Source: an uncultured virus (IMG/VR IMGVR_UViG_3300021185_001360) (lineage: Duplodnaviria; Heunggongvirae; Uroviricota; Caudoviricetes). From it: a stretch of 64,000 nt of DNA. The notes under the pieces are model-generated. The model had not been told where the DNA came from. It did not search any database and saw nothing but the letters and a program-made list of their open reading frames with translations. Within the stretch, counting starts at the first letter, position 1. The number at the start of each line of letters is the position of its first letter. The stretch lies in IMG/VR virus record IMGVR_UViG_3300021185_001360. One strand, 5' to 3'. Positions 1 through 64,000 of this stretch are shown here, piece after piece. The position numbers were made by a program, and so were the translations under genes.

Positions 1-61
1 CACCACTAGATTGTATACGGCTCAGAGCCACGATTGCATTTTCTAATTCTTTACTCATCAT
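1..61 (-). CDS. Partial hypothetical protein (MMSKELENAIVALSRIQSSG..., runs off the window)
   Basis: ATG at 61/58 with GAGAGG RBS, downstream of promoter 95-122; not in ORF track. Confidence 0.6.
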   Translation of the reverse strand, partial: MMSKELENAIVALSRIQSSG

Positions 62-94
62 AGTATTAACCTCTCTTTTATTAACTATACTTAC

Positions 95-122
95 AGTATA
101 ACACTGATTCGATATTTGTCAA
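95..122 (-). promoter_or_regulatory. sigma70-type early promoter with GAATC in spacer
   Basis: TTGACA-16nt(aatatcGAATCagtgt)-TATACT. Confidence 0.8.
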
Positions 123-126
123 GTTT

Positions 127-426
127 TTACAACATATCCAATATAGGAGACTTCAACCAAGCACGTAAACCCTTTTCATACTGTATTGAATCAGCAAACT
201 TCTGTTTGTCAAATGGTTTGACAATCGTTTGTTCTAGGGCTTTCATCTTCTTGGCTTGTACTAGTGTTACACGTACACGTTTGTTATCATCAGTAAGCAC
301 TGACGTAAGCGGTTTAGGGTTCCCTTGCGAGTCTTCTATCTTAGAAAACTGTAGGAACATCTTCGCTTGTTTATACGACGGACCGTATTCATCTTCTTCT
401 GTTCTGTTATAACTTTCTTTGCTCAT
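127..426 (-). CDS. Hypothetical protein, 99 aa
   Basis: ORF with GAGG RBS; same orientation as neighbours. Confidence 0.7.
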   Translation of the reverse strand: MSKESYNRTEEDEYGPSYKQAKMFLQFSKIEDSQGNPKPLTSVLTDDNKRVRVTLVQAKKMKALEQTIVKPFDKQKFADSIQYEKGLRAWLKSPILDML

Positions 427-536
427 AATACTACCTCTCTGTTAGTTTGTTATTTGCGTGTCCTCCGAAAAAGGCGTCGCGGAAACTCTTTCTCTTTCGG
501 AAAATTTTTCTCATATAGATAAACTACTCATATAAT

Positions 537-683
537 CTATTGTTGTCTAGTCCTCCGAAGTTCACGTTTAACCCGTTTCATTTCACGATACATGTGCCAA
601 CGGTATTGCAAGTATTCAGACCCTATAATAACGGCTGAGACAATGATTGACGCTATCCCAATGATAATCCAATCAGAATACAT
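537..683 (-). CDS. Small membrane protein, 48 aa (MYSDWIIIGIASIIVSAVIIGSEYLQ...RRTRQQ)
   Basis: Hand-translated; ATG overlaps the upstream stop (TAATG); N-terminal hydrophobic helix and basic tail. Confidence 0.6.
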   Translation of the reverse strand: MYSDWIIIGIASIIVSAVIIGSEYLQYRWHMYREMKRVKRELRRTRQQ

Positions 684-1063
684 TATGATACCGCCATCAA
701 TTCTATCTTACCACTTGCTGAGTTAGGTACTAGTTCCATGTGTACATTCTGCTCAACAGCCGCATCAAGGATAATCTGTTCCATAATCGGTTCTACTATC
801 TCTGTAATACGATCCCACTGACCTTCATAGTAATACCCGTGACGATATTCAGGTAATGGTAATTGATCCCGGCGTAAGCCTAACACACGTAACTGCCTAC
901 CCCTATTACCCAATCCGTTATTGAATATGTCATGTACTACATTCCCTGCTTTACGTAGTCGCTCTAAACACTTATTCTTATTCACTGAATGTACAGAACC
1001 CTCTAGTGGAATACTTTCATCTAGTTTATATACTACTGATTCTAAATCTTTACATACCCACAT
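683..1063 (-). CDS. Hypothetical protein, 126 aa
   Basis: ORF directly downstream of promoter 1092-1119. Confidence 0.7.
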   Translation of the reverse strand: MWVCKDLESVVYKLDESIPLEGSVHSVNKNKCLERLRKAGNVVHDIFNNGLGNRGRQLRVLGLRRDQLPLPEYRHGYYYEGQWDRITEIVEPIMEQIILDAAVEQNVHMELVPNSASGKIELMAVS

Positions 1064-1091
1064 GTTTAAACCTTTCTTTGACTATAGATAT

Positions 1092-1119
1092 AATATATCA
1101 CTGATTCTTTATTTGTCAA
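1092..1119 (-). promoter_or_regulatory. sigma70-type early promoter with GAATC
   Basis: TTGACA-16nt(aataaaGAATCagtga)-TATATT. Confidence 0.75.
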
Positions 1120-1123
1120 GTTT

Positions 1124-1453
1124 TTATTGATAGTATTTTGGATTATTATATATCTCATCAGCAATCATATTATTCTCATGTAGAATAGCTAACTGAGTAT
1201 GTGGATGAAACGCAACACACATAAATCCATCTTCTTCGTATAGCTTAATGTTCTCTTGATACTCATGTTCAGTTAAACAATCAGCATACTCTAAGTGAGT
1301 TAATCCTGGTTCTAATACTAGATAGTCATGCTTGAAGTTGACAAATTCGGTATCGGGTTCTAAATCATGCTTAGATAAAAAGTTCTCATACATAGTAGTA
1401 GCAAATGAGTTAGAGGCAGAACTTATATAGTTAGACATATTAGTAACAATCAT
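1124..1453 (-). CDS. Hypothetical protein, 109 aa
   Basis: ORF with AAGGAG RBS behind promoter 1483-1511. Confidence 0.7.
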   Translation of the reverse strand: MIVTNMSNYISSASNSFATTMYENFLSKHDLEPDTEFVNFKHDYLVLEPGLTHLEYADCLTEHEYQENIKLYEEDGFMCVAFHPHTQLAILHENNMIADEIYNNPKYYQ

Positions 1454-1482
1454 AGGGGAGACTCCTTAATTAAGATATACAT

Positions 1483-1511
1483 AGTATACATGATTCTAAC
1501 GGTTCTGTCAA
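1483..1511 (-). promoter_or_regulatory. sigma70-type early promoter with GAATC
   Basis: TTGACA-17nt(gaaccgttaGAATCatg)-TATACT. Confidence 0.8.
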
Positions 1512-1825
1512 GTTTTGGCACCCTATACATGACACGGTGGTAAAAATATTCTGCGTATTTTTTTGGAATGTGGATCCAATATAAAAAAGTGGTAAACACT
1601 GTATAGGGAAACCCTATATGGAAATAGAGGCAAAAAATGGTCTGCGACCAAACGCCACCTCCAGGCCAAACACTTTCCTACTATATATACAAAAGTTCCG
1701 ATTCGCAAGGCCTTTTATTTTATTTTTTATTTTTACCTGAATCTTTTTGTTTTTCTTTCCATGCACGGTAACCATCAAGCCACGCTGTTTCCATAGTAGT
1801 AGGAGTCTTACTCTTAGACTTCTTA

Positions 1826-2170
1826 CTATGCTTGTGCTTTGCCGTTATGTTCTTTTTTCCATTCCCATTCATCTGTACTCCATTCGTAATCATCATAGTC
1901 TACCCCATCCTCATAGTCTATGGGTATGCACTCTGCTATCTTATGAGTAGTATACAAGTCACCAGTATAGTCTGAGTTCCAGTCCTGTGCTGATACTTCT
2001 ACTTCCTCTCCCTTATAGAACCCATCCTTATATACGACACGCTCTATGCCTCCACACTCCAGTACGGCTTCTTCTGCCTGCTCTGGAGAGTCCGCTACTA
2101 CATCATACTCTACCCATGTAGTGTACGCTGTCTTAACCCTGAACTTCTGCTTACCTATATCTTTATGCAT
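1826..2170 (-). CDS. Hypothetical acidic protein, 114 aa
   Basis: ORF overlapping the upstream gene's stop. Confidence 0.7.
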   Translation of the reverse strand: MHKDIGKQKFRVKTAYTTWVEYDVVADSPEQAEEAVLECGGIERVVYKDGFYKGEEVEVSAQDWNSDYTGDLYTTHKIAECIPIDYEDGVDYDDYEWSTDEWEWKKEHNGKAQA

Positions 2171-2384
2171 TGTTATCCTTTATTACAGTTGCTTGATACT
2201 TCCCGTTAACAGTATATAATATCTTATACCTATCATAGTATGTCTTAGGGTCCCATGCTATGTTCTGTAGCTTCTGTTCCCACATAGCACGATAGTTCGG
2301 GTCTATGTTGTCTGGTAAACGATGTATAAACTGTTTTAGTTTATTAGCACGTTCCCATTGAGTATTGAAATCAAATGGACCCAA
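2163..2384 (-). CDS. Hypothetical protein, 73 aa
   Basis: TTG start with AGGAGG RBS. Confidence 0.65.
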   Translation of the reverse strand: MGPFDFNTQWERANKLKQFIHRLPDNIDPNYRAMWEQKLQNIAWDPKTYYDRYKILYTVNGKYQATVIKDNNA

Positions 2385-2552
2385 TTAGTCCTCCTGTGAT
2401 AGCAACACTGAACGTAGCATTAATACAATGCCAGACACAGTGAATATACCAAACCCTAGCCAGTTATTTGATTCGTAACCGGTTGGACCATCGATGCATC
2501 CTACTGCTAATATCATACAGATGATGCCGGTTATACCATAGAATGTACTCAT
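2385..2552 (-). CDS. Small two-helix membrane protein, 55 aa (MSTFYGITGIICMILAVGCIDGPTGYESNNWLGFGIFTVSGIVLMLRSVLLSQED)
   Basis: Hand-translated; ATGA overlap with the upstream gene; fills the gap exactly. Confidence 0.65.
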   Translation of the reverse strand: MSTFYGITGIICMILAVGCIDGPTGYESNNWLGFGIFTVSGIVLMLRSVLLSQED

Positions 2553-2758
2553 TGATACTTACTCCAATATTCGTTCCACATTTCTGACACTGTTTCTTCA
2601 ATATCGTTTTCATCAAGGCTTAAGTAAAGGCTTTCCTTGTTATACTGTACTGCATCAGCAGTTGCTTCTGAAACGGTATCATTACTCTTAATAAACTCTG
2701 CACACTTATCCCAGAACTGTTCTTCCAGTTCCATTACCCATGCTCCTGTCTTAGACAT
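2549..2758 (-). CDS. Hypothetical protein, 69 aa
   Basis: Coupled to the upstream ORF (TAATG). Confidence 0.7.
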   Translation of the reverse strand: MSKTGAWVMELEEQFWDKCAEFIKSNDTVSEATADAVQYNKESLYLSLDENDIEETVSEMWNEYWSKYQ

Positions 2759-2985
2759 TATTTGCTCACTTTCTGTTTGTTTATGTGTGAGGCAACCAGT
2801 GCATCAAACCTTGTCATGTAATCTACCATACTCAGACTGTTACCGTCAGCGTCCATGAAACAATCAGCATCAACATAGTTCCAGTTGACCGAACCATCTG
2901 AATTAAGGTTCTCTGGGTTAACAACTGCGGTTGCGAATACTGATTCTAAATTTGTCATACTTGTTTCTCTCACTTTATTTCTCAT
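2758..2985 (-). CDS. Hypothetical protein, 75 aa
   Basis: ORF immediately behind promoter 2995-3022. Confidence 0.7.
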   Translation of the reverse strand: MRNKVRETSMTNLESVFATAVVNPENLNSDGSVNWNYVDADCFMDADGNSLSMVDYMTRFDALVASHINKQKVSK

Positions 2986-2994
2986 TATGTATAT

Positions 2995-3022
2995 ACTATA
3001 ACATGATTCGCTATATTGTCAA
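2995..3022 (-). promoter_or_regulatory. sigma70-type early promoter with GAATC
   Basis: TTGACA-16nt(atatagcGAATCatgt)-TATAGT. Confidence 0.8.
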
Positions 3023-3071
3023 GTTTTTAATACCGGAGGCCAAACATATATATGATATAATATATATGATT

Positions 3072-3305
3072 AAAAAGGTTTAATGTTAAACCATTACCGG
3101 GCGGTTTTGCATACGTATGCAAGGTTTCCCGGATAACCGTAACAGTACAGGTTCAGGGAGGCCAAAGGCCTCCCGTCACCGTTCTCTACAGTATTGCTTA
3201 ATTGCCTGATACCCTACGTATCCCAGCCTAGGTTTAAGCTACCCGAACTATGGGTTTTGTTTGTTTAATGACGTAAAAACCAGGGCAACCCTTAAAACTC
3301 GTCAT
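3072..3305 (-). ncRNA. Candidate structured non-coding RNA or multi-hairpin element
   Basis: GC-rich intergenic patch with several perfect stems (3107-3122, 3156-3174, 3268-3305) ending in a hairpin plus U-tract (3072-3092); family not recognised. Confidence 0.35.
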
Positions 3306-3339
3306 AGTCGTATACTTTCCCATCGTAGCCCATTAGACA

Positions 3340-3708
3340 TTAGTTCAAGTAAAGAGGACCTGTCCATTGTATAGTGTAATCATCATCGAAGATATTACCT
3401 CGAGCGGCGTTTAGAGCAGGAGCCTGCCATCCAGCGGCTTTAAGGATATCACCTTTGTTGAAACACTTACTTCCTTTATTAAAATCATCTTTAGCGATAA
3501 AGCCCCATACTGAACTTCCGCTAATGACTTTGATATACTTTTGTCCCTCTTTAAGGGTAATCTTTGAATTGAATTCAGCAATCATGGATTTATTAACTTC
3601 CGATAACTCTTTCGTACCATTACGTGAAGTCCAACGGTAATAATCGTCTTTGATATTCTGAATTAAATTATCTAACTGTTGTTGCATATTTGTTCCCTCA
3701 TCTTTCAT
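3340..3708 (-). CDS. Phage hypothetical protein (KAAGWQAPA...ARGNI...WTGP motif)
   Basis: ORF behind promoter; motif recalled from T4-like phage early genes. Confidence 0.75.
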   Translation of the reverse strand: MKDEGTNMQQQLDNLIQNIKDDYYRWTSRNGTKELSEVNKSMIAEFNSKITLKEGQKYIKVISGSSVWGFIAKDDFNKGSKCFNKGDILKAAGWQAPALNAARGNIFDDDYTIQWTGPLYLN

Positions 3709-3719
3709 TCTATACTTAT

Positions 3720-3748
3720 AGTATACACTTGATTCGCGGTTTTGTCAA
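3720..3748 (-). promoter_or_regulatory. sigma70-type early promoter with GAATC
   Basis: TTGACA-17nt(aaaccgcGAATCaagtg)-TATACT. Confidence 0.8.
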
Positions 3749-3750
3749 GT

Positions 3751-3930
3751 TTAATCGAAAAAGTTACCCAACACCCAAACGAACTTAGTATCACTTACTT
3801 GACTCCATACTCCATCAGACCAATTATTCCACAATATAGCTTTATTGGCATCTTCCATAACATCAAGGCCGTTCTCTGCTTGTGCAGTAAATACGTCACC
3901 TAAATGATTTTCAAATGTAAATGTTTTCAT
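3751..3930 (-). CDS. Hypothetical protein, 59 aa (MKTFTFENHLGDVFTAQAENG...VLGNFFD)
   Basis: Hand-translated ORF between two promoters, purine-rich RBS. Confidence 0.7.
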   Translation of the reverse strand: MKTFTFENHLGDVFTAQAENGLDVMEDANKAILWNNWSDGVWSQVSDTKFVWVLGNFFD

Positions 3931-3958
3931 ATTCTCACTCTCTTGTTAGTATGTATAT

Positions 3959-3986
3959 ACTATAACACGATTCGCTGTATTGTCAA
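3959..3986 (-). promoter_or_regulatory. sigma70-type early promoter with GAATC
   Basis: TTGACA-16nt(atacagcGAATCgtgt)-TATAGT; 28 bp at 3963-3990 identical to 34407-34434. Confidence 0.8.
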
Positions 3987-4022
3987 GTTTATGGCAAAAC
4001 TATTTCCCACGTAGGGCACGGT

Positions 4023-4268
4023 TTTAATTCACTATAGGGGAACAGTATAGGGTAACTGTAGAGCATAGTTGTGGAATACGCTATATAATTCATCCAGAAT
4101 GGTGGCGAATCACGCTGTAACACGCTCTAAGGCGCTCTAAAGGTACATTTAGCCCATATGTTGCAGGAAAATAAAATAATTACCGCTAGGAAGAGGACGT
4201 TGTTCCTAAAAGGAATTATGAATATACCATTAATTAAATTAATTAATTATTTAATTCACTATAGGGGA
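4023..4268. repeat. 19-bp direct repeat TTTAATTCACTATAGGGGA (4023-4041, 4250-4268) enclosing three 10-bp-phased CGCTSTAA repeats (4111-4140) and an AT-only tract
   Basis: Read directly from the sequence. Confidence 0.7.
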
Positions 4269-4537
4269 TACTTATCTTCTGAGAACCGTAACCAGAATAC
4301 CCATAACCGTTTAAGCACTGATACCTTTATCGTGGGTTCATTGTGTTCACCATGTATCTCTGGGAAGTATTTCTTATAGTTCTCGTTATAGTCTGGTTGA
4401 TTACTTAAATCATCACTGGGTAGTATCTTCACTTTGAGTTTCCCTATTTCTGGATTGTTTCGATGGTTCATCACTGTGTGACGTTCTGTTAGTAATGTAC
4501 TTGTATGTAATATACCTGTCCCGGACTGTGATATCAC
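4259..4537 (-). CDS. Possible hypothetical protein (start uncertain)
   Basis: ORF track only; overlaps the 4413-4709 ORF. Confidence 0.35.
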   Translation of the reverse strand: MISQSGTGILHTSTLLTERHTVMNHRNNPEIGKLKVKILPSDDLSNQPDYNENYKKYFPEIHGEHNEPTIKVSVLKRLWVFWLRFSEDKYPL

Positions 4538-4709
4538 TATCTTTAGGCCCTAGTGAGTGTAAGAATCTATAAAGCAGTGGGAGAGAATGAGTAATCATAA
4601 CTACTATACCACGCACGTATGCAGTATGTTTATACCCACTACTGCTATGTTCTGTAATAATCTTGAACCGTCTGTATATAGTATAATCCCGTGAATAGGT
4701 TGTTTTCAT
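4413..4709 (-). CDS. Possible hypothetical protein
   Basis: ORF track; weak RBS. Confidence 0.35.
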   Translation of the reverse strand: MKTTYSRDYTIYRRFKIITEHSSSGYKHTAYVRGIVVMITHSLPLLYRFLHSLGPKDSDITVRDRYITYKYITNRTSHSDEPSKQSRNRETQSEDTTQ

Positions 4710-4771
4710 AGTCTGTCTCAGTTATGTTATTTAGCTCTGTTTATTACTATTACCTTTATCGTTATCTAGTG

Positions 4772-4987
4772 TTATCTGTATTTAACCAAAGTTATGAATT
4801 CTCTTTCGGTAATATCATGCCCACTTCTAGCACGATATACTTTATAAGCTGTAGTACGGTCTGGAGTATCTATTATGGACATTGCACCGTTCATAATAGA
4901 ATAAGTTCCCCATAGGCTACTGTATTCTATCGTTAGGTTATTGTAGCGTAGGTTTGTGGTGTCAGCGGGATTAGGTTTATCGCTCAT
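4772..4987 (-). CDS. Hypothetical protein, 71 aa
   Basis: ORF track. Confidence 0.45.
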   Translation of the reverse strand: MSDKPNPADTTNLRYNNLTIEYSSLWGTYSIMNGAMSIIDTPDRTTAYKVYRARSGHDITEREFITLVKYR

Positions 4988-5093
4988 TTAATTTAATCAG
5001 TTGTTAATTAGTTCAAAAAAATTTACCGAAGAAGTCGCTACGCTCCGGGCTTCGCCCTTGTTTTCTCTTTTATATCTAACTCTGAGTTGCGTT

Positions 5094-5327
5094 TTACTCG
5101 AATGTCCGCAAGTAGTCAGCTAAGTCTCGTAAGTTGTCTAGCTTGTCTAGTTCATCATCTGAGAATTCGCATCCCATTATATCTTCTATTGAGACTAGTA
5201 GTTCTATAGAATCTAAGCTATCAATACCTTTATCTTTAAGAGAAATGCCTGCATTAATATCCTCATCTGTAACTGTTATGTCTAATCGCTTGAGTATTTC
5301 GTCTTTGAGTATTTGTGTGCTATCCAT
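5094..5327 (-). CDS. acpP: Acyl carrier protein
   Basis: 77 aa, acidic, GIDSLDSIEL phosphopantetheine-site motif; coupled to the upstream radical SAM gene. Confidence 0.88.
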   Translation of the reverse strand: MDSTQILKDEILKRLDITVTDEDINAGISLKDKGIDSLDSIELLVSIEDIMGCEFSDDELDKLDNLRDLADYLRTFE

Positions 5328-6253
5328 TAGTATTCACCTTCGTTTAATTTAATATGTTCATATAGTGGGGCAACAGTCCAGTTTTCTGTTATTCTTCCGC
5401 GTCTACGTGAATTTGGGTCAGGTATTCCTGAGTCATTGTCTGTGTCCCAGTTTGTTATTTTAACCCAGTGTCCACGATTAACTAATTTATTACCTTCTTT
5501 GAGTGGGAATAATATAGTATTGGGTTCATCATTATATATTCCGTACATTGGATTATCGTGATGACTCCAGATATAGTCTTCTGATATGTTCATTTGTTCT
5601 GAGCATAACTTAACTAACTGATTTAATTTAACATTATCTGCGACTTCTGTTTGATATCTACCTAATTGTCCTACGTTTTTAATTCTCATAAAAGCATGAC
5701 GTATTGATTCACGTTCAAAGAGTTCTAATAACTGACCGGGTGCTGTTTCATTTACATCTGGAACAATGATTGTACCTGTGTCTAGTATCATTTTACGTGC
5801 TTTAATATTACGCAGGGCTTTTATTTTCTTTTCGGCACAGCGTAGTTCATCAATCTTTTCATACCAATCATCATTATCTACTCCATTGAGTGATAGGTAA
5901 ACATGTCGTAAACCTGTATCATGTAATTCATCAACGTATCTGCGTGATGATAATCTTAATCCGTTTGTAAGTAAAATGCAACGATGTCCGAATTCAAATA
6001 CTGAACGAATAAATTCACCACACTGTGGGTTCATTGTAGGTTCAGCACCAACTATTCGTATCATGCAACGACCATTTAAACGTGATAAGAAATCACGAAA
6101 CTTTTCTAAGTTCATGTCTGGGATTTCACGATTTGGTATGTAACAATTCTTGCAAGACATATTACATTTGTGTGTGATATCAGCCATGATATCCATAAAT
6201 GTGTTTTCTTCTGGGAGTTGTTCGTGATAATTAAGTAAGATGTTATCTATCAT
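5327..6253 (-). CDS. Radical SAM protein
   Basis: CNMSCKNC (CX3CX2C), GAEPT, TNG. Confidence 0.9.
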   Translation of the reverse strand: MIDNILLNYHEQLPEENTFMDIMADITHKCNMSCKNCYIPNREIPDMNLEKFRDFLSRLNGRCMIRIVGAEPTMNPQCGEFIRSVFEFGHRCILLTNGLRLSSRRYVDELHDTGLRHVYLSLNGVDNDDWYEKIDELRCAEKKIKALRNIKARKMILDTGTIIVPDVNETAPGQLLELFERESIRHAFMRIKNVGQLGRYQTEVADNVKLNQLVKLCSEQMNISEDYIWSHHDNPMYGIYNDEPNTILFPLKEGNKLVNRGHWVKITNWDTDNDSGIPDPNSRRRGRITENWTVAPLYEHIKLNEGEY

Positions 6254-6266
6254 AAATAGTATTTAT
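6252..6266. promoter_or_regulatory. Palindromic divergent late-type promoter ATAAATA-G-TATTTAT
   Basis: T4 late consensus is TATAAATA; one copy per strand at the junction of divergent genes. Confidence 0.55.
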
Positions 6267-6280
6267 CAGGGAGTAAATTC

Positions 6281-6913
6281 ATGGATAAAAGAAGCGTAGC
6301 ACGTAACCGAATTGATAAGCCATTATTTAATTGTCTTGGACATATGAGTTCGATGAACCTAGAATTAATTAATGAATTATATGATACCCAACCAGAAGAA
6401 GATGTACTGGATGTAAGTATTGGTTTGCGTAAGTCAGTTAACTTAGATGCATATAATATGAGTGATGAATTTATGACCTTGGTTAATACTCGTAACTATC
6501 ATCAGAAATTAATATCTAAACCCGCAGTTGCAGAACCTGTTAATGAATATGATTGGACTGTTCATAATGTAAAATATATACCTGTTATAAATGAATTACG
6601 TGATATATTGTCTGTACCTGAGTTATATAGATTACGTATGGGATGGATGAAGTCAACAGAAAGAATAGAACCACATATAGACCAACCACATATCGATAGG
6701 TTTACTATGATTATGCGTGGGGAACATAGATTTGTTATTACTAAACGTGGGGTTGAACATGAGAGAATAATGAAGCCCGGAGAAGTTTGGTATATAAATA
6801 CTAATTGGGATCATTCAGTATATATTGATACTGATGAGCCAAGAATAGCACTACTTGGATGTTTTAAATACGAGAAAACACTTGCTATTTCAGACGATTT
6901 GAGTTATAATTAA
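6281..6913 (+). CDS. Fe(II)/2OG oxygenase, aspartyl/asparaginyl beta-hydroxylase-like
   Basis: PHID...HSV...R facial-triad pattern, MKPGEVWYIN cupin motif. Confidence 0.75.
   Translation: MDKRSVARNRIDKPLFNCLGHMSSMNLELINELYDTQPEEDVLDVSIGLRKSVNLDAYNMSDEFMTLVNTRNYHQKLISKPAVAEPVNEYDWTVHNVKYIPVINELRDILSVPELYRLRMGWMKSTERIEPHIDQPHIDRFTMIMRGEHRFVITKRGVEHERIMKPGEVWYINTNWDHSVYIDTDEPRIALLGCFKYEKTLAISDDLSYN
6882..6910 (+). promoter_or_regulatory. sigma70-type promoter
   Basis: TTGCTA-17nt-TATAAT upstream of 6937. Confidence 0.6.
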
Positions 6914-6936
6914 GTTAATTAAAAAGGGAATATTAT

Positions 6937-7656
6937 ATGTTATATGCAAACGGATGCAGTTTCACATATGGAACTGGTCTAGCCCATAAAGACAGGGCAT
7001 GGCCTTTTGTACTTGCAGAAAAGTTAAACATTTCTGATGTAGAAACAGAGGCACAGCGTGGAGTATCGAATAATTATATTGTTCGTAATACTATTACTAC
7101 TGTAAGCGAGAAGCTATCAGCAGGTGAAAAAGTTGATTTTGTTGCTATTGGTATGACCGCTCCTACTCGTAGAGAGCATTTTATTGAGAGCAAGAATTTA
7201 TTAATTCATAATATTCCATCGCATGAGTATCATGGGAATATTAATTTAGATGAGCAAACTAACCGTGATTTAGATTTATTTAATCAATTATATATGAAGA
7301 ACTTTTGGTCTCCTATATATGATTTTCATTGTTATCTAATTCATTTAATTACGTTACAGAGTTTCTTTAAGGCAAATAATATACCTTATTTAATATTTAA
7401 TTCACTTAATTTAACTCCTAATTTATTAGAGCCAACTAAGTTCACAGAGTTATGTGAGCAAAGTGATATGGTCTCAGTGTATAAACAATTAGATATGAGT
7501 AAAATTTACGAAGACCAAACGTTTTTTACTTATATGTATGAAAAGAAAATGTTCTTTCCTGTAGAAGGAGATGAACGTTATATGCATCCAGATGAAGATG
7601 CTCACGCCGAATGGGCTGAGATATTACATCAGGATATCAAAGGAAGAAAATCATGA
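6937..7656 (+). CDS. SGNH/GDSL hydrolase-fold protein (esterase or acyltransferase)
   Basis: GCSFTYG block I, GVSN, C-terminal HP..AH..WA. Confidence 0.75.
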   Translation: MLYANGCSFTYGTGLAHKDRAWPFVLAEKLNISDVETEAQRGVSNNYIVRNTITTVSEKLSAGEKVDFVAIGMTAPTRREHFIESKNLLIHNIPSHEYHGNINLDEQTNRDLDLFNQLYMKNFWSPIYDFHCYLIHLITLQSFFKANNIPYLIFNSLNLTPNLLEPTKFTELCEQSDMVSVYKQLDMSKIYEDQTFFTYMYEKKMFFPVEGDERYMHPDEDAHAEWAEILHQDIKGRKS

Positions 7657-7769
7657 TTAAAAGAATAGTCGATATTATTCTTTACCCTTGGACAGAGTTC
7701 AAAAGACGTAGAGAAATGAAAAAAAGATTAGAGGAATTAAAGAAGCGTGATCCATTCATTTATAAATAG
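7653..7769 (+). CDS. 38-aa small protein (MIKRIVDIILYPWTEFKRRREMKKRLEELKKRDPFIYK)
   Basis: Hand-translated; ATGA overlap with the SGNH gene, AGGAAG RBS; precedes the carbamoyltransferase. Confidence 0.65.
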   Translation: MIKRIVDIILYPWTEFKRRREMKKRLEELKKRDPFIYK

Positions 7770-7785
7770 GCGTGAGCCTGTTATA

Positions 7786-9312
7786 ATGGGTATCAGTGGT
7801 GCGATTAACCACGATGCCGCTGTATCAATCGTCCATGATGGCGAGATTTTATTTGCCGGGCATGCCGAACGATACTCTAAAAAGAAAAATGACTCTGATT
7901 TAAATGATGCATTATTAAATGATGCTATTAATTATGGCGGTAAGCCTGATATAATTGCTTGGTATGAGAAGCCAATGCTTAAAAAATTACGTCAATTACG
8001 TGCAGGTCAATGGCAATTAAGTTTAGATACCAGTGAATTACCGAGTCAATACTTAGAAAAATTCCCACAATTAAAACATATTCCAATTAAATATCAAAAG
8101 CATCATTATACCCATGCCGCAAGTGGTTATTTCACTTCGCCATATGATGAAGCTACGATAGTTGTTATCGATTCAATAGGTGAATTCGAAACACTTACGT
8201 TCTGGAAGGGACGTGGAATGAGATTAGAGAAGGTATATTCTCAGAGTTATCCAAGTTCAATAGGTTTATTTTATTCAGCAATGACACAACGTCTTGGATT
8301 AAAGCCTCAAGAAGATGAATATATTTTAATGGGTATGGCCGCTTATGGTGATCCACACAGATTATATGAAGGCAAAGAATTAATTCAACATATATATGAT
8401 GAGTTTGGTATTCTACATGAGTCTGGGTTAGTTGGTTACGGTATGGAGTCGAGTACTCTAATAAGATTTACAGAGAATTTGCATCGTGGTTGTCGATGGT
8501 TCTTACCTGAATTAAAAGAGGAACAAGACTTATTCGACTTAGCCGCCGCAACGCAATATGTTTATGAAATGATATTATCTGAAATATTAATTAAAGCAAA
8601 ATTAAAATGTCATTCAGAGAATTTAGTTCTGATGGGCGGTTGTGCTTTGAATTGTAGTGCAAATAGTATAATAAAAGATTATTTCAAATCAGTATGGATT
8701 ATGCCTAATCCAGGTGATGCAGGTAGTTGTATCGGTGTCACTCAAAAATATTCACGTGAAAGAATTAAATGGAACAGCCCATATCTTGGACATGACATAC
8801 CTGGAGAGTATCCTGTCGAAGATGTTTACAATGCATTAATCAAAGGTTCAATTTGTGGCATTGCATCGGGTCGTGCAGAGTTCGGTCCACGTGCATTAGG
8901 CAATAGAACATTAACAGCAGACCCACGTGGTGATGATATTAAAGATAGAATGAATGAGATTAAACGTAGACAGAAGTTTAGACCATTTGCTCCTATGATA
9001 TTAGAAGAATATGTCGATGAATACTTTGACGGTCCTTCGGGTCCTTACATGCAATTTATTGCAAAGTGTAAGCATCCAAAAGACTTCCCAGCAATTATTC
9101 ACAAAGACGGTACTTCACGTGTGCAAACAGTTAACAAAGAACAACATGCAGGCCTACATGAATTATTAACACGATTTCATGATAAAACTGGTTGTCCTAT
9201 GTTAGTTAATACATCACTCAATATCAAGGGTATGCCAATCGTCAATGATGTTAAAGATGCAACAGATTTTGCTAACTTTTATCAAACTTTGGTCTTTACA
9301 AGCAAGACGTAA
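7786..9312 (+). CDS. Carbamoyltransferase (NodU/CmcH/TobZ family)
   Basis: GIS...HDAA, AERYSKKKND, HHYTHAAS, MGMAAYG, GGCALN, EFGPRALGNR, FRPFAP, NTSLN; start uncertain (7747 or 7786). Confidence 0.93.
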   Translation: MGISGAINHDAAVSIVHDGEILFAGHAERYSKKKNDSDLNDALLNDAINYGGKPDIIAWYEKPMLKKLRQLRAGQWQLSLDTSELPSQYLEKFPQLKHIPIKYQKHHYTHAASGYFTSPYDEATIVVIDSIGEFETLTFWKGRGMRLEKVYSQSYPSSIGLFYSAMTQRLGLKPQEDEYILMGMAAYGDPHRLYEGKELIQHIYDEFGILHESGLVGYGMESSTLIRFTENLHRGCRWFLPELKEEQDLFDLAAATQYVYEMILSEILIKAKLKCHSENLVLMGGCALNCSANSIIKDYFKSVWIMPNPGDAGSCIGVTQKYSRERIKWNSPYLGHDIPGEYPVEDVYNALIKGSICGIASGRAEFGPRALGNRTLTADPRGDDIKDRMNEIKRRQKFRPFAPMILEEYVDEYFDGPSGPYMQFIAKCKHPKDFPAIIHKDGTSRVQTVNKEQHAGLHELLTRFHDKTGCPMLVNTSLNIKGMPIVNDVKDATDFANFYQTLVFTSKT

Positions 9313-9323
9313 TCTGCTATAAT
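9295..9323 (+). promoter_or_regulatory. sigma70-type promoter
   Basis: TTTACA-17nt-TATAAT with extended -10 TG, upstream of 9350. Confidence 0.6.
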
Positions 9324-9349
9324 AATAGTATGAACATGACAGGACAACA

Positions 9350-12300
9350 ATGGCTTACGATGGATTCTTTCTAACCTATAAGAACGATAGAGAAACCAAT
9401 GAACGATATGATAAGATACAGAAAAAGTATCCTAACTTTCGTATGGTTAAAATCAATTTAGAAGATTGGAATGACCCTAAGATAACGTCAGCAATCAAGA
9501 AAATTGGTAGTGTCGCTAACACTAAACACTTCTGGGTTATTGATCCAGATGTTGAAGTTGATTTATCTTTTGATTATGATTTTCAGACTAATGAATGGGA
9601 TGAAGATATCATTCACGTATGGAATGCAGAAGAAAGAAATGTATGGCGTTCAGTTGTTGGTGTCAAATTATTTAAGACAAGCGAAGTTCTTAAGCAGTCC
9701 GAAGCATATATCAAAGATGCTTATTATTTGACTGGCGAGTTCAAATCGCATGACTCAAATAATGTTGTGTATAAGCCTACTACAGAAACATATGACATAT
9801 TTTATTGGGAGAAAGACTTTGGAGTCGATAACCTCAATAAATTACGTGAACGTTTTCCTGAAATTAAGACAGTAACTGGCGAAACTAATATCGATGTGCA
9901 TAGCAAGTGCAGAGAATTAGCCCGCACAGATTTTTATTATTTAATTCATCCAAACACAGAAGTATTTGATACATTTAAATTCGATTATTCTTTTGCATTT
10001 GGACTTGATAAAGAAAAACAAAAGGTTGTTGTCTGGCAAAAGCAAAATCCAATGACTAATTTGACACGTGAATATCATGGACTAGGATTATTCCCTAAAG
10101 AAGGACCTATGTTCAAGGAACGTGAGTATGAAATATTTAATTTCAGAAAGAAAGCAGTCTATGAGAAAGATGCTATATGCAAAGACTTAGAGTTTCCGAT
10201 TATCAGAACACGTGACATGCATGATTTGAGTCACAAAGTTGATACGGATATGTACTGGCTAATTCATGAGGATGTCGAAGAATTTACTACTGAATATTAT
10301 CCATTTAGTTATGATAGAGAATTCATTCATAACTTTAGAGTCATGTCTGGTAATAATGAAGTGCGTAATGGCATCCGTCTCGTCCCTAATAAACCCGATG
10401 AGGACAAACAAAAAGATATGCCAGATTGTATAGGTACAATCAAGCAAGTACCTATTATATCAGCAAGTACATTACAGGGAGGAATAGATTCAGTTGAAAC
10501 TTTTCCTGCTCTTATTGTTGATCCAGCAGTTGAGTTAGATAGCAATTATTCATTCTATCCTGACTTGTATGATTTGGCAACTGCTCATGCATTAGGTAAA
10601 GGTGTAGTATTCGTTGCAGGTGATTATGATGAATACAATATGCAGTTTTATGAAGATGCGGCAGAGATATCACATGTTCCTGACTATGATATATATTTCT
10701 GGGATCGTGGGTTTGGTAATAATAACTTTACTGAATTACAGCAACGTTTCCCACGTATTCAATCAATGAATACAGAAACATTAACAGAGTTGCATGAACA
10801 TGCACAGAAGAATTCTACATATAACTATTACTACGTTATCACAAGTGATACGACCGTAACCGATTTTAACTTTGATTATGAGTTTGATTTTTCTTTAACA
10901 GAGGCAAGCCGTCAGCAAATTGTTGTATGGCAGAAAACAGACTATAAGAATAATGTACTTGAATATCAAGGCGTAGGCTTATTCAGAAAAGATTTTAATC
11001 TATTCACTGAAAATAAGTATCAGCGTTTTGATTTTAGACGCAAAGCATTATATATTCCTTCAGAAGTTATTAAGCCGGTTGAATATGATTTAGTTCGCAC
11101 AGATAATCTAATGGATTTATCGCAAATTAAATCATGTGATACTGAAATGGTTTGGTTAGTAAGTAATGATGTTGATGATTTTGTCACTGATTATTATCCT
11201 ATGAGTTATGACAAAGATAATATTCATAACTTTAAAGTCACTATCGGTACTACAGAAGTTCGTAATGGAATTAGATTAGTTCCAAGAAATTACGATGAAG
11301 AAAAGCAGAAAGATGTTGACAAAGTACTTGGTACTTTGAAACGTATTCCTGTAATTCATTCAAGCACATTAAAAGGTGGGCTCTCACGTATTGAAACATA
11401 TCCTACTATTATAGTGGATCCAGCAATAGAATCTAAATTTAATTTAGAACATACATTTGGTTGGTATCCTGATTTATATGACATGGTATCTGCCCATGTC
11501 CTAAGTAAGGGGTTAATTTATATTGCATCCGAATACGATGAATATAATATTAAAGAGCATGAATTAGACATGACATATATTCCAGACTATGATATATTTT
11601 TCTGGGATAAAGGTTGGGGTGAAAGCAATTTCAAAGAATTGCAAGATAAATTTGAACACAGAATTAAAAAACTATCTGGCAATGCCTTAGAAGTTCACGA
11701 ACAAGCAAGAGAACAAAGTAAATATAATTATTATTATATTATTACACCAGATACTGCAATATGGGATTTTAAATTCGATTATGAGTTTGAATTTTCTATG
11801 ACAGAAGAAGCTAGACAGCAAATAGTTGTTTGGCAACGAACAAATAAAGATGGCACACCTAGAGAATACTATGGGTTAGGATTATTCAGAAAAGATATTA
11901 ATTTATTCACAGAAAGTCAATATGAAAAGTTTAACTTTAAACGTAAAGCTATCTATGAAACTGATGAACAAGTTCGTGATGTAGAATTTCCTATTATTAA
12001 AACGACTAATCTATTAGATTTAAATTACGAAGTCGATACAGCAATGTACTGGTTAGTACACGAAGATGTAAAAGATTTTGACTGTAGTTATTATCCTATG
12101 TTATATGATAGTGACGCAATTCATAACTTTAAAGTTAATACATCAACTGGTATGCCTGTGCGTAACGGTATAAGACTTGTACCTCGTAATCCTAACGAAG
12201 AAAAACAAAAAGATGTAGATTTAATCGTAGGTACATTAAAAGAAATAGAAATAGTAGAAGCAAGAACACTAGAAGAAGCAGTGGAACTTGCAAATAATTA

Positions 12301-13918
12301 TACTTTCTGGATGGTCAATCCTGACTTAAAACTTATTAATCCAATGATAGATGATTATTATCCTGACTTATATAATTTAGGTCCAAGTCATATTTGGAAA
12401 CAACGTTCAAGAAAAGGCAAAGATTTAGGTCATGGCGGACTAGCATTTAGTAATAAAGATTATCATTCAGAAAATGTTAATCTACATGATGAGTATGGTA
12501 TGAGAGTGCCGGACAAACATAATATTAAAAAGTATTTCACACGTGATCCTTTCAAAGCGTATAAGCAATCAAAAGGTAGGGTGTTTTATTGGGTAATAGA
12601 TACCGCGGTAGAGTTATTAGATACATTTGAATTTGATTACTATCCTGATATCTTTTCTATTGAAAATGTGTTTGCATTTAAAAGCGAAGAAGGAAAAGAA
12701 GCTGGAGTATATCTAGTTCATAGACCTCATCTTGAAAAATTTAATCCAAGTGAAGAAGACTTCTCATTCGATAGATTTAAAAATATTATCCGAGTTGATG
12801 AGATAGCAAGTAGAGTTGTAGGACATCCTGCATTCTATTTTGATGAAGGTATGTACAAAGAACATGCCAAGTATTTTAATGAACATACGAATATCGATGT
12901 AATTGATGCAAGTAAAGGACTTGATAAAGCATATATGAAAGCCGCAGGTATGACCAAATCGGGTTACTTCTGGGCTATCAATAATGATGTAGAATTAACA
13001 GAAGATTTCAGTAGAACATATTATGTAGACAGGCATCACAAGTCACACTTTCATGTATGGCCAAAAGAAAATCCCTACACTGGTTACGTTCATCAATATG
13101 GTGGACTAAGCCTTATACCCACTGCCGCTCTAAAAGAGTTGAAGCCCGATGATGACAAACTTAGAAAAATGAATTTCAAGAATAAGAAACCAGTTAAGTC
13201 TAAGAAAGCGTCTTCAAAAGATATTGCCTTTGATGTAGTGTTTCTTTCCTATCGTGAAAAAGAAGCAGAAGAAAATTATGCTAAATTACTTTCACGTGTA
13301 CCAAATGCAAAACGAGTTCACGGAGTTAAAGGTATCTTTAATGCTCATAAACGTGCGGCTGAAATTGCAGATACTAAAATGTTTTATGTACTGGATGCTG
13401 ATGCGATAATTACAGATGAATTCGAATTCGAATATTTCCCGACAGTATGGGACGAAGATGCAGTTCATGTTTGGAAGTCTAAAAATCCTATTAATGGATT
13501 GATATATGGTTTCGGTGGACTAAAACTATTCCCAACACAATTAGTGCGTGATGCAAAAGATTGGAACATTGACTTTACAACGTCAATTTCAGATAAATTT
13601 AAACCAATGCCAGTTGTTGCAAACTACACAGCATTTAATACCAATCCATATGACACATGGAAGTCTGCATTCAGAGAATGTACTAAATTAAGTTCAAGCA
13701 TTATTCACAATCGTAAAGAGGGTGATGATAATGAAAGACTTAATATTTGGTGTACGGTTGCTGATGAGAATGTTCCCTATGGTAAGTATTCAATAGCAGG
13801 TGCAAACGCAGGCAGAAAGTTTGGAAGTGAAAATGCGGGCAACCCAGAAAAATTAGGACTAATCAATGACTATGATTGGTTGACTAAACAATTTAAACAG
13901 GACTTTAACGATGAGTAA
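9350..13918 (+). CDS. 1522-aa tandem-repeat glycosyltransferase-like (GT-A-like) protein
   Basis: C-terminal domain VFLSY.E.AEENY..RVHGVKGIFNAH..FYVLDAD (DxD); degenerate copies upstream including three ~300-aa repeats. Confidence 0.65.
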   Translation: MAYDGFFLTYKNDRETNERYDKIQKKYPNFRMVKINLEDWNDPKITSAIKKIGSVANTKHFWVIDPDVEVDLSFDYDFQTNEWDEDIIHVWNAEERNVWRSVVGVKLFKTSEVLKQSEAYIKDAYYLTGEFKSHDSNNVVYKPTTETYDIFYWEKDFGVDNLNKLRERFPEIKTVTGETNIDVHSKCRELARTDFYYLIHPNTEVFDTFKFDYSFAFGLDKEKQKVVVWQKQNPMTNLTREYHGLGLFPKEGPMFKEREYEIFNFRKKAVYEKDAICKDLEFPIIRTRDMHDLSHKVDTDMYWLIHEDVEEFTTEYYPFSYDREFIHNFRVMSGNNEVRNGIRLVPNKPDEDKQKDMPDCIGTIKQVPIISASTLQGGIDSVETFPALIVDPAVELDSNYSFYPDLYDLATAHALGKGVVFVAGDYDEYNMQFYEDAAEISHVPDYDIYFWDRGFGNNNFTELQQRFPRIQSMNTETLTELHEHAQKNSTYNYYYVITSDTTVTDFNFDYEFDFSLTEASRQQIVVWQKTDYKNNVLEYQGVGLFRKDFNLFTENKYQRFDFRRKALYIPSEVIKPVEYDLVRTDNLMDLSQIKSCDTEMVWLVSNDVDDFVTDYYPMSYDKDNIHNFKVTIGTTEVRNGIRLVPRNYDEEKQKDVDKVLGTLKRIPVIHSSTLKGGLSRIETYPTIIVDPAIESKFNLEHTFGWYPDLYDMVSAHVLSKGLIYIASEYDEYNIKEHELDMTYIPDYDIFFWDKGWGESNFKELQDKFEHRIKKLSGNALEVHEQAREQSKYNYYYIITPDTAIWDFKFDYEFEFSMTEEARQQIVVWQRTNKDGTPREYYGLGLFRKDINLFTESQYEKFNFKRKAIYETDEQVRDVEFPIIKTTNLLDLNYEVDTAMYWLVHEDVKDFDCSYYPMLYDSDAIHNFKVNTSTGMPVRNGIRLVPRNPNEEKQKDVDLIVGTLKEIEIVEARTLEEAVELANNYTFWMVNPDLKLINPMIDDYYPDLYNLGPSHIWKQRSRKGKDLGHGGLAFSNKDYHSENVNLHDEYGMRVPDKHNIKKYFTRDPFKAYKQSKGRVFYWVIDTAVELLDTFEFDYYPDIFSIENVFAFKSEEGKEAGVYLVHRPHLEKFNPSEEDFSFDRFKNIIRVDEIASRVVGHPAFYFDEGMYKEHAKYFNEHTNIDVIDASKGLDKAYMKAAGMTKSGYFWAINNDVELTEDFSRTYYVDRHHKSHFHVWPKENPYTGYVHQYGGLSLIPTAALKELKPDDDKLRKMNFKNKKPVKSKKASSKDIAFDVVFLSYREKEAEENYAKLLSRVPNAKRVHGVKGIFNAHKRAAEIADTKMFYVLDADAIITDEFEFEYFPTVWDEDAVHVWKSKNPINGLIYGFGGLKLFPTQLVRDAKDWNIDFTTSISDKFKPMPVVANYTAFNTNPYDTWKSAFRECTKLSSSIIHNRKEGDDNERLNIWCTVADENVPYGKYSIAGANAGRKFGSENAGNPEKLGLINDYDWLTKQFKQDFNDE

Positions 13919-14855
13919 AATACAAGAAAGACGGAAGGCCAGATTTGATAAAAGTAAAATAACAAAGTCAGACGACCTTTATGATAGCAAAGACCCATCA
14001 GTGGATATTAGTTCAGAAGTAGTACAAGATATACCTGAAAGCGAAGCTATTAAAATAACATCTACACCTGGAAAACGTAGAAAGATTAAACGAGATATAC
14101 TTGCAAAAGATTATGATTATCAAACTATGGCAGTCGATTATTCAAAAGAAAACGTCAGCCAGCAATTATATAATTATAGATGTGCAATGGAGTTTTTAGC
14201 ACATGTCAAGTTAACGGATAATGATGCAATCGTAGATAGATTTAAAGATATGATTTATAGTTATCCGAATGTAGATATCAGTTCGTTTGCTAATAAAGAA
14301 AATGCACAGTTGTATAGTTGGATTATACAGCAAATGATTTATGTATATGGTCAGAAATACATTGGCGTAGTATATCTACTAGGTGGTGGTATAGGCCTAT
14401 TGGCTTCTATGCTATTAGATACGAAGATGCGTTTTGAAAATATTCGTTCATTTGATATCAATGGTACTGGCCAATTCTTGGCAGATGAATTACATAAGAA
14501 AGAATTACTACAAGACTGGAGGTTCAAAGCAAACACTCAGGATTTATTTGATATTAATTACATTGAAAATGAATTTCAAACACGTTTGCAGAGTGGAAAA
14601 CTTTCAGCACCTTACAAAGAGATACCAGGTACTATTATTAATTGTAGTGTTAGTCATTTAACTAATTTCCAGGATTGGTATGAAATGATTCCAGATACAA
14701 AAAGAGTAATAGTAGTTGGTGAAACTGGTGATGTGCCAAGGCCGTTTCCAAGTTCACAAAATTTCAACTTAAGATTTCCGATGTCATTTGAACAATACAG
14801 CGGAGTGATTACAGTTGGAGATAAACAATTCTTTATGAAAATGGGGCTTAAGTAA
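13911..14855 (+). CDS. Class I SAM methyltransferase-like protein (degenerate paralog of the next gene)
   Basis: LLGGGIGLL, IRSFDIN, IINCSVSHL. Confidence 0.55.
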   Translation: MSKIQERRKARFDKSKITKSDDLYDSKDPSVDISSEVVQDIPESEAIKITSTPGKRRKIKRDILAKDYDYQTMAVDYSKENVSQQLYNYRCAMEFLAHVKLTDNDAIVDRFKDMIYSYPNVDISSFANKENAQLYSWIIQQMIYVYGQKYIGVVYLLGGGIGLLASMLLDTKMRFENIRSFDINGTGQFLADELHKKELLQDWRFKANTQDLFDINYIENEFQTRLQSGKLSAPYKEIPGTIINCSVSHLTNFQDWYEMIPDTKRVIVVGETGDVPRPFPSSQNFNLRFPMSFEQYSGVITVGDKQFFMKMGLK

Positions 14856-16267
14856 TGAAGCCATATGAAATTGCAGATAGACTAAATCTACTTTATGGGA
14901 ATAGTAGACCGATGCTATCTGAGTTAGAAAGAATTGTCAATACTGAGGAACTCAGTAGCGTGTTTACTTTATCTTCTTACTTCTTAGGTAAGAAACATAG
15001 AGCAAACATGAATGCTCTAATGAATCTTGTTTATGAGAGACAAGTTTGTGATAACACATTCGTCCTGTTCAAAGTGTTAGACAAAATATCTCAAGACAAA
15101 GATTCATTGGATGCATTACGTAACTTCATGGCATGTGAAACTATTGATAGAAAATCAATGTATCTTGTTTTCAGAGTTTTAAATGGGATGTACCCAAATG
15201 AAACAGATGCCTTGGACGATTTAAAAAATATCGTTTGTGCCGAAGATGGCGAGTTTGATAGAGATTTAATATTCTTATTGTTTAATATATTAGAGAAATT
15301 AATCGATGATGAGGAAGGGTTAGGTGCATTAAAAAATGTATGTGGTAATCATAACTTTATTAAATCACAAACTGAATTATTATTCAGAGTAATAATGAAT
15401 ATTGAATATCCTGATGATGAAATATTTAGTGCATTAAAAAATATTATTGCAGTTGATACAGACCCAGACTTATTTTTATTGTTCAAAGTTATTCAAGGGT
15501 TCGATGAATCAAATGAAGAAATTTCACAAGTTAAAAGTGCAACAATATTTAAGACAAAGATATTTGAATTAGCACATACCATCACTGAGGGAAAGTATAC
15601 TATTCCTATGAACATGAAAAAGATGATTAATCGTTTTGAAGGCGATGCATTAACTGATGCATTCAGTAGAGGGCAATTACAATCTAAATTATGGTTAACA
15701 GATATAGTAAATAATTATGAAATTGATTTGGGTAAAACAATATATACATGTGCAGGATGGTATGGTGTTCTACCAGCGTTGCTATTTGAACGTTGCAAGA
15801 TTGAAGGAAATATATACAGTTTTGATATAGATCCAAGTACGGACAATCCAGCAGACACACTTAATAAAGAATATATCATTGACCAAATGAAATTCAAAGC
15901 ATTTGTTAAAGATGTCGCAGACTTAAAATTCTCAGAAGAAACACTACCGATAAAACATTATAAATACAGTGATGCAGTAAAGTTCGAAGTTATGGATACG
16001 ACACATACAATTGGACAACCAACATGTGTTATCAATACTAGTTGTGAGCATATTGCAGAATTTGATAAATGGTGGAATGCTATTCCAAAAGGAACGCTAG
16101 TGATATTACAAAATAATGATTTTATTGAACATGATGACGAAACTGTTGTTAATACTAAAACAGATGTTGATAGTTGGGCTAAAGAACTAAACATGTCAAA
16201 AGAATTATTCAGAGGAACATTAGCATTAGAGTATTATAACCGTTATATGATTATCGGAGAGAAATAA
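14855..16267 (+). CDS. Class I SAM methyltransferase-like protein with N-terminal helical repeats
   Basis: SKLWL, AGWYG, YSFDIDP, INTSCEH, RYMIIG; repeated AL(K/R)N...L(L/V)F units. Confidence 0.65.
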   Translation: MKPYEIADRLNLLYGNSRPMLSELERIVNTEELSSVFTLSSYFLGKKHRANMNALMNLVYERQVCDNTFVLFKVLDKISQDKDSLDALRNFMACETIDRKSMYLVFRVLNGMYPNETDALDDLKNIVCAEDGEFDRDLIFLLFNILEKLIDDEEGLGALKNVCGNHNFIKSQTELLFRVIMNIEYPDDEIFSALKNIIAVDTDPDLFLLFKVIQGFDESNEEISQVKSATIFKTKIFELAHTITEGKYTIPMNMKKMINRFEGDALTDAFSRGQLQSKLWLTDIVNNYEIDLGKTIYTCAGWYGVLPALLFERCKIEGNIYSFDIDPSTDNPADTLNKEYIIDQMKFKAFVKDVADLKFSEETLPIKHYKYSDAVKFEVMDTTHTIGQPTCVINTSCEHIAEFDKWWNAIPKGTLVILQNNDFIEHDDETVVNTKTDVDSWAKELNMSKELFRGTLALEYYNRYMIIGEK

Positions 16268-17575
16268 GTGAAAAATGCTCGGGTCAGAGACTACATAAAC
16301 AAAGAAAAGGTAGAAGCAAGGCAAGCCTTGAAGAAATTGCTAATGGAACACCAAGATGGCAAGAGCGACACTAGTAATTTTTGTGCGGCTCCATTTGCTC
16401 ATATGTATGTTCACAGTAATGAAGGCCAACGAGTTTGTTGTATGTCTGGTGAAAATAGTTTAGTAACAGATGACTTAGATTTAGATTTAGAAAAACGTTG
16501 GGGCAATGATTACTACCAAGAGTTTAGAAAACGATTTCTACGTAATGAGAGACCTAGTACTTGTGCGAAGTGTTATGACATAGAAGATGCAGGTGGCAGA
16601 AGCGATAGAATGAATTTCAATGCTATGTATAATCCAAAGATTCAACCAAATGTTGAAACAGGAAATCAATACAATGCTCCTTTGGATTTAGATATTAGAC
16701 CAGGCAATTTATGTAATCTAAAATGTCGTATGTGTGGACCTATATCAAGTTCACAGATGGAGAAAGAAATAAAAGATAATAGAGTAATACTGAAACCAAT
16801 GTTAGGTGATGGTATTATAAGAAAATCAAATGTGTTAGAGAATGAATACAATATTGAGTTCTTGTTACAAGCGGCTGATAAAGGAGAGAGAATTAAGTTC
16901 CTAGGTGGTGAGCCAACAATTATGCCAGAAGTAGATAAATTTTTAGATATTCTTATTGATAAAGAATACTTTGATGTTCCAATACATTTTACAACAAACT
17001 GTACGAATAATAATAAAAGGTTCTTAGATAAATTATCTAAGTTCTCAAGGATATCATTTAATTATAGTATCGACGGTATAGGCAAAGTAGTAGAATATAT
17101 TAGAACACCAGTGAAGTTCTCAACAATAAATAAAACTATAAAGATATATCACAATATTGCACGTGGAGATAAATTAAAATCACGTAAAAACGTATCAGAA
17201 ATAAGTTTTACGTTGCAAGCCTACAATCTATTTAATTTATATGATACAGTCGTGTGGGCAAAAGAATTAGGGGTCACAGTTAGACCAGAAGTTTTAAGAG
17301 TTCCTGAATGGGATTCGATACGAAGCATTCCTCTTAGTATAAGAATACCATACTTAGAAGAATTGATTGAGAGATTTAATAAATGGGATGACGTATATGC
17401 TGAACGAGTTATGCCTGCATTGATTTATGCCCAGTCAGACGATAAAGAATATTCTCCATTGCATCTTGCAAGAGCAACTAAAAGATTTGATAAAGTTAGA
17501 GAACAGCATATCAAAGATTTTGTACCAGAAGTTTGGGAAGTTATTAAAAAGGATTATAATGATTTACAGTTATGA
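16268..17575 (+). CDS. Radical SAM protein with N-terminal Twitch/SPASM-like domain
   Basis: FCAAPF..VCC..CAKC; CNLKCRMC; GGEP; SIDG. Confidence 0.9.
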   Translation: MKNARVRDYINKEKVEARQALKKLLMEHQDGKSDTSNFCAAPFAHMYVHSNEGQRVCCMSGENSLVTDDLDLDLEKRWGNDYYQEFRKRFLRNERPSTCAKCYDIEDAGGRSDRMNFNAMYNPKIQPNVETGNQYNAPLDLDIRPGNLCNLKCRMCGPISSSQMEKEIKDNRVILKPMLGDGIIRKSNVLENEYNIEFLLQAADKGERIKFLGGEPTIMPEVDKFLDILIDKEYFDVPIHFTTNCTNNNKRFLDKLSKFSRISFNYSIDGIGKVVEYIRTPVKFSTINKTIKIYHNIARGDKLKSRKNVSEISFTLQAYNLFNLYDTVVWAKELGVTVRPEVLRVPEWDSIRSIPLSIRIPYLEELIERFNKWDDVYAERVMPALIYAQSDDKEYSPLHLARATKRFDKVREQHIKDFVPEVWEVIKKDYNDLQL

Positions 17576-18647
17576 TGATGTAAGAGTAATACACTTGGAA
17601 ATTACTGAGAAGTGCCAAGCGGCATGTCCTATGTGTGATAGAAATATACACGGTGGGGCTGATAATCCTAACCTTGGACTACATGAATTAACATTAAAAG
17701 ATATCAGAAAGATGATGCCTCCAGAGTTTGTGAAGCAGTTAGATAGAATTTATATGTGTGGCAACTTTGGAGATCCAATTGTTGCAAAAGAAACACTGGA
17801 AGTATTTCAATACTTTCGTTCATGCAAGAAAGAACTTACTCTTGGTATGAATACAAATGCCGGAGCGAAGAAGCCAGAGTGGTGGAGAGAGTTAGCCAAG
17901 ACATTGGGTAACTGGAGTTATGTTAAGTTTTCATTTGATGGATTGGGTGACACTAATCATTTATATAGACAGAATGTTAATTGGGATATAGCGTGGGAAA
18001 ATGCAGTAGCATTTATCGAAGCAGGTGGCAAAGCACATTGGGATTATTTAATCTTTGAACACAACGAACATCAGGTAGAAGAGGCAAGAGCATTAGCAGA
18101 GAAGACAGGGTTTAAGAAGTTTATTCCTAAAAAGACCGGACGTTTCTTTTCAACGATGAAACAAGTTGGCAAAGATGAACACCAAGCTATGAATAGAAAA
18201 GGCGGAACAACGCAGTTACTACAGAAACCTAAGGAAGTTAAGTATCAAAATAAAGCACTAGAAAAGATTGAAGTGCTTAAAAAAGAACATGGGTCATTAG
18301 AAAACTATTTCGATAATGTAGAAATAAGTTGCAAAGTAGCCGCAGAGAAAAGCATATATGTTAGTGCAGAGGGTTTAATTTTGCCCTGTTGTTGGGTAGC
18401 AGGCAGTATGTATAAATGGTGGCAGAAGCCTGGCGAGAACCAAGTATGGGAATTGATACAACAATCAGGCGGCAAAGATGAGTTCAATGCAAAGGAACAT
18501 GGAGTCAAACAGGTATTGGGCAATGAATACTTTTCTAAAAGACTTGTTGATAGTTGGGGTAAACCAAATACACATGCAGGTAAACCAATGGTATGTTCAC
18601 AAAAATGTGGAAAACAGTTTGATGCATTTGCGGAGCAGTTTAAATAA
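17559..18647 (+). CDS. Radical SAM protein with C-terminal Cys-rich domain
   Basis: CQAACPMC, GNFGDP, PCC...CSQKC; likely start MIYSYDD at 17559. Confidence 0.9.
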   Translation: MIYSYDDVRVIHLEITEKCQAACPMCDRNIHGGADNPNLGLHELTLKDIRKMMPPEFVKQLDRIYMCGNFGDPIVAKETLEVFQYFRSCKKELTLGMNTNAGAKKPEWWRELAKTLGNWSYVKFSFDGLGDTNHLYRQNVNWDIAWENAVAFIEAGGKAHWDYLIFEHNEHQVEEARALAEKTGFKKFIPKKTGRFFSTMKQVGKDEHQAMNRKGGTTQLLQKPKEVKYQNKALEKIEVLKKEHGSLENYFDNVEISCKVAAEKSIYVSAEGLILPCCWVAGSMYKWWQKPGENQVWELIQQSGGKDEFNAKEHGVKQVLGNEYFSKRLVDSWGKPNTHAGKPMVCSQKCGKQFDAFAEQFK

Positions 18648-19717
18648 TGGCTGAATTAAAACTCAGGATGAAAGCAGATACTTCATACCACGATATGTAT
18701 GACAGATACGAGCCTATTGCTGGGAATGATTATATTATCGTTGATTGGATGATGGGGAATACTTGTAACTATGCCTGTACTTATTGTGATGATTACTTTC
18801 ATGACGGCAGTCAGCCTTGGCCTGAGGTAGATGTATTTCTAAAGTTCACTAAAAGATTAACAGACCATTATAGAGTTGTTGCTCCTGGTAAGAGAATACT
18901 ATGGAACTTGTTAGGTGGTGAACCTACTGTCTGGCCTAAGTTTGAGGAAGTATTTCATAAGATGAAAGCATACGACCCAAATGCTAGTGTAAGAATATTG
19001 ACTAACGGTTCAAGAACCCTACGATGGTGGGAGAAGAATGCAAACATATTCGATGAAGTTATTATAAGTTATCATCCACAAAGTGCAGACTATAAACATA
19101 TAACAGAGGTATCAAACATACTTACTGACAAGGGAACGATATGTTCTATTCAGTCAGCTATATATCCTCCGTTAATAGAATTAAATTATGAAGCGGCTCA
19201 ATATTACCATGAGAATTCTAAGTGCATAGTTCATAATTCGAAAGCATTACAAGAAACATTAGGCAGTGATAATACATTTGTATATCCAGAAGGTGCGTTT
19301 GATAAATTAAGACAATGGGATGGACAGACAAAGTATCGGCAAGAGATAGATGACGCAGTTGAAAATGAATATGAGCATATAATGACAATAAAGAAGTTCA
19401 AAAGAAAGAACTTTGGTAAGCAAATGCGATATATAAACACTAAGACGGGCAAATCAGAAGTGTTCGATAATGCAAATCACATAATGGAACAAGGACATAA
19501 CTCTTGGAAGGGCTGGAAATGTATGATTGGAATAGAAGCATTGGTTGTTAATTTAAATGGAACAGTAACAAGTGGTAACAGTTGTTTCTTACACTTGTCT
19601 CATGGTAACATAAACAAACCAGACGAAATAGTATTTCCAACTGATGGCAGAATATGTCCACAAACGTGGTGCAGTTGCGTATCTGACACAGAAGTAACGA
19701 AATTTAAGGTGAAATAA
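18647..19717 (+). CDS. Radical SAM protein
   Basis: CNYACTYC, GGEPT, TNGSR, C-terminal CPQTWCSC. Confidence 0.9.
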   Translation: MAELKLRMKADTSYHDMYDRYEPIAGNDYIIVDWMMGNTCNYACTYCDDYFHDGSQPWPEVDVFLKFTKRLTDHYRVVAPGKRILWNLLGGEPTVWPKFEEVFHKMKAYDPNASVRILTNGSRTLRWWEKNANIFDEVIISYHPQSADYKHITEVSNILTDKGTICSIQSAIYPPLIELNYEAAQYYHENSKCIVHNSKALQETLGSDNTFVYPEGAFDKLRQWDGQTKYRQEIDDAVENEYEHIMTIKKFKRKNFGKQMRYINTKTGKSEVFDNANHIMEQGHNSWKGWKCMIGIEALVVNLNGTVTSGNSCFLHLSHGNINKPDEIVFPTDGRICPQTWCSCVSDTEVTKFKVK

Positions 19718-19724
19718 ATACAGT

Positions 19725-21284
19725 ATGACCAAGAAAAACAATCCAGAATTAGAGAAAAACCTAGAAGAATTTCAACGTAGAACAGGTGCTCCAACAAAGA
19801 CATTCTGCCTTTTGCCTTGGGTACATCTAAGCACACGACCTAATGGACATATGCGTGTTTGTTGTACAGCTAATGCGAGTTCAGTTGGTCCTACTAATGA
19901 CAAAGAACACGGCGGAGAAGTTGGTGTTCTAAAAAATGCTGATGGTAAACCTGCAAACTTAAATCACAGCGACTTGATGTCAAGTTGGAATAATGATTAC
20001 ATGAAGAATGTGCGTAAGCAAATGCTTAATAACGAAATGCCTCCTAGTTGTATGAAATGTTACAAAGAGGAAGACGCAGGCCACATGTCAAAAAGATATT
20101 GGGAAACAGAATACTGGTCACGCAGAGTAGATATGGAAGAGGTTATCGCCGAGACGGCAGAAGATGGTTCTATCCCTCCAAAGATTCGTTACTTGGATTT
20201 GCGACTTGGGTCGAAGTGTAACTTGAAATGTATCATGTGTTCACCACACGACAGTTCAATGTGGGTAAAAGATTGGATTAAATTACATCCTAGTATTGAA
20301 AATGAGTCATTGAAAGAAACTATGCAATGGGGCAATAAAGGCCAGATTGATGGTGCAAGTTATAACTGGCATAAAAAGAATGATGCATTCTGGGATCAGT
20401 TGTATGACCAAATACCACACATGAAACAATTATACTTTGCTGGTGGAGAAGCAACAATTATTGAAGAACATTACACGTTGCTAGAAGAAGTTGTCGAAAG
20501 AGGATATGCTCCTGGTATTGAGTTGCGTTATAATTCAAATGGACTTGAAATGCCACAGCGTTTATTTGATTTGTGGAAACAGTTCAAGCGTGTACGTTTT
20601 CATTATTCAGTAGATAGTATTGGTGTAATGAATGATTATATTCGTTATCCAAGTGAATGGGAACACACAGTAAAGCAGTTTCATCTATTAGACAACACAG
20701 GACCTAATGTAGAAGTTACAGTAGCATGTGCAGTTCAGGCTCTAAACATTTATTACTTACCAGACTTTGTTAAGTGGAAACTAGAACAAAACTTTAAGAA
20801 GATTAACTTATGGCCGCTAGGTGCAGGTATGATTAACTATCACTTTGTTTATCACCCACCTCATCTAAACGTTAAAGTTCTTCCTAACTGGTTCAAAGAA
20901 ATGACACATAAGAAATATGATATCTTCATCAAATGGTTAGAAGAAAACTGGGAGTTATGTACTAAAGGTTCACTAACACCAGTAACATATGAAGATTGGC
21001 GCCAAGCATCATATGGTGTGAAAAGATTACAAGGTATGTTGCAGTTCTCAGAGAGCGGTGACTGGTCACGACAGCGTATGCCAGAGTTTATTGAATATAT
21101 TAACAAAATGGATGGGATACGTGAGACTAATTTCAGAGATGTATTCCCAGAGATGGCACCATTGCTAGATTGGACTCCAGATGACGGAGAAGATTGGGAT
21201 GGTGAGTTTGATGACAGACTATTAAAAGAATTAGAAGACAACGGTTTTCACGTAAATCAGCAGGAGTTGGACATTGACAATTAA
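19725..21284 (+). CDS. Radical SAM protein with N-terminal Twitch/SPASM-like domain
   Basis: FCLLPW..VCC..CMKC; CNLKCIMC; GGE; ATAAATA 4 nt before the ATG. Confidence 0.9.
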   Translation: MTKKNNPELEKNLEEFQRRTGAPTKTFCLLPWVHLSTRPNGHMRVCCTANASSVGPTNDKEHGGEVGVLKNADGKPANLNHSDLMSSWNNDYMKNVRKQMLNNEMPPSCMKCYKEEDAGHMSKRYWETEYWSRRVDMEEVIAETAEDGSIPPKIRYLDLRLGSKCNLKCIMCSPHDSSMWVKDWIKLHPSIENESLKETMQWGNKGQIDGASYNWHKKNDAFWDQLYDQIPHMKQLYFAGGEATIIEEHYTLLEEVVERGYAPGIELRYNSNGLEMPQRLFDLWKQFKRVRFHYSVDSIGVMNDYIRYPSEWEHTVKQFHLLDNTGPNVEVTVACAVQALNIYYLPDFVKWKLEQNFKKINLWPLGAGMINYHFVYHPPHLNVKVLPNWFKEMTHKKYDIFIKWLEENWELCTKGSLTPVTYEDWRQASYGVKRLQGMLQFSESGDWSRQRMPEFIEYINKMDGIRETNFRDVFPEMAPLLDWTPDDGEDWDGEFDDRLLKELEDNGFHVNQQELDIDN

Positions 21285-22080
21285 TTATCCAAATATAATT
21301 AACGAAGAATTTAAGGATAGGCATAGTTATAGTTTTGATACAGTACCAGATACATTTGTAGATGCATTGATGAATGAACCTAGATTTCCAGAGTCAGCAA
21401 GATTCAGAAAAGTAAAATGGATTTCACATGAGTCAGGTATCCCTTGGTTAGTATTAGATGTACCGAAGTTTGACTGGAAAGCATGTTACGATGAAGCAAT
21501 GGCAGTATACGATGAAGCTATTCAACATAGAAAAAATGATTACGATGAAAGTAACCCTGATGATTACGGACACAGAGGCTGGCGTAGTTTAACATTACAT
21601 GGTTTAGGTAAACATGTATCTCAGCATTGGGATAGTAAAGATGTTAAAGCTATGGGTTTCGATTTTAAAAGTGAAGAAGAAGTAAGAGAAGCATATCATT
21701 GGACAGAGATTGCAGATAAATGTCCTAAGACAGTAGAAATGATTAAGTCTATCCCAGGTTATATGTCATTCGATAGAGTTCGTTATATGTACTTAGAACC
21801 AGGAGGATACATTACTCCTCACAATGATTATGAACACAATAAGCTAGGACCATTGAATATATCGCTAAACAATCCTGAGCATTGTTATTTTAAAATGATT
21901 GATGATAATGCATATGTTCCGTGGAAGCCCGGTAAGATGATTAAGATGAATGTAGGACACCAACATGCAGTGATGAATGATACAGATGAAGTTAGAGTTC
22001 ATATGATTGTTCATGGGCAGTATGGTGGTAGAGGTTATGAAGATATTATGTTAAACAGTTGGAATAAAATTAATGAATAA
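21274..22080 (+). CDS. Fe(II)/2OG oxygenase, aspartyl/asparaginyl beta-hydroxylase-like
   Basis: LEPGGYITPHND...HAVMN...RVHMIVH. Confidence 0.8.
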   Translation: MTINYPNIINEEFKDRHSYSFDTVPDTFVDALMNEPRFPESARFRKVKWISHESGIPWLVLDVPKFDWKACYDEAMAVYDEAIQHRKNDYDESNPDDYGHRGWRSLTLHGLGKHVSQHWDSKDVKAMGFDFKSEEEVREAYHWTEIADKCPKTVEMIKSIPGYMSFDRVRYMYLEPGGYITPHNDYEHNKLGPLNISLNNPEHCYFKMIDDNAYVPWKPGKMIKMNVGHQHAVMNDTDEVRVHMIVHGQYGGRGYEDIMLNSWNKINE

Positions 22081-23674
22081 ACACACAGACCATCAACGCT
22101 CAACCAATTTTATTAAAGCAATACGATGTGCAGTATTAGATACATCTAAAACTATTGGCGATGAAGAAGTATCAAACTATAATAGACAAATTACTTACAA
22201 TTTTCTTAGAAATAATTATAGTCATTATCGACATAAGATTTACGAAGAAGATTCAGTTGATAAGATATTAGCAGACTTAGCCAACGATCCAAACGAAGAA
22301 GATATTGTCCTTCTAGTAGTTCAGGCATATGGTAATATACTATATGACACGTGGCAACCATTGGAGCATGGATATAGTTTATTCAGAGAGTATTGTAACT
22401 ATGATTGGTTAGAAGATGCAAAGGCAAATAAATTCCTATTGATGGGACATATTCTTGACGAACAACACAAAGACCGATGGTTTAGATTACACGAACAATG
22501 CTTTGTTATCAATTATCCTATGTGGAAAGCTATGGGTAGACCAGCGTTTGGGGACTTTGGAGTTAAACAACACGAAGTTAGACAAGCTATTCGTAGCATG
22601 GAAAACTTCCACGACGGTCATACACCTAAATATTTGGCACCGGGGCCCGCACAAGAGACAATTAACAGAACAGGCTTTGGTTGGAACTTAATTGCAAAGA
22701 GTTTAGAGGCAGGACTACCAGTAAGAAACTTTGATGAACAGGCACGTAAGACTAAGACATACTTGTATCCAGAGATTAAAGAGGAACAGGAAGAGTTCAA
22801 AAAATTCTTTAGAGAAGGATGTGCAGAGTTTAAACCAGAGGAAAGCAACCTAGGAGATAGCAAAAAAGAATTCTTACAATATCAGAGTTACACAGTTAAA
22901 CGCTCACCAGATGCTATATGGGTTATGAATACAGAATCAGTTAATGATGTATACTTTGTTCCTAGAAAGTTTCCACTAAAGAATATCTATAGCGTAGCCG
23001 CAGGATTTAAAACATTTGCATTCTTAAATGGTTGGAACCCTGATACTGATGTAGAGACTGTAGGGATTAATTACTTTGATATATCAGCAAACAGTTTAGA
23101 AGCAAGAAAGTGGATGCACAATGAATGGGATCCGCAAGACTTTAATCAATACTTAGATTACTTGCATGACGAATGGTATAAAACTGATAAAGCGTTGATA
23201 TCAATATACGAAGACTTTAACTTTGAAGCTCCTAACTGGGATAGTGAAAGAGAAAAGGCAAAAGAGGCATATCAGAAAAGTATTCTAAGAATATTTGATA
23301 CGATGGAAGACTTCTACGCAATGCATGAAAAGGTAAAACATAATCCTAACATCACATATGGTGTTGCTGATTTATGTAGAAATGCACAGCCTCTTATAGA
23401 TAGAATTAAACCACACGAAGAAGGATATGACAGTGTGGTGTGGAGTAGTAATTATATTACTACAAGATATACAACATGGTTGCTATCATACGAAGAACGT
23501 AGAGCAGGCTACAAAGATGTAGTCAATAAAATGTGCGAGAAAAACAAACATCTTAGATTGCATAGTGCAGATTGGGATGGGTCTCCTACTAGGGGAATGA
23601 AACTAGAAGAAATTAATCATGCGTATGGATATCCGGAAGAGTTATTTTTAAAATGGCGAAGCAAAAAGAACTAA
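22073..23674 (+). CDS. Hypothetical protein, 533 aa (within the tailoring operon)
   Basis: Long ORF overlapping both neighbours; no motif confidently recognised. Confidence 0.8.
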   Translation: MNKHTDHQRSTNFIKAIRCAVLDTSKTIGDEEVSNYNRQITYNFLRNNYSHYRHKIYEEDSVDKILADLANDPNEEDIVLLVVQAYGNILYDTWQPLEHGYSLFREYCNYDWLEDAKANKFLLMGHILDEQHKDRWFRLHEQCFVINYPMWKAMGRPAFGDFGVKQHEVRQAIRSMENFHDGHTPKYLAPGPAQETINRTGFGWNLIAKSLEAGLPVRNFDEQARKTKTYLYPEIKEEQEEFKKFFREGCAEFKPEESNLGDSKKEFLQYQSYTVKRSPDAIWVMNTESVNDVYFVPRKFPLKNIYSVAAGFKTFAFLNGWNPDTDVETVGINYFDISANSLEARKWMHNEWDPQDFNQYLDYLHDEWYKTDKALISIYEDFNFEAPNWDSEREKAKEAYQKSILRIFDTMEDFYAMHEKVKHNPNITYGVADLCRNAQPLIDRIKPHEEGYDSVVWSSNYITTRYTTWLLSYEERRAGYKDVVNKMCEKNKHLRLHSADWDGSPTRGMKLEEINHAYGYPEELFLKWRSKKN

Positions 23675-24888
23675 AATATATTAAGTTTGATGTTGGTGTG
23701 TTACACCTAGAGTTAACCTCAAGATGTAATGCCCTTTGTCCTATGTGTGCGAGAACCACAGGACTAGACCATGACGGAGTTGTGTTAAAGAAACGTGATG
23801 ATTTGCAATTGGTTGATACAGATCCGCAGTTGCTTTATAATATGCTAGAAGAAATGAAACCTTTCTTGCCTAATCATGTTTTTATCAATGGCAACTTTGG
23901 TGATCCAATTATGTATCCTCACTTACAAGAGGTTATTAAGATGTACATTGATGCTGGTGTTCCACAAGTAACGCTTAGTACAAATGGTGGGGTGCATCCA
24001 GCAGAGTGGTGGGTTAAACTTGCTAAGATGATGCGTAAACAAGATAAAGTTATTTTTGCTATTGATGGATTAGAAGATACTAATCACTTATACAGAGTTA
24101 ACACTAAATGGGATATTATCATGCGTAATGCGAAAGCATTTATAGGAGCAGGAGGATTTGCTAGATGGGATTATATTGCATTTGCACACAATGAACATCA
24201 GATTGAAGAAGCAAGACAGTTAGCAGATGAAATGGGTTTTATAAAATTTAGATATAAAAAATCAAATCGTTATGTAATACCTAAAGATTATAGTGCAGAT
24301 CCAGATACTCCTAGAGAAGATGAGTCAATAGAAAAGAAAACAACGATTAAGTTTGTATCAAAGCAACACCAGAAGAAAGACCCAATGCAAAAAGAAACAG
24401 TATTAGAAGCACCAAAGAAAACAGATGCATCTAATACTACAAAGAATTTTGAAGCAATACTAAAAGAACATAAGACATTTGATAACTATGTAAAGACAAC
24501 ACAAATTGATTGTCAAACAGCTAGAGATAAAAGTATCTTTGTAGATTATAAAGGCAAAGTGTGGCCATGTTGTTGGCAGGGGCATTACTATAGTACAGTA
24601 GGCGAAGATAAAGGTACGCAGAAAAGAATAGATGACAGAATTGAGTTAGAAAATAAGTACGGAAAAGACTTTAATGACTTGTCAAAGCACTCAATTTTTG
24701 ATATACTTAATACAGAATACTATGCAAAAGACCTAGTTGATAGCTGGCGTAACGAGAGCAAACGTCTATTCATATGTGGTAAAACATGTGGCAAAGATTT
24801 AGACTTTAGAGGCAATAGCAAGAAGAATTATGAGGACACAGAAATGAAAGATAACGAAGAAAAACAAACGAGCGTTCATCATGTCTGA
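23653..24888 (+). CDS. Radical SAM protein (paralog of 17559-18647)
   Basis: CNALCPMC, GNFGDP, DGLEDTNHLYR, PCC, CGKTC. Confidence 0.9.
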   Translation: MAKQKELKYIKFDVGVLHLELTSRCNALCPMCARTTGLDHDGVVLKKRDDLQLVDTDPQLLYNMLEEMKPFLPNHVFINGNFGDPIMYPHLQEVIKMYIDAGVPQVTLSTNGGVHPAEWWVKLAKMMRKQDKVIFAIDGLEDTNHLYRVNTKWDIIMRNAKAFIGAGGFARWDYIAFAHNEHQIEEARQLADEMGFIKFRYKKSNRYVIPKDYSADPDTPREDESIEKKTTIKFVSKQHQKKDPMQKETVLEAPKKTDASNTTKNFEAILKEHKTFDNYVKTTQIDCQTARDKSIFVDYKGKVWPCCWQGHYYSTVGEDKGTQKRIDDRIELENKYGKDFNDLSKHSIFDILNTEYYAKDLVDSWRNESKRLFICGKTCGKDLDFRGNSKKNYEDTEMKDNEEKQTSVHHV

Positions 24889-26302
24889 TACATTTTGTAT
24901 CTTACCTTGGATAAACATATCAACACGTGCCAATGGCGATTTGCGTGTTTGTTGTCATGCCAATCAAGGGCCTACAAGAGGTATATATAAAAAAGAGAAT
25001 GGTGAAAATTATAATCTTAAACAAGATAAGATTACAGATGCAATCAATTCTCCTCTTGCAAAAGATATTCGTAAGACAATGCTTGAAGGCAAATGGCATG
25101 CAGAATGCATTAGATGTTTACGTGAAGAAAAAGCAGGCATGAAGTCCAGACGTATCAATGATGGTGAAAGATTTGCTCAACATATAACATTAGAACAAGC
25201 ACAAACACATACCTCAGAAGATGGCAAGATTGATTTAAATCATATTAAACAGACTTACTATGATATTAGATTGGGTAACTTCTGTAATCTTAAATGTCGC
25301 ATGTGTTCTCCTATGGATAGTAGTTCTTGGTATGATGATTATGTTAAGATGTGGGGTACAAATAAGTTTAAAGATACTCATGGTATTGTTGAAATGTACA
25401 AAAACAATAAAGGCAGATTTGTTGCACACGATTATGATTGGGTTAAGAAAGACCATTTCTGGGAGAACCTAAAAGAAAATGTATCAGGTATGCAACATGT
25501 ATATCTAGTTGGTGGTGAACCTCTTATCATTGAAGAACATTATGATTTCTTAAAGTATTGTGTTGAAGTAGATAAAGCAAAAGAAATGACACTTGAATAC
25601 AATACTAACTTAACTAACATTCAGCCTAGAGCATTAGAGTTATGGAAACAATTTAAGCAAGTTCAGTTTGGTATATCAATGGACGGAATAGGGGAGACAT
25701 TAGAATATGTACGTAACCCACTTAAATCAAAACTGATGGAAAAGAATTTAAAGAGGCTAGATGAAGTTGGATTAGAGAAAATGAATTTCAGAGCCTGGAT
25801 AGCATTTACTATTGGTGCCCTGAATGCTTTTCATTTTACAGATTTCTTAAAGTGGAAGATAGAACAAGACTTTGCAGTTATATCTCCTATGTTAAAGAAT
25901 AATCCTAAGCCATTTATTAACGCACACCCAATACATAGACCACATGAATTAGCAACAAGATTTCTACCATTAGAAGTAAAAGACCAAGTACGAGACAAAT
26001 GGGAAGAATTTAGAACAGAGTTCAAAACAGAAATAGTAAATAACATTGACTATCATTCACTTGCTAAGAAGAACCCTATGGCAATGGGAATGATTAAGCC
26101 TGCAAATAAAGAGTGGGCTATAATGAAGATGGACCAATTACTTGATAATAATATTAAGTTCATGTATGATGAAGATTGGTTCACAGAAGAAAATAATAAG
26201 AAGTTCTGGCAATACAATGAAAAACTTGATGGAATCAGAAACGAAAACATGGAAAAACAATTACCAGAGTTGTATAATGCAATGAAGAAATATAAGGTTT
26301 AA
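24881..26302 (+). CDS. Radical SAM protein with N-terminal Twitch/SPASM-like domain
   Basis: FCILPW..VCC..CIRC; CNLKCRMC; GGEP. Confidence 0.9.
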   Translation: MSDTFCILPWINISTRANGDLRVCCHANQGPTRGIYKKENGENYNLKQDKITDAINSPLAKDIRKTMLEGKWHAECIRCLREEKAGMKSRRINDGERFAQHITLEQAQTHTSEDGKIDLNHIKQTYYDIRLGNFCNLKCRMCSPMDSSSWYDDYVKMWGTNKFKDTHGIVEMYKNNKGRFVAHDYDWVKKDHFWENLKENVSGMQHVYLVGGEPLIIEEHYDFLKYCVEVDKAKEMTLEYNTNLTNIQPRALELWKQFKQVQFGISMDGIGETLEYVRNPLKSKLMEKNLKRLDEVGLEKMNFRAWIAFTIGALNAFHFTDFLKWKIEQDFAVISPMLKNNPKPFINAHPIHRPHELATRFLPLEVKDQVRDKWEEFRTEFKTEIVNNIDYHSLAKKNPMAMGMIKPANKEWAIMKMDQLLDNNIKFMYDEDWFTEENNKKFWQYNEKLDGIRNENMEKQLPELYNAMKKYKV

Positions 26303-26303
26303 T

Positions 26304-27470
26304 ATGGATAATATAGATAAAGACTCTCTCAAGTGGTCACAATATGACTTTACTCAGATACCATTTGATGATATTGTCAAAGTAGGACAACGTACTCTAT
26401 TATATAGAGATTTGTTTTCAGTATCTTGGTTACTAGGTCGTTTCTGTAACTACAAGTGTAGTTATTGTTGGCCTTATGCTAGGTCAGATAGAAAAGACCA
26501 TAGACCTACAGAATTGTGTTTAGCAACTATTGATGAAATAAAGAGACAAGCACGTGCTAATGGATTTAATAGTTTTCACTTTAGTTTAAGTGGAGGTGAG
26601 CCTACATTCCATCCAGGATACCTTGACATGTTGGAGCATCTGGCTAATGACGTTCCTAACTGTAATTATACTAGTGTACACATGACCTCAAATATATCTC
26701 GTAAAATGGATTGGTTTAAAAAGTATTGCGAGATTGTAGGCAAAGTACACCGTGCCAGTATTACTGCATCATTTCATAGAGAGTTTGCGGACAAAGTAGA
26801 GTTTGCAGATAAACTATTGTTATGCATGGAATATGATGTACAAGTAACAATCAATATGGTTTTAGTACCAGATAGATTTGACGTTGATTGGGAGAATGCA
26901 TTGTACTTTCATAATCGTGGTATAAACGTTACTCTAAAGCCACAGAGTGACCCTACAGCGTCTTTCGTTGTAAAGGGATATACAGAGAAGCAATTAGAAA
27001 TTATGCAGAATGGTATGCCTCAACGTGCATACACAGATGATTTACAAAAGACAACAGGCAAAAAGATTATAAGACCTAAGCCAAAGAAAACTATGTGGAA
27101 CCAAGACATAATGAATGGTGATGATAAAGGTGTCCCACCAATTATGCAAGTAGAGTTTGAAGACAGCAAGGGAAAGAAATGGTACATGGACCAAGCAGAA
27201 CGTTTCAATGCTTTTAACTTTAATAAGTTCAAAGGTTGGGATTGTACGAGTGGGTTTAAAGGTATTATTATTAGAGAACCTGATGGCTCTATCAAGCGTT
27301 CATACAGTTGTTCGGATGAGCCTCTAGGATATGTAGAGAGTGGGTTCAAGTTGTTTGACGCACCTAAAGTATGTATCAGTGAGAGTTGCGTATCAAGTGC
27401 GGATAGCAAGATACCTAAACGTGCACCAGGCTCAATGGTCAGGATATACCCTAATGAAAAGATTGGATAA
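26304..27470 (+). CDS. Radical SAM protein (same subtype as 18647-19717)
   Basis: CNYKCSYC, SGGEPT, C-terminal Cys cluster. Confidence 0.9.
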   Translation: MDNIDKDSLKWSQYDFTQIPFDDIVKVGQRTLLYRDLFSVSWLLGRFCNYKCSYCWPYARSDRKDHRPTELCLATIDEIKRQARANGFNSFHFSLSGGEPTFHPGYLDMLEHLANDVPNCNYTSVHMTSNISRKMDWFKKYCEIVGKVHRASITASFHREFADKVEFADKLLLCMEYDVQVTINMVLVPDRFDVDWENALYFHNRGINVTLKPQSDPTASFVVKGYTEKQLEIMQNGMPQRAYTDDLQKTTGKKIIRPKPKKTMWNQDIMNGDDKGVPPIMQVEFEDSKGKKWYMDQAERFNAFNFNKFKGWDCTSGFKGIIIREPDGSIKRSYSCSDEPLGYVESGFKLFDAPKVCISESCVSSADSKIPKRAPGSMVRIYPNEKIG

Positions 27471-28374
27471 GATAGATTTATTTACAAGACATTGTGAGAA
27501 TAGACAACAGGCTATTCGTAAAGCAAAAGCTATTGTAGATGAAGATGTTATTAAAGTAGGAAGTTCAGTTAATATCTTTAATGACTCTTATGACTTTTCA
27601 ATACTACATGACCAAATGGCATTCATAGAACAATATGACAAGTGGATACATTCTAGTAAAAAGTTTAAGATAAAAGGGTTAGATAAGTTTCCTATACGAT
27701 TAGTAACCAATGGTATTACTGATGCATTCACAGACTTCTATGAAAATGCAGTAGACTTAAACGTATTCAGAGGCGAGTACACGTATCATAAGGACTTAGG
27801 AATACCTGTATTAGAATCTTTCTCAGATATAGAAGAAAATATGTTTATTATCATAAGCTATCCATTTAGTGCTACAGGAAATGTACACCATGATTGGAGT
27901 AAGATTATGCGTATATGCGAGAAGAAAAATTGTGAAGTTTTTATAGACTGTTGCTTGTTTGGTGTCTCAGAAGTCGAGGCCTTGGATTTAAGCTACGATT
28001 GTATTACACATGTAGCTTTTAGCTTTAGTAAAACATTTTCAACTGGCGGCCTGCGTACAGGCATTCTATATAAGAAATTACGTGAACAGACACCATTGCA
28101 GTTACAGAATGAACATTACTATACACAAATGGCAGGAATGAAAATACATTCAGAATTAATGAAAGCGTTCAGTCCTGACTATATGTGTAATAAATACAGA
28201 GATAAGCAAGTTGAGTTATGCAAAAAACTAGAGATAGAACCAAGTGATAGTGTTATATTTGGCATAAGCAACAAGGAAGAACACAAACACTTTGAAAGGG
28301 ATGGGTATATTAATAGATTATGCCTGTCTTATGCATTGCAAGAACATGACAAGAAGTATGAGGATTTCGAATGA
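27454..28374 (+). CDS. PLP-dependent fold-type I enzyme (aminotransferase-like)
   Basis: NGITDAF, PFSATG, FID, SFSKTF...LRTG PLP-lysine motif; likely start 27454. Confidence 0.65.
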   Translation: MKRLDKIDLFTRHCENRQQAIRKAKAIVDEDVIKVGSSVNIFNDSYDFSILHDQMAFIEQYDKWIHSSKKFKIKGLDKFPIRLVTNGITDAFTDFYENAVDLNVFRGEYTYHKDLGIPVLESFSDIEENMFIIISYPFSATGNVHHDWSKIMRICEKKNCEVFIDCCLFGVSEVEALDLSYDCITHVAFSFSKTFSTGGLRTGILYKKLREQTPLQLQNEHYYTQMAGMKIHSELMKAFSPDYMCNKYRDKQVELCKKLEIEPSDSVIFGISNKEEHKHFERDGYINRLCLSYALQEHDKKYEDFE

Positions 28375-28991
28375 GTGTAGAAAAATTAGATATAGATTTT
28401 AATTACAAAAGACTTTTAGGTGAGTTTAAAGGATTAGGAATAGAACAGAAACTTATCGATAACGAAAAACAAATAGCAGTTCAATGCAGAGAAGGCATTA
28501 AAGGGGAGAAGCAACTATTAGATAGTTGTGGTAGTTTGATATATGATTGGGATGATTATTTTCCTGAGAAAGATTATGAAAACTCTGGTCCTAAAGTGCG
28601 TGACGTAATATTACAAGAGGAACAGTTTGATTTACTATGTGACCTATGGAAAGATACTTACATAGGGGAAGTAGTTAATGCGTTAAACGAGAAATATGGA
28701 GTCCTGAGAGGTAGATTTATGATGTTAGGTATGAAGACATGCTTAACTTATCATAAAGATAAGACGCCTAGATTGCATATTCCTCTAGTAACACATGATG
28801 ATTGCTTTATGGTTATAGATGATAAAGTATGTAGAATACCATATGGTGGTGTATATAAAGTTGATACAACTAAAGTACACACAGCCATAAATGCAAGTAA
28901 AATACTAAGAACCCATTTAGTGTTTTGTTTACCTAAACCTAAAATAGATAAATCAAAAAGATTACCTTGGGAAAATACTATACCTTTTTAA
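28371..28991 (+). CDS. Fe(II)/2OG oxygenase, aspartyl/asparaginyl beta-hydroxylase-like
   Basis: YHKD..RLHIPL..HTAIN..RTHLV. Confidence 0.75.
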   Translation: MSVEKLDIDFNYKRLLGEFKGLGIEQKLIDNEKQIAVQCREGIKGEKQLLDSCGSLIYDWDDYFPEKDYENSGPKVRDVILQEEQFDLLCDLWKDTYIGEVVNALNEKYGVLRGRFMMLGMKTCLTYHKDKTPRLHIPLVTHDDCFMVIDDKVCRIPYGGVYKVDTTKVHTAINASKILRTHLVFCLPKPKIDKSKRLPWENTIPF

Positions 28992-29869
28992 ACAGCCATT
29001 GGTGCTTTTATAAACGGTTCCGGGTCATAACCAACAAGTTCAAAGTCTTCCATTTTAAAATCATCTATTGATTCTACAGTTCTGTTGATTTTTAATTTAG
29101 GGTATGGTTTAGCAGTTCTACCTAATTGTGTTTTGATTGCATCACTATGATTGACATATACATGCACATCACCAAAGATATGATTCAGTTCACCTACACC
29201 TAGTTTGCATACATGTGCAATCATATATGTTAATAAAGAATATGATGCAATGTTAAATGGAACTCCTAAGAATAAATCTGCACTACGTTGGTACATGTTA
29301 CAATGTAATCTATTATCATTGGATACATAAAACTGTGCCATAGTATGACATGGAGGTAAAGCCATCATATCTATATCACTTGGATTCCATGCATTAAGAA
29401 TATGCCTACGTGATTGTGGATTCTCTTTAATACCTTTTATTAGTTCAGCTATCTGGTCAACTCTACGTCTAGCACCGTTGTATGAGCGCCATTGGACGCC
29501 ATATACGGGTCCTAAGTTCTTTTCTGTATCAGTGTTAGTAAAGCCTAAGTCTTTGCCTTGATTATCTGCATTAGCAGTCCAGATAGTATTCTTGTCTATA
29601 AGTTCTTCTCTAGGTTTACCATAATGAATTTCTGCTAGTCTACGTTCATCACTGGAACCTTCTAAGAACCAAAGTAGTTCACTGAGTACTGCTTTAAAGT
29701 TTACTTTCTTTGTAGTTAGTAGGGGATATCCAGCTTCTAATTCAAAGTTTAAATGTGAAAAAAACTTACTACGAGTTCCGGTACCAGTTCTTTCTTGGTC
29801 TCTTAGTTCTCCTTGGTTGATAACATAGTATAGCAGTTCTAAATATTCTTCTTCACTCCAATTAGACAT
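28988..29869 (-). CDS. thyA: Thymidylate synthase
   Basis: ELLWFL, GPVYGVQWR, ALPPCH, YQRSAD, PFNIASY. Confidence 0.97.
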   Translation of the reverse strand: MSNWSEEEYLELLYYVINQGELRDQERTGTGTRSKFFSHLNFELEAGYPLLTTKKVNFKAVLSELLWFLEGSSDERRLAEIHYGKPREELIDKNTIWTANADNQGKDLGFTNTDTEKNLGPVYGVQWRSYNGARRRVDQIAELIKGIKENPQSRRHILNAWNPSDIDMMALPPCHTMAQFYVSNDNRLHCNMYQRSADLFLGVPFNIASYSLLTYMIAHVCKLGVGELNHIFGDVHVYVNHSDAIKTQLGRTAKPYPKLKINRTVESIDDFKMEDFELVGYDPEPFIKAPMAV

Positions 29870-30332
29870 TCTTATTCCTCATTTTACTTTTTCTATTTAC
29901 TCTTTCAACATATACAACAGCCCGTTTTAACATATCGATATCGTCATAAAATCCACCAAGTGTTCTGTTACATTTATGACATAGCCAACCTTTGAATTCA
30001 TCTGTATCATGGTCATGGTCTACACACCAAACACTGCGATTCTTTCCGCCTATCCCTTGTAACTCTTGTTCGTTCTTTAAACATATAGGACAACAAAAAT
30101 CTTTAGCAGGTCTTACGTGTTGTTTTCTAAGTCTGGCTCTGACTGTTTGTAAATGCTTTTCGCATTTTTTACATTCATGTCTTTGTTTTCGTATACCAAA
30201 GTTTATTCCCCAACTAAAATTGTCAGATTCCAATATCTCATTGCATTTGGAACATTGTTTAAAAGTTGTTTCTGGTTCTTTATCACCATCGAAAAGATTA
30301 TTAAAGCTATTCAATTCTCTGCCACACTTCAA
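29862..30332 (-). CDS. Endonuclease VII-family (HNH-like) nuclease, possible homing endonuclease
   Basis: CPIC...VDHDH.T..KGWLC.KCN..LG; N-terminal CxxC pairs. Confidence 0.8.
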   Translation of the reverse strand: MKCGRELNSFNNLFDGDKEPETTFKQCSKCNEILESDNFSWGINFGIRKQRHECKKCEKHLQTVRARLRKQHVRPAKDFCCPICLKNEQELQGIGGKNRSVWCVDHDHDTDEFKGWLCHKCNRTLGGFYDDIDMLKRAVVYVERVNRKSKMRNKNV

Positions 30333-30831
30333 ATGTACAATGGGGTTCCGGGTGTGGGTTTAATTCTTTACTTGCTGTTAATTGTGTATAATCTTTTAAA
30401 TAAGTTGTTATATCACATGTAGTATCCACTGAATGAACACCATCTATCCTTGTCAAATAAATCTTATCACAAAATTTATAAGCATCATCGTATAAGTGTT
30501 TACCACCAATGATGAATATTTCTTTACTAGGGTGTCTTGATTGAATTGCAGTAACAATATTTTCTAATGAATATTCTGTATGGTCATATAAATCATGGGC
30601 ACCTGTGAATTCATCCATACTCTTAGATGTTATTACGTAATTAATTCTATTCTTAAGTGGGGCTATTTTGCCTAAACTTTTCCATGTATTTGAACCCATA
30701 ACAACTACATTATCTGTAGTATGTTCCGAAAACCATTTCAAGTCTCGTTTGATTTTAGCCCAAGGTAAATCGTTGTTATAACCAATGCCACCGTAACTAT
30801 CAGCGGCGAGAATCATATTAGTCGCCATCAT
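30307..30831 (-). CDS. folA: Dihydrofolate reductase
   Basis: GIG..NDLPW, DLKWF, VVMG..TW.S, PL.NR.N, FIIGG. Confidence 0.93.
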   Translation of the reverse strand: MMATNMILAADSYGGIGYNNDLPWAKIKRDLKWFSEHTTDNVVVMGSNTWKSLGKIAPLKNRINYVITSKSMDEFTGAHDLYDHTEYSLENIVTAIQSRHPSKEIFIIGGKHLYDDAYKFCDKIYLTRIDGVHSVDTTCDITTYLKDYTQLTASKELNPHPEPHCTFEVWQRIE

Positions 30832-31162
30832 CCTTCTCCTGTTTCTTATTGGACTTAGTTTCTAAGTACTCTATGAAATGATTATTTAGTATCTTTTTCA
30901 CATTCATTACTACGTTTTGCCTAATAGCAGGCATATCAATGAATACTTGGATATCTTCTATTGCATCGAATTGCTCTACAAGTCTATCCCAACTAAAATC
31001 ATTAGCAACAGGTAAAGGATTTAGTAACTCATCGCCTTTGAGGACGACATGCTGACCGTTCGCTAGTTTAACACTTATGCTTTTAACAAAAGCTGAAGGA
31101 ATACTTACTGGAAATATCTCTTCCATTACTCGGTCGAATTCTCCTTCTCTATCAAATTCCAT
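30818..31162 (-). CDS. Hypothetical protein, 114 aa
   Basis: Coupled ORF. Confidence 0.75.
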   Translation of the reverse strand: MEFDREGEFDRVMEEIFPVSIPSAFVKSISVKLANGQHVVLKGDELLNPLPVANDFSWDRLVEQFDAIEDIQVFIDMPAIRQNVVMNVKKILNNHFIEYLETKSNKKQEKDDGD

Positions 31163-31431
31163 TATGATAATTCGTCCTTGTCTTTCATAGAATCAATATG
31201 CTCTATTGCGGCTAAGATTACTGCACCTGCTTTAATGAGGTTTTCTTTATAATCATCCGCTGTTGGTGGAGTAAGCATAGTGGCTCTCCGGGTGTTCTGT
31301 ACAAGATAGTAAGAAGCTATTGCAACCCAATCATTGGGTGTGTTCTTAATATCTAATTCTGAACCTGGCATATCTGTATGCTTTTCACGTTCACGTGTAA
31401 TTGCATCTAATATTTCACTACGCTTACTCAT
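31162..31431 (-). CDS. Hypothetical protein, 89 aa (start MSKRSEIL)
   Basis: GGAG RBS before 31431; the track's longer start overlaps the upstream gene. Confidence 0.7.
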   Translation of the reverse strand: MSKRSEILDAITREREKHTDMPGSELDIKNTPNDWVAIASYYLVQNTRRATMLTPPTADDYKENLIKAGAVILAAIEHIDSMKDKDELS

Positions 31432-31435
31432 AGTT

Positions 31436-32074
31436 TTACATCTCCGCTGAGGTTGTTTTTGCCGCGATAGCTTCCTTAGTAGTACCTTTTGGTCTACCTC
31501 TACCACGTTTAGGGGCTTCTGCCGCCTTTTGTGCCAGAGTTGGATCATATCTAACTGCCTCTGCACGTTTCTTTTCAGCTTCATTTTCTAATAGAATAGC
31601 CTGCTGTAAAAGATTTTGTGCGATTGATTTGTTATCTTGTTCACTATTTAGTGCAACTTGTTCATCAATCCTTTCGCCTGGCATTTCGCCAACATCTTCT
31701 GCTGGTCTTTCAGCACCATCGGCAATCCTTTCCATTTGTTCGAGAATATCTCCTAATGGAATTTGCTTTTGCGGAGTTGGTTGCATTATCACTGCATCCA
31801 CTGGTACCTTTTTCAAGTGACCTCTGGTATGTAGTGATTCTAACATTGTTTCCCCATTCCAAAATGTTTTACGTTGAAGTGCCTCATGCAATGAATTTGC
31901 CGCTTGGCCTTCTGGCGATACGATAGCCGCCATAAAATCATCATGGAATTTGTCTTGCAACATGTCCGAGTAAACTACTAGAGCATGTTCCTTGTCTTCT
32001 GGTATTTGCATAAAGACTACACTTAGGCGTTGACCTGTGCCTTTATGTCTACCAATGTGTTTAGTAATTGCCAT
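31436..32074 (-). CDS. Hypothetical protein with C-terminal AT-hook-like motif
   Basis: KRGRGRPKG near the C-terminus. Confidence 0.75.
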   Translation of the reverse strand: MAITKHIGRHKGTGQRLSVVFMQIPEDKEHALVVYSDMLQDKFHDDFMAAIVSPEGQAANSLHEALQRKTFWNGETMLESLHTRGHLKKVPVDAVIMQPTPQKQIPLGDILEQMERIADGAERPAEDVGEMPGERIDEQVALNSEQDNKSIAQNLLQQAILLENEAEKKRAEAVRYDPTLAQKAAEAPKRGRGRPKGTTKEAIAAKTTSAEM

Positions 32075-32368
32075 TTAACTAGCCGAACCTTCGCCCGTAG
32101 TTTCAGCAGGTTGTTCTCCTGCCGCCTCACCAGCCGCGTCCGCCGCCGCTTTTTGTTGTGCTTGGACATGGTCAACGAATGCCTTCACTTTGTTGGCGAT
32201 TGCTCCAACTGATGATAATTCCGCGGCTTGAAAAGCGCCACGCTTTGATGCTAAGTCAATAATATTGTAAATATTAACCAAGTCATTTACTGTTACCGAA
32301 GGTTGTTCTGATTGAACTTCCTCTGGATTTTTGTTTGCTTCTGTCATTGTTGTATACTCCTTTGACAT
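32075..32368 (-). CDS. Hypothetical protein, ~90-97 aa
   Basis: AAGGAG RBS before internal MTEAN; promoter 32412-32440. Confidence 0.75.
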   Translation of the reverse strand: MSKEYTTMTEANKNPEEVQSEQPSVTVNDLVNIYNIIDLASKRGAFQAAELSSVGAIANKVKAFVDHVQAQQKAAADAAGEAAGEQPAETTGEGSAS

Positions 32369-32411
32369 TAGATTATTATATATAATAGAATAACTTAATT
32401 ATTCAACTACT

Positions 32412-32440
32412 ATTATAACAAATTGAGGGAACGAAGTCAA
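32412..32440 (-). promoter_or_regulatory. sigma70-type promoter
   Basis: TTGACT-17nt-TATAAT. Confidence 0.65.
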
Positions 32441-32454
32441 TACTTTATTTGAAA

Positions 32455-32997
32455 TTATGCTATAATTTTCACGTATTCTTCCGGCCAATCCAGATATCTG
32501 AGCCAAACCTGGTGCCTGACTTTCATTGTAAAATTCTTTTGAGCCATTAAACTAAAGAAATTTGGTTTGATTGGTGTTTTGACTGGCTTAATATCAGTAC
32601 GTGAGCCTTTAGTTGTATTACATTTTTTACATGCCGTCACCATATTTTCCCAACCAGACTTACCACCTTTGGATCTAGGTTTAACATGGTCCAAAGTCAA
32701 GTCTTTATGATTAAAAGAATCCAAACAATATTGACAAGTGTAATGGTCACGTATGAATACATTTTTACGTGAAAAGTTTATACCTTCTCTATCTTGGGAT
32801 ACATATTCACGTACTGCAATTACGGCAGGAACTTTCATAGTATGACTAGGCGAATGTACTTCCCAATCATCATGCCATTCTAATACATTAATTTTATCCA
32901 ACCAAATGAGTTTAATACTTTCTTGCCATGTTAAAGTAGAAAGTGGCGAGAGGCATAAAGGTTTGTAGTCCGCATTTAGTAGTAAGGTATCGCTCAT
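32455..32997 (-). CDS. HNH endonuclease (McrA-like)
   Basis: LLLNADY.PL, RD.YTCQYC, TLDHV.PRSKGG..WEN.V.AC..CN..KG. Confidence 0.9.
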   Translation of the reverse strand: MSDTLLLNADYKPLCLSPLSTLTWQESIKLIWLDKINVLEWHDDWEVHSPSHTMKVPAVIAVREYVSQDREGINFSRKNVFIRDHYTCQYCLDSFNHKDLTLDHVKPRSKGGKSGWENMVTACKKCNTTKGSRTDIKPVKTPIKPNFFSLMAQKNFTMKVRHQVWLRYLDWPEEYVKIIA

Positions 32998-33019
32998 TAA
33001 TGATATTTATTCTCGTATG

Positions 33020-33041
33020 AAAAGGGAGTTTTATACTCCCT
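33020..33041 (-). terminator. Intrinsic terminator after the vWA gene
   Basis: AGGGAGT-5nt-ACTCCCT stem followed by a short U-tract. Confidence 0.6.
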
Positions 33042-33046
33042 AGTAT

Positions 33047-34393
33047 TTATGCGGCTTCTTTGTGGTAGTAAGCGTGTTCACCGAACGGTGGGACGATTGA
33101 GTCACTGCCATGAATTACAAATAGTGTATCACAGTAATTTGGATTACCCCAACTACCAAATGGGTATCCATCAGTAAACATTACAAACTTATCAGGATTG
33201 ATATCGTTTTGTTCCATGAAGTTAAAGTTACATTCAAAATCAGTACCACCTCCACCAACGATTTCATAATCTTTGATTTCTTCTTGGTTCATCGGAGTAA
33301 ACTCCTTGAATGAAAATTCATTAACCTCAGTATCGAAAGTCCAAACTCTAAGTCTAAAGTCCTGAAACTGTTGCATGATGCCTCCAACTTCACCCATGAA
33401 GTCAGCTAACATTTTATTATCAATAGAACCTGAAACATCAAGTCCGATACCTAAGTCAACCATAGTATCATTGTCTTGACCTGGAAGATAAACACCCATA
33501 GACCTAGATTTCCTTGATTGACGCATCCATGTAAAATCTGATTTAAGTAAACTTAAAATAGATGTATTAAGTAACTGTCGCCAATCCATTTTAGGTTCTG
33601 TCATAGACTTAACAAGTCTTTTGATATCACCAGGCATATTACCAGCACCAGCAGTTTGAGCCGCTTGAATAACAGCCTGTTTCATTTGGTCTTTAAGTTG
33701 TTTTGCTTCCTGTTTAGAAATTTTGATAGGCGCTTTACGTCCTGTAGGATCGTTACCACCTGTGCCACCTGTTTCATCATTGCCATTACCCATGATATGT
33801 TGGTCAAGTGTTTTTTTGTCTTCACCTTGACCTGTTTGTTTCAGATGTTGATAAATTTCCTCAGTGTATTTACCATGATACTTAGGATCGAATAGTGCAG
33901 ATTTTGGCATAACACCAATTCTACTTTCAACACAACCTTGATTAACTTTATAGTCAGCGGCTACATTCCAAAGTTGAGCATCACGATCCTCCTCTTCAAA
34001 ATCGAATAGACGACCGCCCTCACCACAATGGTCATATACACAGTGAAGAACCTCATGACCTACTACAAAGTCAATCTCTTCCGGTGTTAGAGTTCTGAAA
34101 AAATCACAGTTATAATAAAAATGTTTGCCATCAACTGCGGCTGTTGGGCACCATTCTGCCTCAACTAGTTTTAATCGTGTAGCAAGTGTACCAAAGAACG
34201 GATGTTTGATAAGCATACGTACTCGACCGCCGACAATCATTTCTTTTACTTCTCGGTCAGTGTATTCGAATACTACGGGTTCTTCTGAATTTTCATCTAC
34301 TTCAATGCCTGCATCTTTCAATACATCATCTACTACTTCATCAACTGTTTTCTGATTTGATACTTGCATGTGAACGTTACCTTTATCTTTCAT
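33047..34393 (-). CDS. Metallopeptidase-like + vWA domain protein (DUF2201-type), MoxR partner
   Basis: PTAAVDG, HEVLH (HExxH), DVSGS MIDAS, GGGTDF, FTDG. Confidence 0.88.
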   Translation of the reverse strand: MKDKGNVHMQVSNQKTVDEVVDDVLKDAGIEVDENSEEPVVFEYTDREVKEMIVGGRVRMLIKHPFFGTLATRLKLVEAEWCPTAAVDGKHFYYNCDFFRTLTPEEIDFVVGHEVLHCVYDHCGEGGRLFDFEEEDRDAQLWNVAADYKVNQGCVESRIGVMPKSALFDPKYHGKYTEEIYQHLKQTGQGEDKKTLDQHIMGNGNDETGGTGGNDPTGRKAPIKISKQEAKQLKDQMKQAVIQAAQTAGAGNMPGDIKRLVKSMTEPKMDWRQLLNTSILSLLKSDFTWMRQSRKSRSMGVYLPGQDNDTMVDLGIGLDVSGSIDNKMLADFMGEVGGIMQQFQDFRLRVWTFDTEVNEFSFKEFTPMNQEEIKDYEIVGGGGTDFECNFNFMEQNDINPDKFVMFTDGYPFGSWGNPNYCDTLFVIHGSDSIVPPFGEHAYYHKEAA

Positions 34394-34402
34394 TATGTAT
34401 AC

Positions 34403-34430
34403 ATATTAACACGATTCGCTGTATTGTCAA
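34403..34430 (-). promoter_or_regulatory. sigma70-type early promoter with GAATC
   Basis: TTGACA-16nt(atacagcGAATCgtgt)-TAATAT. Confidence 0.75.
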
Positions 34431-34612
34431 GTTTTCAATACTTCATTAATCGCATTACGTTCTTTAATTAGTTGTTCCCTGGTTAAAGCAAACTTAGTGT
34501 AATAATCCATATCACTTGTAGTAATCTTATGATATTTACCATCCCTATTGCCTTTTACGTATTTAACTGGCAATGACACATTTGATAGACTAGACAATGT
34601 AAGCACTCCCAA
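34427..34612 (-). CDS. Hypothetical protein, ~61 aa
   Basis: ORF track. Confidence 0.5.
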   Translation of the reverse strand: MGVLTLSSLSNVSLPVKYVKGNRDGKYHKITTSDMDYYTKFALTREQLIKERNAINEVLKT

Positions 34613-34874
34613 TATGAGCAGAAGGTCTATTATGCTCTACCGGCTTAGTAGCATATTCATCTGAACCAGGAACATATACACTTTCCACCATATATTCTAC
34701 ATCTTTTCCTAACATAGGGACTCTAACACCTCTGTCCAATATCTTTTGTATGATATCTTTAGCATGGTCACTATCATAAGCAAACACTGATAATTGGTCA
34801 ACTTCTCCAGCTGGAGCATCAACAGGTCTAATGTTTACTATATAGTCATTTTTTAGCGATTTTAGTGTTATCAT
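34590..34874 (-). CDS. Hypothetical protein, 94 aa
   Basis: ORF behind a TTGACA-16nt-TATAAT promoter (34905-34932). Confidence 0.7.
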   Translation of the reverse strand: MITLKSLKNDYIVNIRPVDAPAGEVDQLSVFAYDSDHAKDIIQKILDRGVRVPMLGKDVEYMVESVYVPGSDEYATKPVEHNRPSAHIGSAYIV

Positions 34875-34955
34875 TTGGTCTCTCTTTATTGTTAATATAC
34901 TTATATTATACTACAGATTTACAACCTGTCAACCTTTTGAGAGATAAAAAACTAA

Positions 34956-36104
34956 TTATTTTATCAAAATACTAGCATTTGTGCCACCAAAACCGAAAGA
35001 ATTGCACAATACAGAGGTTATTTCTGCACGTTCTGACTTACTACGTATGTTTGGACTATAACCTTCTTCAAACGCTTCTACGTTCACCGTAGGCGGTATA
35101 ATAGCGTGTTTTAGAGACATAATAGACATAGCAAGTTCTACAGAACCAGCGGCGCCCATACAGTGTCCTAACTGTGATTTGTTAGCAACTATGGGTACAT
35201 CCTGTAATCCTAATCTATTGATAGCATCTAGTTCCGCATAATCTCCCATAGGTGTTGATGTTCCGTGTACATTAATAAGACTAGGTGTTGTGTCTTTTAA
35301 AGCATCTTTCATGCATTCTTGTACAACCTTGCCGTCAGGATGAGGAGCAACAGTTTGATAGGCATCATTATTGATAGCATAACCATCAATCTCGCATATT
35401 GTATTGTCCGTCTTATGTTTACTCAATAAGAATAACGCACCGCCTTCACTTAATACTAATCCATCACGTTGAGTATCATAAGGTCTTGATGCTTTTTCTG
35501 GTGTATCATTATATTTGGTTGATAAGGCTCTGAGTTTTCCCATCTGTTTGAATGCATCTGGGTGTATAGTTTTATCTACAGAACCTGCTATTACATTATC
35601 TACCATACCCATTTCAATCATCATGGCCGCCCATATAACACTATAGATGCCTGTGCTACATGCAGTCAAGGTCATTGCACTAGCACCAGTTAAACCATAT
35701 TTCATGTTTATATTATGTGCAATCATATCAGGACAATAGTGATAAATGTTATCAGCATTTTCCTTATTTGACTGTAAAATTTCTAAGTACATAGAGAAGC
35801 CCGGAGATACAATAACACCTGTACGACTTTTATCTAATCCATCTAAGTTTATTTGACTTGCTAATGCTAAAGCCCATTGATTTGATTCTGGAAGTCTATC
35901 ACGTTCTGACTCAGTTATGATAGGATATTCTTTTGCATCGAAATGAAACTCTCCAGCTACTTTGCTTCGTGTCCATCTACTTTCATTTGGGTCAAACTTT
36001 GTAATTGGCCCATATGCTACTTTGTTATTGGTAACTCCTTTCCATGTTTCCTGTAAATCACCGAAGGGCGTGAAACATGAAAGGTCGTTAATATATACGG
36101 TCAT
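34956..36104 (-). CDS. fabF: Beta-ketoacyl-ACP synthase (FabF/FabB-type)
   Basis: TACSTG, HGTST..GD, KSQLGHCMGAAG, NSFGFGG: complete Cys-His-His triad. Confidence 0.92.
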   Translation of the reverse strand: MTVYINDLSCFTPFGDLQETWKGVTNNKVAYGPITKFDPNESRWTRSKVAGEFHFDAKEYPIITESERDRLPESNQWALALASQINLDGLDKSRTGVIVSPGFSMYLEILQSNKENADNIYHYCPDMIAHNINMKYGLTGASAMTLTACSTGIYSVIWAAMMIEMGMVDNVIAGSVDKTIHPDAFKQMGKLRALSTKYNDTPEKASRPYDTQRDGLVLSEGGALFLLSKHKTDNTICEIDGYAINNDAYQTVAPHPDGKVVQECMKDALKDTTPSLINVHGTSTPMGDYAELDAINRLGLQDVPIVANKSQLGHCMGAAGSVELAMSIMSLKHAIIPPTVNVEAFEEGYSPNIRSKSERAEITSVLCNSFGFGGTNASILIK

Positions 36105-36876
36105 ATTTTAAATCCGTTGCTATAATGTATTTGATGATTAATCCTGTTGGATCAAATTGATACCACTTCTCTTGTGTAGTGTAACTTAAACTGTTATTAT
36201 GATGGTTATTATGCCAACCTTCACCGAATGTGATTAATGCTAAGAACCAGTTATTCTTACTATCATCACCTGTATCGTGTTCTGGCTTACCAAATATGTG
36301 TAGTAAATGTACAATACCAAATGTACCTACCCAAAATTGATACACGCCTGTAATACCTAATACATATCCCGGTAAGATTGGATCGATAAGAAATAGAATA
36401 ATCATAGCAACTGTAATAATTTGAAAATAATAACGTTGCATAAATCTTACTTGCGGATCCATATATAAGTCTTTAAAAATTCTACGTTCAGGAGGAAAGT
36501 CTTCATAGAAACCCATTAAGTTTTCCCACCATGATTTTTCTCTTGGACTATGTATGTCCATACCTTCTACATCGGAATATTTGTGATGTAATCTATGTCC
36601 ACCTATCGTTGCTAATGGTTTACCTGGAAAGCCTAATGCGCCCCACCAGAGCAATAGTACCTGACGTTTCCTTCCAGTCTGATAACTTCTATGTGCCCAA
36701 TATCTGTGCCAACCTGCAAATCCACCTATCATAGTTGTTATACAACCCCATGCAAACGAGTACCAAAAATACTCTGGTGCGGTTATAATACTAAAGAGTA
36801 ATACCAGGTGCAAAACAATCCATAGTGTTCGCATCTTCCAACCATAAGTATATTTTTCTAGTAGACTTTTAATCAT
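36088..36876 (-). CDS. Membrane fatty acid desaturase (delta-9 type)
   Basis: His boxes HRYWAH, HRLHH, GEGWHNNHH; transmembrane helices. Confidence 0.9.
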   Translation of the reverse strand: MIKSLLEKYTYGWKMRTLWIVLHLVLLFSIITAPEYFWYSFAWGCITTMIGGFAGWHRYWAHRSYQTGRKRQVLLLWWGALGFPGKPLATIGGHRLHHKYSDVEGMDIHSPREKSWWENLMGFYEDFPPERRIFKDLYMDPQVRFMQRYYFQIITVAMIILFLIDPILPGYVLGITGVYQFWVGTFGIVHLLHIFGKPEHDTGDDSKNNWFLALITFGEGWHNNHHNNSLSYTTQEKWYQFDPTGLIIKYIIATDLKYDRIY

Positions 36877-37483
36877 GTTTTTCTATCCTCTCTCCTGTTC
36901 TAAAGTTTCTCCAATTAAACTTCCAAACATCTTGCTTAATCCCATACAATGGGAAATCTTTATGTAATAGAGTTAGCTTATCTTCGTGTGGCCATGCCAC
37001 ATAAGCAAATCTCCATATCTTGTGCATCGTGCCACTTCTATCTTCACTGTGGTCTTGTGATGCTGTTGTAACCACACAATCTGTGGCTCCTTGTTCATGT
37101 GCCCAATCTACCATAAAAGGAACTAATCTTGCAAATCCAAACTCATGATACATTCTTCTAGTATTCTGTCTATCGTCTGCCATATTACGCCACTCAGGTA
37201 GTGTTGCCAATCTATAGTTTATCATATAACATGTATCATGTACATGTGGCAAGTAATGTGCACCTGCCATTGATACTATCTTATCCTCGTGATAAACAAA
37301 CCACCAGTTCTCTTGTGAACCCCATTTGCCAAACTTCAATGCTTTGAGACTAGCATTATTTAGTATACCTGCATCACCACACTTATCGCAGAATTCTTCT
37401 AAGTCTGCTTTTAATGTGCTATCGTATTCTACTACTTTAAATTCGTAACCCTCTGCACCAGTGAATGTTTCTAATACTTTCAT
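36869..37483 (-). CDS. Hypothetical protein, possibly GNAT-fold acyltransferase
   Basis: Coupled ORF; KIVSMAG...YRLATLPEWR..GFARL..WA...GA pattern resembles GNAT motif A. Confidence 0.45.
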   Translation of the reverse strand: MKVLETFTGAEGYEFKVVEYDSTLKADLEEFCDKCGDAGILNNASLKALKFGKWGSQENWWFVYHEDKIVSMAGAHYLPHVHDTCYMINYRLATLPEWRNMADDRQNTRRMYHEFGFARLVPFMVDWAHEQGATDCVVTTASQDHSEDRSGTMHKIWRFAYVAWPHEDKLTLLHKDFPLYGIKQDVWKFNWRNFRTGERIEKHD

Positions 37484-38205
37484 TTCTTAGCCAATAACAT
37501 TGGAATATAATATTTACCAGCCCAATCAGTTAGGTCATCACGTGACATATCAAGTCTTGCTGAATACTTGTGATGTATGTCGTGACATCCCTCTCCCATC
37601 ATCCAGATGTTTGAAAAGCCACCTAATCTAGCAGGCCCACCCTCTTTGTGTGCTGAGAAGTTTAACCAAGTAAGTGCTACCCACATGTGAGTAAAGTTAA
37701 ATGCTTGCCATACAACTAACCACGGGCTGATTATTAAATGTATTAATGTGAATAATGCATATAGTTTCCAATAGTTTCTATCAACATAAACTACATCACG
37801 TTTCTTTAATAGAAAACGTAAACTAATATAATCCTCTGGCGTCTTATAATGTCCTAACCACATTTTCCAGAAGCCTAGGTCAGCTGGATTATGCGTGTCC
37901 TTATCTGTATCTGAATTCTTATGATGATTTAAATGAGAGTACACATATTGTATTGGACTTCCATTTGCACTCATAATAATACCATACAACATTGCATAGC
38001 GTCCTACGATATGAGGAACAAATTGGTCATGACATAACCATCGATGATATGCAATCTGTGACAATGCATTTGTTACACAACCATATAAGGTAAATGTTAA
38101 TGCAAGTTGCCAAGATCCACCTGTAATAAAGTATGCCGGTATACCAATTAAGGTAATTGCTAACATGAAAAATACTTTTACTGTTACTTTATTTTGATAT
38201 GTCAT
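37480..38205 (-). CDS. Second membrane fatty acid desaturase
   Basis: His boxes HRWLCH, HLNHH, GEGCHDIHH. Confidence 0.88.
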   Translation of the reverse strand: MTYQNKVTVKVFFMLAITLIGIPAYFITGGSWQLALTFTLYGCVTNALSQIAYHRWLCHDQFVPHIVGRYAMLYGIIMSANGSPIQYVYSHLNHHKNSDTDKDTHNPADLGFWKMWLGHYKTPEDYISLRFLLKKRDVVYVDRNYWKLYALFTLIHLIISPWLVVWQAFNFTHMWVALTWLNFSAHKEGGPARLGGFSNIWMMGEGCHDIHHKYSARLDMSRDDLTDWAGKYYIPMLLAKK

Positions 38206-39881
38206 TACTTCTTTAGTGATTCCTCTAATACTTCTTCGTGGCTTTTGCCATCAAACAAAAACTTTCTATGCCAATCGTATGCATGTGGAGCCAAATCGCC
38301 TTGTGCCTTACTTAATTTCTTGCAATACTCGAACATTATATCTGCTTTGTCTAACAGTTCTTTCTTAGTATTTAGTTCAACTGAATCATCAAAACACCCC
38401 ATAGCAGTGGCTACATTCATCCACATATAATCAGGATATAAACTATTACCTATATGATTGTCAGGGTTTCTATACTCTTCCCAACATGCTTTGGCATGAT
38501 TGTGCTTCTTGCCATACTCTTTTTGTTTCTTCCAGAAATTAGTATCTTCTCTATTTGATAATGTATAATGATATGCAATAAAGTTTGCAGTATGGTCTTC
38601 TAATTTATTCATACTCTTATTATATGCATGTACACTTCCAGGTGATATAGTTTTATCCTCGTCCCATGCACGTTTTACTAATCTATCTAATATCTGTATG
38701 CCCCATTGTGTTATGTATAATGCATTACCTTCCATTGGTTCAATAAATGAATGACTCATTCCGATGCTTAGTACGTTTTTATTCCAAGGAGTAACCATAC
38801 GTCCTGCCTTCCATGAAATATGTTTTGGTGGTTTGATAAACTCATAACCTTCCCAATATTTCATAAACTTTGCTTTTGCATCTTCGACAGATATTTCAGT
38901 CTTATCAAAAATATAACCTGAACCCATTCTGTTATATAATGAAATAACAAAGTTCCAGCCTTCGTCTTGTGCATACGTTTGTGTATACGGTTTGAATTCG
39001 TTATATATGTCCTTGTACTTTAGTGGACCAACAATAGCATCTTGTGTATGAATAAAATCGTAATCATGCCATTCATTATTCATCCCATCCACTAATACTT
39101 TGTGGAAGCCTGAACAATCGATAAACAAATCACCTTCATGTTCTATGCCATCTTCCATTATTAGTTTTGTAATGTATCCATCCTCATCTTTAATGATATC
39201 TTTGACATCACCAATGGAATGATTAACCCCTTTTGGTATGGCAACTTTATCTCTAATGATTTCTGGAAATCTATTTGCATCTAAATGATATGTATATGCT
39301 GACCAGTCACCGACTAAGCAGTTATCATCCATATCAAATGGTGCCTTGTTACCTTTCATTAAATAATGTTGTTCATGCATATCCTCTGAAAGTTCATTAA
39401 TGTTTTTTCTACCATCACGTACTAATTGCAACCAATAGTCGTTCCACTTATCATTTACTCCGGCTTCGCCTTTAGAATTAGTAAAGTAATCATCTGTAGT
39501 AAGTTGTCCATAAAAACTTCTGGTTAGATGTTTCTCAGGTAGTGCGAATGAAAATGAATAGTATTGTACATCTTCCTTTGGTGCATTCCAATGGTCTGTT
39601 ACATGGTGTCGTTTACCTGGTGTACTCCAACCAACAAATTTGTTACCTAATTTATAAACTGAATTAGTATAACTCATCCAGTCTCTTTCCTCAAGACCCA
39701 TTGTTGATAATAAATCATTTACTTGAGGCACTACACTTTCACCTACACCTATTGTAGGAATGTTATCACTCTCAATTAAAGTAATGTCTAACCACGGGTG
39801 CTTATTTTTCATGTAACCTGCAGTGAACCAACCGTTTATTCCACCACCAACGATTACAAGTTTTTTTAGTTTGGCTTTCAT
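38205..39881 (-). CDS. Flavin-dependent tryptophan-halogenase-family protein
   Basis: VIVGGG.NGW, IGVGES, YKLG.KF.GW, FIDCSGF, FIEPMEG; WxWxIP motif altered to WNFVIS. Confidence 0.85.
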   Translation of the reverse strand: MKAKLKKLVIVGGGINGWFTAGYMKNKHPWLDITLIESDNIPTIGVGESVVPQVNDLLSTMGLEERDWMSYTNSVYKLGNKFVGWSTPGKRHHVTDHWNAPKEDVQYYSFSFALPEKHLTRSFYGQLTTDDYFTNSKGEAGVNDKWNDYWLQLVRDGRKNINELSEDMHEQHYLMKGNKAPFDMDDNCLVGDWSAYTYHLDANRFPEIIRDKVAIPKGVNHSIGDVKDIIKDEDGYITKLIMEDGIEHEGDLFIDCSGFHKVLVDGMNNEWHDYDFIHTQDAIVGPLKYKDIYNEFKPYTQTYAQDEGWNFVISLYNRMGSGYIFDKTEISVEDAKAKFMKYWEGYEFIKPPKHISWKAGRMVTPWNKNVLSIGMSHSFIEPMEGNALYITQWGIQILDRLVKRAWDEDKTISPGSVHAYNKSMNKLEDHTANFIAYHYTLSNREDTNFWKKQKEYGKKHNHAKACWEEYRNPDNHIGNSLYPDYMWMNVATAMGCFDDSVELNTKKELLDKADIMFEYCKKLSKAQGDLAPHAYDWHRKFLFDGKSHEEVLEESLKK

Positions 39882-39883
39882 TT

Positions 39884-41248
39884 TTACTCCACAAATTGTT
39901 CTTTGACTACGTGTCTCTGAACTTTGCCCATAGGATTTCTAGGTAGTGGATCTTTGGTAATAACAATTTCTTTAGGTAATTCATACTGAAATAATTTATC
40001 TTTAACAAAGTCCATCAACTCAAGACTATTTATCTCACTGTCCGCACTGACTACTGCAACAATTTCTTTTTCCCCTAGTCCTCTATCACGATATGTAACA
40101 CAAACTTCGTTAACCTCTTCATGAGGTAATAACATATTTTCAATTTTAATAGGCGATACATTGAAACTGTTTACTTTTATTAAATCTGTTTTACGTGATT
40201 TATAAAATAAAAGATTATGCTGAGTTTCTAATACATCACCAGTACACCAATAGCCATCATCATCTATAGGTGTTTCTTGATTCAGATATCCTTCTGTAAC
40301 ACAACTACCTTTAATCCAAGCAACACCATATCTATCTAATTTGAAATCATAGTTATCAGTAATATGAATTTGTAAAGGATGTGGATCATCTGGAGTTGCC
40401 AAGTGTGTAAACATTGGTACATGTGTTTCAGTACAGCCATACAAGTTTCTTAATGCAGGTGCACCTTTATCAAATAGTTCTTGTAGCATTTCTTCCGGAC
40501 AAACTGTACTACCAAAACCTAACTCACGCCAATGAGACAAGTCTGCGTCTTTCCAACCACGTGTCTTAGACAGGGCCAACATCATTGCAGGAACCATAAT
40601 ACCTATCGTAGGTTTCATTTCGTTACAAATCTTAATAAACTTTCTGGGATTAAACATTTCACAAATTACTGTACACCCTTTCATTAAACCAGGAAGTGTA
40701 TAAAGATACAGACCACCAATAGTCCAAGGAGGAAGTTGTGAGAGTATTACATCATCAGATGTTAAAGTTTGAATTAGAATGTTTTGTATTGAGCCTTGGA
40801 CACATGCCATTCTAGTATGTGGGACTGCCTTAGGCTCTCCTGTAGTACCGCTAGTAAATATAACAGTATATAAATCATCTGCACCTTTGGCAAATACTAA
40901 TCCTTTGTTATGAGGTTTTAGATTAGATGCATCATCCTCATTTAGAATAATATGATTTGGTTTACTGGCATTCTCAATACGAGATACCATACCTTCAGTT
41001 AGATTTGGCATAGTGGGCATGAATGTGACTCCTAACATATCACAAGCTAATACCATTCTTACATAATGATATTCTTTTTCACTTGAAAATAGTAGACGCT
41101 CACCAGGCCTGATGGCAGTAGACAACGTAGCACCTAGTTTTTCAACACTGGTGATTAGTTCGTTGTATGTATAACTCTTATCGTGGCAAATCAGGGCAGT
41201 CTTGCTACCGTGATTCTTTGCCTGTGCTTTTATTGTTTCCCAAATCAT
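39884..41248 (-). CDS. Adenylate-forming (ANL) acyl-CoA/acyl-ACP ligase
   Basis: FTSGTTGEPK, YGCTE, TGD, LPRNPMGKV. Confidence 0.92.
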   Translation of the reverse strand: MIWETIKAQAKNHGSKTALICHDKSYTYNELITSVEKLGATLSTAIRPGERLLFSSEKEYHYVRMVLACDMLGVTFMPTMPNLTEGMVSRIENASKPNHIILNEDDASNLKPHNKGLVFAKGADDLYTVIFTSGTTGEPKAVPHTRMACVQGSIQNILIQTLTSDDVILSQLPPWTIGGLYLYTLPGLMKGCTVICEMFNPRKFIKICNEMKPTIGIMVPAMMLALSKTRGWKDADLSHWRELGFGSTVCPEEMLQELFDKGAPALRNLYGCTETHVPMFTHLATPDDPHPLQIHITDNYDFKLDRYGVAWIKGSCVTEGYLNQETPIDDDGYWCTGDVLETQHNLLFYKSRKTDLIKVNSFNVSPIKIENMLLPHEEVNEVCVTYRDRGLGEKEIVAVVSADSEINSLELMDFVKDKLFQYELPKEIVITKDPLPRNPMGKVQRHVVKEQFVE

Positions 41249-41253
41249 ATCTA

Positions 41254-41282
41254 ATTATAACAAAAAAAGGGAGAGAAGTCAA
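41254..41282 (-). promoter_or_regulatory. sigma70-type promoter, likely leaderless transcript for the lipid operon
   Basis: TTGACT-17nt-TATAAT, 5 nt before the ligase ATG. Confidence 0.7.
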
Positions 41283-41296
41283 CACCTCTCTCCCTT
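41262..41296 (-). terminator. Intrinsic terminator after MoxR
   Basis: 10-bp stem AAGGGAGAGA/TCTCTCCCTT plus U-tract. Confidence 0.75.
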
Positions 41297-41319
41297 AAAA
41301 CGCAATAAAGTGTCTGCTC

Positions 41320-42474
41320 TTATGCGTTATGAGCCTCGATAATTAGCTTACCGTATTTCTTAAAGAACTCCTCGATACAAGGAACCTTCCTAGGCTCAAG
41401 TGGAAGTTTGTAAACTTTTAGTGCAGTACGACCACCTAGAACAATCATTTCAGTTTCAAAGTTATCCATCATGAACCTGAAAAAGTTATCAGCCATTTTG
41501 TACAACTCATCCATTTTGCCTTTGTTTTTCTCTGCATGTTCTTTCAACTCATAACATAGTGAAGCAGTTAGTGAGAACATAGCTGAGATTTCCTTAGCTT
41601 CCCTAGACACCGTTTTTACCTTACCATTTAAGATATCAGTTGGATTAGGAAGTTTACCAGAAATTGCTCGGTGAGCCATAAACTTAGTAGCAACACCATC
41701 ACCAACAGTACCAGCAATTAAGTCATGCAGTTTACTATCATCGATATTTTCATCTTTCATTGGCATCAACTGTGATGCAAAAGTCCATGAACGAGGAGTT
41801 GCGAAAGCCCGTGATGCAGTTCGTGGGTCAAAGTTAAACAAGTCCATCTTATTAGATGTTAAGTAACCAACAACATCAGAATGGATTTTGTTTTCAAGAG
41901 CCCAAGTCTGCCAATCTTCAAAGTCAACACCCATTTCTAAGTGAACGAAACGGTTAGCAAGTGGGCTTGGCATACGATAAGCAACACCTCTATCACTCTC
42001 ACGGTTACCAGCGGCAACAATAAGAACATTATCAGGTAGAGTGTAATTACCTAGACGCCTGTTAAGAATAAGTTGATAAGCCGCCGCTTGTACTGATTGC
42101 GGTGCTTGGTTCATTTCATCTAAAAACAATACAATGTTTTCAAACTGGTCAGCAAGTTCCTGACTAGGCAAATCAGACGGTGTCGCCCAATCCATAGTAT
42201 TTGTTTTCTCATTATAGTATGGGATACCTCGTAAATCAGTAGGTTCCATAAGAGCAAGTCGTAAGTCAATCATATAACCTGAACGCTCTTGTGTGATTGA
42301 ATCAACAATCTCAGATTTACCTACTCCCGGAGGACCCCAAATAAAGACGGGTCGTTGACGATTAAAAGCATAATTAATTTCAGCTTTAATATCACTCGGA
42401 CGTACAATTCGTACATCCATATCATTCATTGAAACTTGTGCAGACATATTTTCATTTCCTTTGTTTTGTATCAT
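41320..42474 (-). CDS. MoxR-like AAA+ ATPase
   Basis: GPPGVGKS Walker A, LFLDE Walker B, AAGN, PLANRF; start may be 42447. Confidence 0.9.
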   Translation of the reverse strand: MIQNKGNENMSAQVSMNDMDVRIVRPSDIKAEINYAFNRQRPVFIWGPPGVGKSEIVDSITQERSGYMIDLRLALMEPTDLRGIPYYNEKTNTMDWATPSDLPSQELADQFENIVLFLDEMNQAPQSVQAAAYQLILNRRLGNYTLPDNVLIVAAGNRESDRGVAYRMPSPLANRFVHLEMGVDFEDWQTWALENKIHSDVVGYLTSNKMDLFNFDPRTASRAFATPRSWTFASQLMPMKDENIDDSKLHDLIAGTVGDGVATKFMAHRAISGKLPNPTDILNGKVKTVSREAKEISAMFSLTASLCYELKEHAEKNKGKMDELYKMADNFFRFMMDNFETEMIVLGGRTALKVYKLPLEPRKVPCIEEFFKKYGKLIIEAHNA

Positions 42475-42481
42475 TAACTAT

Positions 42482-42509
42482 ATAATAGCACGATTCGTGA
42501 TTCTGTCAA
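42482..42509 (-). promoter_or_regulatory. sigma70-type early promoter with two GAATC sites
   Basis: TTGACA-16nt(GAATCacGAATCgtgc)-TATTAT. Confidence 0.75.
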
Positions 42510-42538
42510 GTTTTTTGACCTAAATAAATGAAGTTTTT

Positions 42539-42928
42539 TTAAATTATATTGGAAATGCCATATATGGTGTGTTTTTGCTCAACCCAGTCTTGTAATCCAA
42601 GTAAGGATATCTCTGCGGCTATGCTTTCTTCAAACACTCGTAATCTATGGTTAGTAAGGATATATGGACTGTTAAGGTATCGGTCTAAGACGAGAATCAT
42701 CTTACCCGTTTGGTCAATCTTAAGATTGATACCAACTGAATTAGTATTTTTGATTACGTACTCTTTGAAATGTGACTTTAGTATACCAGCACCAAATGAT
42801 GTTAATCTAAAGTTCTTATCATTTTCAGAAGAACTAATGAAAATATCATTTGTACGAAACTCTTTACGGCCTGCTTTTCGACCTTTAGTGTTATCATTCA
42901 GATACTTTATTAGTTCATCTTTTAACAT
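42539..42928 (-). CDS. Hypothetical protein, 129 aa
   Basis: ORF in operon order. Confidence 0.7.
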   Translation of the reverse strand: MLKDELIKYLNDNTKGRKAGRKEFRTNDIFISSSENDKNFRLTSFGAGILKSHFKEYVIKNTNSVGINLKIDQTGKMILVLDRYLNSPYILTNHRLRVFEESIAAEISLLGLQDWVEQKHTIYGISNII

Positions 42929-42935
42929 TTAACAT

Positions 42936-43226
42936 TTAGTCTAACTCAAGTTTTTCGCCCTTAGTCAAGACAAAAACTTCAAAATCATCGCAACGAAATA
43001 AACTGTTTAGTCTCTGTGCCAGATTGATAGCATGTCCTGGATTAGAGAACGATACTTTTTTATATTTTGGTCCTGGGAAATTAACTAATGAGTTCAAGCT
43101 ACGTAGATTTATTGCTACTCCTTTGTGGAATACCGCATACACGGCATCTGCTTTTAGGACTTGCTCACTACGATATGTTTTGTTATCCGTATGCTCAAGT
43201 AGAATTGTAGGTTTAGGTCTTGCCAT
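42936..43226 (-). CDS. Hypothetical phage protein, 96 aa
   Basis: AAGGA RBS; upstream ATAAATA boxes at 43256-43262 and 43295-43301. Confidence 0.8.
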   Translation of the reverse strand: MARPKPTILLEHTDNKTYRSEQVLKADAVYAVFHKGVAINLRSLNSLVNFPGPKYKKVSFSNPGHAINLAQRLNSLFRCDDFEVFVLTKGEKLELD

Positions 43227-43304
43227 ATGAAATCCTTGTTAATTATTACTACATGTATTTATCAAAATCTCTGAATATATATACGTAGTTAATGTATTTA
43301 TACG

Positions 43305-44576
43305 TTACTTGCCTCGTGGTGTGTTCCTTTGGTCAAGCCAGCCTTGCAATTCTACTCTGTCTTTTTCAGTAAGTATAAAACTAAATTCAAGTTCTTCGTA
43401 CCCAGTAAATTCATCACCACGCTTAACTTTAAGTGTCATTGTTTCACCCGGAAACGAATGCAGACCTTCTTGCATAATATTCATGGGTCCGTATACTTTT
43501 TTACCATTTATCTCTAAAAAGAAATCACCAGTACGCAATCCAGCTTCATAGGCTGATGAATCTTCATTATCATCCATGAATGCATACATCATATGCCTGT
43601 CCTCTCTAGGCAAATCTAACATTTCCATTTCTTTTAATTCTTCATATGTATATATTTTAAATGTAAAAGGAAGTTCGGCATATGGTACCCAATCAACTAC
43701 GTCTGAAACATGAGTTTCTAAAATGTAATTCATTGCACGTTGGGCAATCTCAGATTGAACAGCTAATCCAACACCATCCCATCCTGGTATTGCTCTACCT
43801 GGTGACAAAATACTTAGTATAACACCTGCAACTTTGCCGTCTGTAGTTATAACAGGACCTCCACTATTGCCTTGATTGACAACTGCATCTACTTGTAGAT
43901 GTAATGTATAAGGACCAGTACCAAATCTATTTACATATGTAATTGCACCTACACTCGCAGTATATGGTAAAGACATTCCATGACCAATGACAACAACTGG
44001 ATCACCTTCTGTTATATCTTTTCTGGAATCTTCTATAAATTCTAATGCTTCCCATTCTTCATTATCTTTCTTTTCAATTTTAATAACTGCAATATCGGCA
44101 ACTGGATCAAACCCAATGATTTCACCGTCATACGGCCACCATTCAGTTGCAGTGTTTATTTGAAGTTTAAGATTTAATGGAAGTTCTGATTTGCGTTCTA
44201 TAACATGATAGTTTGTTACAATGTAAGCATGTTTATCTGTTACTTTGGCAAAGAAGCCCGTGCCCTGCCCGCCTAGATTTTGCACAAATGCATTATCTGA
44301 TGGCATGAGTTTTACCTGTACGATACTCTTATAGCTACGGTTGATTGCGTGTTTAATGTCACGTTCACCATCGAATCCCTTGCCATTAAATACGACACCA
44401 TTAAGGTCATACAGAAAATCACCTGTATCTCGTCCAAACTGGTCGTATGACCAGCCTATTCCTTTATGTATGGATTCTTGTATCTCTCTTACATATGAAT
44501 TAGTAACAAATGAAAACACCACTGCCACTAATAATAACCCTGACCACTTTAACAACTTCTTCATCATTAGAATCAT
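43305..44576 (-). CDS. HtrA/DegP-like serine protease with PDZ domain and N-terminal membrane anchor
   Basis: TNYHV, DIAV, GNSGGP triad motifs; AGLRTGD..LEING PDZ. Confidence 0.9.
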   Translation of the reverse strand: MILMMKKLLKWSGLLLVAVVFSFVTNSYVREIQESIHKGIGWSYDQFGRDTGDFLYDLNGVVFNGKGFDGERDIKHAINRSYKSIVQVKLMPSDNAFVQNLGGQGTGFFAKVTDKHAYIVTNYHVIERKSELPLNLKLQINTATEWWPYDGEIIGFDPVADIAVIKIEKKDNEEWEALEFIEDSRKDITEGDPVVVIGHGMSLPYTASVGAITYVNRFGTGPYTLHLQVDAVVNQGNSGGPVITTDGKVAGVILSILSPGRAIPGWDGVGLAVQSEIAQRAMNYILETHVSDVVDWVPYAELPFTFKIYTYEELKEMEMLDLPREDRHMMYAFMDDNEDSSAYEAGLRTGDFFLEINGKKVYGPMNIMQEGLHSFPGETMTLKVKRGDEFTGYEELEFSFILTEKDRVELQGWLDQRNTPRGK

Positions 44577-44591
44577 AAAGATTCTCCTTTA

Positions 44592-44780
44592 TTATGATTG
44601 GAATTGTCCTCCGTCTAGTGTTATGTTCTTATCCTTATCACTCTCTTTTAATTCTAGTAGAAGTTGTGCTAACTCACTTTCAACGCCGTTTGCAATGTCT
44701 ATTGACAAACGAATACTTGTCTCGCCTCGTAAATTTGCCCTATTTACAATAGCAATGAAATCTTTTAAGTTTTTATACAT
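44592..44780 (-). CDS. Hypothetical protein, 62 aa
   Basis: Coupled ORF. Confidence 0.65.
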   Translation of the reverse strand: MYKNLKDFIAIVNRANLRGETSIRLSIDIANGVESELAQLLLELKESDKDKNITLDGGQFQS

Positions 44781-45274
44781 TAATCTTGTTTACTAGCCTT
44801 TAGTACCTCTGCCTCAAGTTCTGATTTGGTCTTGAACGGACCGACGAATTCATAATTATCCAATGTTTCTAGTTTGACACAGTAAGTATTTCTCCATACT
44901 CCGCTAAAATGTAATCCATAATAACCAGCCGCATAAAATGTCTTACTAGTGTCACTTTTTGTATACACAGGTATCTGTTTTCCTTGAACAGTTTGCATAC
45001 CTGAGTTACATGCCTTGTGTTTACACGGATAACCTTCAACTTCGTCTAGTGCCTTTCCGTACTCTACACTTTCAATCTTCTTAACAAGTTTTGGTGTGAG
45101 GATAGTTTTGCCATATTTTGTAGTTAGAGCATCGAGGTCTAGGTAGTCAACACCTTTGTTCCTCGTGATTACTTCAAAGTTAGCATCACTGTCCCCTTTC
45201 CTAATAGTGCCAAGTTTAACACCAGCATCTTCTAGGATCCAAAACTTATCTTTTATAATTTCTGTTGTATACAT
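44780..45274 (-). CDS. Hypothetical protein, 164 aa
   Basis: ORF downstream of ATAAATA (45324-45330) and hairpin 45292-45323. Confidence 0.75.
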   Translation of the reverse strand: MYTTEIIKDKFWILEDAGVKLGTIRKGDSDANFEVITRNKGVDYLDLDALTTKYGKTILTPKLVKKIESVEYGKALDEVEGYPCKHKACNSGMQTVQGKQIPVYTKSDTSKTFYAAGYYGLHFSGVWRNTYCVKLETLDNYEFVGPFKTKSELEAEVLKASKQD

Positions 45275-45350
45275 ATAATACCCATTGAAACCATTTGTAC
45301 AAAGAGTTAACTTCGTACAAATGTATTTATCCTTTTCGTCTGTTCATTTT

Positions 45351-46322
45351 TTATTTTTCGTTGATTTGACGTTCAAATTCTCTTAAACGTTTGAATACAC
45401 TCATTAACTCAATAAGTGTTGGCCATGCTTTAAATAGATATTGAAGTGAGCCTTCTACTCTACCAAATGCACGAATAATCTGTTGCATTACACCAAGTGT
45501 TACAACGCCTGCTACAATAGCCGGTGCTAAGAACACATAAGCACTTAGTACGTTTGCTTGTAAGTATGTAATACGTCCTACATTAAAATACAAATAACGC
45601 AAGTAAGATTTAAAGTGAATACTACGAACGCCATCAAACAATTCGTTAATAGTCTTTGGTCTCACAGTTTCATCATCTTCTGCAATAACTAATATCTTTC
45701 GATATGCGGCTTCTTTCTTTTGTAAGTCATATTCAACTCCTACTAATCGTAGTAACCAACCTAGTCCAATTAAGAATAGTGTACCACCTACTGACCAAAC
45801 AATAGCACCTGTAATCAATCCATATTGCCAATCTCCAAAGAAGAAGATAGGAATACCTACTGATAAACCAAATAGAATAGGAACGAACTGAACTAGAACC
45901 ATAATCGATTCAATAAAACTTGTACCTAGTCCTTCCATAATACGACTAAACTTAATAGTATCTTCTTGTACCCTTTGTGCGGCACCTTCAATAGTTCTTG
46001 CTTTATCATATACTGAATGATACCATTCAACCATTGCCGTACGCCATCTAAACAAATAGTGTGCTGTAAAGTAACTTACTAGCACTGCAATAGCAACATA
46101 TATCATTGCTAGATAGATAAACGTTCCTAAGCTGGCCCAATATTCACCTATAGTGATTGCATTAGGTGTTGCTAAAGCCGTTTGAATCATATCATAAAAC
46201 TGACCAAACCATTCGTTAATCTTAACATCAATCTCAACTTGTATCCAGAGTGATGATAAGATTAATGCTGACCCTAACCAGGCCCATAAGGACCATTTCT
46301 TTTCTGTAAAAAATCTAAACAT
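45351..46322 (-). CDS. sbmA: SbmA/BacA-family peptide transporter
   Basis: Multi-TM; INEW...FYDMIQ, FRWR.AM, IEGAAQRVQEDT, EAAYRK.LV.AED, AF.RV.GS.QY. Confidence 0.85.
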   Translation of the reverse strand: MFRFFTEKKWSLWAWLGSALILSSLWIQVEIDVKINEWFGQFYDMIQTALATPNAITIGEYWASLGTFIYLAMIYVAIAVLVSYFTAHYLFRWRTAMVEWYHSVYDKARTIEGAAQRVQEDTIKFSRIMEGLGTSFIESIMVLVQFVPILFGLSVGIPIFFFGDWQYGLITGAIVWSVGGTLFLIGLGWLLRLVGVEYDLQKKEAAYRKILVIAEDDETVRPKTINELFDGVRSIHFKSYLRYLYFNVGRITYLQANVLSAYVFLAPAIVAGVVTLGVMQQIIRAFGRVEGSLQYLFKAWPTLIELMSVFKRLREFERQINEK

Positions 46323-47076
46323 TTTCTTTTCCTTTTAATATTTCCCAAGTATCTTTATAGCTTTCTACTTGATAACTCTTTCCATTTACCAATAGCTTCA
46401 CTGCTTCTGATATATCATAATCGTTACCACCATGCATAGTCTTATCACCTATAAAGATAATTTCATCTAAATCATTAAAATCTTTAATGATTTGCTGTTT
46501 TCCTTTACCTACTGGCATAATATCTAGCCCTGTCTCACCGGCTACTTGGGCTACTACTTTCTCTGAAACCATAAAATTATCGTTGAATTTCTTTGCGATA
46601 GTCCAACGTTCTTTTGTTTCAGTGTCATACTTTACGTATTCTTCTCTTTGTTCCGTTGTTGCACCCCTGCCAACAACACTAAAATTCATTAGACCTGGCC
46701 TTGCATCAAAATGATTACCAGTTCTAGTAGTAAATTCACTTTGGAATAACTCTCTATCCAAAAACAACTGAGGTACTTTTGCTAATACCCAATCGTTGTT
46801 ATATATGTTGATGCCGTTTTCCCATACTGAATTACCGCTACAATTATATACTCTTTCTACTGAGTTAAATAAGTCTTGTCCTATTTGTTCAATAGTTTTT
46901 GGTGCATCACTTCCTGTGGCTAAGTATACTTTATTTTCTTTTATGAATTCATTGAAAAATTCTAGGAACTCTGGATCTATTTTACCCCTACTTGGTGTTA
47001 AGGTTCCATCAACATCAAATATGTATTTGCGGTTCATGTTCTTGAATGCCTCAATATCTTCATTAGTTATATTCAT
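46315..47076 (-). CDS. HAD IIB phosphomannomutase-like enzyme (eukaryotic PMM-type)
   Basis: FDVDGTLT..R, TGSD, R.G.MNFS..GR, GDK...GGNDY. Confidence 0.75.
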   Translation of the reverse strand: MNITNEDIEAFKNMNRKYIFDVDGTLTPSRGKIDPEFLEFFNEFIKENKVYLATGSDAPKTIEQIGQDLFNSVERVYNCSGNSVWENGINIYNNDWVLAKVPQLFLDRELFQSEFTTRTGNHFDARPGLMNFSVVGRGATTEQREEYVKYDTETKERWTIAKKFNDNFMVSEKVVAQVAGETGLDIMPVGKGKQQIIKDFNDLDEIIFIGDKTMHGGNDYDISEAVKLLVNGKSYQVESYKDTWEILKGKENV

Positions 47077-47080
47077 TATA

Positions 47081-48082
47081 TTATCCGTGAGGATATGATT
47101 TGTTTAAGATAGCGGCCATTTCATCAGGCGCTTTAGATAAGTTCTGTAAGTCCCACACCCCACACCACTTTAGAAAGTTAACACCGACGCCATTGATATT
47201 CTTAGGCTTACTTGCTTCTGCTATAGTCTCTACAAAATCTACTTTTAACTCTGTAGGCTGTGCAGTCAAGTCAATAAGTTTTACATTGCGTTCATAGTCT
47301 TCACGTACTGTATGCTCATCACCATGATGGTCAGTCCATTTCTGTAACATGAAGTTATTCCAATTAAAACCGCCTGTTGCTTTATCTTCAAATGCTTCAA
47401 TCATACCTGTCTTATTGCGTGAACCCTTTTTACGTACACCAGGGTATGCACTAAAGATATTATCCGATGTATCACCACGAATACACTTCTCAAACAGTAA
47501 CCACTCAGGGTCTGGAGCAGGGAGAAGTTCTTTAGTCTTTTTGTCTTTCATTGGTGTCATGTTCTTATCATCTTTGAAGAAGCCTTCTTTAGTAATGATA
47601 CGATTTTGTACACCATCATAAATCTTTACATTGTCTGTGACTAGTTGCATGTAATCACTGTCACTTGATACGATAATATGCTCATCGTCTGGATGTGATT
47701 CAATAAACAAAGCAATCATATCATCTGCTTCTGCTTGTTTATTATGTAACATAGTACAATTAGTCTTTTTATCTAAGAAACCAATCATATCATCATACGC
47801 ATCAAACATGATTTGATTTTCTTCTTGCTCACGTACTGATAATGACTCACGTGCAATCTTGCGATTAGCTTTATATGGCGTGTAAAAGTCTTTACGCCAA
47901 CTACGTCCTTCTAAACAAAATACTGCATGGTCGGCATTGAATTTGTTATAACACATTTTGACGCTTGACATCATAATGTGAAAAGCCATACCGATTTTCA
48001 TATCGACATTAGCACCACGCATTGCCACGTGTTTTGCTCTATGATACATGTTGAAACTATCAACAAGAATAAATGTAGCCAT
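47081..48082 (-). CDS. rnh: RNase H / 5'-3' exonuclease (T4 rnh-like)
   Basis: SWRK.FY..YKANR, EADD, SSDSD..QL, GD.SDNI. Confidence 0.85.
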   Translation of the reverse strand: MATFILVDSFNMYHRAKHVAMRGANVDMKIGMAFHIMMSSVKMCYNKFNADHAVFCLEGRSWRKDFYTPYKANRKIARESLSVREQEENQIMFDAYDDMIGFLDKKTNCTMLHNKQAEADDMIALFIESHPDDEHIIVSSDSDYMQLVTDNVKIYDGVQNRIITKEGFFKDDKNMTPMKDKKTKELLPAPDPEWLLFEKCIRGDTSDNIFSAYPGVRKKGSRNKTGMIEAFEDKATGGFNWNNFMLQKWTDHHGDEHTVREDYERNVKLIDLTAQPTELKVDFVETIAEASKPKNINGVGVNFLKWCGVWDLQNLSKAPDEMAAILNKSYPHG

Positions 48083-48114
48083 TAGTAGATCCTCTTAGTT
48101 TTATATACAGTACT

Positions 48115-48143
48115 AGAATAACACACTTTGTGTTACTTGTCAA
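48115..48143 (-). promoter_or_regulatory. sigma70-type promoter
   Basis: TTGACA-17nt-TATTCT. Confidence 0.6.
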
Positions 48144-48604
48144 GAATATTCGGCAGTGTCATCACCGGTTTTTAGTCTTTGAATGATTACACCATCTTTA
48201 CTTTTAGTGTCTGCACTTTTAGTGGTACCTTCATCATCTTCAAGTCCTTCCATTACAATGTTCTTACATAAATCATTGAACCAGTTGTCAACAATAGTAT
48301 CATTGTCAGAACCTTCATAGCCATTATTAGCAAGATACTCTACAAAGTCTTCGTTAAAGTCAATCTCAAAGAAACCTGAACCGGGTTTATTAAGTTCAAG
48401 TTCCATCTTTAATACTTTAACCCAAGGCTCTCCTTTTAAAGTAGCAACTTTTTTATCATGGTCATCGTTTGTAATATGGCCATATTTTAAATCAAGTCCA
48501 GCTAACGCAATGTCACGTTCTTTTTCGTTACTTAATTTTTTCGCTTGTATTCTATCAGTTTCTTCTTCTGACTTGAACCAAGTGTTTGGTTTCATTATAT
48601 CCAT
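48140..48604 (-). CDS. Hypothetical phage protein, 154 aa
   Basis: ORF in operon order. Confidence 0.75.
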   Translation of the reverse strand: MDIMKPNTWFKSEEETDRIQAKKLSNEKERDIALAGLDLKYGHITNDDHDKKVATLKGEPWVKVLKMELELNKPGSGFFEIDFNEDFVEYLANNGYEGSDNDTIVDNWFNDLCKNIVMEGLEDDEGTTKSADTKSKDGVIIQRLKTGDDTAEYS

Positions 48605-48609
48605 AATTA

Positions 48610-48948
48610 TTATCCTTTCAATTCAGGCACTGCCTGTATTAATTCGTCAATCCCTCCCTTGATATAAAGCATATTCTTATATCCATTATTCTTAAGATAC
48701 TTTGTTACTTGTTCTGACTTTGTACTGTCTTGGCATAAAATCAAACACACAATATGTGTAGGCGCCATTTCAATTTGGTCAGGTATTTCATACATTGAAA
48801 TATTAAACGTTTGTTTAACAACTCCTGCACTTTTACGTTCTTCTGTATCTCTGATATCGACAAGAATATAATCTTGTTTCTCATACCATTCATCAACGAA
48901 TTCTGTAACTGTAATTCCTAAAATTTCTTCATTAGTTTTATAAAACAT
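48610..48948 (-). CDS. Single-domain rhodanese-like protein
   Basis: LVDIR..EE...G, LCQD..KS, YL...GY.N...I.GGI. Confidence 0.75.
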   Translation of the reverse strand: MFYKTNEEILGITVTEFVDEWYEKQDYILVDIRDTEERKSAGVVKQTFNISMYEIPDQIEMAPTHIVCLILCQDSTKSEQVTKYLKNNGYKNMLYIKGGIDELIQAVPELKG

Positions 48949-48951
48949 ATT

Positions 48952-50097
48952 TTAGCATCCTCTATTGATTTCGGCTTCTAGTGCATCCGCATCTTCGTTC
49001 TGTACGCCGTTCCACCCTATTTGTTCCCATGGGACATTCTTGTCACCAAAGTGTCCATATGTACAGTTCTCACTATACTTATAAAAATTAAATAAATCAA
49101 ATCTATCAATGATACCTTTAGGTGTCAAGTCGATATTGTTTCTAATAAACTTTTGAATTGAACGATTATGCCCGTTACTATCAACATAGATACTAGTTGG
49201 TTCCTTAACACCAATAGCATAGCTTAATTGTATATTACACCAATCTGCCATGTTATCTGCTACAATATTCTTTGCTAACCATCTTGCCATATAAGCCGCT
49301 GACCTATCTACTTTCGTAGGATCTTTTCCACTAAAAGCACCCCCACCGTGAGGAGCAAAACCCCCATAGGTATCCACGATAATTTTGCGTCCGGTGAGTC
49401 CTGTATCACCATCAGGGCCACCAATAACAAACTTGCCAGTAGGATTGATATGCCATATAGTATCTTTATCAATTAAATCTCCCATTACATTATTAACTGC
49501 TTCACCAACTGTGCTTTTAAGAAGTTGCTCAGAACCCTCAGTATGTTGTGTACTTACAACAATCTGGTCAGCACGTTTTACTTTACCACCTTCATATTGT
49601 AAACTTACTTGTGATTTCGCATCTGGTAATAGAAATTTATAAGCAGTATTTCGTTTCTCTTTGAGGTCTTTAAGTATCTCATGTGCGTAATGTATCGGAG
49701 CAGGCATCATACTATCTGTGTGGTTACATGCATATCCGAACATCAACCCTTGGTCACCAGCACCGAAATCATCAGTACCTAGTCCAATGTCTCCACTCTG
49801 TGAATGAATTTCATTATAAATTTTTAATTTATTCCAATGAAATCCCATTTGTTCATATCCAATTTCTTTAACTTTATTACGTATAATACGTTCAACAGTC
49901 GCATCTGTTAGATTAAAGTTTTTTACTTCGCCCGCTACCGTTACATGGTTGGTGGTTACAAGTGTCTCAATGGCTACACGTGTTGTTTCATCACCCTTCT
50001 CAAGTCCAGCGTCAACTAGTGCATCACTAATTTGGTCTGCTACTTTATCTGGGTGCCCATCACTGACACTCTCGCTTGTAAAAATATAGTTATTCAT
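48952..50097 (-). CDS. metK: S-adenosylmethionine synthetase
   Basis: FTSESV..GHPDK, GAGDQG, GGGAFSGKD.TKVDRS. Confidence 0.97.
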   Translation of the reverse strand: MNNYIFTSESVSDGHPDKVADQISDALVDAGLEKGDETTRVAIETLVTTNHVTVAGEVKNFNLTDATVERIIRNKVKEIGYEQMGFHWNKLKIYNEIHSQSGDIGLGTDDFGAGDQGLMFGYACNHTDSMMPAPIHYAHEILKDLKEKRNTAYKFLLPDAKSQVSLQYEGGKVKRADQIVVSTQHTEGSEQLLKSTVGEAVNNVMGDLIDKDTIWHINPTGKFVIGGPDGDTGLTGRKIIVDTYGGFAPHGGGAFSGKDPTKVDRSAAYMARWLAKNIVADNMADWCNIQLSYAIGVKEPTSIYVDSNGHNRSIQKFIRNNIDLTPKGIIDRFDLFNFYKYSENCTYGHFGDKNVPWEQIGWNGVQNEDADALEAEINRGC

Positions 50098-50197
50098 TTT
50101 AACTCCTTATTAATATCCAGCTTCCCGAATTCTTTGTTCAAGTCCTGTTTTGTCTTTGACTTCATAATCTTCATCATGCCTTGAGGCAGTACCATCA

Positions 50198-51136
50198 TCA
50201 TGTGCCCCATGCATTTCCGAATAAGTTGATGTGTAATCTGGGCGTGAAACGCCACCCTTTCTCCATGCAAAGTTGGGCCACCTGCTTGACTGTAAAATCA
50301 TATCCTTCACTTCTACCGCCCATTGGCATACAATAGACAGGGCACTCAACGCCCGCTTTCCTGTATAGTTCAACAGCTTTATGCACTTCATCAACATCAA
50401 TAGCATCAGCAACAACAAATTTGAGATAGATATCGCTACCATCAACAAGAGCATACTCATGAGCCACATCAGGCTTAATAGCAGTATCCCAAGATTCTCC
50501 AGAAACGGATAGCTTAGGCGAACAACTCCATGTGACTTTAATGCGGTCATTGTCTGTGAGATAGTCAAATAACTCGTTGTGTAATGCTTGTGTAGTGTTT
50601 GTTTCAAATGTGACATTTTTTAAGTCCTTCATACGTGGATGTTCGAATAGTTCTACGTACAATCGTTGCCACGCCAACAACGGTTCGCCTCCTGTTAAAA
50701 TTAAATGAATGTCTTGTCCATTGTCTTGAGTCCATTTTCCTTCTGGAGTAAGCGATAATAGATGCTCTACTACTTCATCAATAGTTTTGTCCATCACTAA
50801 ATGCTTAAACTCTGGATAGATACTTGCATAAGTGTCACATCCTGTATGTATGATGGGTAAGTCTTCAAATTTCTTTGTAGTTTCATGTACACCATCTTTA
50901 ATTAATTGTTCTACTTCTGGATTATAACGTGTCTTCTCTCTGCCTCGCTCAAGACCAAAGTTTTGACAACGTAAATTACAGCCGAAGGTTCGTAGGAATA
51001 CACTAGGTACTCCTACAAACTTGCCTTCGCCTTGTACAGAATAAAATGCTTCTGAATATCTCAATTTCATAGCTGACTTTTTGTTAACTGCTTCGTAAGA
51101 AGGATAACCTTTTTCAAATACAGGTGCGCCTATCAT
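50198..51136 (-). CDS. queE: 7-carboxy-7-deazaguanine synthase (radical SAM)
   Basis: FYSVQGEG...G.PSVFLR..GCNLRC...CDT, TGGEPL, SPKL, RLH. Confidence 0.9.
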   Translation of the reverse strand: MIGAPVFEKGYPSYEAVNKKSAMKLRYSEAFYSVQGEGKFVGVPSVFLRTFGCNLRCQNFGLERGREKTRYNPEVEQLIKDGVHETTKKFEDLPIIHTGCDTYASIYPEFKHLVMDKTIDEVVEHLLSLTPEGKWTQDNGQDIHLILTGGEPLLAWQRLYVELFEHPRMKDLKNVTFETNTTQALHNELFDYLTDNDRIKVTWSCSPKLSVSGESWDTAIKPDVAHEYALVDGSDIYLKFVVADAIDVDEVHKAVELYRKAGVECPVYCMPMGGRSEGYDFTVKQVAQLCMEKGWRFTPRLHINLFGNAWGT

Positions 51137-51834
51137 CTTGGTGCAAACTCCTGTTGTAGTTTAATGTTATCCATAAATTCTGTTTTTACATGTGCATTCT
51201 CAAAAAAAGAACCTTTGAGAACAGTTGTTTGTGTAAGACTACTATGAGCCATTATACCTCTATTCTCACAACAACCATGTGTTGCTTGAATATACACACC
51301 TACATCATCTGAGCCTGTAACTTTACGAATTTCTCTGTTTATGTCCATTGCTAGTTCTTCTTGTAGTGTACCACGCCTTGCACACCATTGTGCAATACGA
51401 GTATACTTGCTTAGACCAATAAGTTTGTCTGCGGCAATGATACCAATGTATGCAACACCTTTAACAGGTTGATGATGATGTGAACAGACACTTGTTAGTT
51501 CCGAGCGAACAACAAGCATACCTTCATACTTGTCACCTGTTACATTATCTGGTTCATTAGGAAATGCAGTTGCAGGAGGGGGTAATTCATACCTACCTGC
51601 CATGAGTTCGTTGATATACATTTTAGCTAAACGTCTACCTGTATCCATTGAATTTGGATCAGTTTTTCTGTCTATTACTAAACTGTCTAATACGCCTTCA
51701 AACTTTTCAGTGAGTTCGTCTATAAGATTTTCTTTATCACCTTTTTCGATAATATCTGATATATTATCTCCTGCCCAATAACGAGCGCCCGAGGCATCTA
51801 ATCGTGCCTTTAATATTTCGGAAGTCTTTTTCAT
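51133..51834 (-). CDS. folE: GTP cyclohydrolase I
   Basis: SVCSHHHQP, GLSK..RI, LQEEL, ATHGC...RG. Confidence 0.95.
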   Translation of the reverse strand: MKKTSEILKARLDASGARYWAGDNISDIIEKGDKENLIDELTEKFEGVLDSLVIDRKTDPNSMDTGRRLAKMYINELMAGRYELPPPATAFPNEPDNVTGDKYEGMLVVRSELTSVCSHHHQPVKGVAYIGIIAADKLIGLSKYTRIAQWCARRGTLQEELAMDINREIRKVTGSDDVGVYIQATHGCCENRGIMAHSSLTQTTVLKGSFFENAHVKTEFMDNIKLQQEFAPR

Positions 51835-51896
51835 TTATACTATGTTCCTTATCTATATTGTTGTGTATGGTGGAAAACCCACCCATATACAATACT

Positions 51897-51925
51897 ATTA
51901 TATACGAGTGGGTCTGTAATGTCAA
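51897..51925 (-). promoter_or_regulatory. sigma70-type promoter for folE-queE
   Basis: TTGACA-17nt-TATAAT. Confidence 0.7.
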
Positions 51926-51943
51926 TAGCTAATTTAAAATAAA

Positions 51944-52294
51944 TTAATATTGATATGGTTCGTCATTATATCCAAGTCCAGTTCTAGCTGTTTCTGTGAT
52001 AGAACCCATGTCTTGTGTATCAACTACAACCAAGTCATTAACTGTTGAAAGATTAACATAACCTCTTGTGGCTGATGTTGAGCCTAAAGCGTCACCTCTA
52101 TGTGTTGCACCAGATGTTGGTAAGTCTTGCGTTGATTCCGTAATATTACCAAAGTCTGCCATTTCACGCATATCGATTGAACGTCTTACTTTAACCTTTG
52201 GACCAAGCCCTGTGTTATTCATAATCAGTGTTCTATATCTTGCCATGTTGTATTCTCCCATAAAAGTGATAGCGAGTGGGAGACCCACTATCAT
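51944..52294 (-). CDS. Hypothetical late-type protein (likely start MARY at 52246) with D(F/M)G.ITE repeats
   Basis: GGAG RBS before 52246; ATAAATA at 52298-52304. Confidence 0.65.
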   Translation of the reverse strand: MIVGLPLAITFMGEYNMARYRTLIMNNTGLGPKVKVRRSIDMREMADFGNITESTQDLPTSGATHRGDALGSTSATRGYVNLSTVNDLVVVDTQDMGSITETARTGLGYNDEPYQY

Positions 52295-53361
52295 CTGTAT
52301 TTATGCAATTCTTTAACTAAATTATCAACAGAGTAAAAGTTTCTTACATTTTCAATTTCTTTTGACATTGCATCTTCCATGTCAGAGTTTTTATTCATTA
52401 AGATACGAATATGTGTCTTAATTTGTTCTATGTTTTCTTTTACTGCATCTAAACTAGTTGTCCATTCGCTAGGATATTTGAACGTATCAGACCACATTTC
52501 TGTATATGATAGTCTATCTGGTACCAATGGGATAGCACCAACTACAAGTCCTTCAAATACAGATATACCTAAAGTTTCTTGTAAGTTAGCACTAAACACC
52601 ATCTTTGCCTTACCAAGCATCGTGTGGTATTCTTCTTTCGATAAATTAAGTTCTTGACACTTCACCCAATTATACTCGGGCATTTGCTCTGCAAGATAGT
52701 CAAAAACTTCTGGTTGCTTTTCAGGCGCTAACCTGTGAGGAAATAAAATAGTATCCTCTTTTGCCATACCCTTATAGTCTGCTAAATCGCTTTCTATATA
52801 TTCCATAGGCCAACCCACTTGTCGTATAGAGTGAAGGAGTTGCCGGTCGATATCCCTATCGTCTTCAAAAAATGTCTGGGTAAAAAGGTCAATATGAAAT
52901 CTAGTTGCAAAGAAGTTATCATCGAAACATTCATACATTGACATTTCAGCATTTCGAACCCATGGACGGTTCCCTATTAATCTACCTAAAAAGTCATGAG
53001 GGTCATACGAACCCGCATGCCACATACCCCCAATCCGGATATCAATACCCAACAGTTCAGCCATATATTTTAATTGGATAACTGTTGGGTTCCAAGCATC
53101 AGTGTACAGAAAATAATCACCATCTTTAATTTTGCCTTCACAAAACAGTTGTGAAATTTTTGTAATCTGTGCCGCCTTGTAGATATTAGTACCACCGAAA
53201 TTCAAAAAAGCACCGGGTGTAGTGGCTTCGGGAATGCCTGCACTAGGGCCGTCTATCACCGTCACATTCAGTCCGTTGTTTTTTAGAACAGTTGGGAAAT
53301 GTGTCTTCCATTGCTTAGTGTAGCGGGATTCAACACTTTCCAAATCTACAAGATATATCAT
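52291..53361 (-). CDS. GT-B (GT4-like) glycosyltransferase
   Basis: PHRLAPEK, QETLGISVFE (EX7E), GAIPLVP..LSY.E. Confidence 0.8.
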   Translation of the reverse strand: MIYLVDLESVESRYTKQWKTHFPTVLKNNGLNVTVIDGPSAGIPEATTPGAFLNFGGTNIYKAAQITKISQLFCEGKIKDGDYFLYTDAWNPTVIQLKYMAELLGIDIRIGGMWHAGSYDPHDFLGRLIGNRPWVRNAEMSMYECFDDNFFATRFHIDLFTQTFFEDDRDIDRQLLHSIRQVGWPMEYIESDLADYKGMAKEDTILFPHRLAPEKQPEVFDYLAEQMPEYNWVKCQELNLSKEEYHTMLGKAKMVFSANLQETLGISVFEGLVVGAIPLVPDRLSYTEMWSDTFKYPSEWTTSLDAVKENIEQIKTHIRILMNKNSDMEDAMSKEIENVRNFYSVDNLVKELHKYR

Positions 53362-53364
53362 TCG

Positions 53365-53931
53365 TTACTCCTTTAGGATACTATAAACTTCGTACCCTTG
53401 AGATTTTAGTTTAGCAGAACCACCTAAGAAAGTCAAGTCCATAATACTTGCTATTCCTATAGTCTCTCCGCCTAGTCGTGTAATCAATGACGTTACTGCT
53501 TCCAGTGTTCCACCGGTTGCAATAACATCATCAAGTACTAAAACACGGTCGCCGTCTAACACTGAATCAGATTGTAGGTGTAGTTCGTCTGTACCGTATT
53601 CAAGTTCGTATTCTGTAAAAATAGTTTCGCCTGGTAGTTTACCTTTTTTTCTTGCCATCGCAAATGGTCTATGCATTTCTGCACTAAGGGCTCCTGCTAA
53701 TGGGAATCCACGTGCATCTAATCCAACTATGCGATTGTAGTTATATGCAATTTCTGTTTCATATAACCAATCCTGAATGAGTGACATTACCTTAGATAGT
53801 CCTTGTGGCGTATTAAAAATACTTGCCATATCTTGGTACATAATACCAGGTTTAGGATGATCCGGTATAACTCGGACCATATCCTGTATATCCTGTGTTA
53901 TTAATTCTCTGTAATCAGGTGTCATACTCAA
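53365..53931 (-). CDS. apt: Adenine phosphoribosyltransferase-like protein
   Basis: PD.PKPGI...D, DARGF, RK.GKLPG, YELEYG, VLDDVIATGGT. Confidence 0.9.
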   Translation of the reverse strand: MSMTPDYRELITQDIQDMVRVIPDHPKPGIMYQDMASIFNTPQGLSKVMSLIQDWLYETEIAYNYNRIVGLDARGFPLAGALSAEMHRPFAMARKKGKLPGETIFTEYELEYGTDELHLQSDSVLDGDRVLVLDDVIATGGTLEAVTSLITRLGGETIGIASIMDLTFLGGSAKLKSQGYEVYSILKE

Positions 53932-54376
53932 TCAACGCCCCATTTTCTCCGTCTTCGGATACTTCAATTTTAACACTACGATTAGGATATTTCTCTGCAA
54001 TCTTATCGAACAAATCATCACTCATCATTTCACATGACTTGTAATCTAGTTCTAAAGTTTTCTCTGCATATAGCTTCTCTAACCAACGTTTAAATTGGAT
54101 AAACTCAATATCCCTGTCGTTGTGCGTGACTGTAATTGCTACACGAAAATGAAAGATATGTCGATGAGGATATCCTAGAAAACTAACATCATACTCATCG
54201 CCAGTTGCCAACGCAGGGTCATCAAGTGCCGCTGGATATTTGTGTATACCTTCTTTCTGAAACGTAACCCAAATCCATCTTGTTGCATTCTGTTTTTGTT
54301 TTTTAATATCGTCTGCCATATTTGCCTTTCTACTTTCGTCTAACATAAAGTCGTAATAACCTTTTCTATTGGTCAT
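53915..54376 (-). CDS. queD: QueD / 6-pyruvoyl-tetrahydropterin synthase-like T-fold protein
   Basis: H.Y...HRH.F metal ligands, IEF...K, SCE, VSED.ENGA; context with folE and queE. Confidence 0.65.
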   Translation of the reverse strand: MTNRKGYYDFMLDESRKANMADDIKKQKQNATRWIWVTFQKEGIHKYPAALDDPALATGDEYDVSFLGYPHRHIFHFRVAITVTHNDRDIEFIQFKRWLEKLYAEKTLELDYKSCEMMSDDLFDKIAEKYPNRSVKIEVSEDGENGALIEYDT

Positions 54377-54569
54377 CTAGTTGCTCTTGTTCTTTTTCAA
54401 GTGCTACAATTTCTTCTTTAATTCTCATCTTTTCTACTTTCTTAACCTGAACATCTTGATACTTATTATAATCTTTTGTAATCTGATTGTCAAGTGCCCG
54501 ATGTACCTCTCTGAGTTTTTCTAATCGGCGTCCTTTCTTTTTAGCGAATGCTCTTTGTCCTTTTGCCAT
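54366..54569 (-). CDS. Small coiled-coil hypothetical protein (MAKGQR...)
   Basis: GGAGG RBS before 54569. Confidence 0.65.
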   Translation of the reverse strand: MAKGQRAFAKKKGRRLEKLREVHRALDNQITKDYNKYQDVQVKKVEKMRIKEEIVALEKEQEQLDDQ

Positions 54570-54588
54570 TATTTCCTCCTTGGTTGAA

Positions 54589-56130
54589 TTAGCTAAACAA
54601 GTCTGAAACAGTATCAGGTGTATCATACTCTTTACGTTTACCTTTGACTGCTTCCACAAACTCATCTGTCTTTGTATTTGCATCTTCGAACTCCATAAAA
54701 TCTGGAGTTGTAGATATATTTTGAACACGTGATCCTTGACATTTGCGTAAAAATGCTTTGAAGTCTGATAACATGTTCATTGGATCATCTGATACAAATA
54801 ATTCTTCAACAAATTTTGCAAAATACAATACTGTATCAGGCACAACATCACTTAACACATTAGTTTTGCCTAAGTTCATGTTGTGTATATCAATCTTATC
54901 ATGTAACATTTCATATTCATGGTCAAATCTACGTAATGCATCTTGCATACCTTTGATATGATACTCTGTGTTATGTGCTTGAATTAATATATAAGATAGA
55001 CTATCCCAACTTGATTTGGCTTCTTTTTTGTTTCTATTCAACATGCCTGGTTGCATGTAATTGATATCTCTCATATTAAGTCGAGAACCAATTTCCCCAT
55101 CATACATCCAAGGTTGATCCGGATTAGAAATATCTTGTCTCCAGTTCAACTTCTTAGTCTTGTAAGACCAAGCGTTTCCATTCAAGTCGGGATAATCATA
55201 TGCTAAACCTTTAGATGCAGTTATATATGGAGAAGCCGCATCAAAAGATATAGTGATATTTGGATTAACATGTTTTCGTAGTTGTCTCTGTATAGCAGTT
55301 AAGAAACAACCCCACGGGAGAACACTAATGCCTAGTGTATGTATCCAAACATCGTCACCTGCTAACATACCATCATCACGCATTGTGATTAATCGTCTTA
55401 GCAGAAGTTCTGCATCACCGGCATGGTCGCCAGCCATAGCCCAACCTTCAAATGCTCTATCACCATATACTTTTGGGTCATTGAACTTTTTGACTGCTTG
55501 GTACCATTTCTCGCTTGTTTCCCAATTAGCACCATGTAGTGTATTGAGAAATTTAGTCTTACCGGGAATACGATTGTCGATAAAAAATTGATGATTAAAG
55601 ATTGTCTTTTCTAAACATTCATCTGCTGTTTTAAGACCTGTCTTATCACGATACTGCGGAAGATATCCCCACATAGGAATATCAAGTGTCATACTATAAT
55701 CACAGTATTCTTCTAACCATGTCATAATACTACAACGTGTCTTTTGCCAATCTGCACCAGTTTCGAAATTACTCCAGTCTAGCTTCCAAGCACCACTACC
55801 AATTTGATAGCCGCCTGAATCACCTACTAATACTGTGTTTTCTCTATCACGGTTAACGACCATACCATCATCAATTTTAGAACCTTCTAAATCAAGATTG
55901 GCATGCCCTGCGGAGTAAAGACCATGAGCGTAATGTACATAGCCTTTATCTTTATCCAAGATATTTAATCCATCTAACCCGTGTTCAAATCCTTTAGGGA
56001 TACGTTCTGGTGGGAACATATCTGTCTTGTCCGCATAATGCTGAGAGATTTTGCGAACATAGAAATTTGAAATAGCCGGCAAAAAGATTGCATAACCGGA
56101 ACTTAGATTATTTTTACCTAAGTCTTTCAC
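54589..56130 (-). CDS. dpdA: TGT-fold guanine transglycosylase (DpdA-like)
   Basis: GDSGGYQ, TLDIP, IHTLG, SFDAASP TGT motifs; upstream of queD/folE/queE. Confidence 0.72.
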   Translation of the reverse strand: MKDLGKNNLSSGYAIFLPAISNFYVRKISQHYADKTDMFPPERIPKGFEHGLDGLNILDKDKGYVHYAHGLYSAGHANLDLEGSKIDDGMVVNRDRENTVLVGDSGGYQIGSGAWKLDWSNFETGADWQKTRCSIMTWLEEYCDYSMTLDIPMWGYLPQYRDKTGLKTADECLEKTIFNHQFFIDNRIPGKTKFLNTLHGANWETSEKWYQAVKKFNDPKVYGDRAFEGWAMAGDHAGDAELLLRRLITMRDDGMLAGDDVWIHTLGISVLPWGCFLTAIQRQLRKHVNPNITISFDAASPYITASKGLAYDYPDLNGNAWSYKTKKLNWRQDISNPDQPWMYDGEIGSRLNMRDINYMQPGMLNRNKKEAKSSWDSLSYILIQAHNTEYHIKGMQDALRRFDHEYEMLHDKIDIHNMNLGKTNVLSDVVPDTVLYFAKFVEELFVSDDPMNMLSDFKAFLRKCQGSRVQNISTTPDFMEFEDANTKTDEFVEAVKGKRKEYDTPDTVSDLFS

Positions 56131-56133
56131 GCT

Positions 56134-56889
56134 TTAATTACCTGATTTAGCTGGTAAGATGTATTCGTATAGACCTAATCCGCTATCTACTTGAATCATC
56201 ATTGCACCTTGGTCTGAGATTTTAACACTCATTGTGCTAGTATCACCAAGTTTCAAAATTGTAAGTACAGTCGATAGAGGGAAACTCCAACCAGTGTTTA
56301 GTTCACCGTTAACATTCTGTGCGAATGGAAGTTCTACTCTGTCTGTTGAACGGTCACCGATAAAGAATTTCAGTACACCGTCTACTGTCTTAACAGTAAA
56401 GAGTGGATCAAATGCTCCTAGAATACCTGCAAAGTATTGTAAGTCTTTGATTGCTTTTTGTGTTGGCATAACTTCAACGTCCCATTTGGCACCTTTAAAG
56501 TTTGCTGTTTTAATCTGTGCATCAACAAGTTCACTTACGATTACACGATAAGTTGATTGCATTGCACCTTCGATTGAGAATGATAGTTGTGTAGGGACCA
56601 TTTCGCCATTGCGTTCCTCATGTCCAACTTCTACACCGGCTTTAACTGATTTACCTTCTCTATCTTCACCTTCATAGTTTAGATAACCGTTGAGTACGCC
56701 TAGTCTACCAAGACCAAACTTGCCTTTGAATTCGTTAACTGGTGTATGTAGTTTGCCTCGTAACACCACTGTTCTATCGTCATCCATAGCATCAATCGTT
56801 GTACCAGTATCATCTGTAGTGACTTTAGCCGCTTGAATGATACCTAACGAATGAGTATGCTTAACAATATCCTTTAAAATATCCTGCAT
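56134..56889 (-). CDS. Putative sliding clamp (gp45/PCNA-like)
   Basis: 251 aa, beta-rich, ends YEYILPA, near DNA polymerase; promoter 56919-56947. Confidence 0.6.
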   Translation of the reverse strand: MQDILKDIVKHTHSLGIIQAAKVTTDDTGTTIDAMDDDRTVVLRGKLHTPVNEFKGKFGLGRLGVLNGYLNYEGEDREGKSVKAGVEVGHEERNGEMVPTQLSFSIEGAMQSTYRVIVSELVDAQIKTANFKGAKWDVEVMPTQKAIKDLQYFAGILGAFDPLFTVKTVDGVLKFFIGDRSTDRVELPFAQNVNGELNTGWSFPLSTVLTILKLGDTSTMSVKISDQGAMMIQVDSGLGLYEYILPAKSGN

Positions 56890-56927
56890 TTTCTTTCTCC
56901 TTATGGTTTATTAATACTATATTAACA

Positions 56928-57473
56928 CTATTTGCTATCAATGTCAATACCCTTTTTAGTTTTTCCTGCTACTGGATTATCTACCCAATGTATTTGGTTT
57001 GGAGGCATAAAACCCCATATAAACCAAGCATTACCGAATGTAGGCGAACCTTTTCCAGTAAAATCAATACGATAATTATACACAAGTGCGGACATTCCTT
57101 TGTCCATAAACATCTTCCCTCGTCTTGCTCCCTGAAAACTTGTCACGGGAAGTAACAAAGCAAACGGCTTATCTAATGCATAACAATGCTCTAAGAATTG
57201 GTCTTTCTTGCTATACGGTGGATTAGTTATAATGCCATCATAGACATCACTCCGTGTACAATCAAAGAAATCCCTACCATCAGACCCAACAATATTATAA
57301 CCGTATTTGTTGAATCCGGAAACAATGCTACCGCTTTTTTCACTAGTCGCTTCATAATAAGTCTTATCCTTATCTAAATATTTTAGCAGAGGAAGTATTT
57401 GATCCTCTGGTGTATAGCATTCATCAGACGCTTCATTAGTCGCTCTACGATTAATTAAGTCAGTATATGACAT
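56928..57473 (-). CDS. Small putative DNA amino-methyltransferase
   Basis: DECYTP, DFF, ITNPPYS (motif IV), FALLLP. Confidence 0.65.
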   Translation of the reverse strand: MSYTDLINRRATNEASDECYTPEDQILPLLKYLDKDKTYYEATSEKSGSIVSGFNKYGYNIVGSDGRDFFDCTRSDVYDGIITNPPYSKKDQFLEHCYALDKPFALLLPVTSFQGARRGKMFMDKGMSALVYNYRIDFTGKGSPTFGNAWFIWGFMPPNQIHWVDNPVAGKTKKGIDIDSK

Positions 57474-58225
57474 TATTTTATTCTCTCCAATTTAGGTGCA
57501 ATAAAATCTCTTATCATTTCTTCATTAGTTTCATCATTGAAATGATTACCATCGCATGTAATATCTTTATCGGCATACTTCTTTGTATAATACTCATGTG
57601 CATTTGTACCATCAAAGTCTATATACAATGATTTCTGTAGCATTGATTCAAATCCAGGATAGTTATAGAAGTCCCACGATTTGTGCCATGTTACAACCTT
57701 TATATCTAATAGTTTGCATAATTTAATTGCCTGATACACATCTAACATGCCCCAAAACTCTGGTGACATATGATTTGCCGCCATCTGTTCTTGTGTTTCT
57801 TTCCAATGCTGAAAAGTTTTTCTAGTTTTTGCAAACCATTCTTCTTCCATATCTTGCGTTAATGCTCTCATAAATTCATATATCGATGCAGAATCTTTAT
57901 AAACATCATCTTCGATGATAGACATATCAGTGACATGTTTTATCTTTAGATAAGGTTCTGTAAGACATTTAAAGTTTAATTCTGACCTATTGTTTACTAA
58001 CTCCATTAACAGAATATCAATGTTATATTTTTCTTTTAAGTATACAATCTTATTTAGGTAAAGTTCTGTGCCCTTGCTAGAACATGCTGAATTAACAAAC
58101 GACATGTTTGTTGTATATTTCTCTAGCCATGTTTCAAATGGCAATGCTAAATTGTTTTCTCCGGTCTCTTTGTTATGGTGACAACCTACACTATAACTAG
58201 ACCCTACTATTCCTACATTGTGCAT
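57473..58225 (-). CDS. SGNH hydrolase-fold protein
   Basis: VGSSYS, C-terminal DGNH; likely start MHNVG at 58225. Confidence 0.6.
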   Translation of the reverse strand: MHNVGIVGSSYSVGCHHNKETGENNLALPFETWLEKYTTNMSFVNSACSSKGTELYLNKIVYLKEKYNIDILLMELVNNRSELNFKCLTEPYLKIKHVTDMSIIEDDVYKDSASIYEFMRALTQDMEEEWFAKTRKTFQHWKETQEQMAANHMSPEFWGMLDVYQAIKLCKLLDIKVVTWHKSWDFYNYPGFESMLQKSLYIDFDGTNAHEYYTKKYADKDITCDGNHFNDETNEEMIRDFIAPKLERIK

Positions 58226-58226
58226 A

Positions 58227-61022
58227 TCAAAAATCAAACAGATTGGTGAATTGCTCAGACGCATCAGCATCACTTAAGTCCCACTTAAGAACACCAATAA
58301 GATTATCTAGTTTCTTATCAATAATTGTTGATTCCATTAAATCATCATCAAAAGGAAGTTCTTGAAACCATTCAGGAATACGCTTTTCATCAATTGGAAT
58401 TGCAACACTTGTCATTTTTAAAGCGTTTGGTTTAAGTTTACATACAATAGTCTTCATACCATCGGTAATTTCAACAGAATATTTGTCACCATGTAATTCA
58501 CGTAGTGTATTCCAATTCAAAGCCGCACTAACATGTCCCGGCAAGTGTACTTTATCTTTTTTGCTATTATTTCCCTCTAGTTTGAAATCTTTGCCTTGTT
58601 GCTTTGCAATCTTTTTTACTTTATTTCTATACATAGTAAGATTATTAACACGTTTAGGAGTACCTTTCTCCCAACCAGGCTTTGCTCTGAATTCTTTCTT
58701 AAATATCTTAACCATATCGATTACGTTTTGTTCTGTACCGTCTGTTAGAATTGTAACAAGAACATCACTCAAAAAGTTCTGCATATAATCAGGAGTATCA
58801 CTACGTTTTAAATCGAGACCCATAGCTTTTACTTTACCAGGTTTACCATCTACGTCTTTTCTTACGCCTTCATCATCAAAGATAAGCATTGCGTATCGTT
58901 TCTTCTTAATGAAGATACCCATAGTTGCACAGTTCTCTCGACCCGCCGCAATAATCTCACCTTGTTTGCGTGGAGCATTAAAGAAGTCTTTCATAAAGTC
59001 AGGGAAACTTGCATTGACTTGATTTGCAATTTCATCGTACAGTTCAATAACTTTTTCTTTAGTCCATTCAATCTTACCTGCATCAATGTCTTCCTTGTAA
59101 ACAGGATACATAGAATAATAGATACTATCTGTATCACCATAGATAATGGACTCGCCTTTGTAATCATAAGTACCAGCGATTACTTCATTAGTTTTAGCAC
59201 CCATGTGTCTTGTAATACAACGACCAGATAGAGTTGTACTTTGACCAATACGTTTGTCATAAAATCTACAACCAGCGTTCAAAATCGCACCATACAAACT
59301 GTTCAAGTTAATCTTCTTAACTAGCTGTCGTTTATCCCAAAATGTAATAGCTTCTTTGTCGCCATCTTCAATAGCTTTTTTCTTGTTTGCTTGTAGTATC
59401 TTACGTTCAGCATACCAACGTTCTAATAAACTAGGAATGATACCTTGTACGTCTTGTTTTAGAATTGTACCATTGGCAGTAATTGCCCATTGCAAGTCAC
59501 TTTGAAATACTAAGTTGTGTATCTCTGCGCCTGTCATTTCATTTCGAACATCTTTATTATCTTCTAATACAAGATTAATCTTTTCTGTTTTATCTTTTTC
59601 ATTAACAAGTCTAAATTCTTCTGCACTAAACGTATCTTCCCAAGCCTGCGCCGCACCAAAGCCTTTACCGCCACCTCGTCTACCATTAGCAATTCTATCA
59701 CCAATCATTTTTTCTGTTAGAGTTGGTTCGAGTTGTGCAACAATAGTTTCTGGAGACATATTTAATGCACGAATAATAGATGGATAGAGTGAGTTAATAT
59801 CAATACCTGATACCCATCGTTGAATTCCAGTCTTTGGATCTGCAACAAAGGCGCCCGCGGCTTTCTGTTTCTCTGCCGCTTCTAACTCTGCGTCAGTGGG
59901 TTCAATATCTTCTTCTGTCCAGTCACGCTTCTTTCTATCTGGAACAACCATACCTCGTCTATGTGCTTCATTAATGATTGCTTGTTCTGTAACTGCAACT
60001 GCACCCATAGTTGTTTTGATATTAACTGTATTGTCGTGTGCAATTTCATTTGCTAAATCAATAAATTGTAGCTTCTTATCCATTTCACCAAGAAGTGCAA
60101 CGTCCTGTCTGTTGTATTCAACAAACTTATAGAAGTCTCTGTTATACAATTGGTCTAGTGTGCCTTCATATGCAATTTTCTTTTCACCAAGTTCGTATTC
60201 GCCGATAGCATCAAGTGAGTACGAATGCATTTCGTGGTATGTATACTTACGATAAAGTTCAAGATAGTCTAGGTGAATTCGCCCTGACAAATCATATGTA
60301 ATTTGTTCTCTGCCATATTTGACTACTTTTCTTTCATGCGGAAGCAAGTCCCATAAACACAGTTTGCGTGTATGTGATTTACTCATCATGCGAGTAATAC
60401 GTCTAACTGTATATGGAATATCAAAACCTTCTGAGTTCCAACCTGATAAAACATCTGCATCATCAATCAATGCAATGAAATCATTTAACATATCTACTTC
60501 ATCAAGATATAAAAATGTATCATCAAATTGATTACAAATGCGTTCTGCTTCTTCAAGTCCTTCTCCCTCTTGCATATGTTTAGGAGGGATAGCGAATGTT
60601 ACAAGTTTATCTAACCACTGTAGATAAACAGTGATTGCAGTGATAGGCATAAAGGGATCCTCTGGTGGAGCAAATCCCTTATCTGCATCAAAGTCTACTT
60701 CGATATCAAAAAAAGCAGTATGTAGCTTTGGAGAATCTACACCGTTGTAGTTCTCACTTAAGCATCTTACTTCTGGTTTGATATCGCTTTCGTATAGTGA
60801 CTTACCTGCATTTATTCTTCGTTCTTTGTGTAGGTCTTTGAGCCGTTTACACTTTACTTCACGGACTTTATCTCCGTGAATACTTAAGTGTTGTCCTCGA
60901 GGATCTTTCACATAGAAAGTTCGCCATGCAGGGAAATCGTTATAGACACGTTTTCCATCGACACGTTCTATTACTTGAACAATGTCTTTATCTCTATTGT
61001 AATAAGCGTCTACATAACTCAT
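58227..61022 (-). CDS. Family B DNA polymerase (gp43-like)
   Basis: FDIE exonuclease I, WNS.GFD, YN.QD, DINSLYPS, KINLNSLYG, YGDTDS, KKRY. Confidence 0.97.
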   Translation of the reverse strand: MSYVDAYYNRDKDIVQVIERVDGKRVYNDFPAWRTFYVKDPRGQHLSIHGDKVREVKCKRLKDLHKERRINAGKSLYESDIKPEVRCLSENYNGVDSPKLHTAFFDIEVDFDADKGFAPPEDPFMPITAITVYLQWLDKLVTFAIPPKHMQEGEGLEEAERICNQFDDTFLYLDEVDMLNDFIALIDDADVLSGWNSEGFDIPYTVRRITRMMSKSHTRKLCLWDLLPHERKVVKYGREQITYDLSGRIHLDYLELYRKYTYHEMHSYSLDAIGEYELGEKKIAYEGTLDQLYNRDFYKFVEYNRQDVALLGEMDKKLQFIDLANEIAHDNTVNIKTTMGAVAVTEQAIINEAHRRGMVVPDRKKRDWTEEDIEPTDAELEAAEKQKAAGAFVADPKTGIQRWVSGIDINSLYPSIIRALNMSPETIVAQLEPTLTEKMIGDRIANGRRGGGKGFGAAQAWEDTFSAEEFRLVNEKDKTEKINLVLEDNKDVRNEMTGAEIHNLVFQSDLQWAITANGTILKQDVQGIIPSLLERWYAERKILQANKKKAIEDGDKEAITFWDKRQLVKKINLNSLYGAILNAGCRFYDKRIGQSTTLSGRCITRHMGAKTNEVIAGTYDYKGESIIYGDTDSIYYSMYPVYKEDIDAGKIEWTKEKVIELYDEIANQVNASFPDFMKDFFNAPRKQGEIIAAGRENCATMGIFIKKKRYAMLIFDDEGVRKDVDGKPGKVKAMGLDLKRSDTPDYMQNFLSDVLVTILTDGTEQNVIDMVKIFKKEFRAKPGWEKGTPKRVNNLTMYRNKVKKIAKQQGKDFKLEGNNSKKDKVHLPGHVSAALNWNTLRELHGDKYSVEITDGMKTIVCKLKPNALKMTSVAIPIDEKRIPEWFQELPFDDDLMESTIIDKKLDNLIGVLKWDLSDADASEQFTNLFDF

Positions 61023-61283
61023 TTACAGGGTGCGTCCTACAGTCTCTAACACTTCTTCAACATCAGCAAAGTCTTGTTTTGCTTCTGTTAGTTTTGCCTT
61101 ATGTGCTAGGCTAATCGCTTTATTTAGAACACCTGGTTTGATATCAAACTCATCTGCGATTGCTTTAACTGTATCACGTAGACCACCTTTAAGGTCTTCA
61201 CATTCCTGTAAAACTGAACAACCTTCATCCACGAGTTGTGTTAGTTTTGCTTTGTCTTCTGGACTTAATGTATCGATTGACAT
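61023..61283 (-). CDS. Putative dsDNA-binding protein (T4 DsbA-like)
   Basis: 86-aa helical protein with AGGAGG RBS next to the polymerase; size and pattern resemblance only. Confidence 0.5.
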   Translation of the reverse strand: MSIDTLSPEDKAKLTQLVDEGCSVLQECEDLKGGLRDTVKAIADEFDIKPGVLNKAISLAHKAKLTEAKQDFADVEEVLETVGRTL

Positions 61284-61302
61284 ATAGTTGCCTCCTTAGG
61301 TT

Positions 61303-61336
61303 AAAAAAGAGCGCCCTATTTCTAGGACACTCTTTT
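61303..61336 (-). terminator. Intrinsic terminator-like hairpin abutting a sigma70 promoter (61337-61365)
   Basis: AAAAGAGTGTCCTA..TAGGGCGCTCTTTTTT on the minus strand; TTGACT-17nt-TATTAT just upstream. Confidence 0.6.
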
Positions 61337-61368
61337 ATAATACATTAAGTGACTACGAAAGTCAATAG

Positions 61369-63168
61369 TTATTTTCGTTTTTTTCCATGTGAACCGCAAC
61401 TTGCGTCCATTAGTTTCTGTGCTACTACATCGATTTTTGCAAAGTCTGAGTCAGTTAGGTCAGACATTTTCTTTGGATTAGATTTTAGTTTGATGTTCTT
61501 ACCACCAACTGAGATAGAGTCACCAGCTTTCTTACCTTGCTTAGCCGCTTTATCTAGTTCTTTGTAGAATTCATTGTACTCTGACATTGCAAGTCTAGCC
61601 GAATTGTTAACAATTCTGTCTGCTACATCGTCTGCATTGAATACTTTTTTCTTACTTGTTGGGACAGCACCACCACTAACACCAGATAGTTTGTTTTGCA
61701 TACCAATTGCCGCCGCTTTCGCAACACCACCGATACCTTTACCTACTGCTTTTGTGATTGGTGAATTCTTTACTGCTTTGCCAACTGCGATACCCTTTTC
61801 AATGCCTCTAGCTGTTTTAATTGCTGTTTTCTTATCCATTCCTGCTTTAGCCGCCATACCTACGCCTACTTTAGCAAGTGTGCCTAATTTGCCCTCTTTA
61901 AGTGAGGACATAGCAAAGTCGGCAATCTTTAACATACCAGCTTTAGTTTTTAGCATGTTGTCAATTTTTTCTTTGTTAGCATCGTTAACTTTATCATAAA
62001 CTTGTGTAACAGCCGATGCAGTAAATAAATCTACTTTCATCTGGCCATCATCAAATTTAACAGGCATATTTTGTTTGTCTGCTACGATTTTCTTTAGAGT
62101 ATCCATTGCACCTTCTTCAATCATTGCTGATTCTTCTACTGCCAAATGTGCATCGATACCAGCAGTTGATTTCATCTTCCAATGTTCAGCCGCCTTTTTA
62201 GCCGCTCCGTATGAGGTAGTCGCATGACATTCGTGTTTGCCTTTTTTAGCATGTACACAAATGTATGGTTTTTCATCTGCTTCTGAAACTGATTCATTTG
62301 CGTGACCAAGTTCTGCCATTCTTTTAGCAACAATATCTCTAACGTCTTTGTTACCTTGTTCTTGTGCTTCGGCCATATCATCTAATAATTCATCATCAAA
62401 CACAAAAGACATAACCATATCAGTTGTTTCGTCATTTGCTTCACGTGGTTCATCCATGAATTCATTATATTTTGAAACTGCCTCAGCATATTCTTCTTCT
62501 GGTTGACCATCATATTTCATTAGTCCGCCAATCATAGTACCTTCTTTGATACCTGATGCTTTGGCTTCTGCATTAAGTGATGCTATTCTACGCATAAGTT
62601 CTGCTTTTAATTCTGGGTCTTTGCTTGTCTCAGGGTCCAACTGAATGTCTTGTAATGCTTTTCTTTTTGCATCGTAATCATCTTGGGTGAGCGACCCTGC
62701 TGATTCTTCCATGCTTTCTTCTGCGTCTGGCTTGTTGGCCATCACTGCATCATAGTCTGCCATTTCTTCATCGTTTGGCATTTCCTCTGCACCTGGAACA
62801 TTCATGTCCATACCGCTCATTTCACCATCTTCTGGTTCTTCGGGAGACATATCAGGCGCCATGTCCATGTCGCTTGGTGCTTCTGGATCCATCGATGGGA
62901 TTTCACCAGGCATATCCATAGCCGGAGCCTGGTCATTACCTAATTCTAGTGTATGCATACGAGCCGCTAGACTATCAGACATACGTTCATATGCCTCATA
63001 AGACTTATTATGCTGTTGTGAAAATGTTAAGGCTAAATCATGAACCGCATCACGGGCATTCTTTCCACCTTCTAATTCTGTTTTGAGTTGTTCCGTACCA
63101 CGGTTTAAGTAATCTTCAAACTCATCGTTGTTGATTACAAAACTCTCTGTTAATTGTGTAAGTTTCAT
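61369..63168 (-). CDS. 599-aa low-complexity protein, likely virion internal/core protein
   Basis: MKLTQLTES N-terminus; acidic M/P/D/E and A/K/G-rich segments; late-type context. Confidence 0.6.
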   Translation of the reverse strand: MKLTQLTESFVINNDEFEDYLNRGTEQLKTELEGGKNARDAVHDLALTFSQQHNKSYEAYERMSDSLAARMHTLELGNDQAPAMDMPGEIPSMDPEAPSDMDMAPDMSPEEPEDGEMSGMDMNVPGAEEMPNDEEMADYDAVMANKPDAEESMEESAGSLTQDDYDAKRKALQDIQLDPETSKDPELKAELMRRIASLNAEAKASGIKEGTMIGGLMKYDGQPEEEYAEAVSKYNEFMDEPREANDETTDMVMSFVFDDELLDDMAEAQEQGNKDVRDIVAKRMAELGHANESVSEADEKPYICVHAKKGKHECHATTSYGAAKKAAEHWKMKSTAGIDAHLAVEESAMIEEGAMDTLKKIVADKQNMPVKFDDGQMKVDLFTASAVTQVYDKVNDANKEKIDNMLKTKAGMLKIADFAMSSLKEGKLGTLAKVGVGMAAKAGMDKKTAIKTARGIEKGIAVGKAVKNSPITKAVGKGIGGVAKAAAIGMQNKLSGVSGGAVPTSKKKVFNADDVADRIVNNSARLAMSEYNEFYKELDKAAKQGKKAGDSISVGGKNIKLKSNPKKMSDLTDSDFAKIDVVAQKLMDASCGSHGKKRK

Positions 63169-63398
63169 TATTTTGCTCTCTTAATCATTGGACTCTTGAC
63201 AGGCTTATTGTAAACTAAATTACCTACATTAGCAGAAAAACCCATCTTATAGTTCTTTTGTTTCTTACCAGGTGTCAAATACCCATATGGGTCTACTGCC
63301 TTTTTGGCATCCTTAGCTTTCGTACCCGGTGTCATTGGCATAGCCACACCTGCAAACGCTCCACTAAAATTTTCACCTAATAATTCTGTTAATTTCAT
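63168..63398 (-). CDS. Small late protein (MKLTELLGE...)
   Basis: ATAAATA (63404-63410) 5 nt before ATG at 63398. Confidence 0.65.
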   Translation of the reverse strand: MKLTELLGENFSGAFAGVAMPMTPGTKAKDAKKAVDPYGYLTPGKKQKNYKMGFSANVGNLVYNKPVKSPMIKRAK

Positions 63399-63422
63399 AT
63401 TACTATTTATCAAATTAATTAA

Positions 63423-64000
63423 TTAATTGGAATTTACTAGTTCATTGAAGTGTGGGAAGCACTCTGAATATGAGATTTTGCGTCTATCTTCTAATATTTT
63501 AAACTGTTTTTGTGCTATTAGCTTAGTTTCTACTGGCACTTCGCTTTCTACTAGTGATTTCATTGTCTTCATTAATCTAATATATCTTTGTTTTTTATAG
63601 AAATTACCAGACATATTCTGAAAATATTCTATTTGTTCTTCTATTGCATCTGCATGATGTGGCTCTAATGAATCTACTGCTAAATGCACTGGATTATCTA
63701 CCCAATTCTGATGCATTAATATTGTCTTATCGTATTCATACTTATTTATTTTATCATTAAGGTACACTAAAAAATCTTTGAAGTAGGGAAGACTTAAACT
63801 ATTGTGGGCGCAACCAAAACCAATAATTAGATTATCAATATCCTTTGATTTCTCAAAAAATAAATCTAAGTTTTCATCCCATTTATTAAAATCTAATCCC
63901 CACCTAATCAATTCACTCTGCTTATTTAATGCTTCACCTGATAGTTGCATTTCGTAACGTATATTTGGAGTTCTATGTACTAGTTCAATAAATTTATCGA
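63423..64000 (-). CDS. C-terminal part of a probable radical SAM protein (5' end outside the window)
   Basis: Frame is open to 64000; SGEA....ELIR.G.DF.KW..NL and RR..SY..CFP resemble C-termini of the Twitch radical SAM paralogs; CX3CX2C not visible. Confidence 0.55.
   Translation of the reverse strand, partial: DKFIELVHRTPNIRYEMQLSGEALNKQSELIRWGLDFNKWDENLDLFFEKSKDIDNLIIGFGCAHNSLSLPYFKDFLVYLNDKINKYEYDKTILMHQNWVDNPVHLAVDSLEPHHADAIEEQIEYFQNMSGNFYKKQRYIRLMKTMKSLVESEVPVETKLIAQKQFKILEDRRKISYSECFPHFNELVNSN

Follow-up and report, generated by a model that had tools for sequence, protein, structure and literature searches.

A spacer GANTC box resembling the GcrA site marks a conserved promoter class of an uncultured marine jumbo phage

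The window analyzed here, a stretch of 64,000 nucleotides from IMGVR_UViG_3300021185_001360, represents a cosmopolitan lineage of uncultured marine jumbo phages with a genome of roughly 340 kb. It harbors eight minus-strand promoters, numbered P1 to P8, which had been predicted to share AAACTTGACA together with a GAATC in the spacer; all eight were found. The window contains exactly eight exact copies of AAACTTGACA, restricted to the minus strand and ending at 126, 1123, 1515, 3026, 3752, 3990, 34434, and 42513. Tolerating up to one mismatch raises the number in the window to 16 where 9.8 would be expected, and it is the exact copies alone that rise above background. In a consensus scan of positions 1-6300, P1 to P6 were the sole minus-strand matches at 11/12, with the same coordinates as in the original prediction.

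All eight are near-consensus sigma70 promoters with an exact TTGACA -35 element, a spacer of 16-17 nt, and a GAATC that starts 6-9 nt past the TTGACA. The spacer is 16 nt in six, as had been predicted, and 17 nt in the other two (1483-1511 and 3720-3748). A TGn-extended -10 element (TAnnnT) follows the GAATC after 3-5 nt in six copies, and in 1483-1511 and 3720-3748 the TG directly adjoins the -10 hexamer. A Shine-Dalgarno sequence and an ATG lie 25-35 nt downstream of the promoters. Spacer positions are given below as an index, where 0 lies right after the -35 element, and P1 to P8 are all on the minus strand.

P1 (95-122) has a 16-nt spacer, a TGn, and a TATACT hexamer, with its box at 106-110 (index 6, with a gap of 5 nt to the -10 element); the ORF that follows it is cut off by the left edge of the window. 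P2 (1092-1119; 16-nt spacer, TGn, TATATT; box 1103-1107, index 6, gap 5) drives an ORF at 683-1063 that encodes 126 aa of no known family. P3 (1483-1511; 17-nt spacer, TATACT; box 1492-1496, index 9, gap 3) drives the ORF at 1124-1453, and P4 (2995-3022; 16-nt spacer, TGn, TATAGT; box CGAATCA, core 3005-3009, index 7, gap 4) that at 2758-2985. P5 (3720-3748; 17-nt spacer, TATACT; box CGAATCA, core 3731-3735, index 7, gap 5) precedes the ORF at 3340-3708, and P6 (3959-3986; 16-nt spacer, TGn, TATAGT; box CGAATCG, core 3969-3973) the ORF at 3751-3930. Further along, P7 (34403-34430; 16-nt spacer, TGn, TAATAT; box CGAATCG, core 34413-34417) is found before a DUF2201 metallopeptidase/VWA gene (33047-34393). 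Finally, P8 (42482-42509; 16-nt spacer, TGn, TATTAT) drives an AAA ATPase gene (41320-42474) and carries a CGAATCG box at 42492-42496 (index 7) as well as a second box, GAATC, at 42499-42503, right after the -35 element (index 0). Six of the eight window copies drive ORFs that have no family or only a sub-threshold DUF match.

Read on the plus strand, the boxes are GATTC at 106, 1103, 1492, 3005, 3731, 3969, 34413, 42492, and 42499; each of these positions, taken from the original prediction, appears in the GANTC list of the window, and the YGATTC(G/T) flanks hold in nine of nine. On the sense strand the spacer box is a 7-bp CGAATCR, the antisense being YGATTCG. Across the 35 boxes at spacer index 6-7 in four genomes, the base before the core is C in 25, A in 9, and T in 1, the central base is A in 30 and T in 5 (G or C in none), and the base after the core is a purine in all 35. 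By these counts one strand of 34 of the 35 boxes conforms to YGAKTCK, and an exact TGATTCG or CGATTCG is found in half. A further nine sigma70 promoters had been described as free of a spacer GANTC. Eight were found (9295 on the plus strand; 32412, 34905, 41254, 48115, 51897, 56919, and 61337 on the minus strand), none with the motif, and the ninth, at 6882, fell short of the promoter criteria applied here.

The class extends beyond the window, with about 20 copies in the complete genome of a relative, G002. Among the unique promoters of the window, G002, G003, and G004, GANTC is found at spacer index 6-7 in 35 of 42 with a 16-nt spacer versus 4 of 37 with a 17-nt spacer (Fisher p = 4e-11, where the copies are paralogues and not independent draws), which bears out a positional enrichment of GANTC over background. 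The chance expectation is about 0.02 per 16-nt spacer. A chance origin of the spacer GANTC is excluded, and the box, judged by comparison of the sequences, is a real and conserved element under selection. The original claim that all early promoters are boxed goes too far: what is marked is the 16-nt-spacer class, 7 of whose 42 members lack a box, and one ortholog has lost it.

Conservation within the spacer is uneven. The information per spacer position is 0.18-0.42 bits at index 0-4 and 0.70-1.42 bits at index 7-11. The box is kept in six of seven orthologous promoter pairs between the window and G002, despite changes in the preceding bases, and is shifted by 1 nt in two pairs; in the seventh, the G002 ortholog of P3, GAATC is replaced by TAATC. 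Swaps between GAATC and GATTC at one and the same place mean that the GANTC palindrome is preserved. In some relatives GATCT or GATTT takes the place of the box, and in some copies a second GAWTC lies 2 nt upstream to give GATTC-NN-GAATC.

The box is also part of a larger conserved unit of 60 nt, comprising an A-tract, CTTGACA, the box, RTGY, the -10 element, a TA(A/G)T(C/G)A leader, and the Shine-Dalgarno sequence. This raises the possibility that no dedicated factor is involved. The box would then belong to an optimized cassette in which the spacer sequence, beside the RTGn extended -10 element, tunes how sigma70 polymerase works with a spacer as short as 16 nt, and it would be kept by common descent and gene conversion among copies, much like the mobile early-promoter cassettes of T4-type phages. 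Conservation of the entire unit, the adjoining RTGn motif, and near-identical copies within one genome, such as P6 and P7, all fit this explanation. It is nevertheless a decidedly unlikely one, as index 0-4 varies freely where index 7-11 does not, and the box persists where it has moved by 1 nt with respect to the two hexamers, a shift at odds with a contact to polymerase alone. Furthermore, the GAATC/GATTC swaps keep a palindrome that polymerase has no reason to read, and G003 has the same box in a different -35 context.

A reader for the box is suggested by the cell-cycle regulator GcrA of Caulobacter. In the available text of PMC4647560 its consensus is given as TGATTCG / YGAKTCK, TGATTCG being the preferred site, and the phage box agrees with it, as had been proposed, and all seven consensus positions are touched by GcrA in a crystal structure (PMC5887438, in part). 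GcrA boxes of the upstream type center at -20 +/- 1 or -30 +/- 2, an alternative location being +5 to +30 (both from the accessible part of PMC9976885). With the -10 hexamer numbered -12 to -7 from a predicted start, the phage boxes center at -20 (P1, P2, P5), -19 (P4, P6, P7, P8), and -18 (P3). The phage box therefore matches the GcrA site in sequence, in strand, and, relative to that predicted start, in place, whereas binding by GcrA is what we infer from the match. The center of the 35 boxes is never G or C, although GcrA accepts G.

The word that GcrA reads when methylated has a fixed place in eight strong promoters, so the phage may borrow GcrA. A GcrA/CcrM interpretation of the spacer box is, in our estimation, the best single explanation; it is unproven, and we hold it at a little below even confidence. 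The eight sites would be copies of one promoter cassette conserved in this jumbo-phage lineage, in which the host sigma70 polymerase would read the perfect -35 element (CTTGACA), the spacer of 16 and sometimes 17 nt, and the TGn-extended -10 element. Host GcrA, as the likeliest reader, would be carried on sigma70 region 2, and its DNA-binding domain would dock on the m6A GANTC in the spacer, on the polymerase-distal face. The phage's first genes, as we take the targets to be, would thereby gain preferential loading of polymerase. Against this, near-consensus promoters may need no activator.

That last point suits repression better than activation, and the box may instead be the site of another protein, phage-encoded or a host factor other than GcrA, with the likeness to GcrA a coincidence. 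Whatever the class of the host, such a protein could for example repress the early class or be an activator specific to it. Carriage of the box by 16-nt but not 17-nt spacers is the pattern that a regulator dedicated to a single temporal class would produce, the majority of the small early ORFs belong to no known family, and both the second GAWTC and the tolerance of GATCT or GATTT could reflect such a protein. We consider this unlikely, though it deserves weight. No candidate protein was found, the second box occurs in just 4 of 35 boxed 16-nt-spacer promoters, and its half-sites, 7 bp apart, would lie on different helix faces. By our arithmetic, a random conserved 7-mer would equal CGAMTCR, in either orientation and within +/- 1 of -20, about 1 time in 10^4, and coincidence stays unlikely even when many possible known motifs are allowed for.

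On the GcrA reading, either host CcrM or the phage's own adenine methyltransferase, adjacent to the replisome, would place the methyl mark. The original prediction pointed to a search of the phage genome for gcrA and ccrM, and neither was found in G001-G005, which include the complete G002. Profile searches of these five records gave no GcrA (PF07750), and the sole match to the profile of CcrM-type methyltransferases (PF01555), at 16 bits, was below cut-off and inside a radical SAM gene. The window does encode a candidate N6-adenine DNA methyltransferase of 181 aa (56928-57473, minus strand; motifs ECYTP and NPPYS) between the polymerase and a clamp-like gene. This NPPY methyltransferase beside polymerase and clamp is kept in G001, G002, G003, and G006, with conservation in relatives that bear the box, and is absent from the cultured phages Phosso, Atu_ph07, and GAP32, which are box-less. 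It does not belong to the CcrM/HinfI family, and as a writer of the mark it is a possibility, nothing more.

The methyltransferase allows for a methylation switch without GcrA, where the box is marked by the phage enzyme or by a HinfI-type host enzyme and methylation alters polymerase binding directly or via another reader. Packaged and freshly replicated DNA would then fire differently, and the host need not be alphaproteobacterial. The distribution of the enzyme, a MetK encoded in the window, and the palindromic GAWTC core are consistent with such a switch; the conserved methyltransferase and MetK fit the GcrA reading as well. The switch is, however, improbable. The enzyme falls outside the CcrM/HinfI family, the genome-wide avoidance of both GANTC and GATC speaks against protection of either by the phage enzyme, and the flanks conserved past GANTC point to a reader that shares the preferences of GcrA. 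A related idea retains GcrA and makes the self-written mark an infection timer. The GcrA/m6A-GANTC site would be hard-wired into fast-start promoters and marked by the phage's own methyltransferase. The class would be fired by packaged, fully methylated genomes alone and be turned off as the mark is diluted by replication. We regard the timer as quite a long shot. If it were true, promoter grammar alone would tell which class of host an uncultured phage infects.

Across the genomes GANTC is the most depleted palindrome of the form xxNxx, at 0.55-0.58 of expectation. The observed/expected ratio is 0.49-0.55 within ORFs and 1.1-1.9 outside them, and 9 of the 12 intergenic GANTC sites in the window are promoter boxes. 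The same direction of bias is reported for CcrM-bearing genomes in the part of PMC3973325 available. GATC, CGCG, GCGC, AGCT, and GGCC are also depleted, and the shortage of GANTC could be explained by plain restriction avoidance. In GAP32, a gammaproteobacterial phage, the contrast between ORFs and non-ORF sequence is at least as strong as in Atu_ph07 or Phosso, and for phages it therefore has no diagnostic value. A 7-deazaguanine gene set is present in the window; guanine replacement, if real, could alter GANTC recognition.

A GcrA-type reading would imply an alphaproteobacterial host. The closest cultured kin are Phosso (Sinorhizobium) and Atu_ph07 (Agrobacterium), both with hosts in the Rhizobiaceae. 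PolB identity, in the order of the hit list, is 48% to Phosso, 45% to Atu_ph07, and then 41-42% to gammaproteobacterial jumbo phages. The best match of 49 of the 53 G002 genes common to Phosso, Atu_ph07, and GAP32 lies in the alphaproteobacterial pair, and that of 4 in GAP32; another 41 match only the pair and 1 only GAP32. One contig of the phage family is binned in a Flavobacteriaceae MAG, which counts against an alphaproteobacterial assignment. The proposal of GcrA/CcrM control is partly supported, by motif, predicted place, strand, and kin that infect Alphaproteobacteria. Against it, none of the five cultured alphaproteobacterial phages tested has a clear boxed promoter class; the lack of the box in the cultured alphaproteobacterial relatives also favors another protein as the reader. 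Boxed candidates number 3 against 5.6 expected in Atu_ph07 and 13 against 7.7 in Phosso, the latter a weak excess, and the roseophage SIO1, Cr30, and HTVC008M each give 0 matches to the boxed-promoter pattern. Our literature search found no publication on a GcrA-type box in phage promoters.

Three known promoter systems invite comparison. In T4 middle promoters a MotA box replaces the -35 element. The phage class is similar in having an extra conserved word that is read, as proposed here, by a cofactor of the sigma70 polymerase. A MotA-like activator, the original alternative, was rejected, since every copy keeps an intact -35 element and has its extra word within the spacer.

PeSLs are mobile early-promoter cassettes of T4-type phages, in which many near-identical sigma70 promoters precede small novel ORFs and a stem-loop terminator lies immediately upstream of the promoter. 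The phage class likewise consists of multiple near-identical promoters before small ORFs, in a cassette conserved across relatives. No stem-loop abuts P1-P6 upstream, and positions 1-6300 hold 4 terminator-like sites against 2.9 expected. T-runs occur upstream of some relatives' promoter copies. Unlike in PeSLs, conservation is uneven within the spacer, a sign of a functional box and not of recombination homology alone.

The third system is the PcsM-type promoter of Caulobacter crescentus, which is governed by GcrA and CcrM. The phage promoters differ from it in driving phage genes and not a cell-cycle gene, in a core near consensus, in the 16-nt spacer, and in a box center of A or T only, and the second box of P8, near -26 from the predicted start, lies beyond the published -30 +/- 2 (PMC9976885, in part). 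They resemble it in the sigma70 -35 and -10 elements, the single spacer GANTC, the YGATTCG word, and a predicted center at about -20, as far as the available portions of PMC9976885, PMC4647560, and PMC5887438 describe the system. PcsM has Gm6AATC at -22 to -18 (from the accessible text of PMC9976885), the phage box shares its GAATC on the sense strand, and the geometry of the P5 box is that of PcsM.

A word search finds exactly eight copies of AAACTTGACA in the window, and all eight lie on the minus strand. These are the sigma70 promoters P1 to P8 (95-122, 1092-1119, 1483-1511, 2995-3022, 3720-3748, 3959-3986, 34403-34430 and 42482-42509), in which an A-tract is followed by CTTGACA, 6-9 variable nucleotides, GAATC, a further 3-5 nt and then TAnnnT. 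The 3-5 nt stretch closes with TGn in six of the eight, TG directly abuts the hexamer in P3 and P5, and a Shine-Dalgarno sequence with an ATG is found 25-35 nt downstream of TAnnnT. The spacer measures 16 nt in six copies and 17 nt in two. The eight promoters of the original prediction are confirmed: an independent consensus scan recovered the six that fall within 1-6300 at the predicted coordinates, and these were the only minus-strand sites there to match at 11 of 12 positions. The nine plus-strand GATTC positions (106, 1103, 1492, 3005, 3731, 3969, 34413, 42492 and 42499) are likewise all present among the GANTC sites of the window, each reading YGATTC(G/T). Of nine further promoters said to have no GANTC in the spacer, eight exist (9295, 32412, 34905, 41254, 48115, 51897, 56919 and 61337) and none of the eight has the word, but the one at 6882 failed the search criteria. 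The spacer is 16 nt at 34905 and 17 nt at the remaining seven.

The association of this GANTC word, hereafter the box, with spacer length was assessed in strong promoters, which are defined by an exact TTGACA, TG at -15/-14 and a TAnnnT no more than two mismatches from TATAAT, with spacer index 0-12 (counted from the -35 end) ignored. The set comprises every such site in the window and in three related phage genomes, G002, G003 (39% G+C and more distant) and G004. GANTC is present in 35 of the 42 unique promoters with a 16-nt spacer and in 4 of the 37 with a 17-nt spacer (Fisher test, p = 4e-11), against an expectation from genome frequency of about 0.02 per spacer. Among the 35 it is at index 7 in 32 and at index 6 in three, and four 16-nt-spacer promoters carry an additional box at index 0. 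The box is thus a feature of the 16-nt class, and the proposal that all early promoters carry it holds for most promoters of that class but is not universal. Two promoter classes are apparent in the window and G002-G004, the 16-nt class nearly always boxed and the 17-nt class nearly always without a box; the latter precedes clamp-like and exonuclease genes, for example at 56919-56947 and 48115-48143. A leader word, TA(A/G)T(C/G)A, is conserved 8-13 nt 3' of the -10 element of boxed promoters, its fixed positions being T (38/42), A (36/42), T (37/42) and A (36/42).

Information content is low at spacer index 0-4 (0.18-0.42 bits) and higher at index 7-11 (0.70-1.42 bits), where it matches parts of the -10 element. 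Six of seven orthologous promoter pairs of the window and G002 retain the box, G002 having TAATC in the seventh; the bases 5' of the box differ, and in two pairs the box is shifted by 1 nt at constant spacer length. GATTC replaces GAATC in 5 of the 35 boxes, and GAGTC or GACTC is found in none. This retention despite changing neighbours and slides, with exchange restricted to GAATC and GATTC, shows that the box itself is under selection. Set beside the information content on the one hand and the slides on the other, the view that the box is part of an intrinsic promoter cassette seems to us improbable.

The window has a G+C content of 36%, no tRNA gene was found in it, and its products include a T4-type family B polymerase, ThyA, DHFR, MetK, a 7-deazaguanine gene set and a large radical SAM block. 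An IMG/VR record that holds 91% of the window's sampled words is 71 kb long and rated 19% complete. G002, with 342,607 bp, terminal repeats and a rating of 100% complete, aligns colinearly over the full length of the window, with a nucleotide identity of about 70-89% that is mostly 80-87%. Judged by this complete colinear relative, the phage is a jumbo phage with a genome of about 340 kb, and G002 serves as the genome stand-in on which whole-genome statements rest; G005 and G006 repeat G002 sequences and were excluded from the counts. Near-identical DNA, with 99-100% of the sampled words from window positions 52001-62000, is found in 19 public runs from 16 studies labelled as marine, seawater or viral metagenome or with a coded organism name, which implies that nearly the same genotype is widespread in seawater data. 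A first IMG/VR scan gave 154 matches at 132 loci, with RTGnTAnnnT next in 99; it required GAATC and is therefore circular, and was used only for the spread of the cassette. An unbiased scan, which pools many unrelated phages, gave 128 unique cores; GANTC lies at index 7 in 29 of them and elsewhere in 8, and is absent from 91. The boxed promoter class occurs throughout a large uncultured phage family. At four IMG/VR loci of relatives (L206 and L275-L277) the box position is occupied by GATCT or GATTT, and GAATC or GATTC copies are found on the same contig.

The window harbors several other gene groups. A plus-strand block at 6281-28991, conserved in G002 at 83-87%, encodes about nine radical SAM enzymes (three with SPASM domains), three Asp/Arg beta-hydroxylase-like proteins, a carbamoyltransferase, an aminotransferase-like protein and a family-less protein of 1522 aa, and resembles a gene cluster for the modification of peptides or metabolites, borne by the phage. 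Minus-strand genes at 5094-6253 and 34956-41248 encode an acyl carrier protein, a radical SAM enzyme, a beta-ketoacyl synthase, a fatty-acid desaturase, a tryptophan halogenase and an AMP-binding ligase, and may form a phage-borne lipid or halogenated-metabolite pathway; a phosphopantetheinyl transferase is also present in G002. Beside the polymerase, at 50198-56130 (minus strand), a QueE-like radical SAM enzyme, GTP cyclohydrolase I, a glycosyltransferase-like protein, a phosphoribosyltransferase and unknowns make up what is, as judged from the encoded proteins, a predicted 7-deazaguanine DNA-modification set, and replacement of guanines, should it occur, would affect every protein that reads GANTC. 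The polymerase has the C-terminus TNLFDF, a tail that is not common to the methyltransferase discussed below. Immediately 5' of the polymerase gene, at 61023-61283 (minus strand), lies a gene for an 86-aa protein like the T4 DsbA-type transcription regulators (phrog_639, 1.5e-7; Pfam Phage_DsbA, 1.4e-3), which is conserved in the nearest cultured relatives, Sinorhizobium phage Phosso and Agrobacterium phage Atu_ph07. Host-like genes of G002 beyond the range of the window (L154-L156, L160-L161 and L169-L171) encode PutA (948 aa), a ClpB-like ATPase, a DnaJ domain, a GreA/GreB-like factor, IscA/NifU/SufE, a plastocyanin/azurin-like protein, a sodium:solute symporter, SAM decarboxylase, a CCA/poly(A) polymerase fusion, UvdE and GroES.

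Among the 16 xxNxx palindromes GANTC is the most depleted, with 113 sites in the window where 206 are expected and 615 in G002 where 1054 are expected. The deficit is located in ORFs (0.49-0.55 of expectation), non-ORF DNA standing at 1.1-1.9, and promoter boxes account for 9 of the 12 intergenic GANTC sites of the window. The contrast between ORF and non-ORF DNA is smaller in Atu_ph07 and Phosso, whose hosts bear CcrM, than in this phage, and no greater there than in the gammaproteobacterial jumbo phage GAP32. Other palindromes are strongly depleted in the window and G002, namely GATC (0.21-0.25 of expectation), CGCG (0.27), GCGC, AGCT and GGCC, which suggests broad restriction avoidance. A GANTC bias in the same direction is described for CcrM-encoding genomes in the available text of Gonzalez et al. 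(PMC3973325), but the bias is not leaned on here because of the weak contrast in Atu_ph07 and Phosso and because other palindromes are depleted too, as restriction avoidance would give.

Neither GcrA, the alphaproteobacterial sigma70 cofactor that reads CcrM-methylated GANTC, nor a CcrM-family enzyme was found in G001-G005; a PF01555 match in G002 (16 bits) was dropped, since it maps within a radical SAM gene. The window does encode a candidate methyltransferase of 181 aa (56928-57473), with the motifs ECYTP and NPPYS and a match to phrog_799, DNA methyltransferase (9e-31). Its gene is flanked by those for the polymerase and a clamp-like protein and is conserved in G001, G002, G003 (72%) and G006, and was not found in Phosso, Atu_ph07 or GAP32. 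Sequence searches of Pfam, NCBIfam and the PDB gave no target for it. A methylation switch at the box that operates without GcrA is a quite unlikely reading. This small NPPY adenine methyltransferase directly follows an ORF of 223-266 aa without known family (57473-58273), which might be a specificity partner; the pair occupies 56928-58273 on the minus strand.

Kinship to phages of known hosts speaks for an alphaproteobacterial host. PolB is 48% identical to that of Phosso and 45% to that of Atu_ph07, followed by gammaproteobacterial jumbo phages at 41-42%, and G002 ORFs have 96 matches in Phosso, 83 in Atu_ph07 and 63 in GAP32. The levels of identity are low, and the gammaproteobacterial side of the full comparison is a single genome. 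Of the 53 G002 genes common to all three comparison phages, 49 have their best match in Phosso or Atu_ph07. Another 41 match only these two, and one matches only GAP32. The pattern TTGACN-N5-9-GANTC-N3-6-TAnnnT occurs 20 times in G002, 13 in G003 and 12 in G004, the reversed control giving 2 in each genome. It has zero matches in SIO1, Cr30 and HTVC008M, and the boxed class was not found in Atu_ph07 or Phosso. Against cultured phages, a 23-kb portion of the window gave no match by megablast, and the promoter gave only chance-level matches by blastn. Scanning bacterial genomes and MAGs for boxed promoters returned seven loci, six of them chance matches in coding DNA; the seventh is a true copy, on a contig of 29.8 kb (PBJR01000026.1) in a Flavobacteriaceae MAG. 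This is probably a phage contig that composition or coverage placed in the wrong bin. A Flavobacteriaceae host was discounted, as TTGACA/TATAAT promoters and frequent Shine-Dalgarno sites conflict with it, the latter standing at 48 of 71 ORFs against a 6.5% background, with a start choice that favoured such sites. A cyanophage is unlikely, since psbA was not found in G002 or G003.

Individual proteins are mixed in the host direction they give. A full-length SbmA/BacA-family transporter (45351-46322, minus strand; 466 bits) has the same identity, 46%, with enterobacterial SbmA and with a Shinella homologue, G002 PutA shares 40% identity with Sphingomonas and Tritonibacter and 37-38% with gamma- and betaproteobacteria, and the carbamoyltransferase and an AAA ATPase have their best matches in Ralstonia and Pseudomonas jumbo phages. 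The available text of a marine jumbo-phage survey (PMC9123017) gives no host for this phage group. None of these clues is decisive, and the host is the weak point of reading the box through GcrA and CcrM.

Recognition by GcrA of a CcrM-methylated box is nevertheless the reading ranked first, tentatively and with somewhat less than even confidence, as it would fit the sequence, position and strand of the box and the kinship of the phage. A literature search, with most subscription journals beyond reach, returned no account of phage promoters with GcrA boxes. Were this correct, the virus would launch infection via a host epigenetic reader so far described for cellular cell-cycle genes, and the box would provide a sequence-only host clue for an abundant, never-cultured phage; if wrong, it would still mark a promoter class in a large phage family. 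In the parts of the source papers available, the preferred methylated site of GcrA is TGATTCG, or more broadly YGAKTCK (Haakonsen et al., PMC4647560), and its major-groove contacts span all seven TGATTCG positions (Wu et al. 2018, PMC5887438). The phage box reads CGAATCR on the sense strand and YGATTCG on the other; C or A precedes the core in 34 of 35 boxes, and a purine follows it in 35 of 35. By our own arithmetic, about one in 10^4 random conserved 7-mers would agree this well in sequence, orientation and place, a figure that is weakened, though not removed, by the many other known motifs that could have been matched. Another spacer-binding protein, for which the same conserved box would serve, is possible but unlikely.

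The GcrA reading also finds a parallel in promoter geometry. Upstream GcrA boxes in the spacer are centred at -20 +/- 1 and -30 +/- 2, and the template of PcsM, a GcrA-activated Caulobacter promoter, carries Gm6AATC at -22 to -18, according to the available text of Wu et al. 2023 (PMC9976885). If the -10 hexamer is placed at -12 to -7, an assumed numbering, the phage box is centred at -20 in P1, P2 and P5, at -19 in P4, P6, P7 and P8, and at -18 in P3. As far as the PcsM template is described in that text, the phage box has the same strand orientation as PcsM is written, and the geometry of P5 equals it exactly, with the box at spacer index 7 and 5 nt before the -10 element.

Follow-up and report, generated by a model that had tools for sequence, protein, structure and literature searches.

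A swappable gene cassette in uncultured marine jumbo phages, probably a small route to a modified acyl compound

A six-gene cassette in the window (the whole 64,000-nt stretch of DNA analyzed here, from the uncultured virus IMGVR_UViG_3300021185_001360) is phage-borne, swappable cargo at the junction between a MoxR and a VWA gene in uncultured marine jumbo phages, and it has the look of a small biosynthetic route, encoded by the virus, to a modified acyl product. Its conserved core consists of a ligase, a halogenase, a GNAT-fold protein and a ketosynthase, and the oldest part of this core is the pair of ligase and GNAT-fold (X204-like) genes, which recurs in many other viral contigs. With a probability of about 0.5, we read the cassette as a phage accessory biosynthetic operon that elaborates this ligase and GNAT-fold kernel and works by the steps proposed below.

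RESULTS

The cassette is a minus-strand run of six ORFs (34956-41248) that encode, in order of transcription, a ligase (LIG), a halogenase (HAL), a desaturase (DES1), the GNAT-fold protein X204, a second desaturase (DES2) and a ketosynthase (KS). The ORFs abut or overlap, successive junctions being a 2-nt gap and overlaps of 1, 4, 8 and 17 nt. An earlier note, made from the sequence alone, had described six abutting or overlapping genes, and both the ORF calls and the junctions agree with it; its gene order, with two desaturases followed by an unknown protein, had to be corrected, since X204 sits between DES1 and DES2. The operon promoter (41254..41282, minus strand) consists of TTGACT, a 17-nt spacer with TG, and TATAAT, matching the consensus at 11 of 12 positions, and its −10 hexamer stops 5 nt short of the ligase start codon (ATG), which would make the operon mRNA leaderless or nearly so. 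The −35 hexamer falls within the intrinsic terminator of the upstream MoxR gene (41267..41296, minus strand; 13-bp stem, 4-nt loop and T run), and the leaderless sigma70-type promoter overlapping that terminator, as the note had it, was thereby found again. The top three promoter matches within 34300-42600 were all intergenic. A 94-aa ORF between KS and VWA (34590..34874, minus strand) has a 12/12 promoter of its own at 34932-34905; it was matched, among complete loci, only in the three that are 100% identical to the window (L045, L049 and L095) and probably lies outside the pathway.

A Pfam search of the six proteins revealed no PP-binding (ACP) domain, acyl-ACP thioesterase, rubredoxin, flavin reductase or precursor peptide, and no ACP or thioesterase domain was found in the six genes or their immediate flanks. 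The nearest ACP gene (5094-5327) lies 30 kb away, start/stop-coupled to a radical-SAM gene with which it pairs, and it does not belong to the operon.

The cassette is flanked upstream by a MoxR-type AAA+ ATPase gene (41320..42474, minus strand; phrog_1297, 8.7e-101) and downstream by a gene for a DUF2201 metallopeptidase-like or VWA-like partner of MoxR (33047..34393, minus strand; PF13203, 3.4e-36, and PF09967, 2.8e-15). Occupancy of this junction was assessed in 80 MoxR-anchored IMG/VR loci, 56 of them complete (both flanks), with cassette genes matched by tblastn (E ≤ 1e-8, coverage ≥ 50%); because many are near-identical contigs from different samples, all counts refer to loci, not to independent lineages. 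MoxR was 79 to 100% identical in the first 64 of these loci, and for most of the others its identity was near 60%. The junction was empty in 17 of the 56 complete loci, with VWA following 70 to 193 bp after MoxR, and held LIG, HAL, X204 and KS in 25. A match to HAL or KS without the other three core genes was seen in none of the complete loci, and LIG and HAL were adjacent in every cassette. Desaturase genes sat at three different cassette positions and numbered 0 in 12, 1 in 5 and 2 in 8 of the 25 complete cassettes; the extra ORFs of two loci (L024 and L028) included no further desaturase by Pfam. Many independent viral contigs, among them a complete 342,607-bp genome with terminal repeats, have this cassette between these phage genes. 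The shared flanks show the segment to be phage DNA and no misassembled host fragment, and the joint presence of the four core genes in 25 complete loci confirms that they co-occur in other genomes. The earlier note knew of no described phage operon of such composition, and we likewise found none.

Other ligase-based cargo was present at 3 of the 56 junctions. Two of these loci (L069 and L097) carry a C-terminally truncated ligase (341 to 369 aa), an X204-like gene, DUF6356 and a second AMP-binding fragment, and the third (L062) a truncated ligase with ORFs without an assigned family; in a locus that ends at the contig edge (L059), a class IV aminotransferase replaces the second AMP-binding fragment. 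More distant phages (L109) have an acyl-CoA dehydrogenase at the same MoxR/VWA junction.

All six genes are under purifying selection, with dN/dS values of 0.063 to 0.115 against a related locus (L020), compared with 0.070 and 0.114 for the flanks. The stretch was found in 22 runs recorded as RNA (seawater metatranscriptomes), libraries in which DNA carry-over is possible. Contigs ended at 41227-41238 in 4 of the 4 runs aligned, and contigs over the MoxR 3′ end stopped at 41300 and 41311, so that the contigs break at the predicted promoter and terminator. The ends at 41227-41238 give a weak hint of a transcript start at the operon promoter. One RNA-library contig covers 35524-41228, which as a single contig is not proof of a single transcript.

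LIG (39884..41248, minus strand; 454 aa) is an adenylate-forming (ANL) ligase with both subdomains, PF00501 AMP-binding (6.4e-47; 160.6 bits, cut-off 29.9) and PF13193 AMP-binding_C (1.8e-07; 32.4 bits, cut-off 24.5), and with the core motifs including the C-terminal Lys. Its translation contains TSGTTGEPK, YGCTE, YWCTGD and a C-terminal GK. LIG reached no NCBIfam equivalog cut-off, the best model being the long-chain-fatty-acid--CoA ligase PRK06187 (207.6 bits, cut-off 476). Identity is at least 51% for the LIG clade and at most 29% for the next proteins, and LIG is about equally far from fatty-acyl, aryl and MenE-type CoA ligases.

HAL (38205..39881, minus strand; 558 aa) is a flavin-dependent halogenase of the Trp-halogenase family (PF04820, 4.3e-88, 296.6 bits), matching Trp 5-, 6- and 7-halogenases in the PDB at about 1e-57 and VirX1 (6qgm) at 7e-49. 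Among phage HAL homologues, GxGxxG and the catalytic Lys were conserved in 11 of 11, and the conserved Glu that ends EPxE in 10 of 11; the Lys lines up with that of YKL in PDB Trp halogenases. The WxWxIP motif reads W-x-F-x-I-S/T/P in all seven cassette halogenases, which thus lack the second Trp, and W-x-W is kept in the four other phage halogenases compared. The closest GenBank phage halogenase, that of P-TIM40, was only 32.5% identical, and that of Syn10 29.2%.

X204 (36869..37483, minus strand; 204 aa), the protein left as unknown by the earlier note, has a GNAT fold according to its AlphaFold2 model (pLDDT 91.9). In Foldseek the model matched many GNATs at 1e-5, with 172 PDB matches at E ≤ 0.001, those listed being all GNATs, and VIA-align gave Z scores of 10.2 to 11.7 over 50 entries; FeeM scored 10.5 against the top Z of 11.7, and no acyl-chain-specific GNAT subgroup was prominent. 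At the sequence level, no clear relation of X204 to a named GNAT family emerged. It scored 14.6 bits against Acetyltransf_1 (cut-off 20.7), a cut-off exceeded by only 1 of the 50 family members scanned (P0062), and its Q/RxxGxG/A loop, the canonical CoA-binding motif of GNATs, is degenerate. The family comprises 212 representative relatives, none of them named and all from viral and metagenomic data; X204 had no match in GenBank phages or, in a pattern scan, in bacterial species genomes. As the earlier note had proposed, X204 would most plausibly catalyze the presumed acyl-transfer step, with a protein, lipid or amine as acceptor.

DES2 (36088..36876, minus strand; 262 aa) is an SCD/delta-9-type membrane desaturase (PF00487, 3.4e-11) that aligns end to end with mouse SCD1 (4ymk; 7e-20, residues 8-260) and has the histidine boxes HRYWAH, HRLHH and HNNHH. 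DES1 (37480..38205, minus strand; 241 aa) is a short protein without a Pfam match of its own. It cross-matches DES2 (E = 1e-15), matches SCD1 weakly (E = 0.025), and has 13 homologues of which 3 contain PF00487; homologues and histidine set together place it, on sequence grounds, in the membrane di-iron desaturase family. Ten His columns are invariant in 17 sequences including DES1 and DES2 (those of the boxes HxxxxH, HxxHH and HxxHH, together with single His residues following box 2 and in a late helix), and the set in both proteins is of the ordinary SCD1 type. By tblastn against GenBank phages, the pelagiphage Mosig yielded a homologue at 25.5% identity and the only other matches were two bacterial-assembly-like records (31.4%). 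The short desaturase of Mosig (hhalign 99.9%) lies in a tailoring-enzyme island adjoining tail-fibre genes.

KS (34956..36104, minus strand; 382 aa) is a FabF-like elongating ketosynthase with a Cys-His-His triad, and its N- and C-terminal Ketoacyl-synt domains (PF00109 and PF02801) matched at 2.5e-26 and 1.3e-26. Its motifs are TACSTG with the Cys, HGTST and GHCMGAAG, and TACSTG, HGTST and GHxxGAAG are conserved in the alignment to the best PDB match (4jga, 8e-57). The score against the fabF model TIGR03150 (256.8 bits, cut-off 493.75) is below equivalog level, and identity to the best 80 bacterial loci was 30 to 40%. Translations and alignments upheld the intact catalytic motifs that had been reported for the ligase, both desaturases and KS.

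In a separate survey, an X204-like gene was found in 79 loci, with an AMP-binding gene within the locus in 58 and directly adjoining it in 27. Other partners were DUF6356 (50 loci), class IV aminotransferase (36) and Trp-halogenase (13); a ketosynthase occurred in none and a desaturase in one. The absence of these two from most other X204-like loci implies that the kernel substrate may be something other than a fatty acid. Viral X204-like genes often neighbored dioxygenases, Asp/Arg-hydroxylase cupins, radical-SAM/SPASM and B12-radical-SAM enzymes, and methyltransferases. A complete relative (G002) contains a second pair, made up of a short AMP-binding gene and an X204-like gene (hhalign 99.5%), as well as three PP-binding genes and one ACPS gene, all beyond the cassette, and a singleton metagenomic protein is a fusion of an entire ligase with an X204-like domain. 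The window also has a peptide-tailoring-type enzyme set at 6281-28991.

DISCUSSION

In this phage lineage the ligase and GNAT-fold kernel would have been joined by a flavin-dependent halogenase, by a ketosynthase of FabF type and by zero to two SCD-type desaturases, and we infer five working steps. The ligase would convert a carboxylic acid, in this case most probably a fatty acid, to its adenylate and load the acyl group onto a thiol carrier, which may be CoA, a host ACP or an ACP of the phage lineage (with an AcpS-type transferase encoded elsewhere). KS would then extend the acyl group by C2 with malonyl-ACP, the desaturases, where present, would introduce cis double bonds, X204 would use it to acylate an amine (amino acid, aromatic amine or peptide), and HAL would halogenate an electron-rich aromatic part of the acceptor or product. 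The pathway would be expected to yield a lipidated peptide or else an N-acyl amino-acid-like lipid that bears a halogen. There is precedent for GNATs that transfer acyl groups from a carrier protein or CoA onto amines or peptides, namely SbzI (PMC11685415) and GdvG, LpvE and the selidamides (bioRxiv 10.1101/2023.10.25.564083); Iyer et al. 2010 (PMC2938197) mention halogenated amino acids linked to fatty acids.

A ribosomal peptide, or a protein of phage or host, seems unlikely as the acceptor; in this reading the cassette would lipidate and Trp-halogenate a peptide, virion or envelope protein. GNATs do join FAS/PKS acyl groups to peptides, in the available texts of the sources just named (GdvG, with an ACP-bound donor; LpvE; selidamides), the neighbors of X204-like genes resemble typical peptide-tailoring sets such as that in the window at 6281-28991, and the Mosig short desaturase lies in such an island beside tail-fibre genes. 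However, in a nonsystematic inspection no precursor peptide or leader-recognition gene was noticed in or beside the cassette, the class IV aminotransferase often found with the kernel speaks for free amino or keto acids, and the cassette halogenases are nearest to free-Trp halogenases in the PDB, although this does not fix their substrate. The ligase might instead activate an aryl or amino-acid starter, possibly halogenated, which KS and malonyl-ACP would turn into a beta-keto product in the manner of aryl polyketides, with X204 in a modifying or detoxifying role. LIG indeed resembles feruloyl-, 4-coumarate- and benzoate-CoA ligases and MenE roughly as much as it does fatty-acyl ligases, its gene invariably adjoins that of the halogenase, and the kernel often occurs with an aminotransferase. 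Such a starter is nonetheless decidedly unlikely: SCD-type desaturases, whose substrates are long acyl chains, were recruited repeatedly at three different positions, FabF-type ketosynthases normally use acyl-ACP primers, and ketoreductase, dehydratase, cyclase and thioesterase are all missing from the cassette.

It is also quite unlikely that these are separate auxiliary metabolic genes for altering the membrane lipids of the host during infection (an extra FabF, a FadD/Aas-like ligase and delta-9 desaturases), with halogenase and acetyltransferase as unrelated riders, although single phage delta-9 desaturases that alter host lipids are described in the available text of Roitman et al. 2017 (PMC5776448). 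KS is FabF-like with the full triad, phage genes are densely packed anyway, and more distant phages (L109) have an acyl-CoA dehydrogenase at the same junction; against this, the four core genes come and go together (25 complete loci with all, no partial HAL/KS sets), ligase and X204-like genes recur jointly in distant viral contexts, KS (≤40% identity to the best 80 bacterial loci) and LIG (≤29% to the next proteins) are remote from housekeeping enzymes and score well below NCBIfam cut-offs, and the optional part is the desaturases, the most AMG-like genes. Bacterial polyyne clusters comprise a fatty acyl-AMP ligase, an ACP, several desaturases and a thioesterase, and the earlier note had likened the operon to these and to JamABC, with ligase, desaturases and ACP giving an acyl chain that has a terminal alkyne or a conjugated polyyne and perhaps a halogen. 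The presence of a ligase with two membrane desaturases in one operon, the halogenase, and the ACPs and PPTase encoded elsewhere by the phage lineage would fit such a scheme. The scheme was not borne out and is very improbable, because the cassette has no carrier protein or thioesterase and its desaturases are no obligatory core, with none in 12 and one in 5 of the 25 complete cassettes. A dedicated ACP (JamC) and rubredoxin are missing too, both desaturases have the plain SCD1-type histidine pattern, with DES2 aligning end to end with SCD1, and the invariant ketosynthase and X204 would be left unexplained.

An operon that elaborates a ligase and GNAT-fold kernel has likenesses to several known systems. 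In JamABC and the bacterial polyyne clusters, a single operon encodes a ligase and membrane desaturases that modify a fatty acyl chain, and jamaicamide carries a halogen; in the cassette, by contrast, ACP and thioesterase are lacking, the desaturases are optional, and halogenase, GNAT-fold protein and ketosynthase are invariant. In altemicidin biosynthesis, SbzL is the adenylating enzyme and SbzG the carrier protein. As far as the available text of PMC11685415 goes, the cassette resembles SbzL/SbzG/SbzI in combining an ANL-type ligase with a GNAT that moves a thioester-bound acyl group to an amine (a function predicted here), and X204, like SbzI, stands outside the ordinary acetyl-CoA families; it differs in having no carrier protein, in the added halogenase, ketosynthase and desaturases, and in being phage-borne. 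The FAS/PKS-RiPP lipopeptide systems (GdvG, LpvE and selidamides; bioRxiv 10.1101/2023.10.25.564083; PMC8784127) similarly use a stand-alone KS-type enzyme and a GNAT to acylate a peptide amine. In contrast to them, neither a precursor peptide nor another RiPP core enzyme was noticed next to the cassette, its KS is of FabF rather than FabH type, and it is phage-encoded, whereas the known examples are all bacterial. The cyanophage halogenase/dioxygenase islands (Iyer et al. 2010, PMC2938197; 2021, PMC7824862), like the cassette, have Trp-halogenase-family genes of marine phages in variable tailoring clusters and are predicted to make halogenated amino-acid-derived products; unlike the cassette, no ligase, ketosynthase, desaturase or X204-type gene is named for them in the available parts of these papers. 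Finally, cyanophage vFAD (available text of Roitman et al. 2017, PMC5776448) shares with the cassette the phage-encoded SCD/DesC-type di-iron membrane desaturase, but vFAD are single auxiliary genes that act on host lipids, whereas the cassette desaturases are short (241 to 262 aa), optional and embedded in an operon.

Organization and conservation of the cassette

The cassette consists of six ORFs on the minus strand (positions 34956 to 41248), joined by a 2-nt gap and then by overlaps of 1, 4, 8, and 17 nt. First in transcription order is an adenylate-forming ligase (LIG, 454 aa; PF00501, 6.4e-47, and PF13193), followed by a Trp-halogenase-family flavoprotein (HAL, 558 aa; PF04820, 4.3e-88), a desaturase without a Pfam match of its own (DES1, 241 aa), a GNAT-fold protein of 204 aa (X204), a fatty acid desaturase (DES2, 262 aa; PF00487, 3.4e-11), and, in sixth place, a FabF-like ketosynthase (KS, 382 aa; PF00109 and PF02801). 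PF00487 was present in 3 of 13 relatives of DES1; in an alignment of 17 sequences, ten invariant histidines in an SCD1-type arrangement were common to DES1 and DES2, and mouse SCD1 aligned with DES2 over its full length (7e-20). Adenylation motifs are intact in LIG, as is Cys-His-His in KS. HAL retains GxGxxG, the catalytic Lys, and the Glu; in place of WxWxIP it has W-x-F-x-I-S, and all 7 cassette-type versions compared fit W-x-F-x-I-S/T/P.

The AlphaFold2 model of X204 (pLDDT 91.9, pTM 0.88) gave 172 PDB matches in Foldseek at an E value of ≤0.001 and Z scores of up to 11.7 in VIA-align; as modeled, X204 is a GNAT-fold protein. Comparison with family profiles placed it in no named GNAT family. 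Naming a GNAT subfamily by fold was dropped, since FeeM (Z score, 10.5) was level with dozens of generic GNATs. AHL synthases and SbzI did not appear among the matches listed, which does not argue against either.

Between the window and a relative that is 85 to 91% identical (L020), dN/dS ratios ranged from 0.063 to 0.115 across all six genes, comparable to those of the flanking MoxR (0.070) and VWA (0.114) genes. Judged by this divergence, the function of the six cassette genes is kept by purifying selection. Identity to the window halogenase was 65% in loci L019 and L046 and 85% in L020 and L047, with ligase, X204, and ketosynthase 87 to 93% identical in both pairs; such a halogenase-only swap between close cassettes suggests allele exchange within the operon.

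Promoter and transcription of the operon

The promoter of the operon, TTGACT-17-TATAAT plus an extended TG (41282 to 41254), is nested within the terminator of the upstream MoxR gene (13-bp stem, 41296 to 41267), and its −10 element ends 5 nt upstream of the ligase ATG. The operon stretch was contained in 22 seawater runs recorded as RNA. Contigs covering the operon ended at 41227 to 41238 in all four RNA runs examined, and contigs covering MoxR stopped at 41300 or 41311. This contig break, located exactly at the predicted terminator/promoter in four studies, is a fair hint that transcription of the operon starts there. One RNA-library contig spans 35524 to 41228. Contigs of this kind cannot prove a single transcript, and the libraries may contain carried-over DNA.

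In contigs of 3 of the 4 RNA runs, 465 nt within MoxR (41469 to 41935) were skipped at a joint with only 21 nt on its shorter side; related strains or assembly may be its source. An ORF of 94 aa without a known family (34590 to 34874, minus strand) lies between the operon and VWA. It has a Shine-Dalgarno-like AAGAGAG and a sigma70-type promoter that fits the consensus at 12 of 12 positions (34932 to 34905), and its matches among the surveyed loci were confined to loci of 100% identity to the window.

A phage cargo site with a conserved four-gene core

The earlier note had raised the possibility that the segment is a misassembled host fragment. The cassette is phage DNA: it was found in the identical place, with phage genes around it, in independent IMG/VR contigs, including a complete genome of 342,607 bp with terminal repeats (G002). 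The cassette shows no change in GC content along its length, and the window contains many phage replication and nucleotide metabolism genes. Its DNA polymerase is of the T4-type family B and is closest (41 to 48% identity) to those of jumbo phages of 350 to 490 kb (Phosso, Atu_ph07, GAP32, and similar phages). A scan of the window for tRNAs as a host clue found none.

Among 80 MoxR-anchored loci, 56 contained both MoxR (41320 to 42474 in the window) and its VWA/DUF2201 partner (33047 to 34393), the other 24 being cut by contig ends. Many are near-identical contigs from different samples, and the numbers therefore refer to loci rather than lineages. The MoxR-VWA junction (34393 to 41320; loci L042 to L121) is a cargo hotspot. 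It was empty (70 to 193 bp) in 17 of the 56 loci, held small unrelated inserts of 0.8 to 1.9 kb in 11 (an acyl-CoA dehydrogenase of 568 aa in L109-type phages) and other ligase-based cargo in 3 (L062, L069, and L097), and carried LIG, HAL, X204, and KS together in the remaining 25, so that the co-occurrence in other genomes on which the earlier proposal of a dedicated pathway depended was indeed observed. Desaturases were absent from 12 of these 25 loci; 8 had two and 5 had one, which preceded X204 in four loci and followed KS in the fifth. At the cutoff used, no halogenase or ketosynthase match occurred in a complete locus without the other three genes, and we therefore regard ligase, halogenase, X204, and ketosynthase as the core and the desaturases as add-ons.

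Some variants carry further ORFs between KS and VWA, in which Pfam identified an HD domain and an EF-hand-like match and nothing else. A functional tie of the cassette to MoxR/VWA, by way of metal-cofactor insertion, was considered and set aside, as MoxR and VWA are conserved as neighbors in 17 cargo-free loci. Neighboring genes on the minus strand include an HtrA-like trypsin/PDZ protease upstream of MoxR (43305 to 44576) and an HNH endonuclease just downstream of VWA (32455 to 32997).

Ligase and X204-like genes outside the cassette

The cargo of L069 and L097 combines a ligase without the C-terminal subdomain (341 to 369 aa, a consistent family) with an X204-like gene that overlaps the ligase stop. 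It also includes a DUF6356 protein of small size and another AMP-binding fragment, which is replaced by a class IV aminotransferase in L059, a locus cut by a contig end. Among 1.84 billion proteins, the X204-family profile matched 212 representatives, 133 of them at an E value of ≤1e-10; all ten that were looked up were metagenomic and none had a functional name. In the ESM Atlas, X204 matched unnamed viral clusters only, with PF00583 on 20% of the members of one cluster.

A separate survey covered 79 viral loci that carry an X204-like gene. Of these, 58 also had an AMP-binding gene, mostly of a short form (211 to 251 aa), which was adjacent to the X204-like gene in 27; several of the 21 loci lacking a ligase were shortened by contig ends. 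DUF6356 was found in 50 of these 79 loci and a class IV aminotransferase in 36; 13 had a Trp halogenase, 1 had a desaturase, and none had a ketosynthase. Other neighbors were Asp/Arg-hydroxylase-type cupins, radical-SAM/SPASM and B12-radical-SAM enzymes, methyltransferases, a GMP-reductase-like protein, and a sulfotransferase. For the aminotransferases, the branched-chain, D-amino-acid, and aminodeoxychorismate-lyase models of NCBIfam scored alike, all far below their cutoffs. G002 has a second pair, a short AMP-binding gene and an X204-like gene (hhalign, 99.5%), 38 kb from the cassette; this pair adjoins sulfotransferase-like and QueC-like genes (L124, 13810 to 15043). In P0153 (578 aa), a metagenomic singleton and hence weak evidence, a whole ligase is fused to an X204-like domain. 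On the evidence of these gene neighborhoods, the pair of ligase and X204-like gene is the older kernel.

Carrier proteins and other genes of the phages

No acyl carrier protein (ACP) was found among the cassette genes. G002 encodes three PP-binding proteins, two of them adjoining radical-SAM genes and one AcpP-like, together with one AcpS-type transferase, all outside the cassette. The ACP gene of the window (5094 to 5327, minus strand) is start/stop coupled to a radical-SAM gene (5327 to 6253, minus strand). G002 also has a third desaturase-like gene near an ACP and radical-SAM pair (L123, 4062 to 8117), and its AcpS-type phosphopantetheinyl transferase is encoded close to GreA-like and GMP-reductase-like genes (L125, 3978 to 4391).

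A second, larger biosynthetic-looking island occupies 5094 to 28991 and resembles the tailoring islands of cyanophages and pelagiphages. Its plus-strand run contains eight radical-SAM proteins (three with SPASM) and three Asp/Arg-hydroxylase-type cupins, together with a carbamoyltransferase (7747 to 9312), a family-less protein of 1,522 aa (9350 to 13918), and an aminotransferase (27340 to 28374). Thymidylate synthase and DHFR are found at 28988 to 30831. On the minus strand, a protein with an SbmA/BacA-like inner-membrane transporter domain (45351 to 46322; PF05992, 8.6e-140) is encoded beside a host-like metabolic run (46315 to 53931) of phosphomannomutase, 5'-3' exonuclease, rhodanese, phosphoribosyltransferase, SAM synthetase (48952 to 50097), and GTP cyclohydrolase I (51133 to 51834).

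Relation to cellular and GenBank phage genes

Within the ligase clade, identity is 51% or higher; to MenE, fatty-acyl, and aryl-CoA ligases, it is at most 29%. When the KS profile was run against 185,579 bacterial and archaeal species genomes, the best 80 loci kept were all 30 to 40% identical, and none of these 80 had a ligase, halogenase, X204, or desaturase neighbor. The X204 profile gave no relative in the same genomes, in a scan that rested on two peptide patterns only.

Against GenBank phages, neither a nucleotide search with the cassette nor searches with X204 and its distant relative P0038 gave a match. By tblastn, KS matched 28 records and the ligase 37, all at <60% identity; the matches listed (FabF/FabB-like, acyl/MenE-type ligase-like, or unannotated) were taken for probable host-like genes. 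The best phage halogenases were cyanophage genes (26 to 33% identity). Besides two records resembling bacterial assemblies, the sole relative of DES2 was a short desaturase (hhalign, 99.9%) of Pelagibacter phage Mosig EXVC030M, a SAR11 isolate, in an island (L287, 51696 to 68298) that adjoins tail fiber genes and also encodes an aminotransferase, FMN reductase, dioxygenases, a methylase, and a GNAT that may be remotely related to X204 (hhalign, 86.6%). Full-text literature searches gave no published description of the cassette.

A proposed pathway and its relation to known systems

The most economical model that we infer for the chemistry, in all its steps, would start with activation of a carboxylic acid by the ligase and extension of the activated acid by the ketosynthase; the desaturases, where present, would introduce unsaturation, X204 would transfer the acyl group to an amine, and the halogenase would halogenate an aromatic moiety, either of the acceptor or of the product. 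The substrate class of the ligase, the donor and acceptor of X204, and the substrate of HAL are all putative. More broadly, ligase and X204 may constitute an unrecognized, virus-spread amide-forming system, built with KS, desaturases, and HAL into the first phage-encoded pathway to a halogenated lipopeptide or lipo-amino acid, which would be made in lytic infection either for lipidation of a peptide or protein of the phage or its host or as a bioactive or signaling lipid released into seawater; we give this tentative reading a probability of roughly one in five.

Auxiliary genes of phages are usually single enzymes taken from host primary metabolism. In contrast, a lytic-type giant marine phage here retains, under purifying selection, a multienzyme operon whose enzymes would activate an acid, extend, desaturate, and halogenate, and transfer an acyl group. 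Its ligase, ketosynthase, and X204 have no close cellular relatives (identity of ≤29% for the ligase and, for the best 80 loci kept, ≤40% for the ketosynthase; none found for X204). If a discrete product is made, it would show that viruses produce halogenated lipids autonomously in the ocean, would assign a function to a viral protein family with 212 or more representative clusters, and would provide a compact toolkit for lipid-amide biosynthesis. The kernel and the MoxR-VWA site, with their empty, minimal, core, and core-plus-desaturase versions, offer a natural experiment on the contribution of each gene.

The alkyne pathway of the JamABC or polyyne type that had been proposed for the operon in the earlier note fails on the features that define those systems, an ACP, a thioesterase, and obligatory desaturases: the cassette encodes neither of the first two, and its desaturases are optional. 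The five-step model, as proposed, follows a known logic, in that SbzI is described as a carrier-dependent GNAT (PMC11685415), FAS/PKS-RiPP hybrids use GNAT acyltransferases (bioRxiv 10.1101/2023.10.25.564083), and phage halogenase clusters were predicted by Iyer et al. to make halogenated amino acid derivatives (PMC2938197, PMC7824862).
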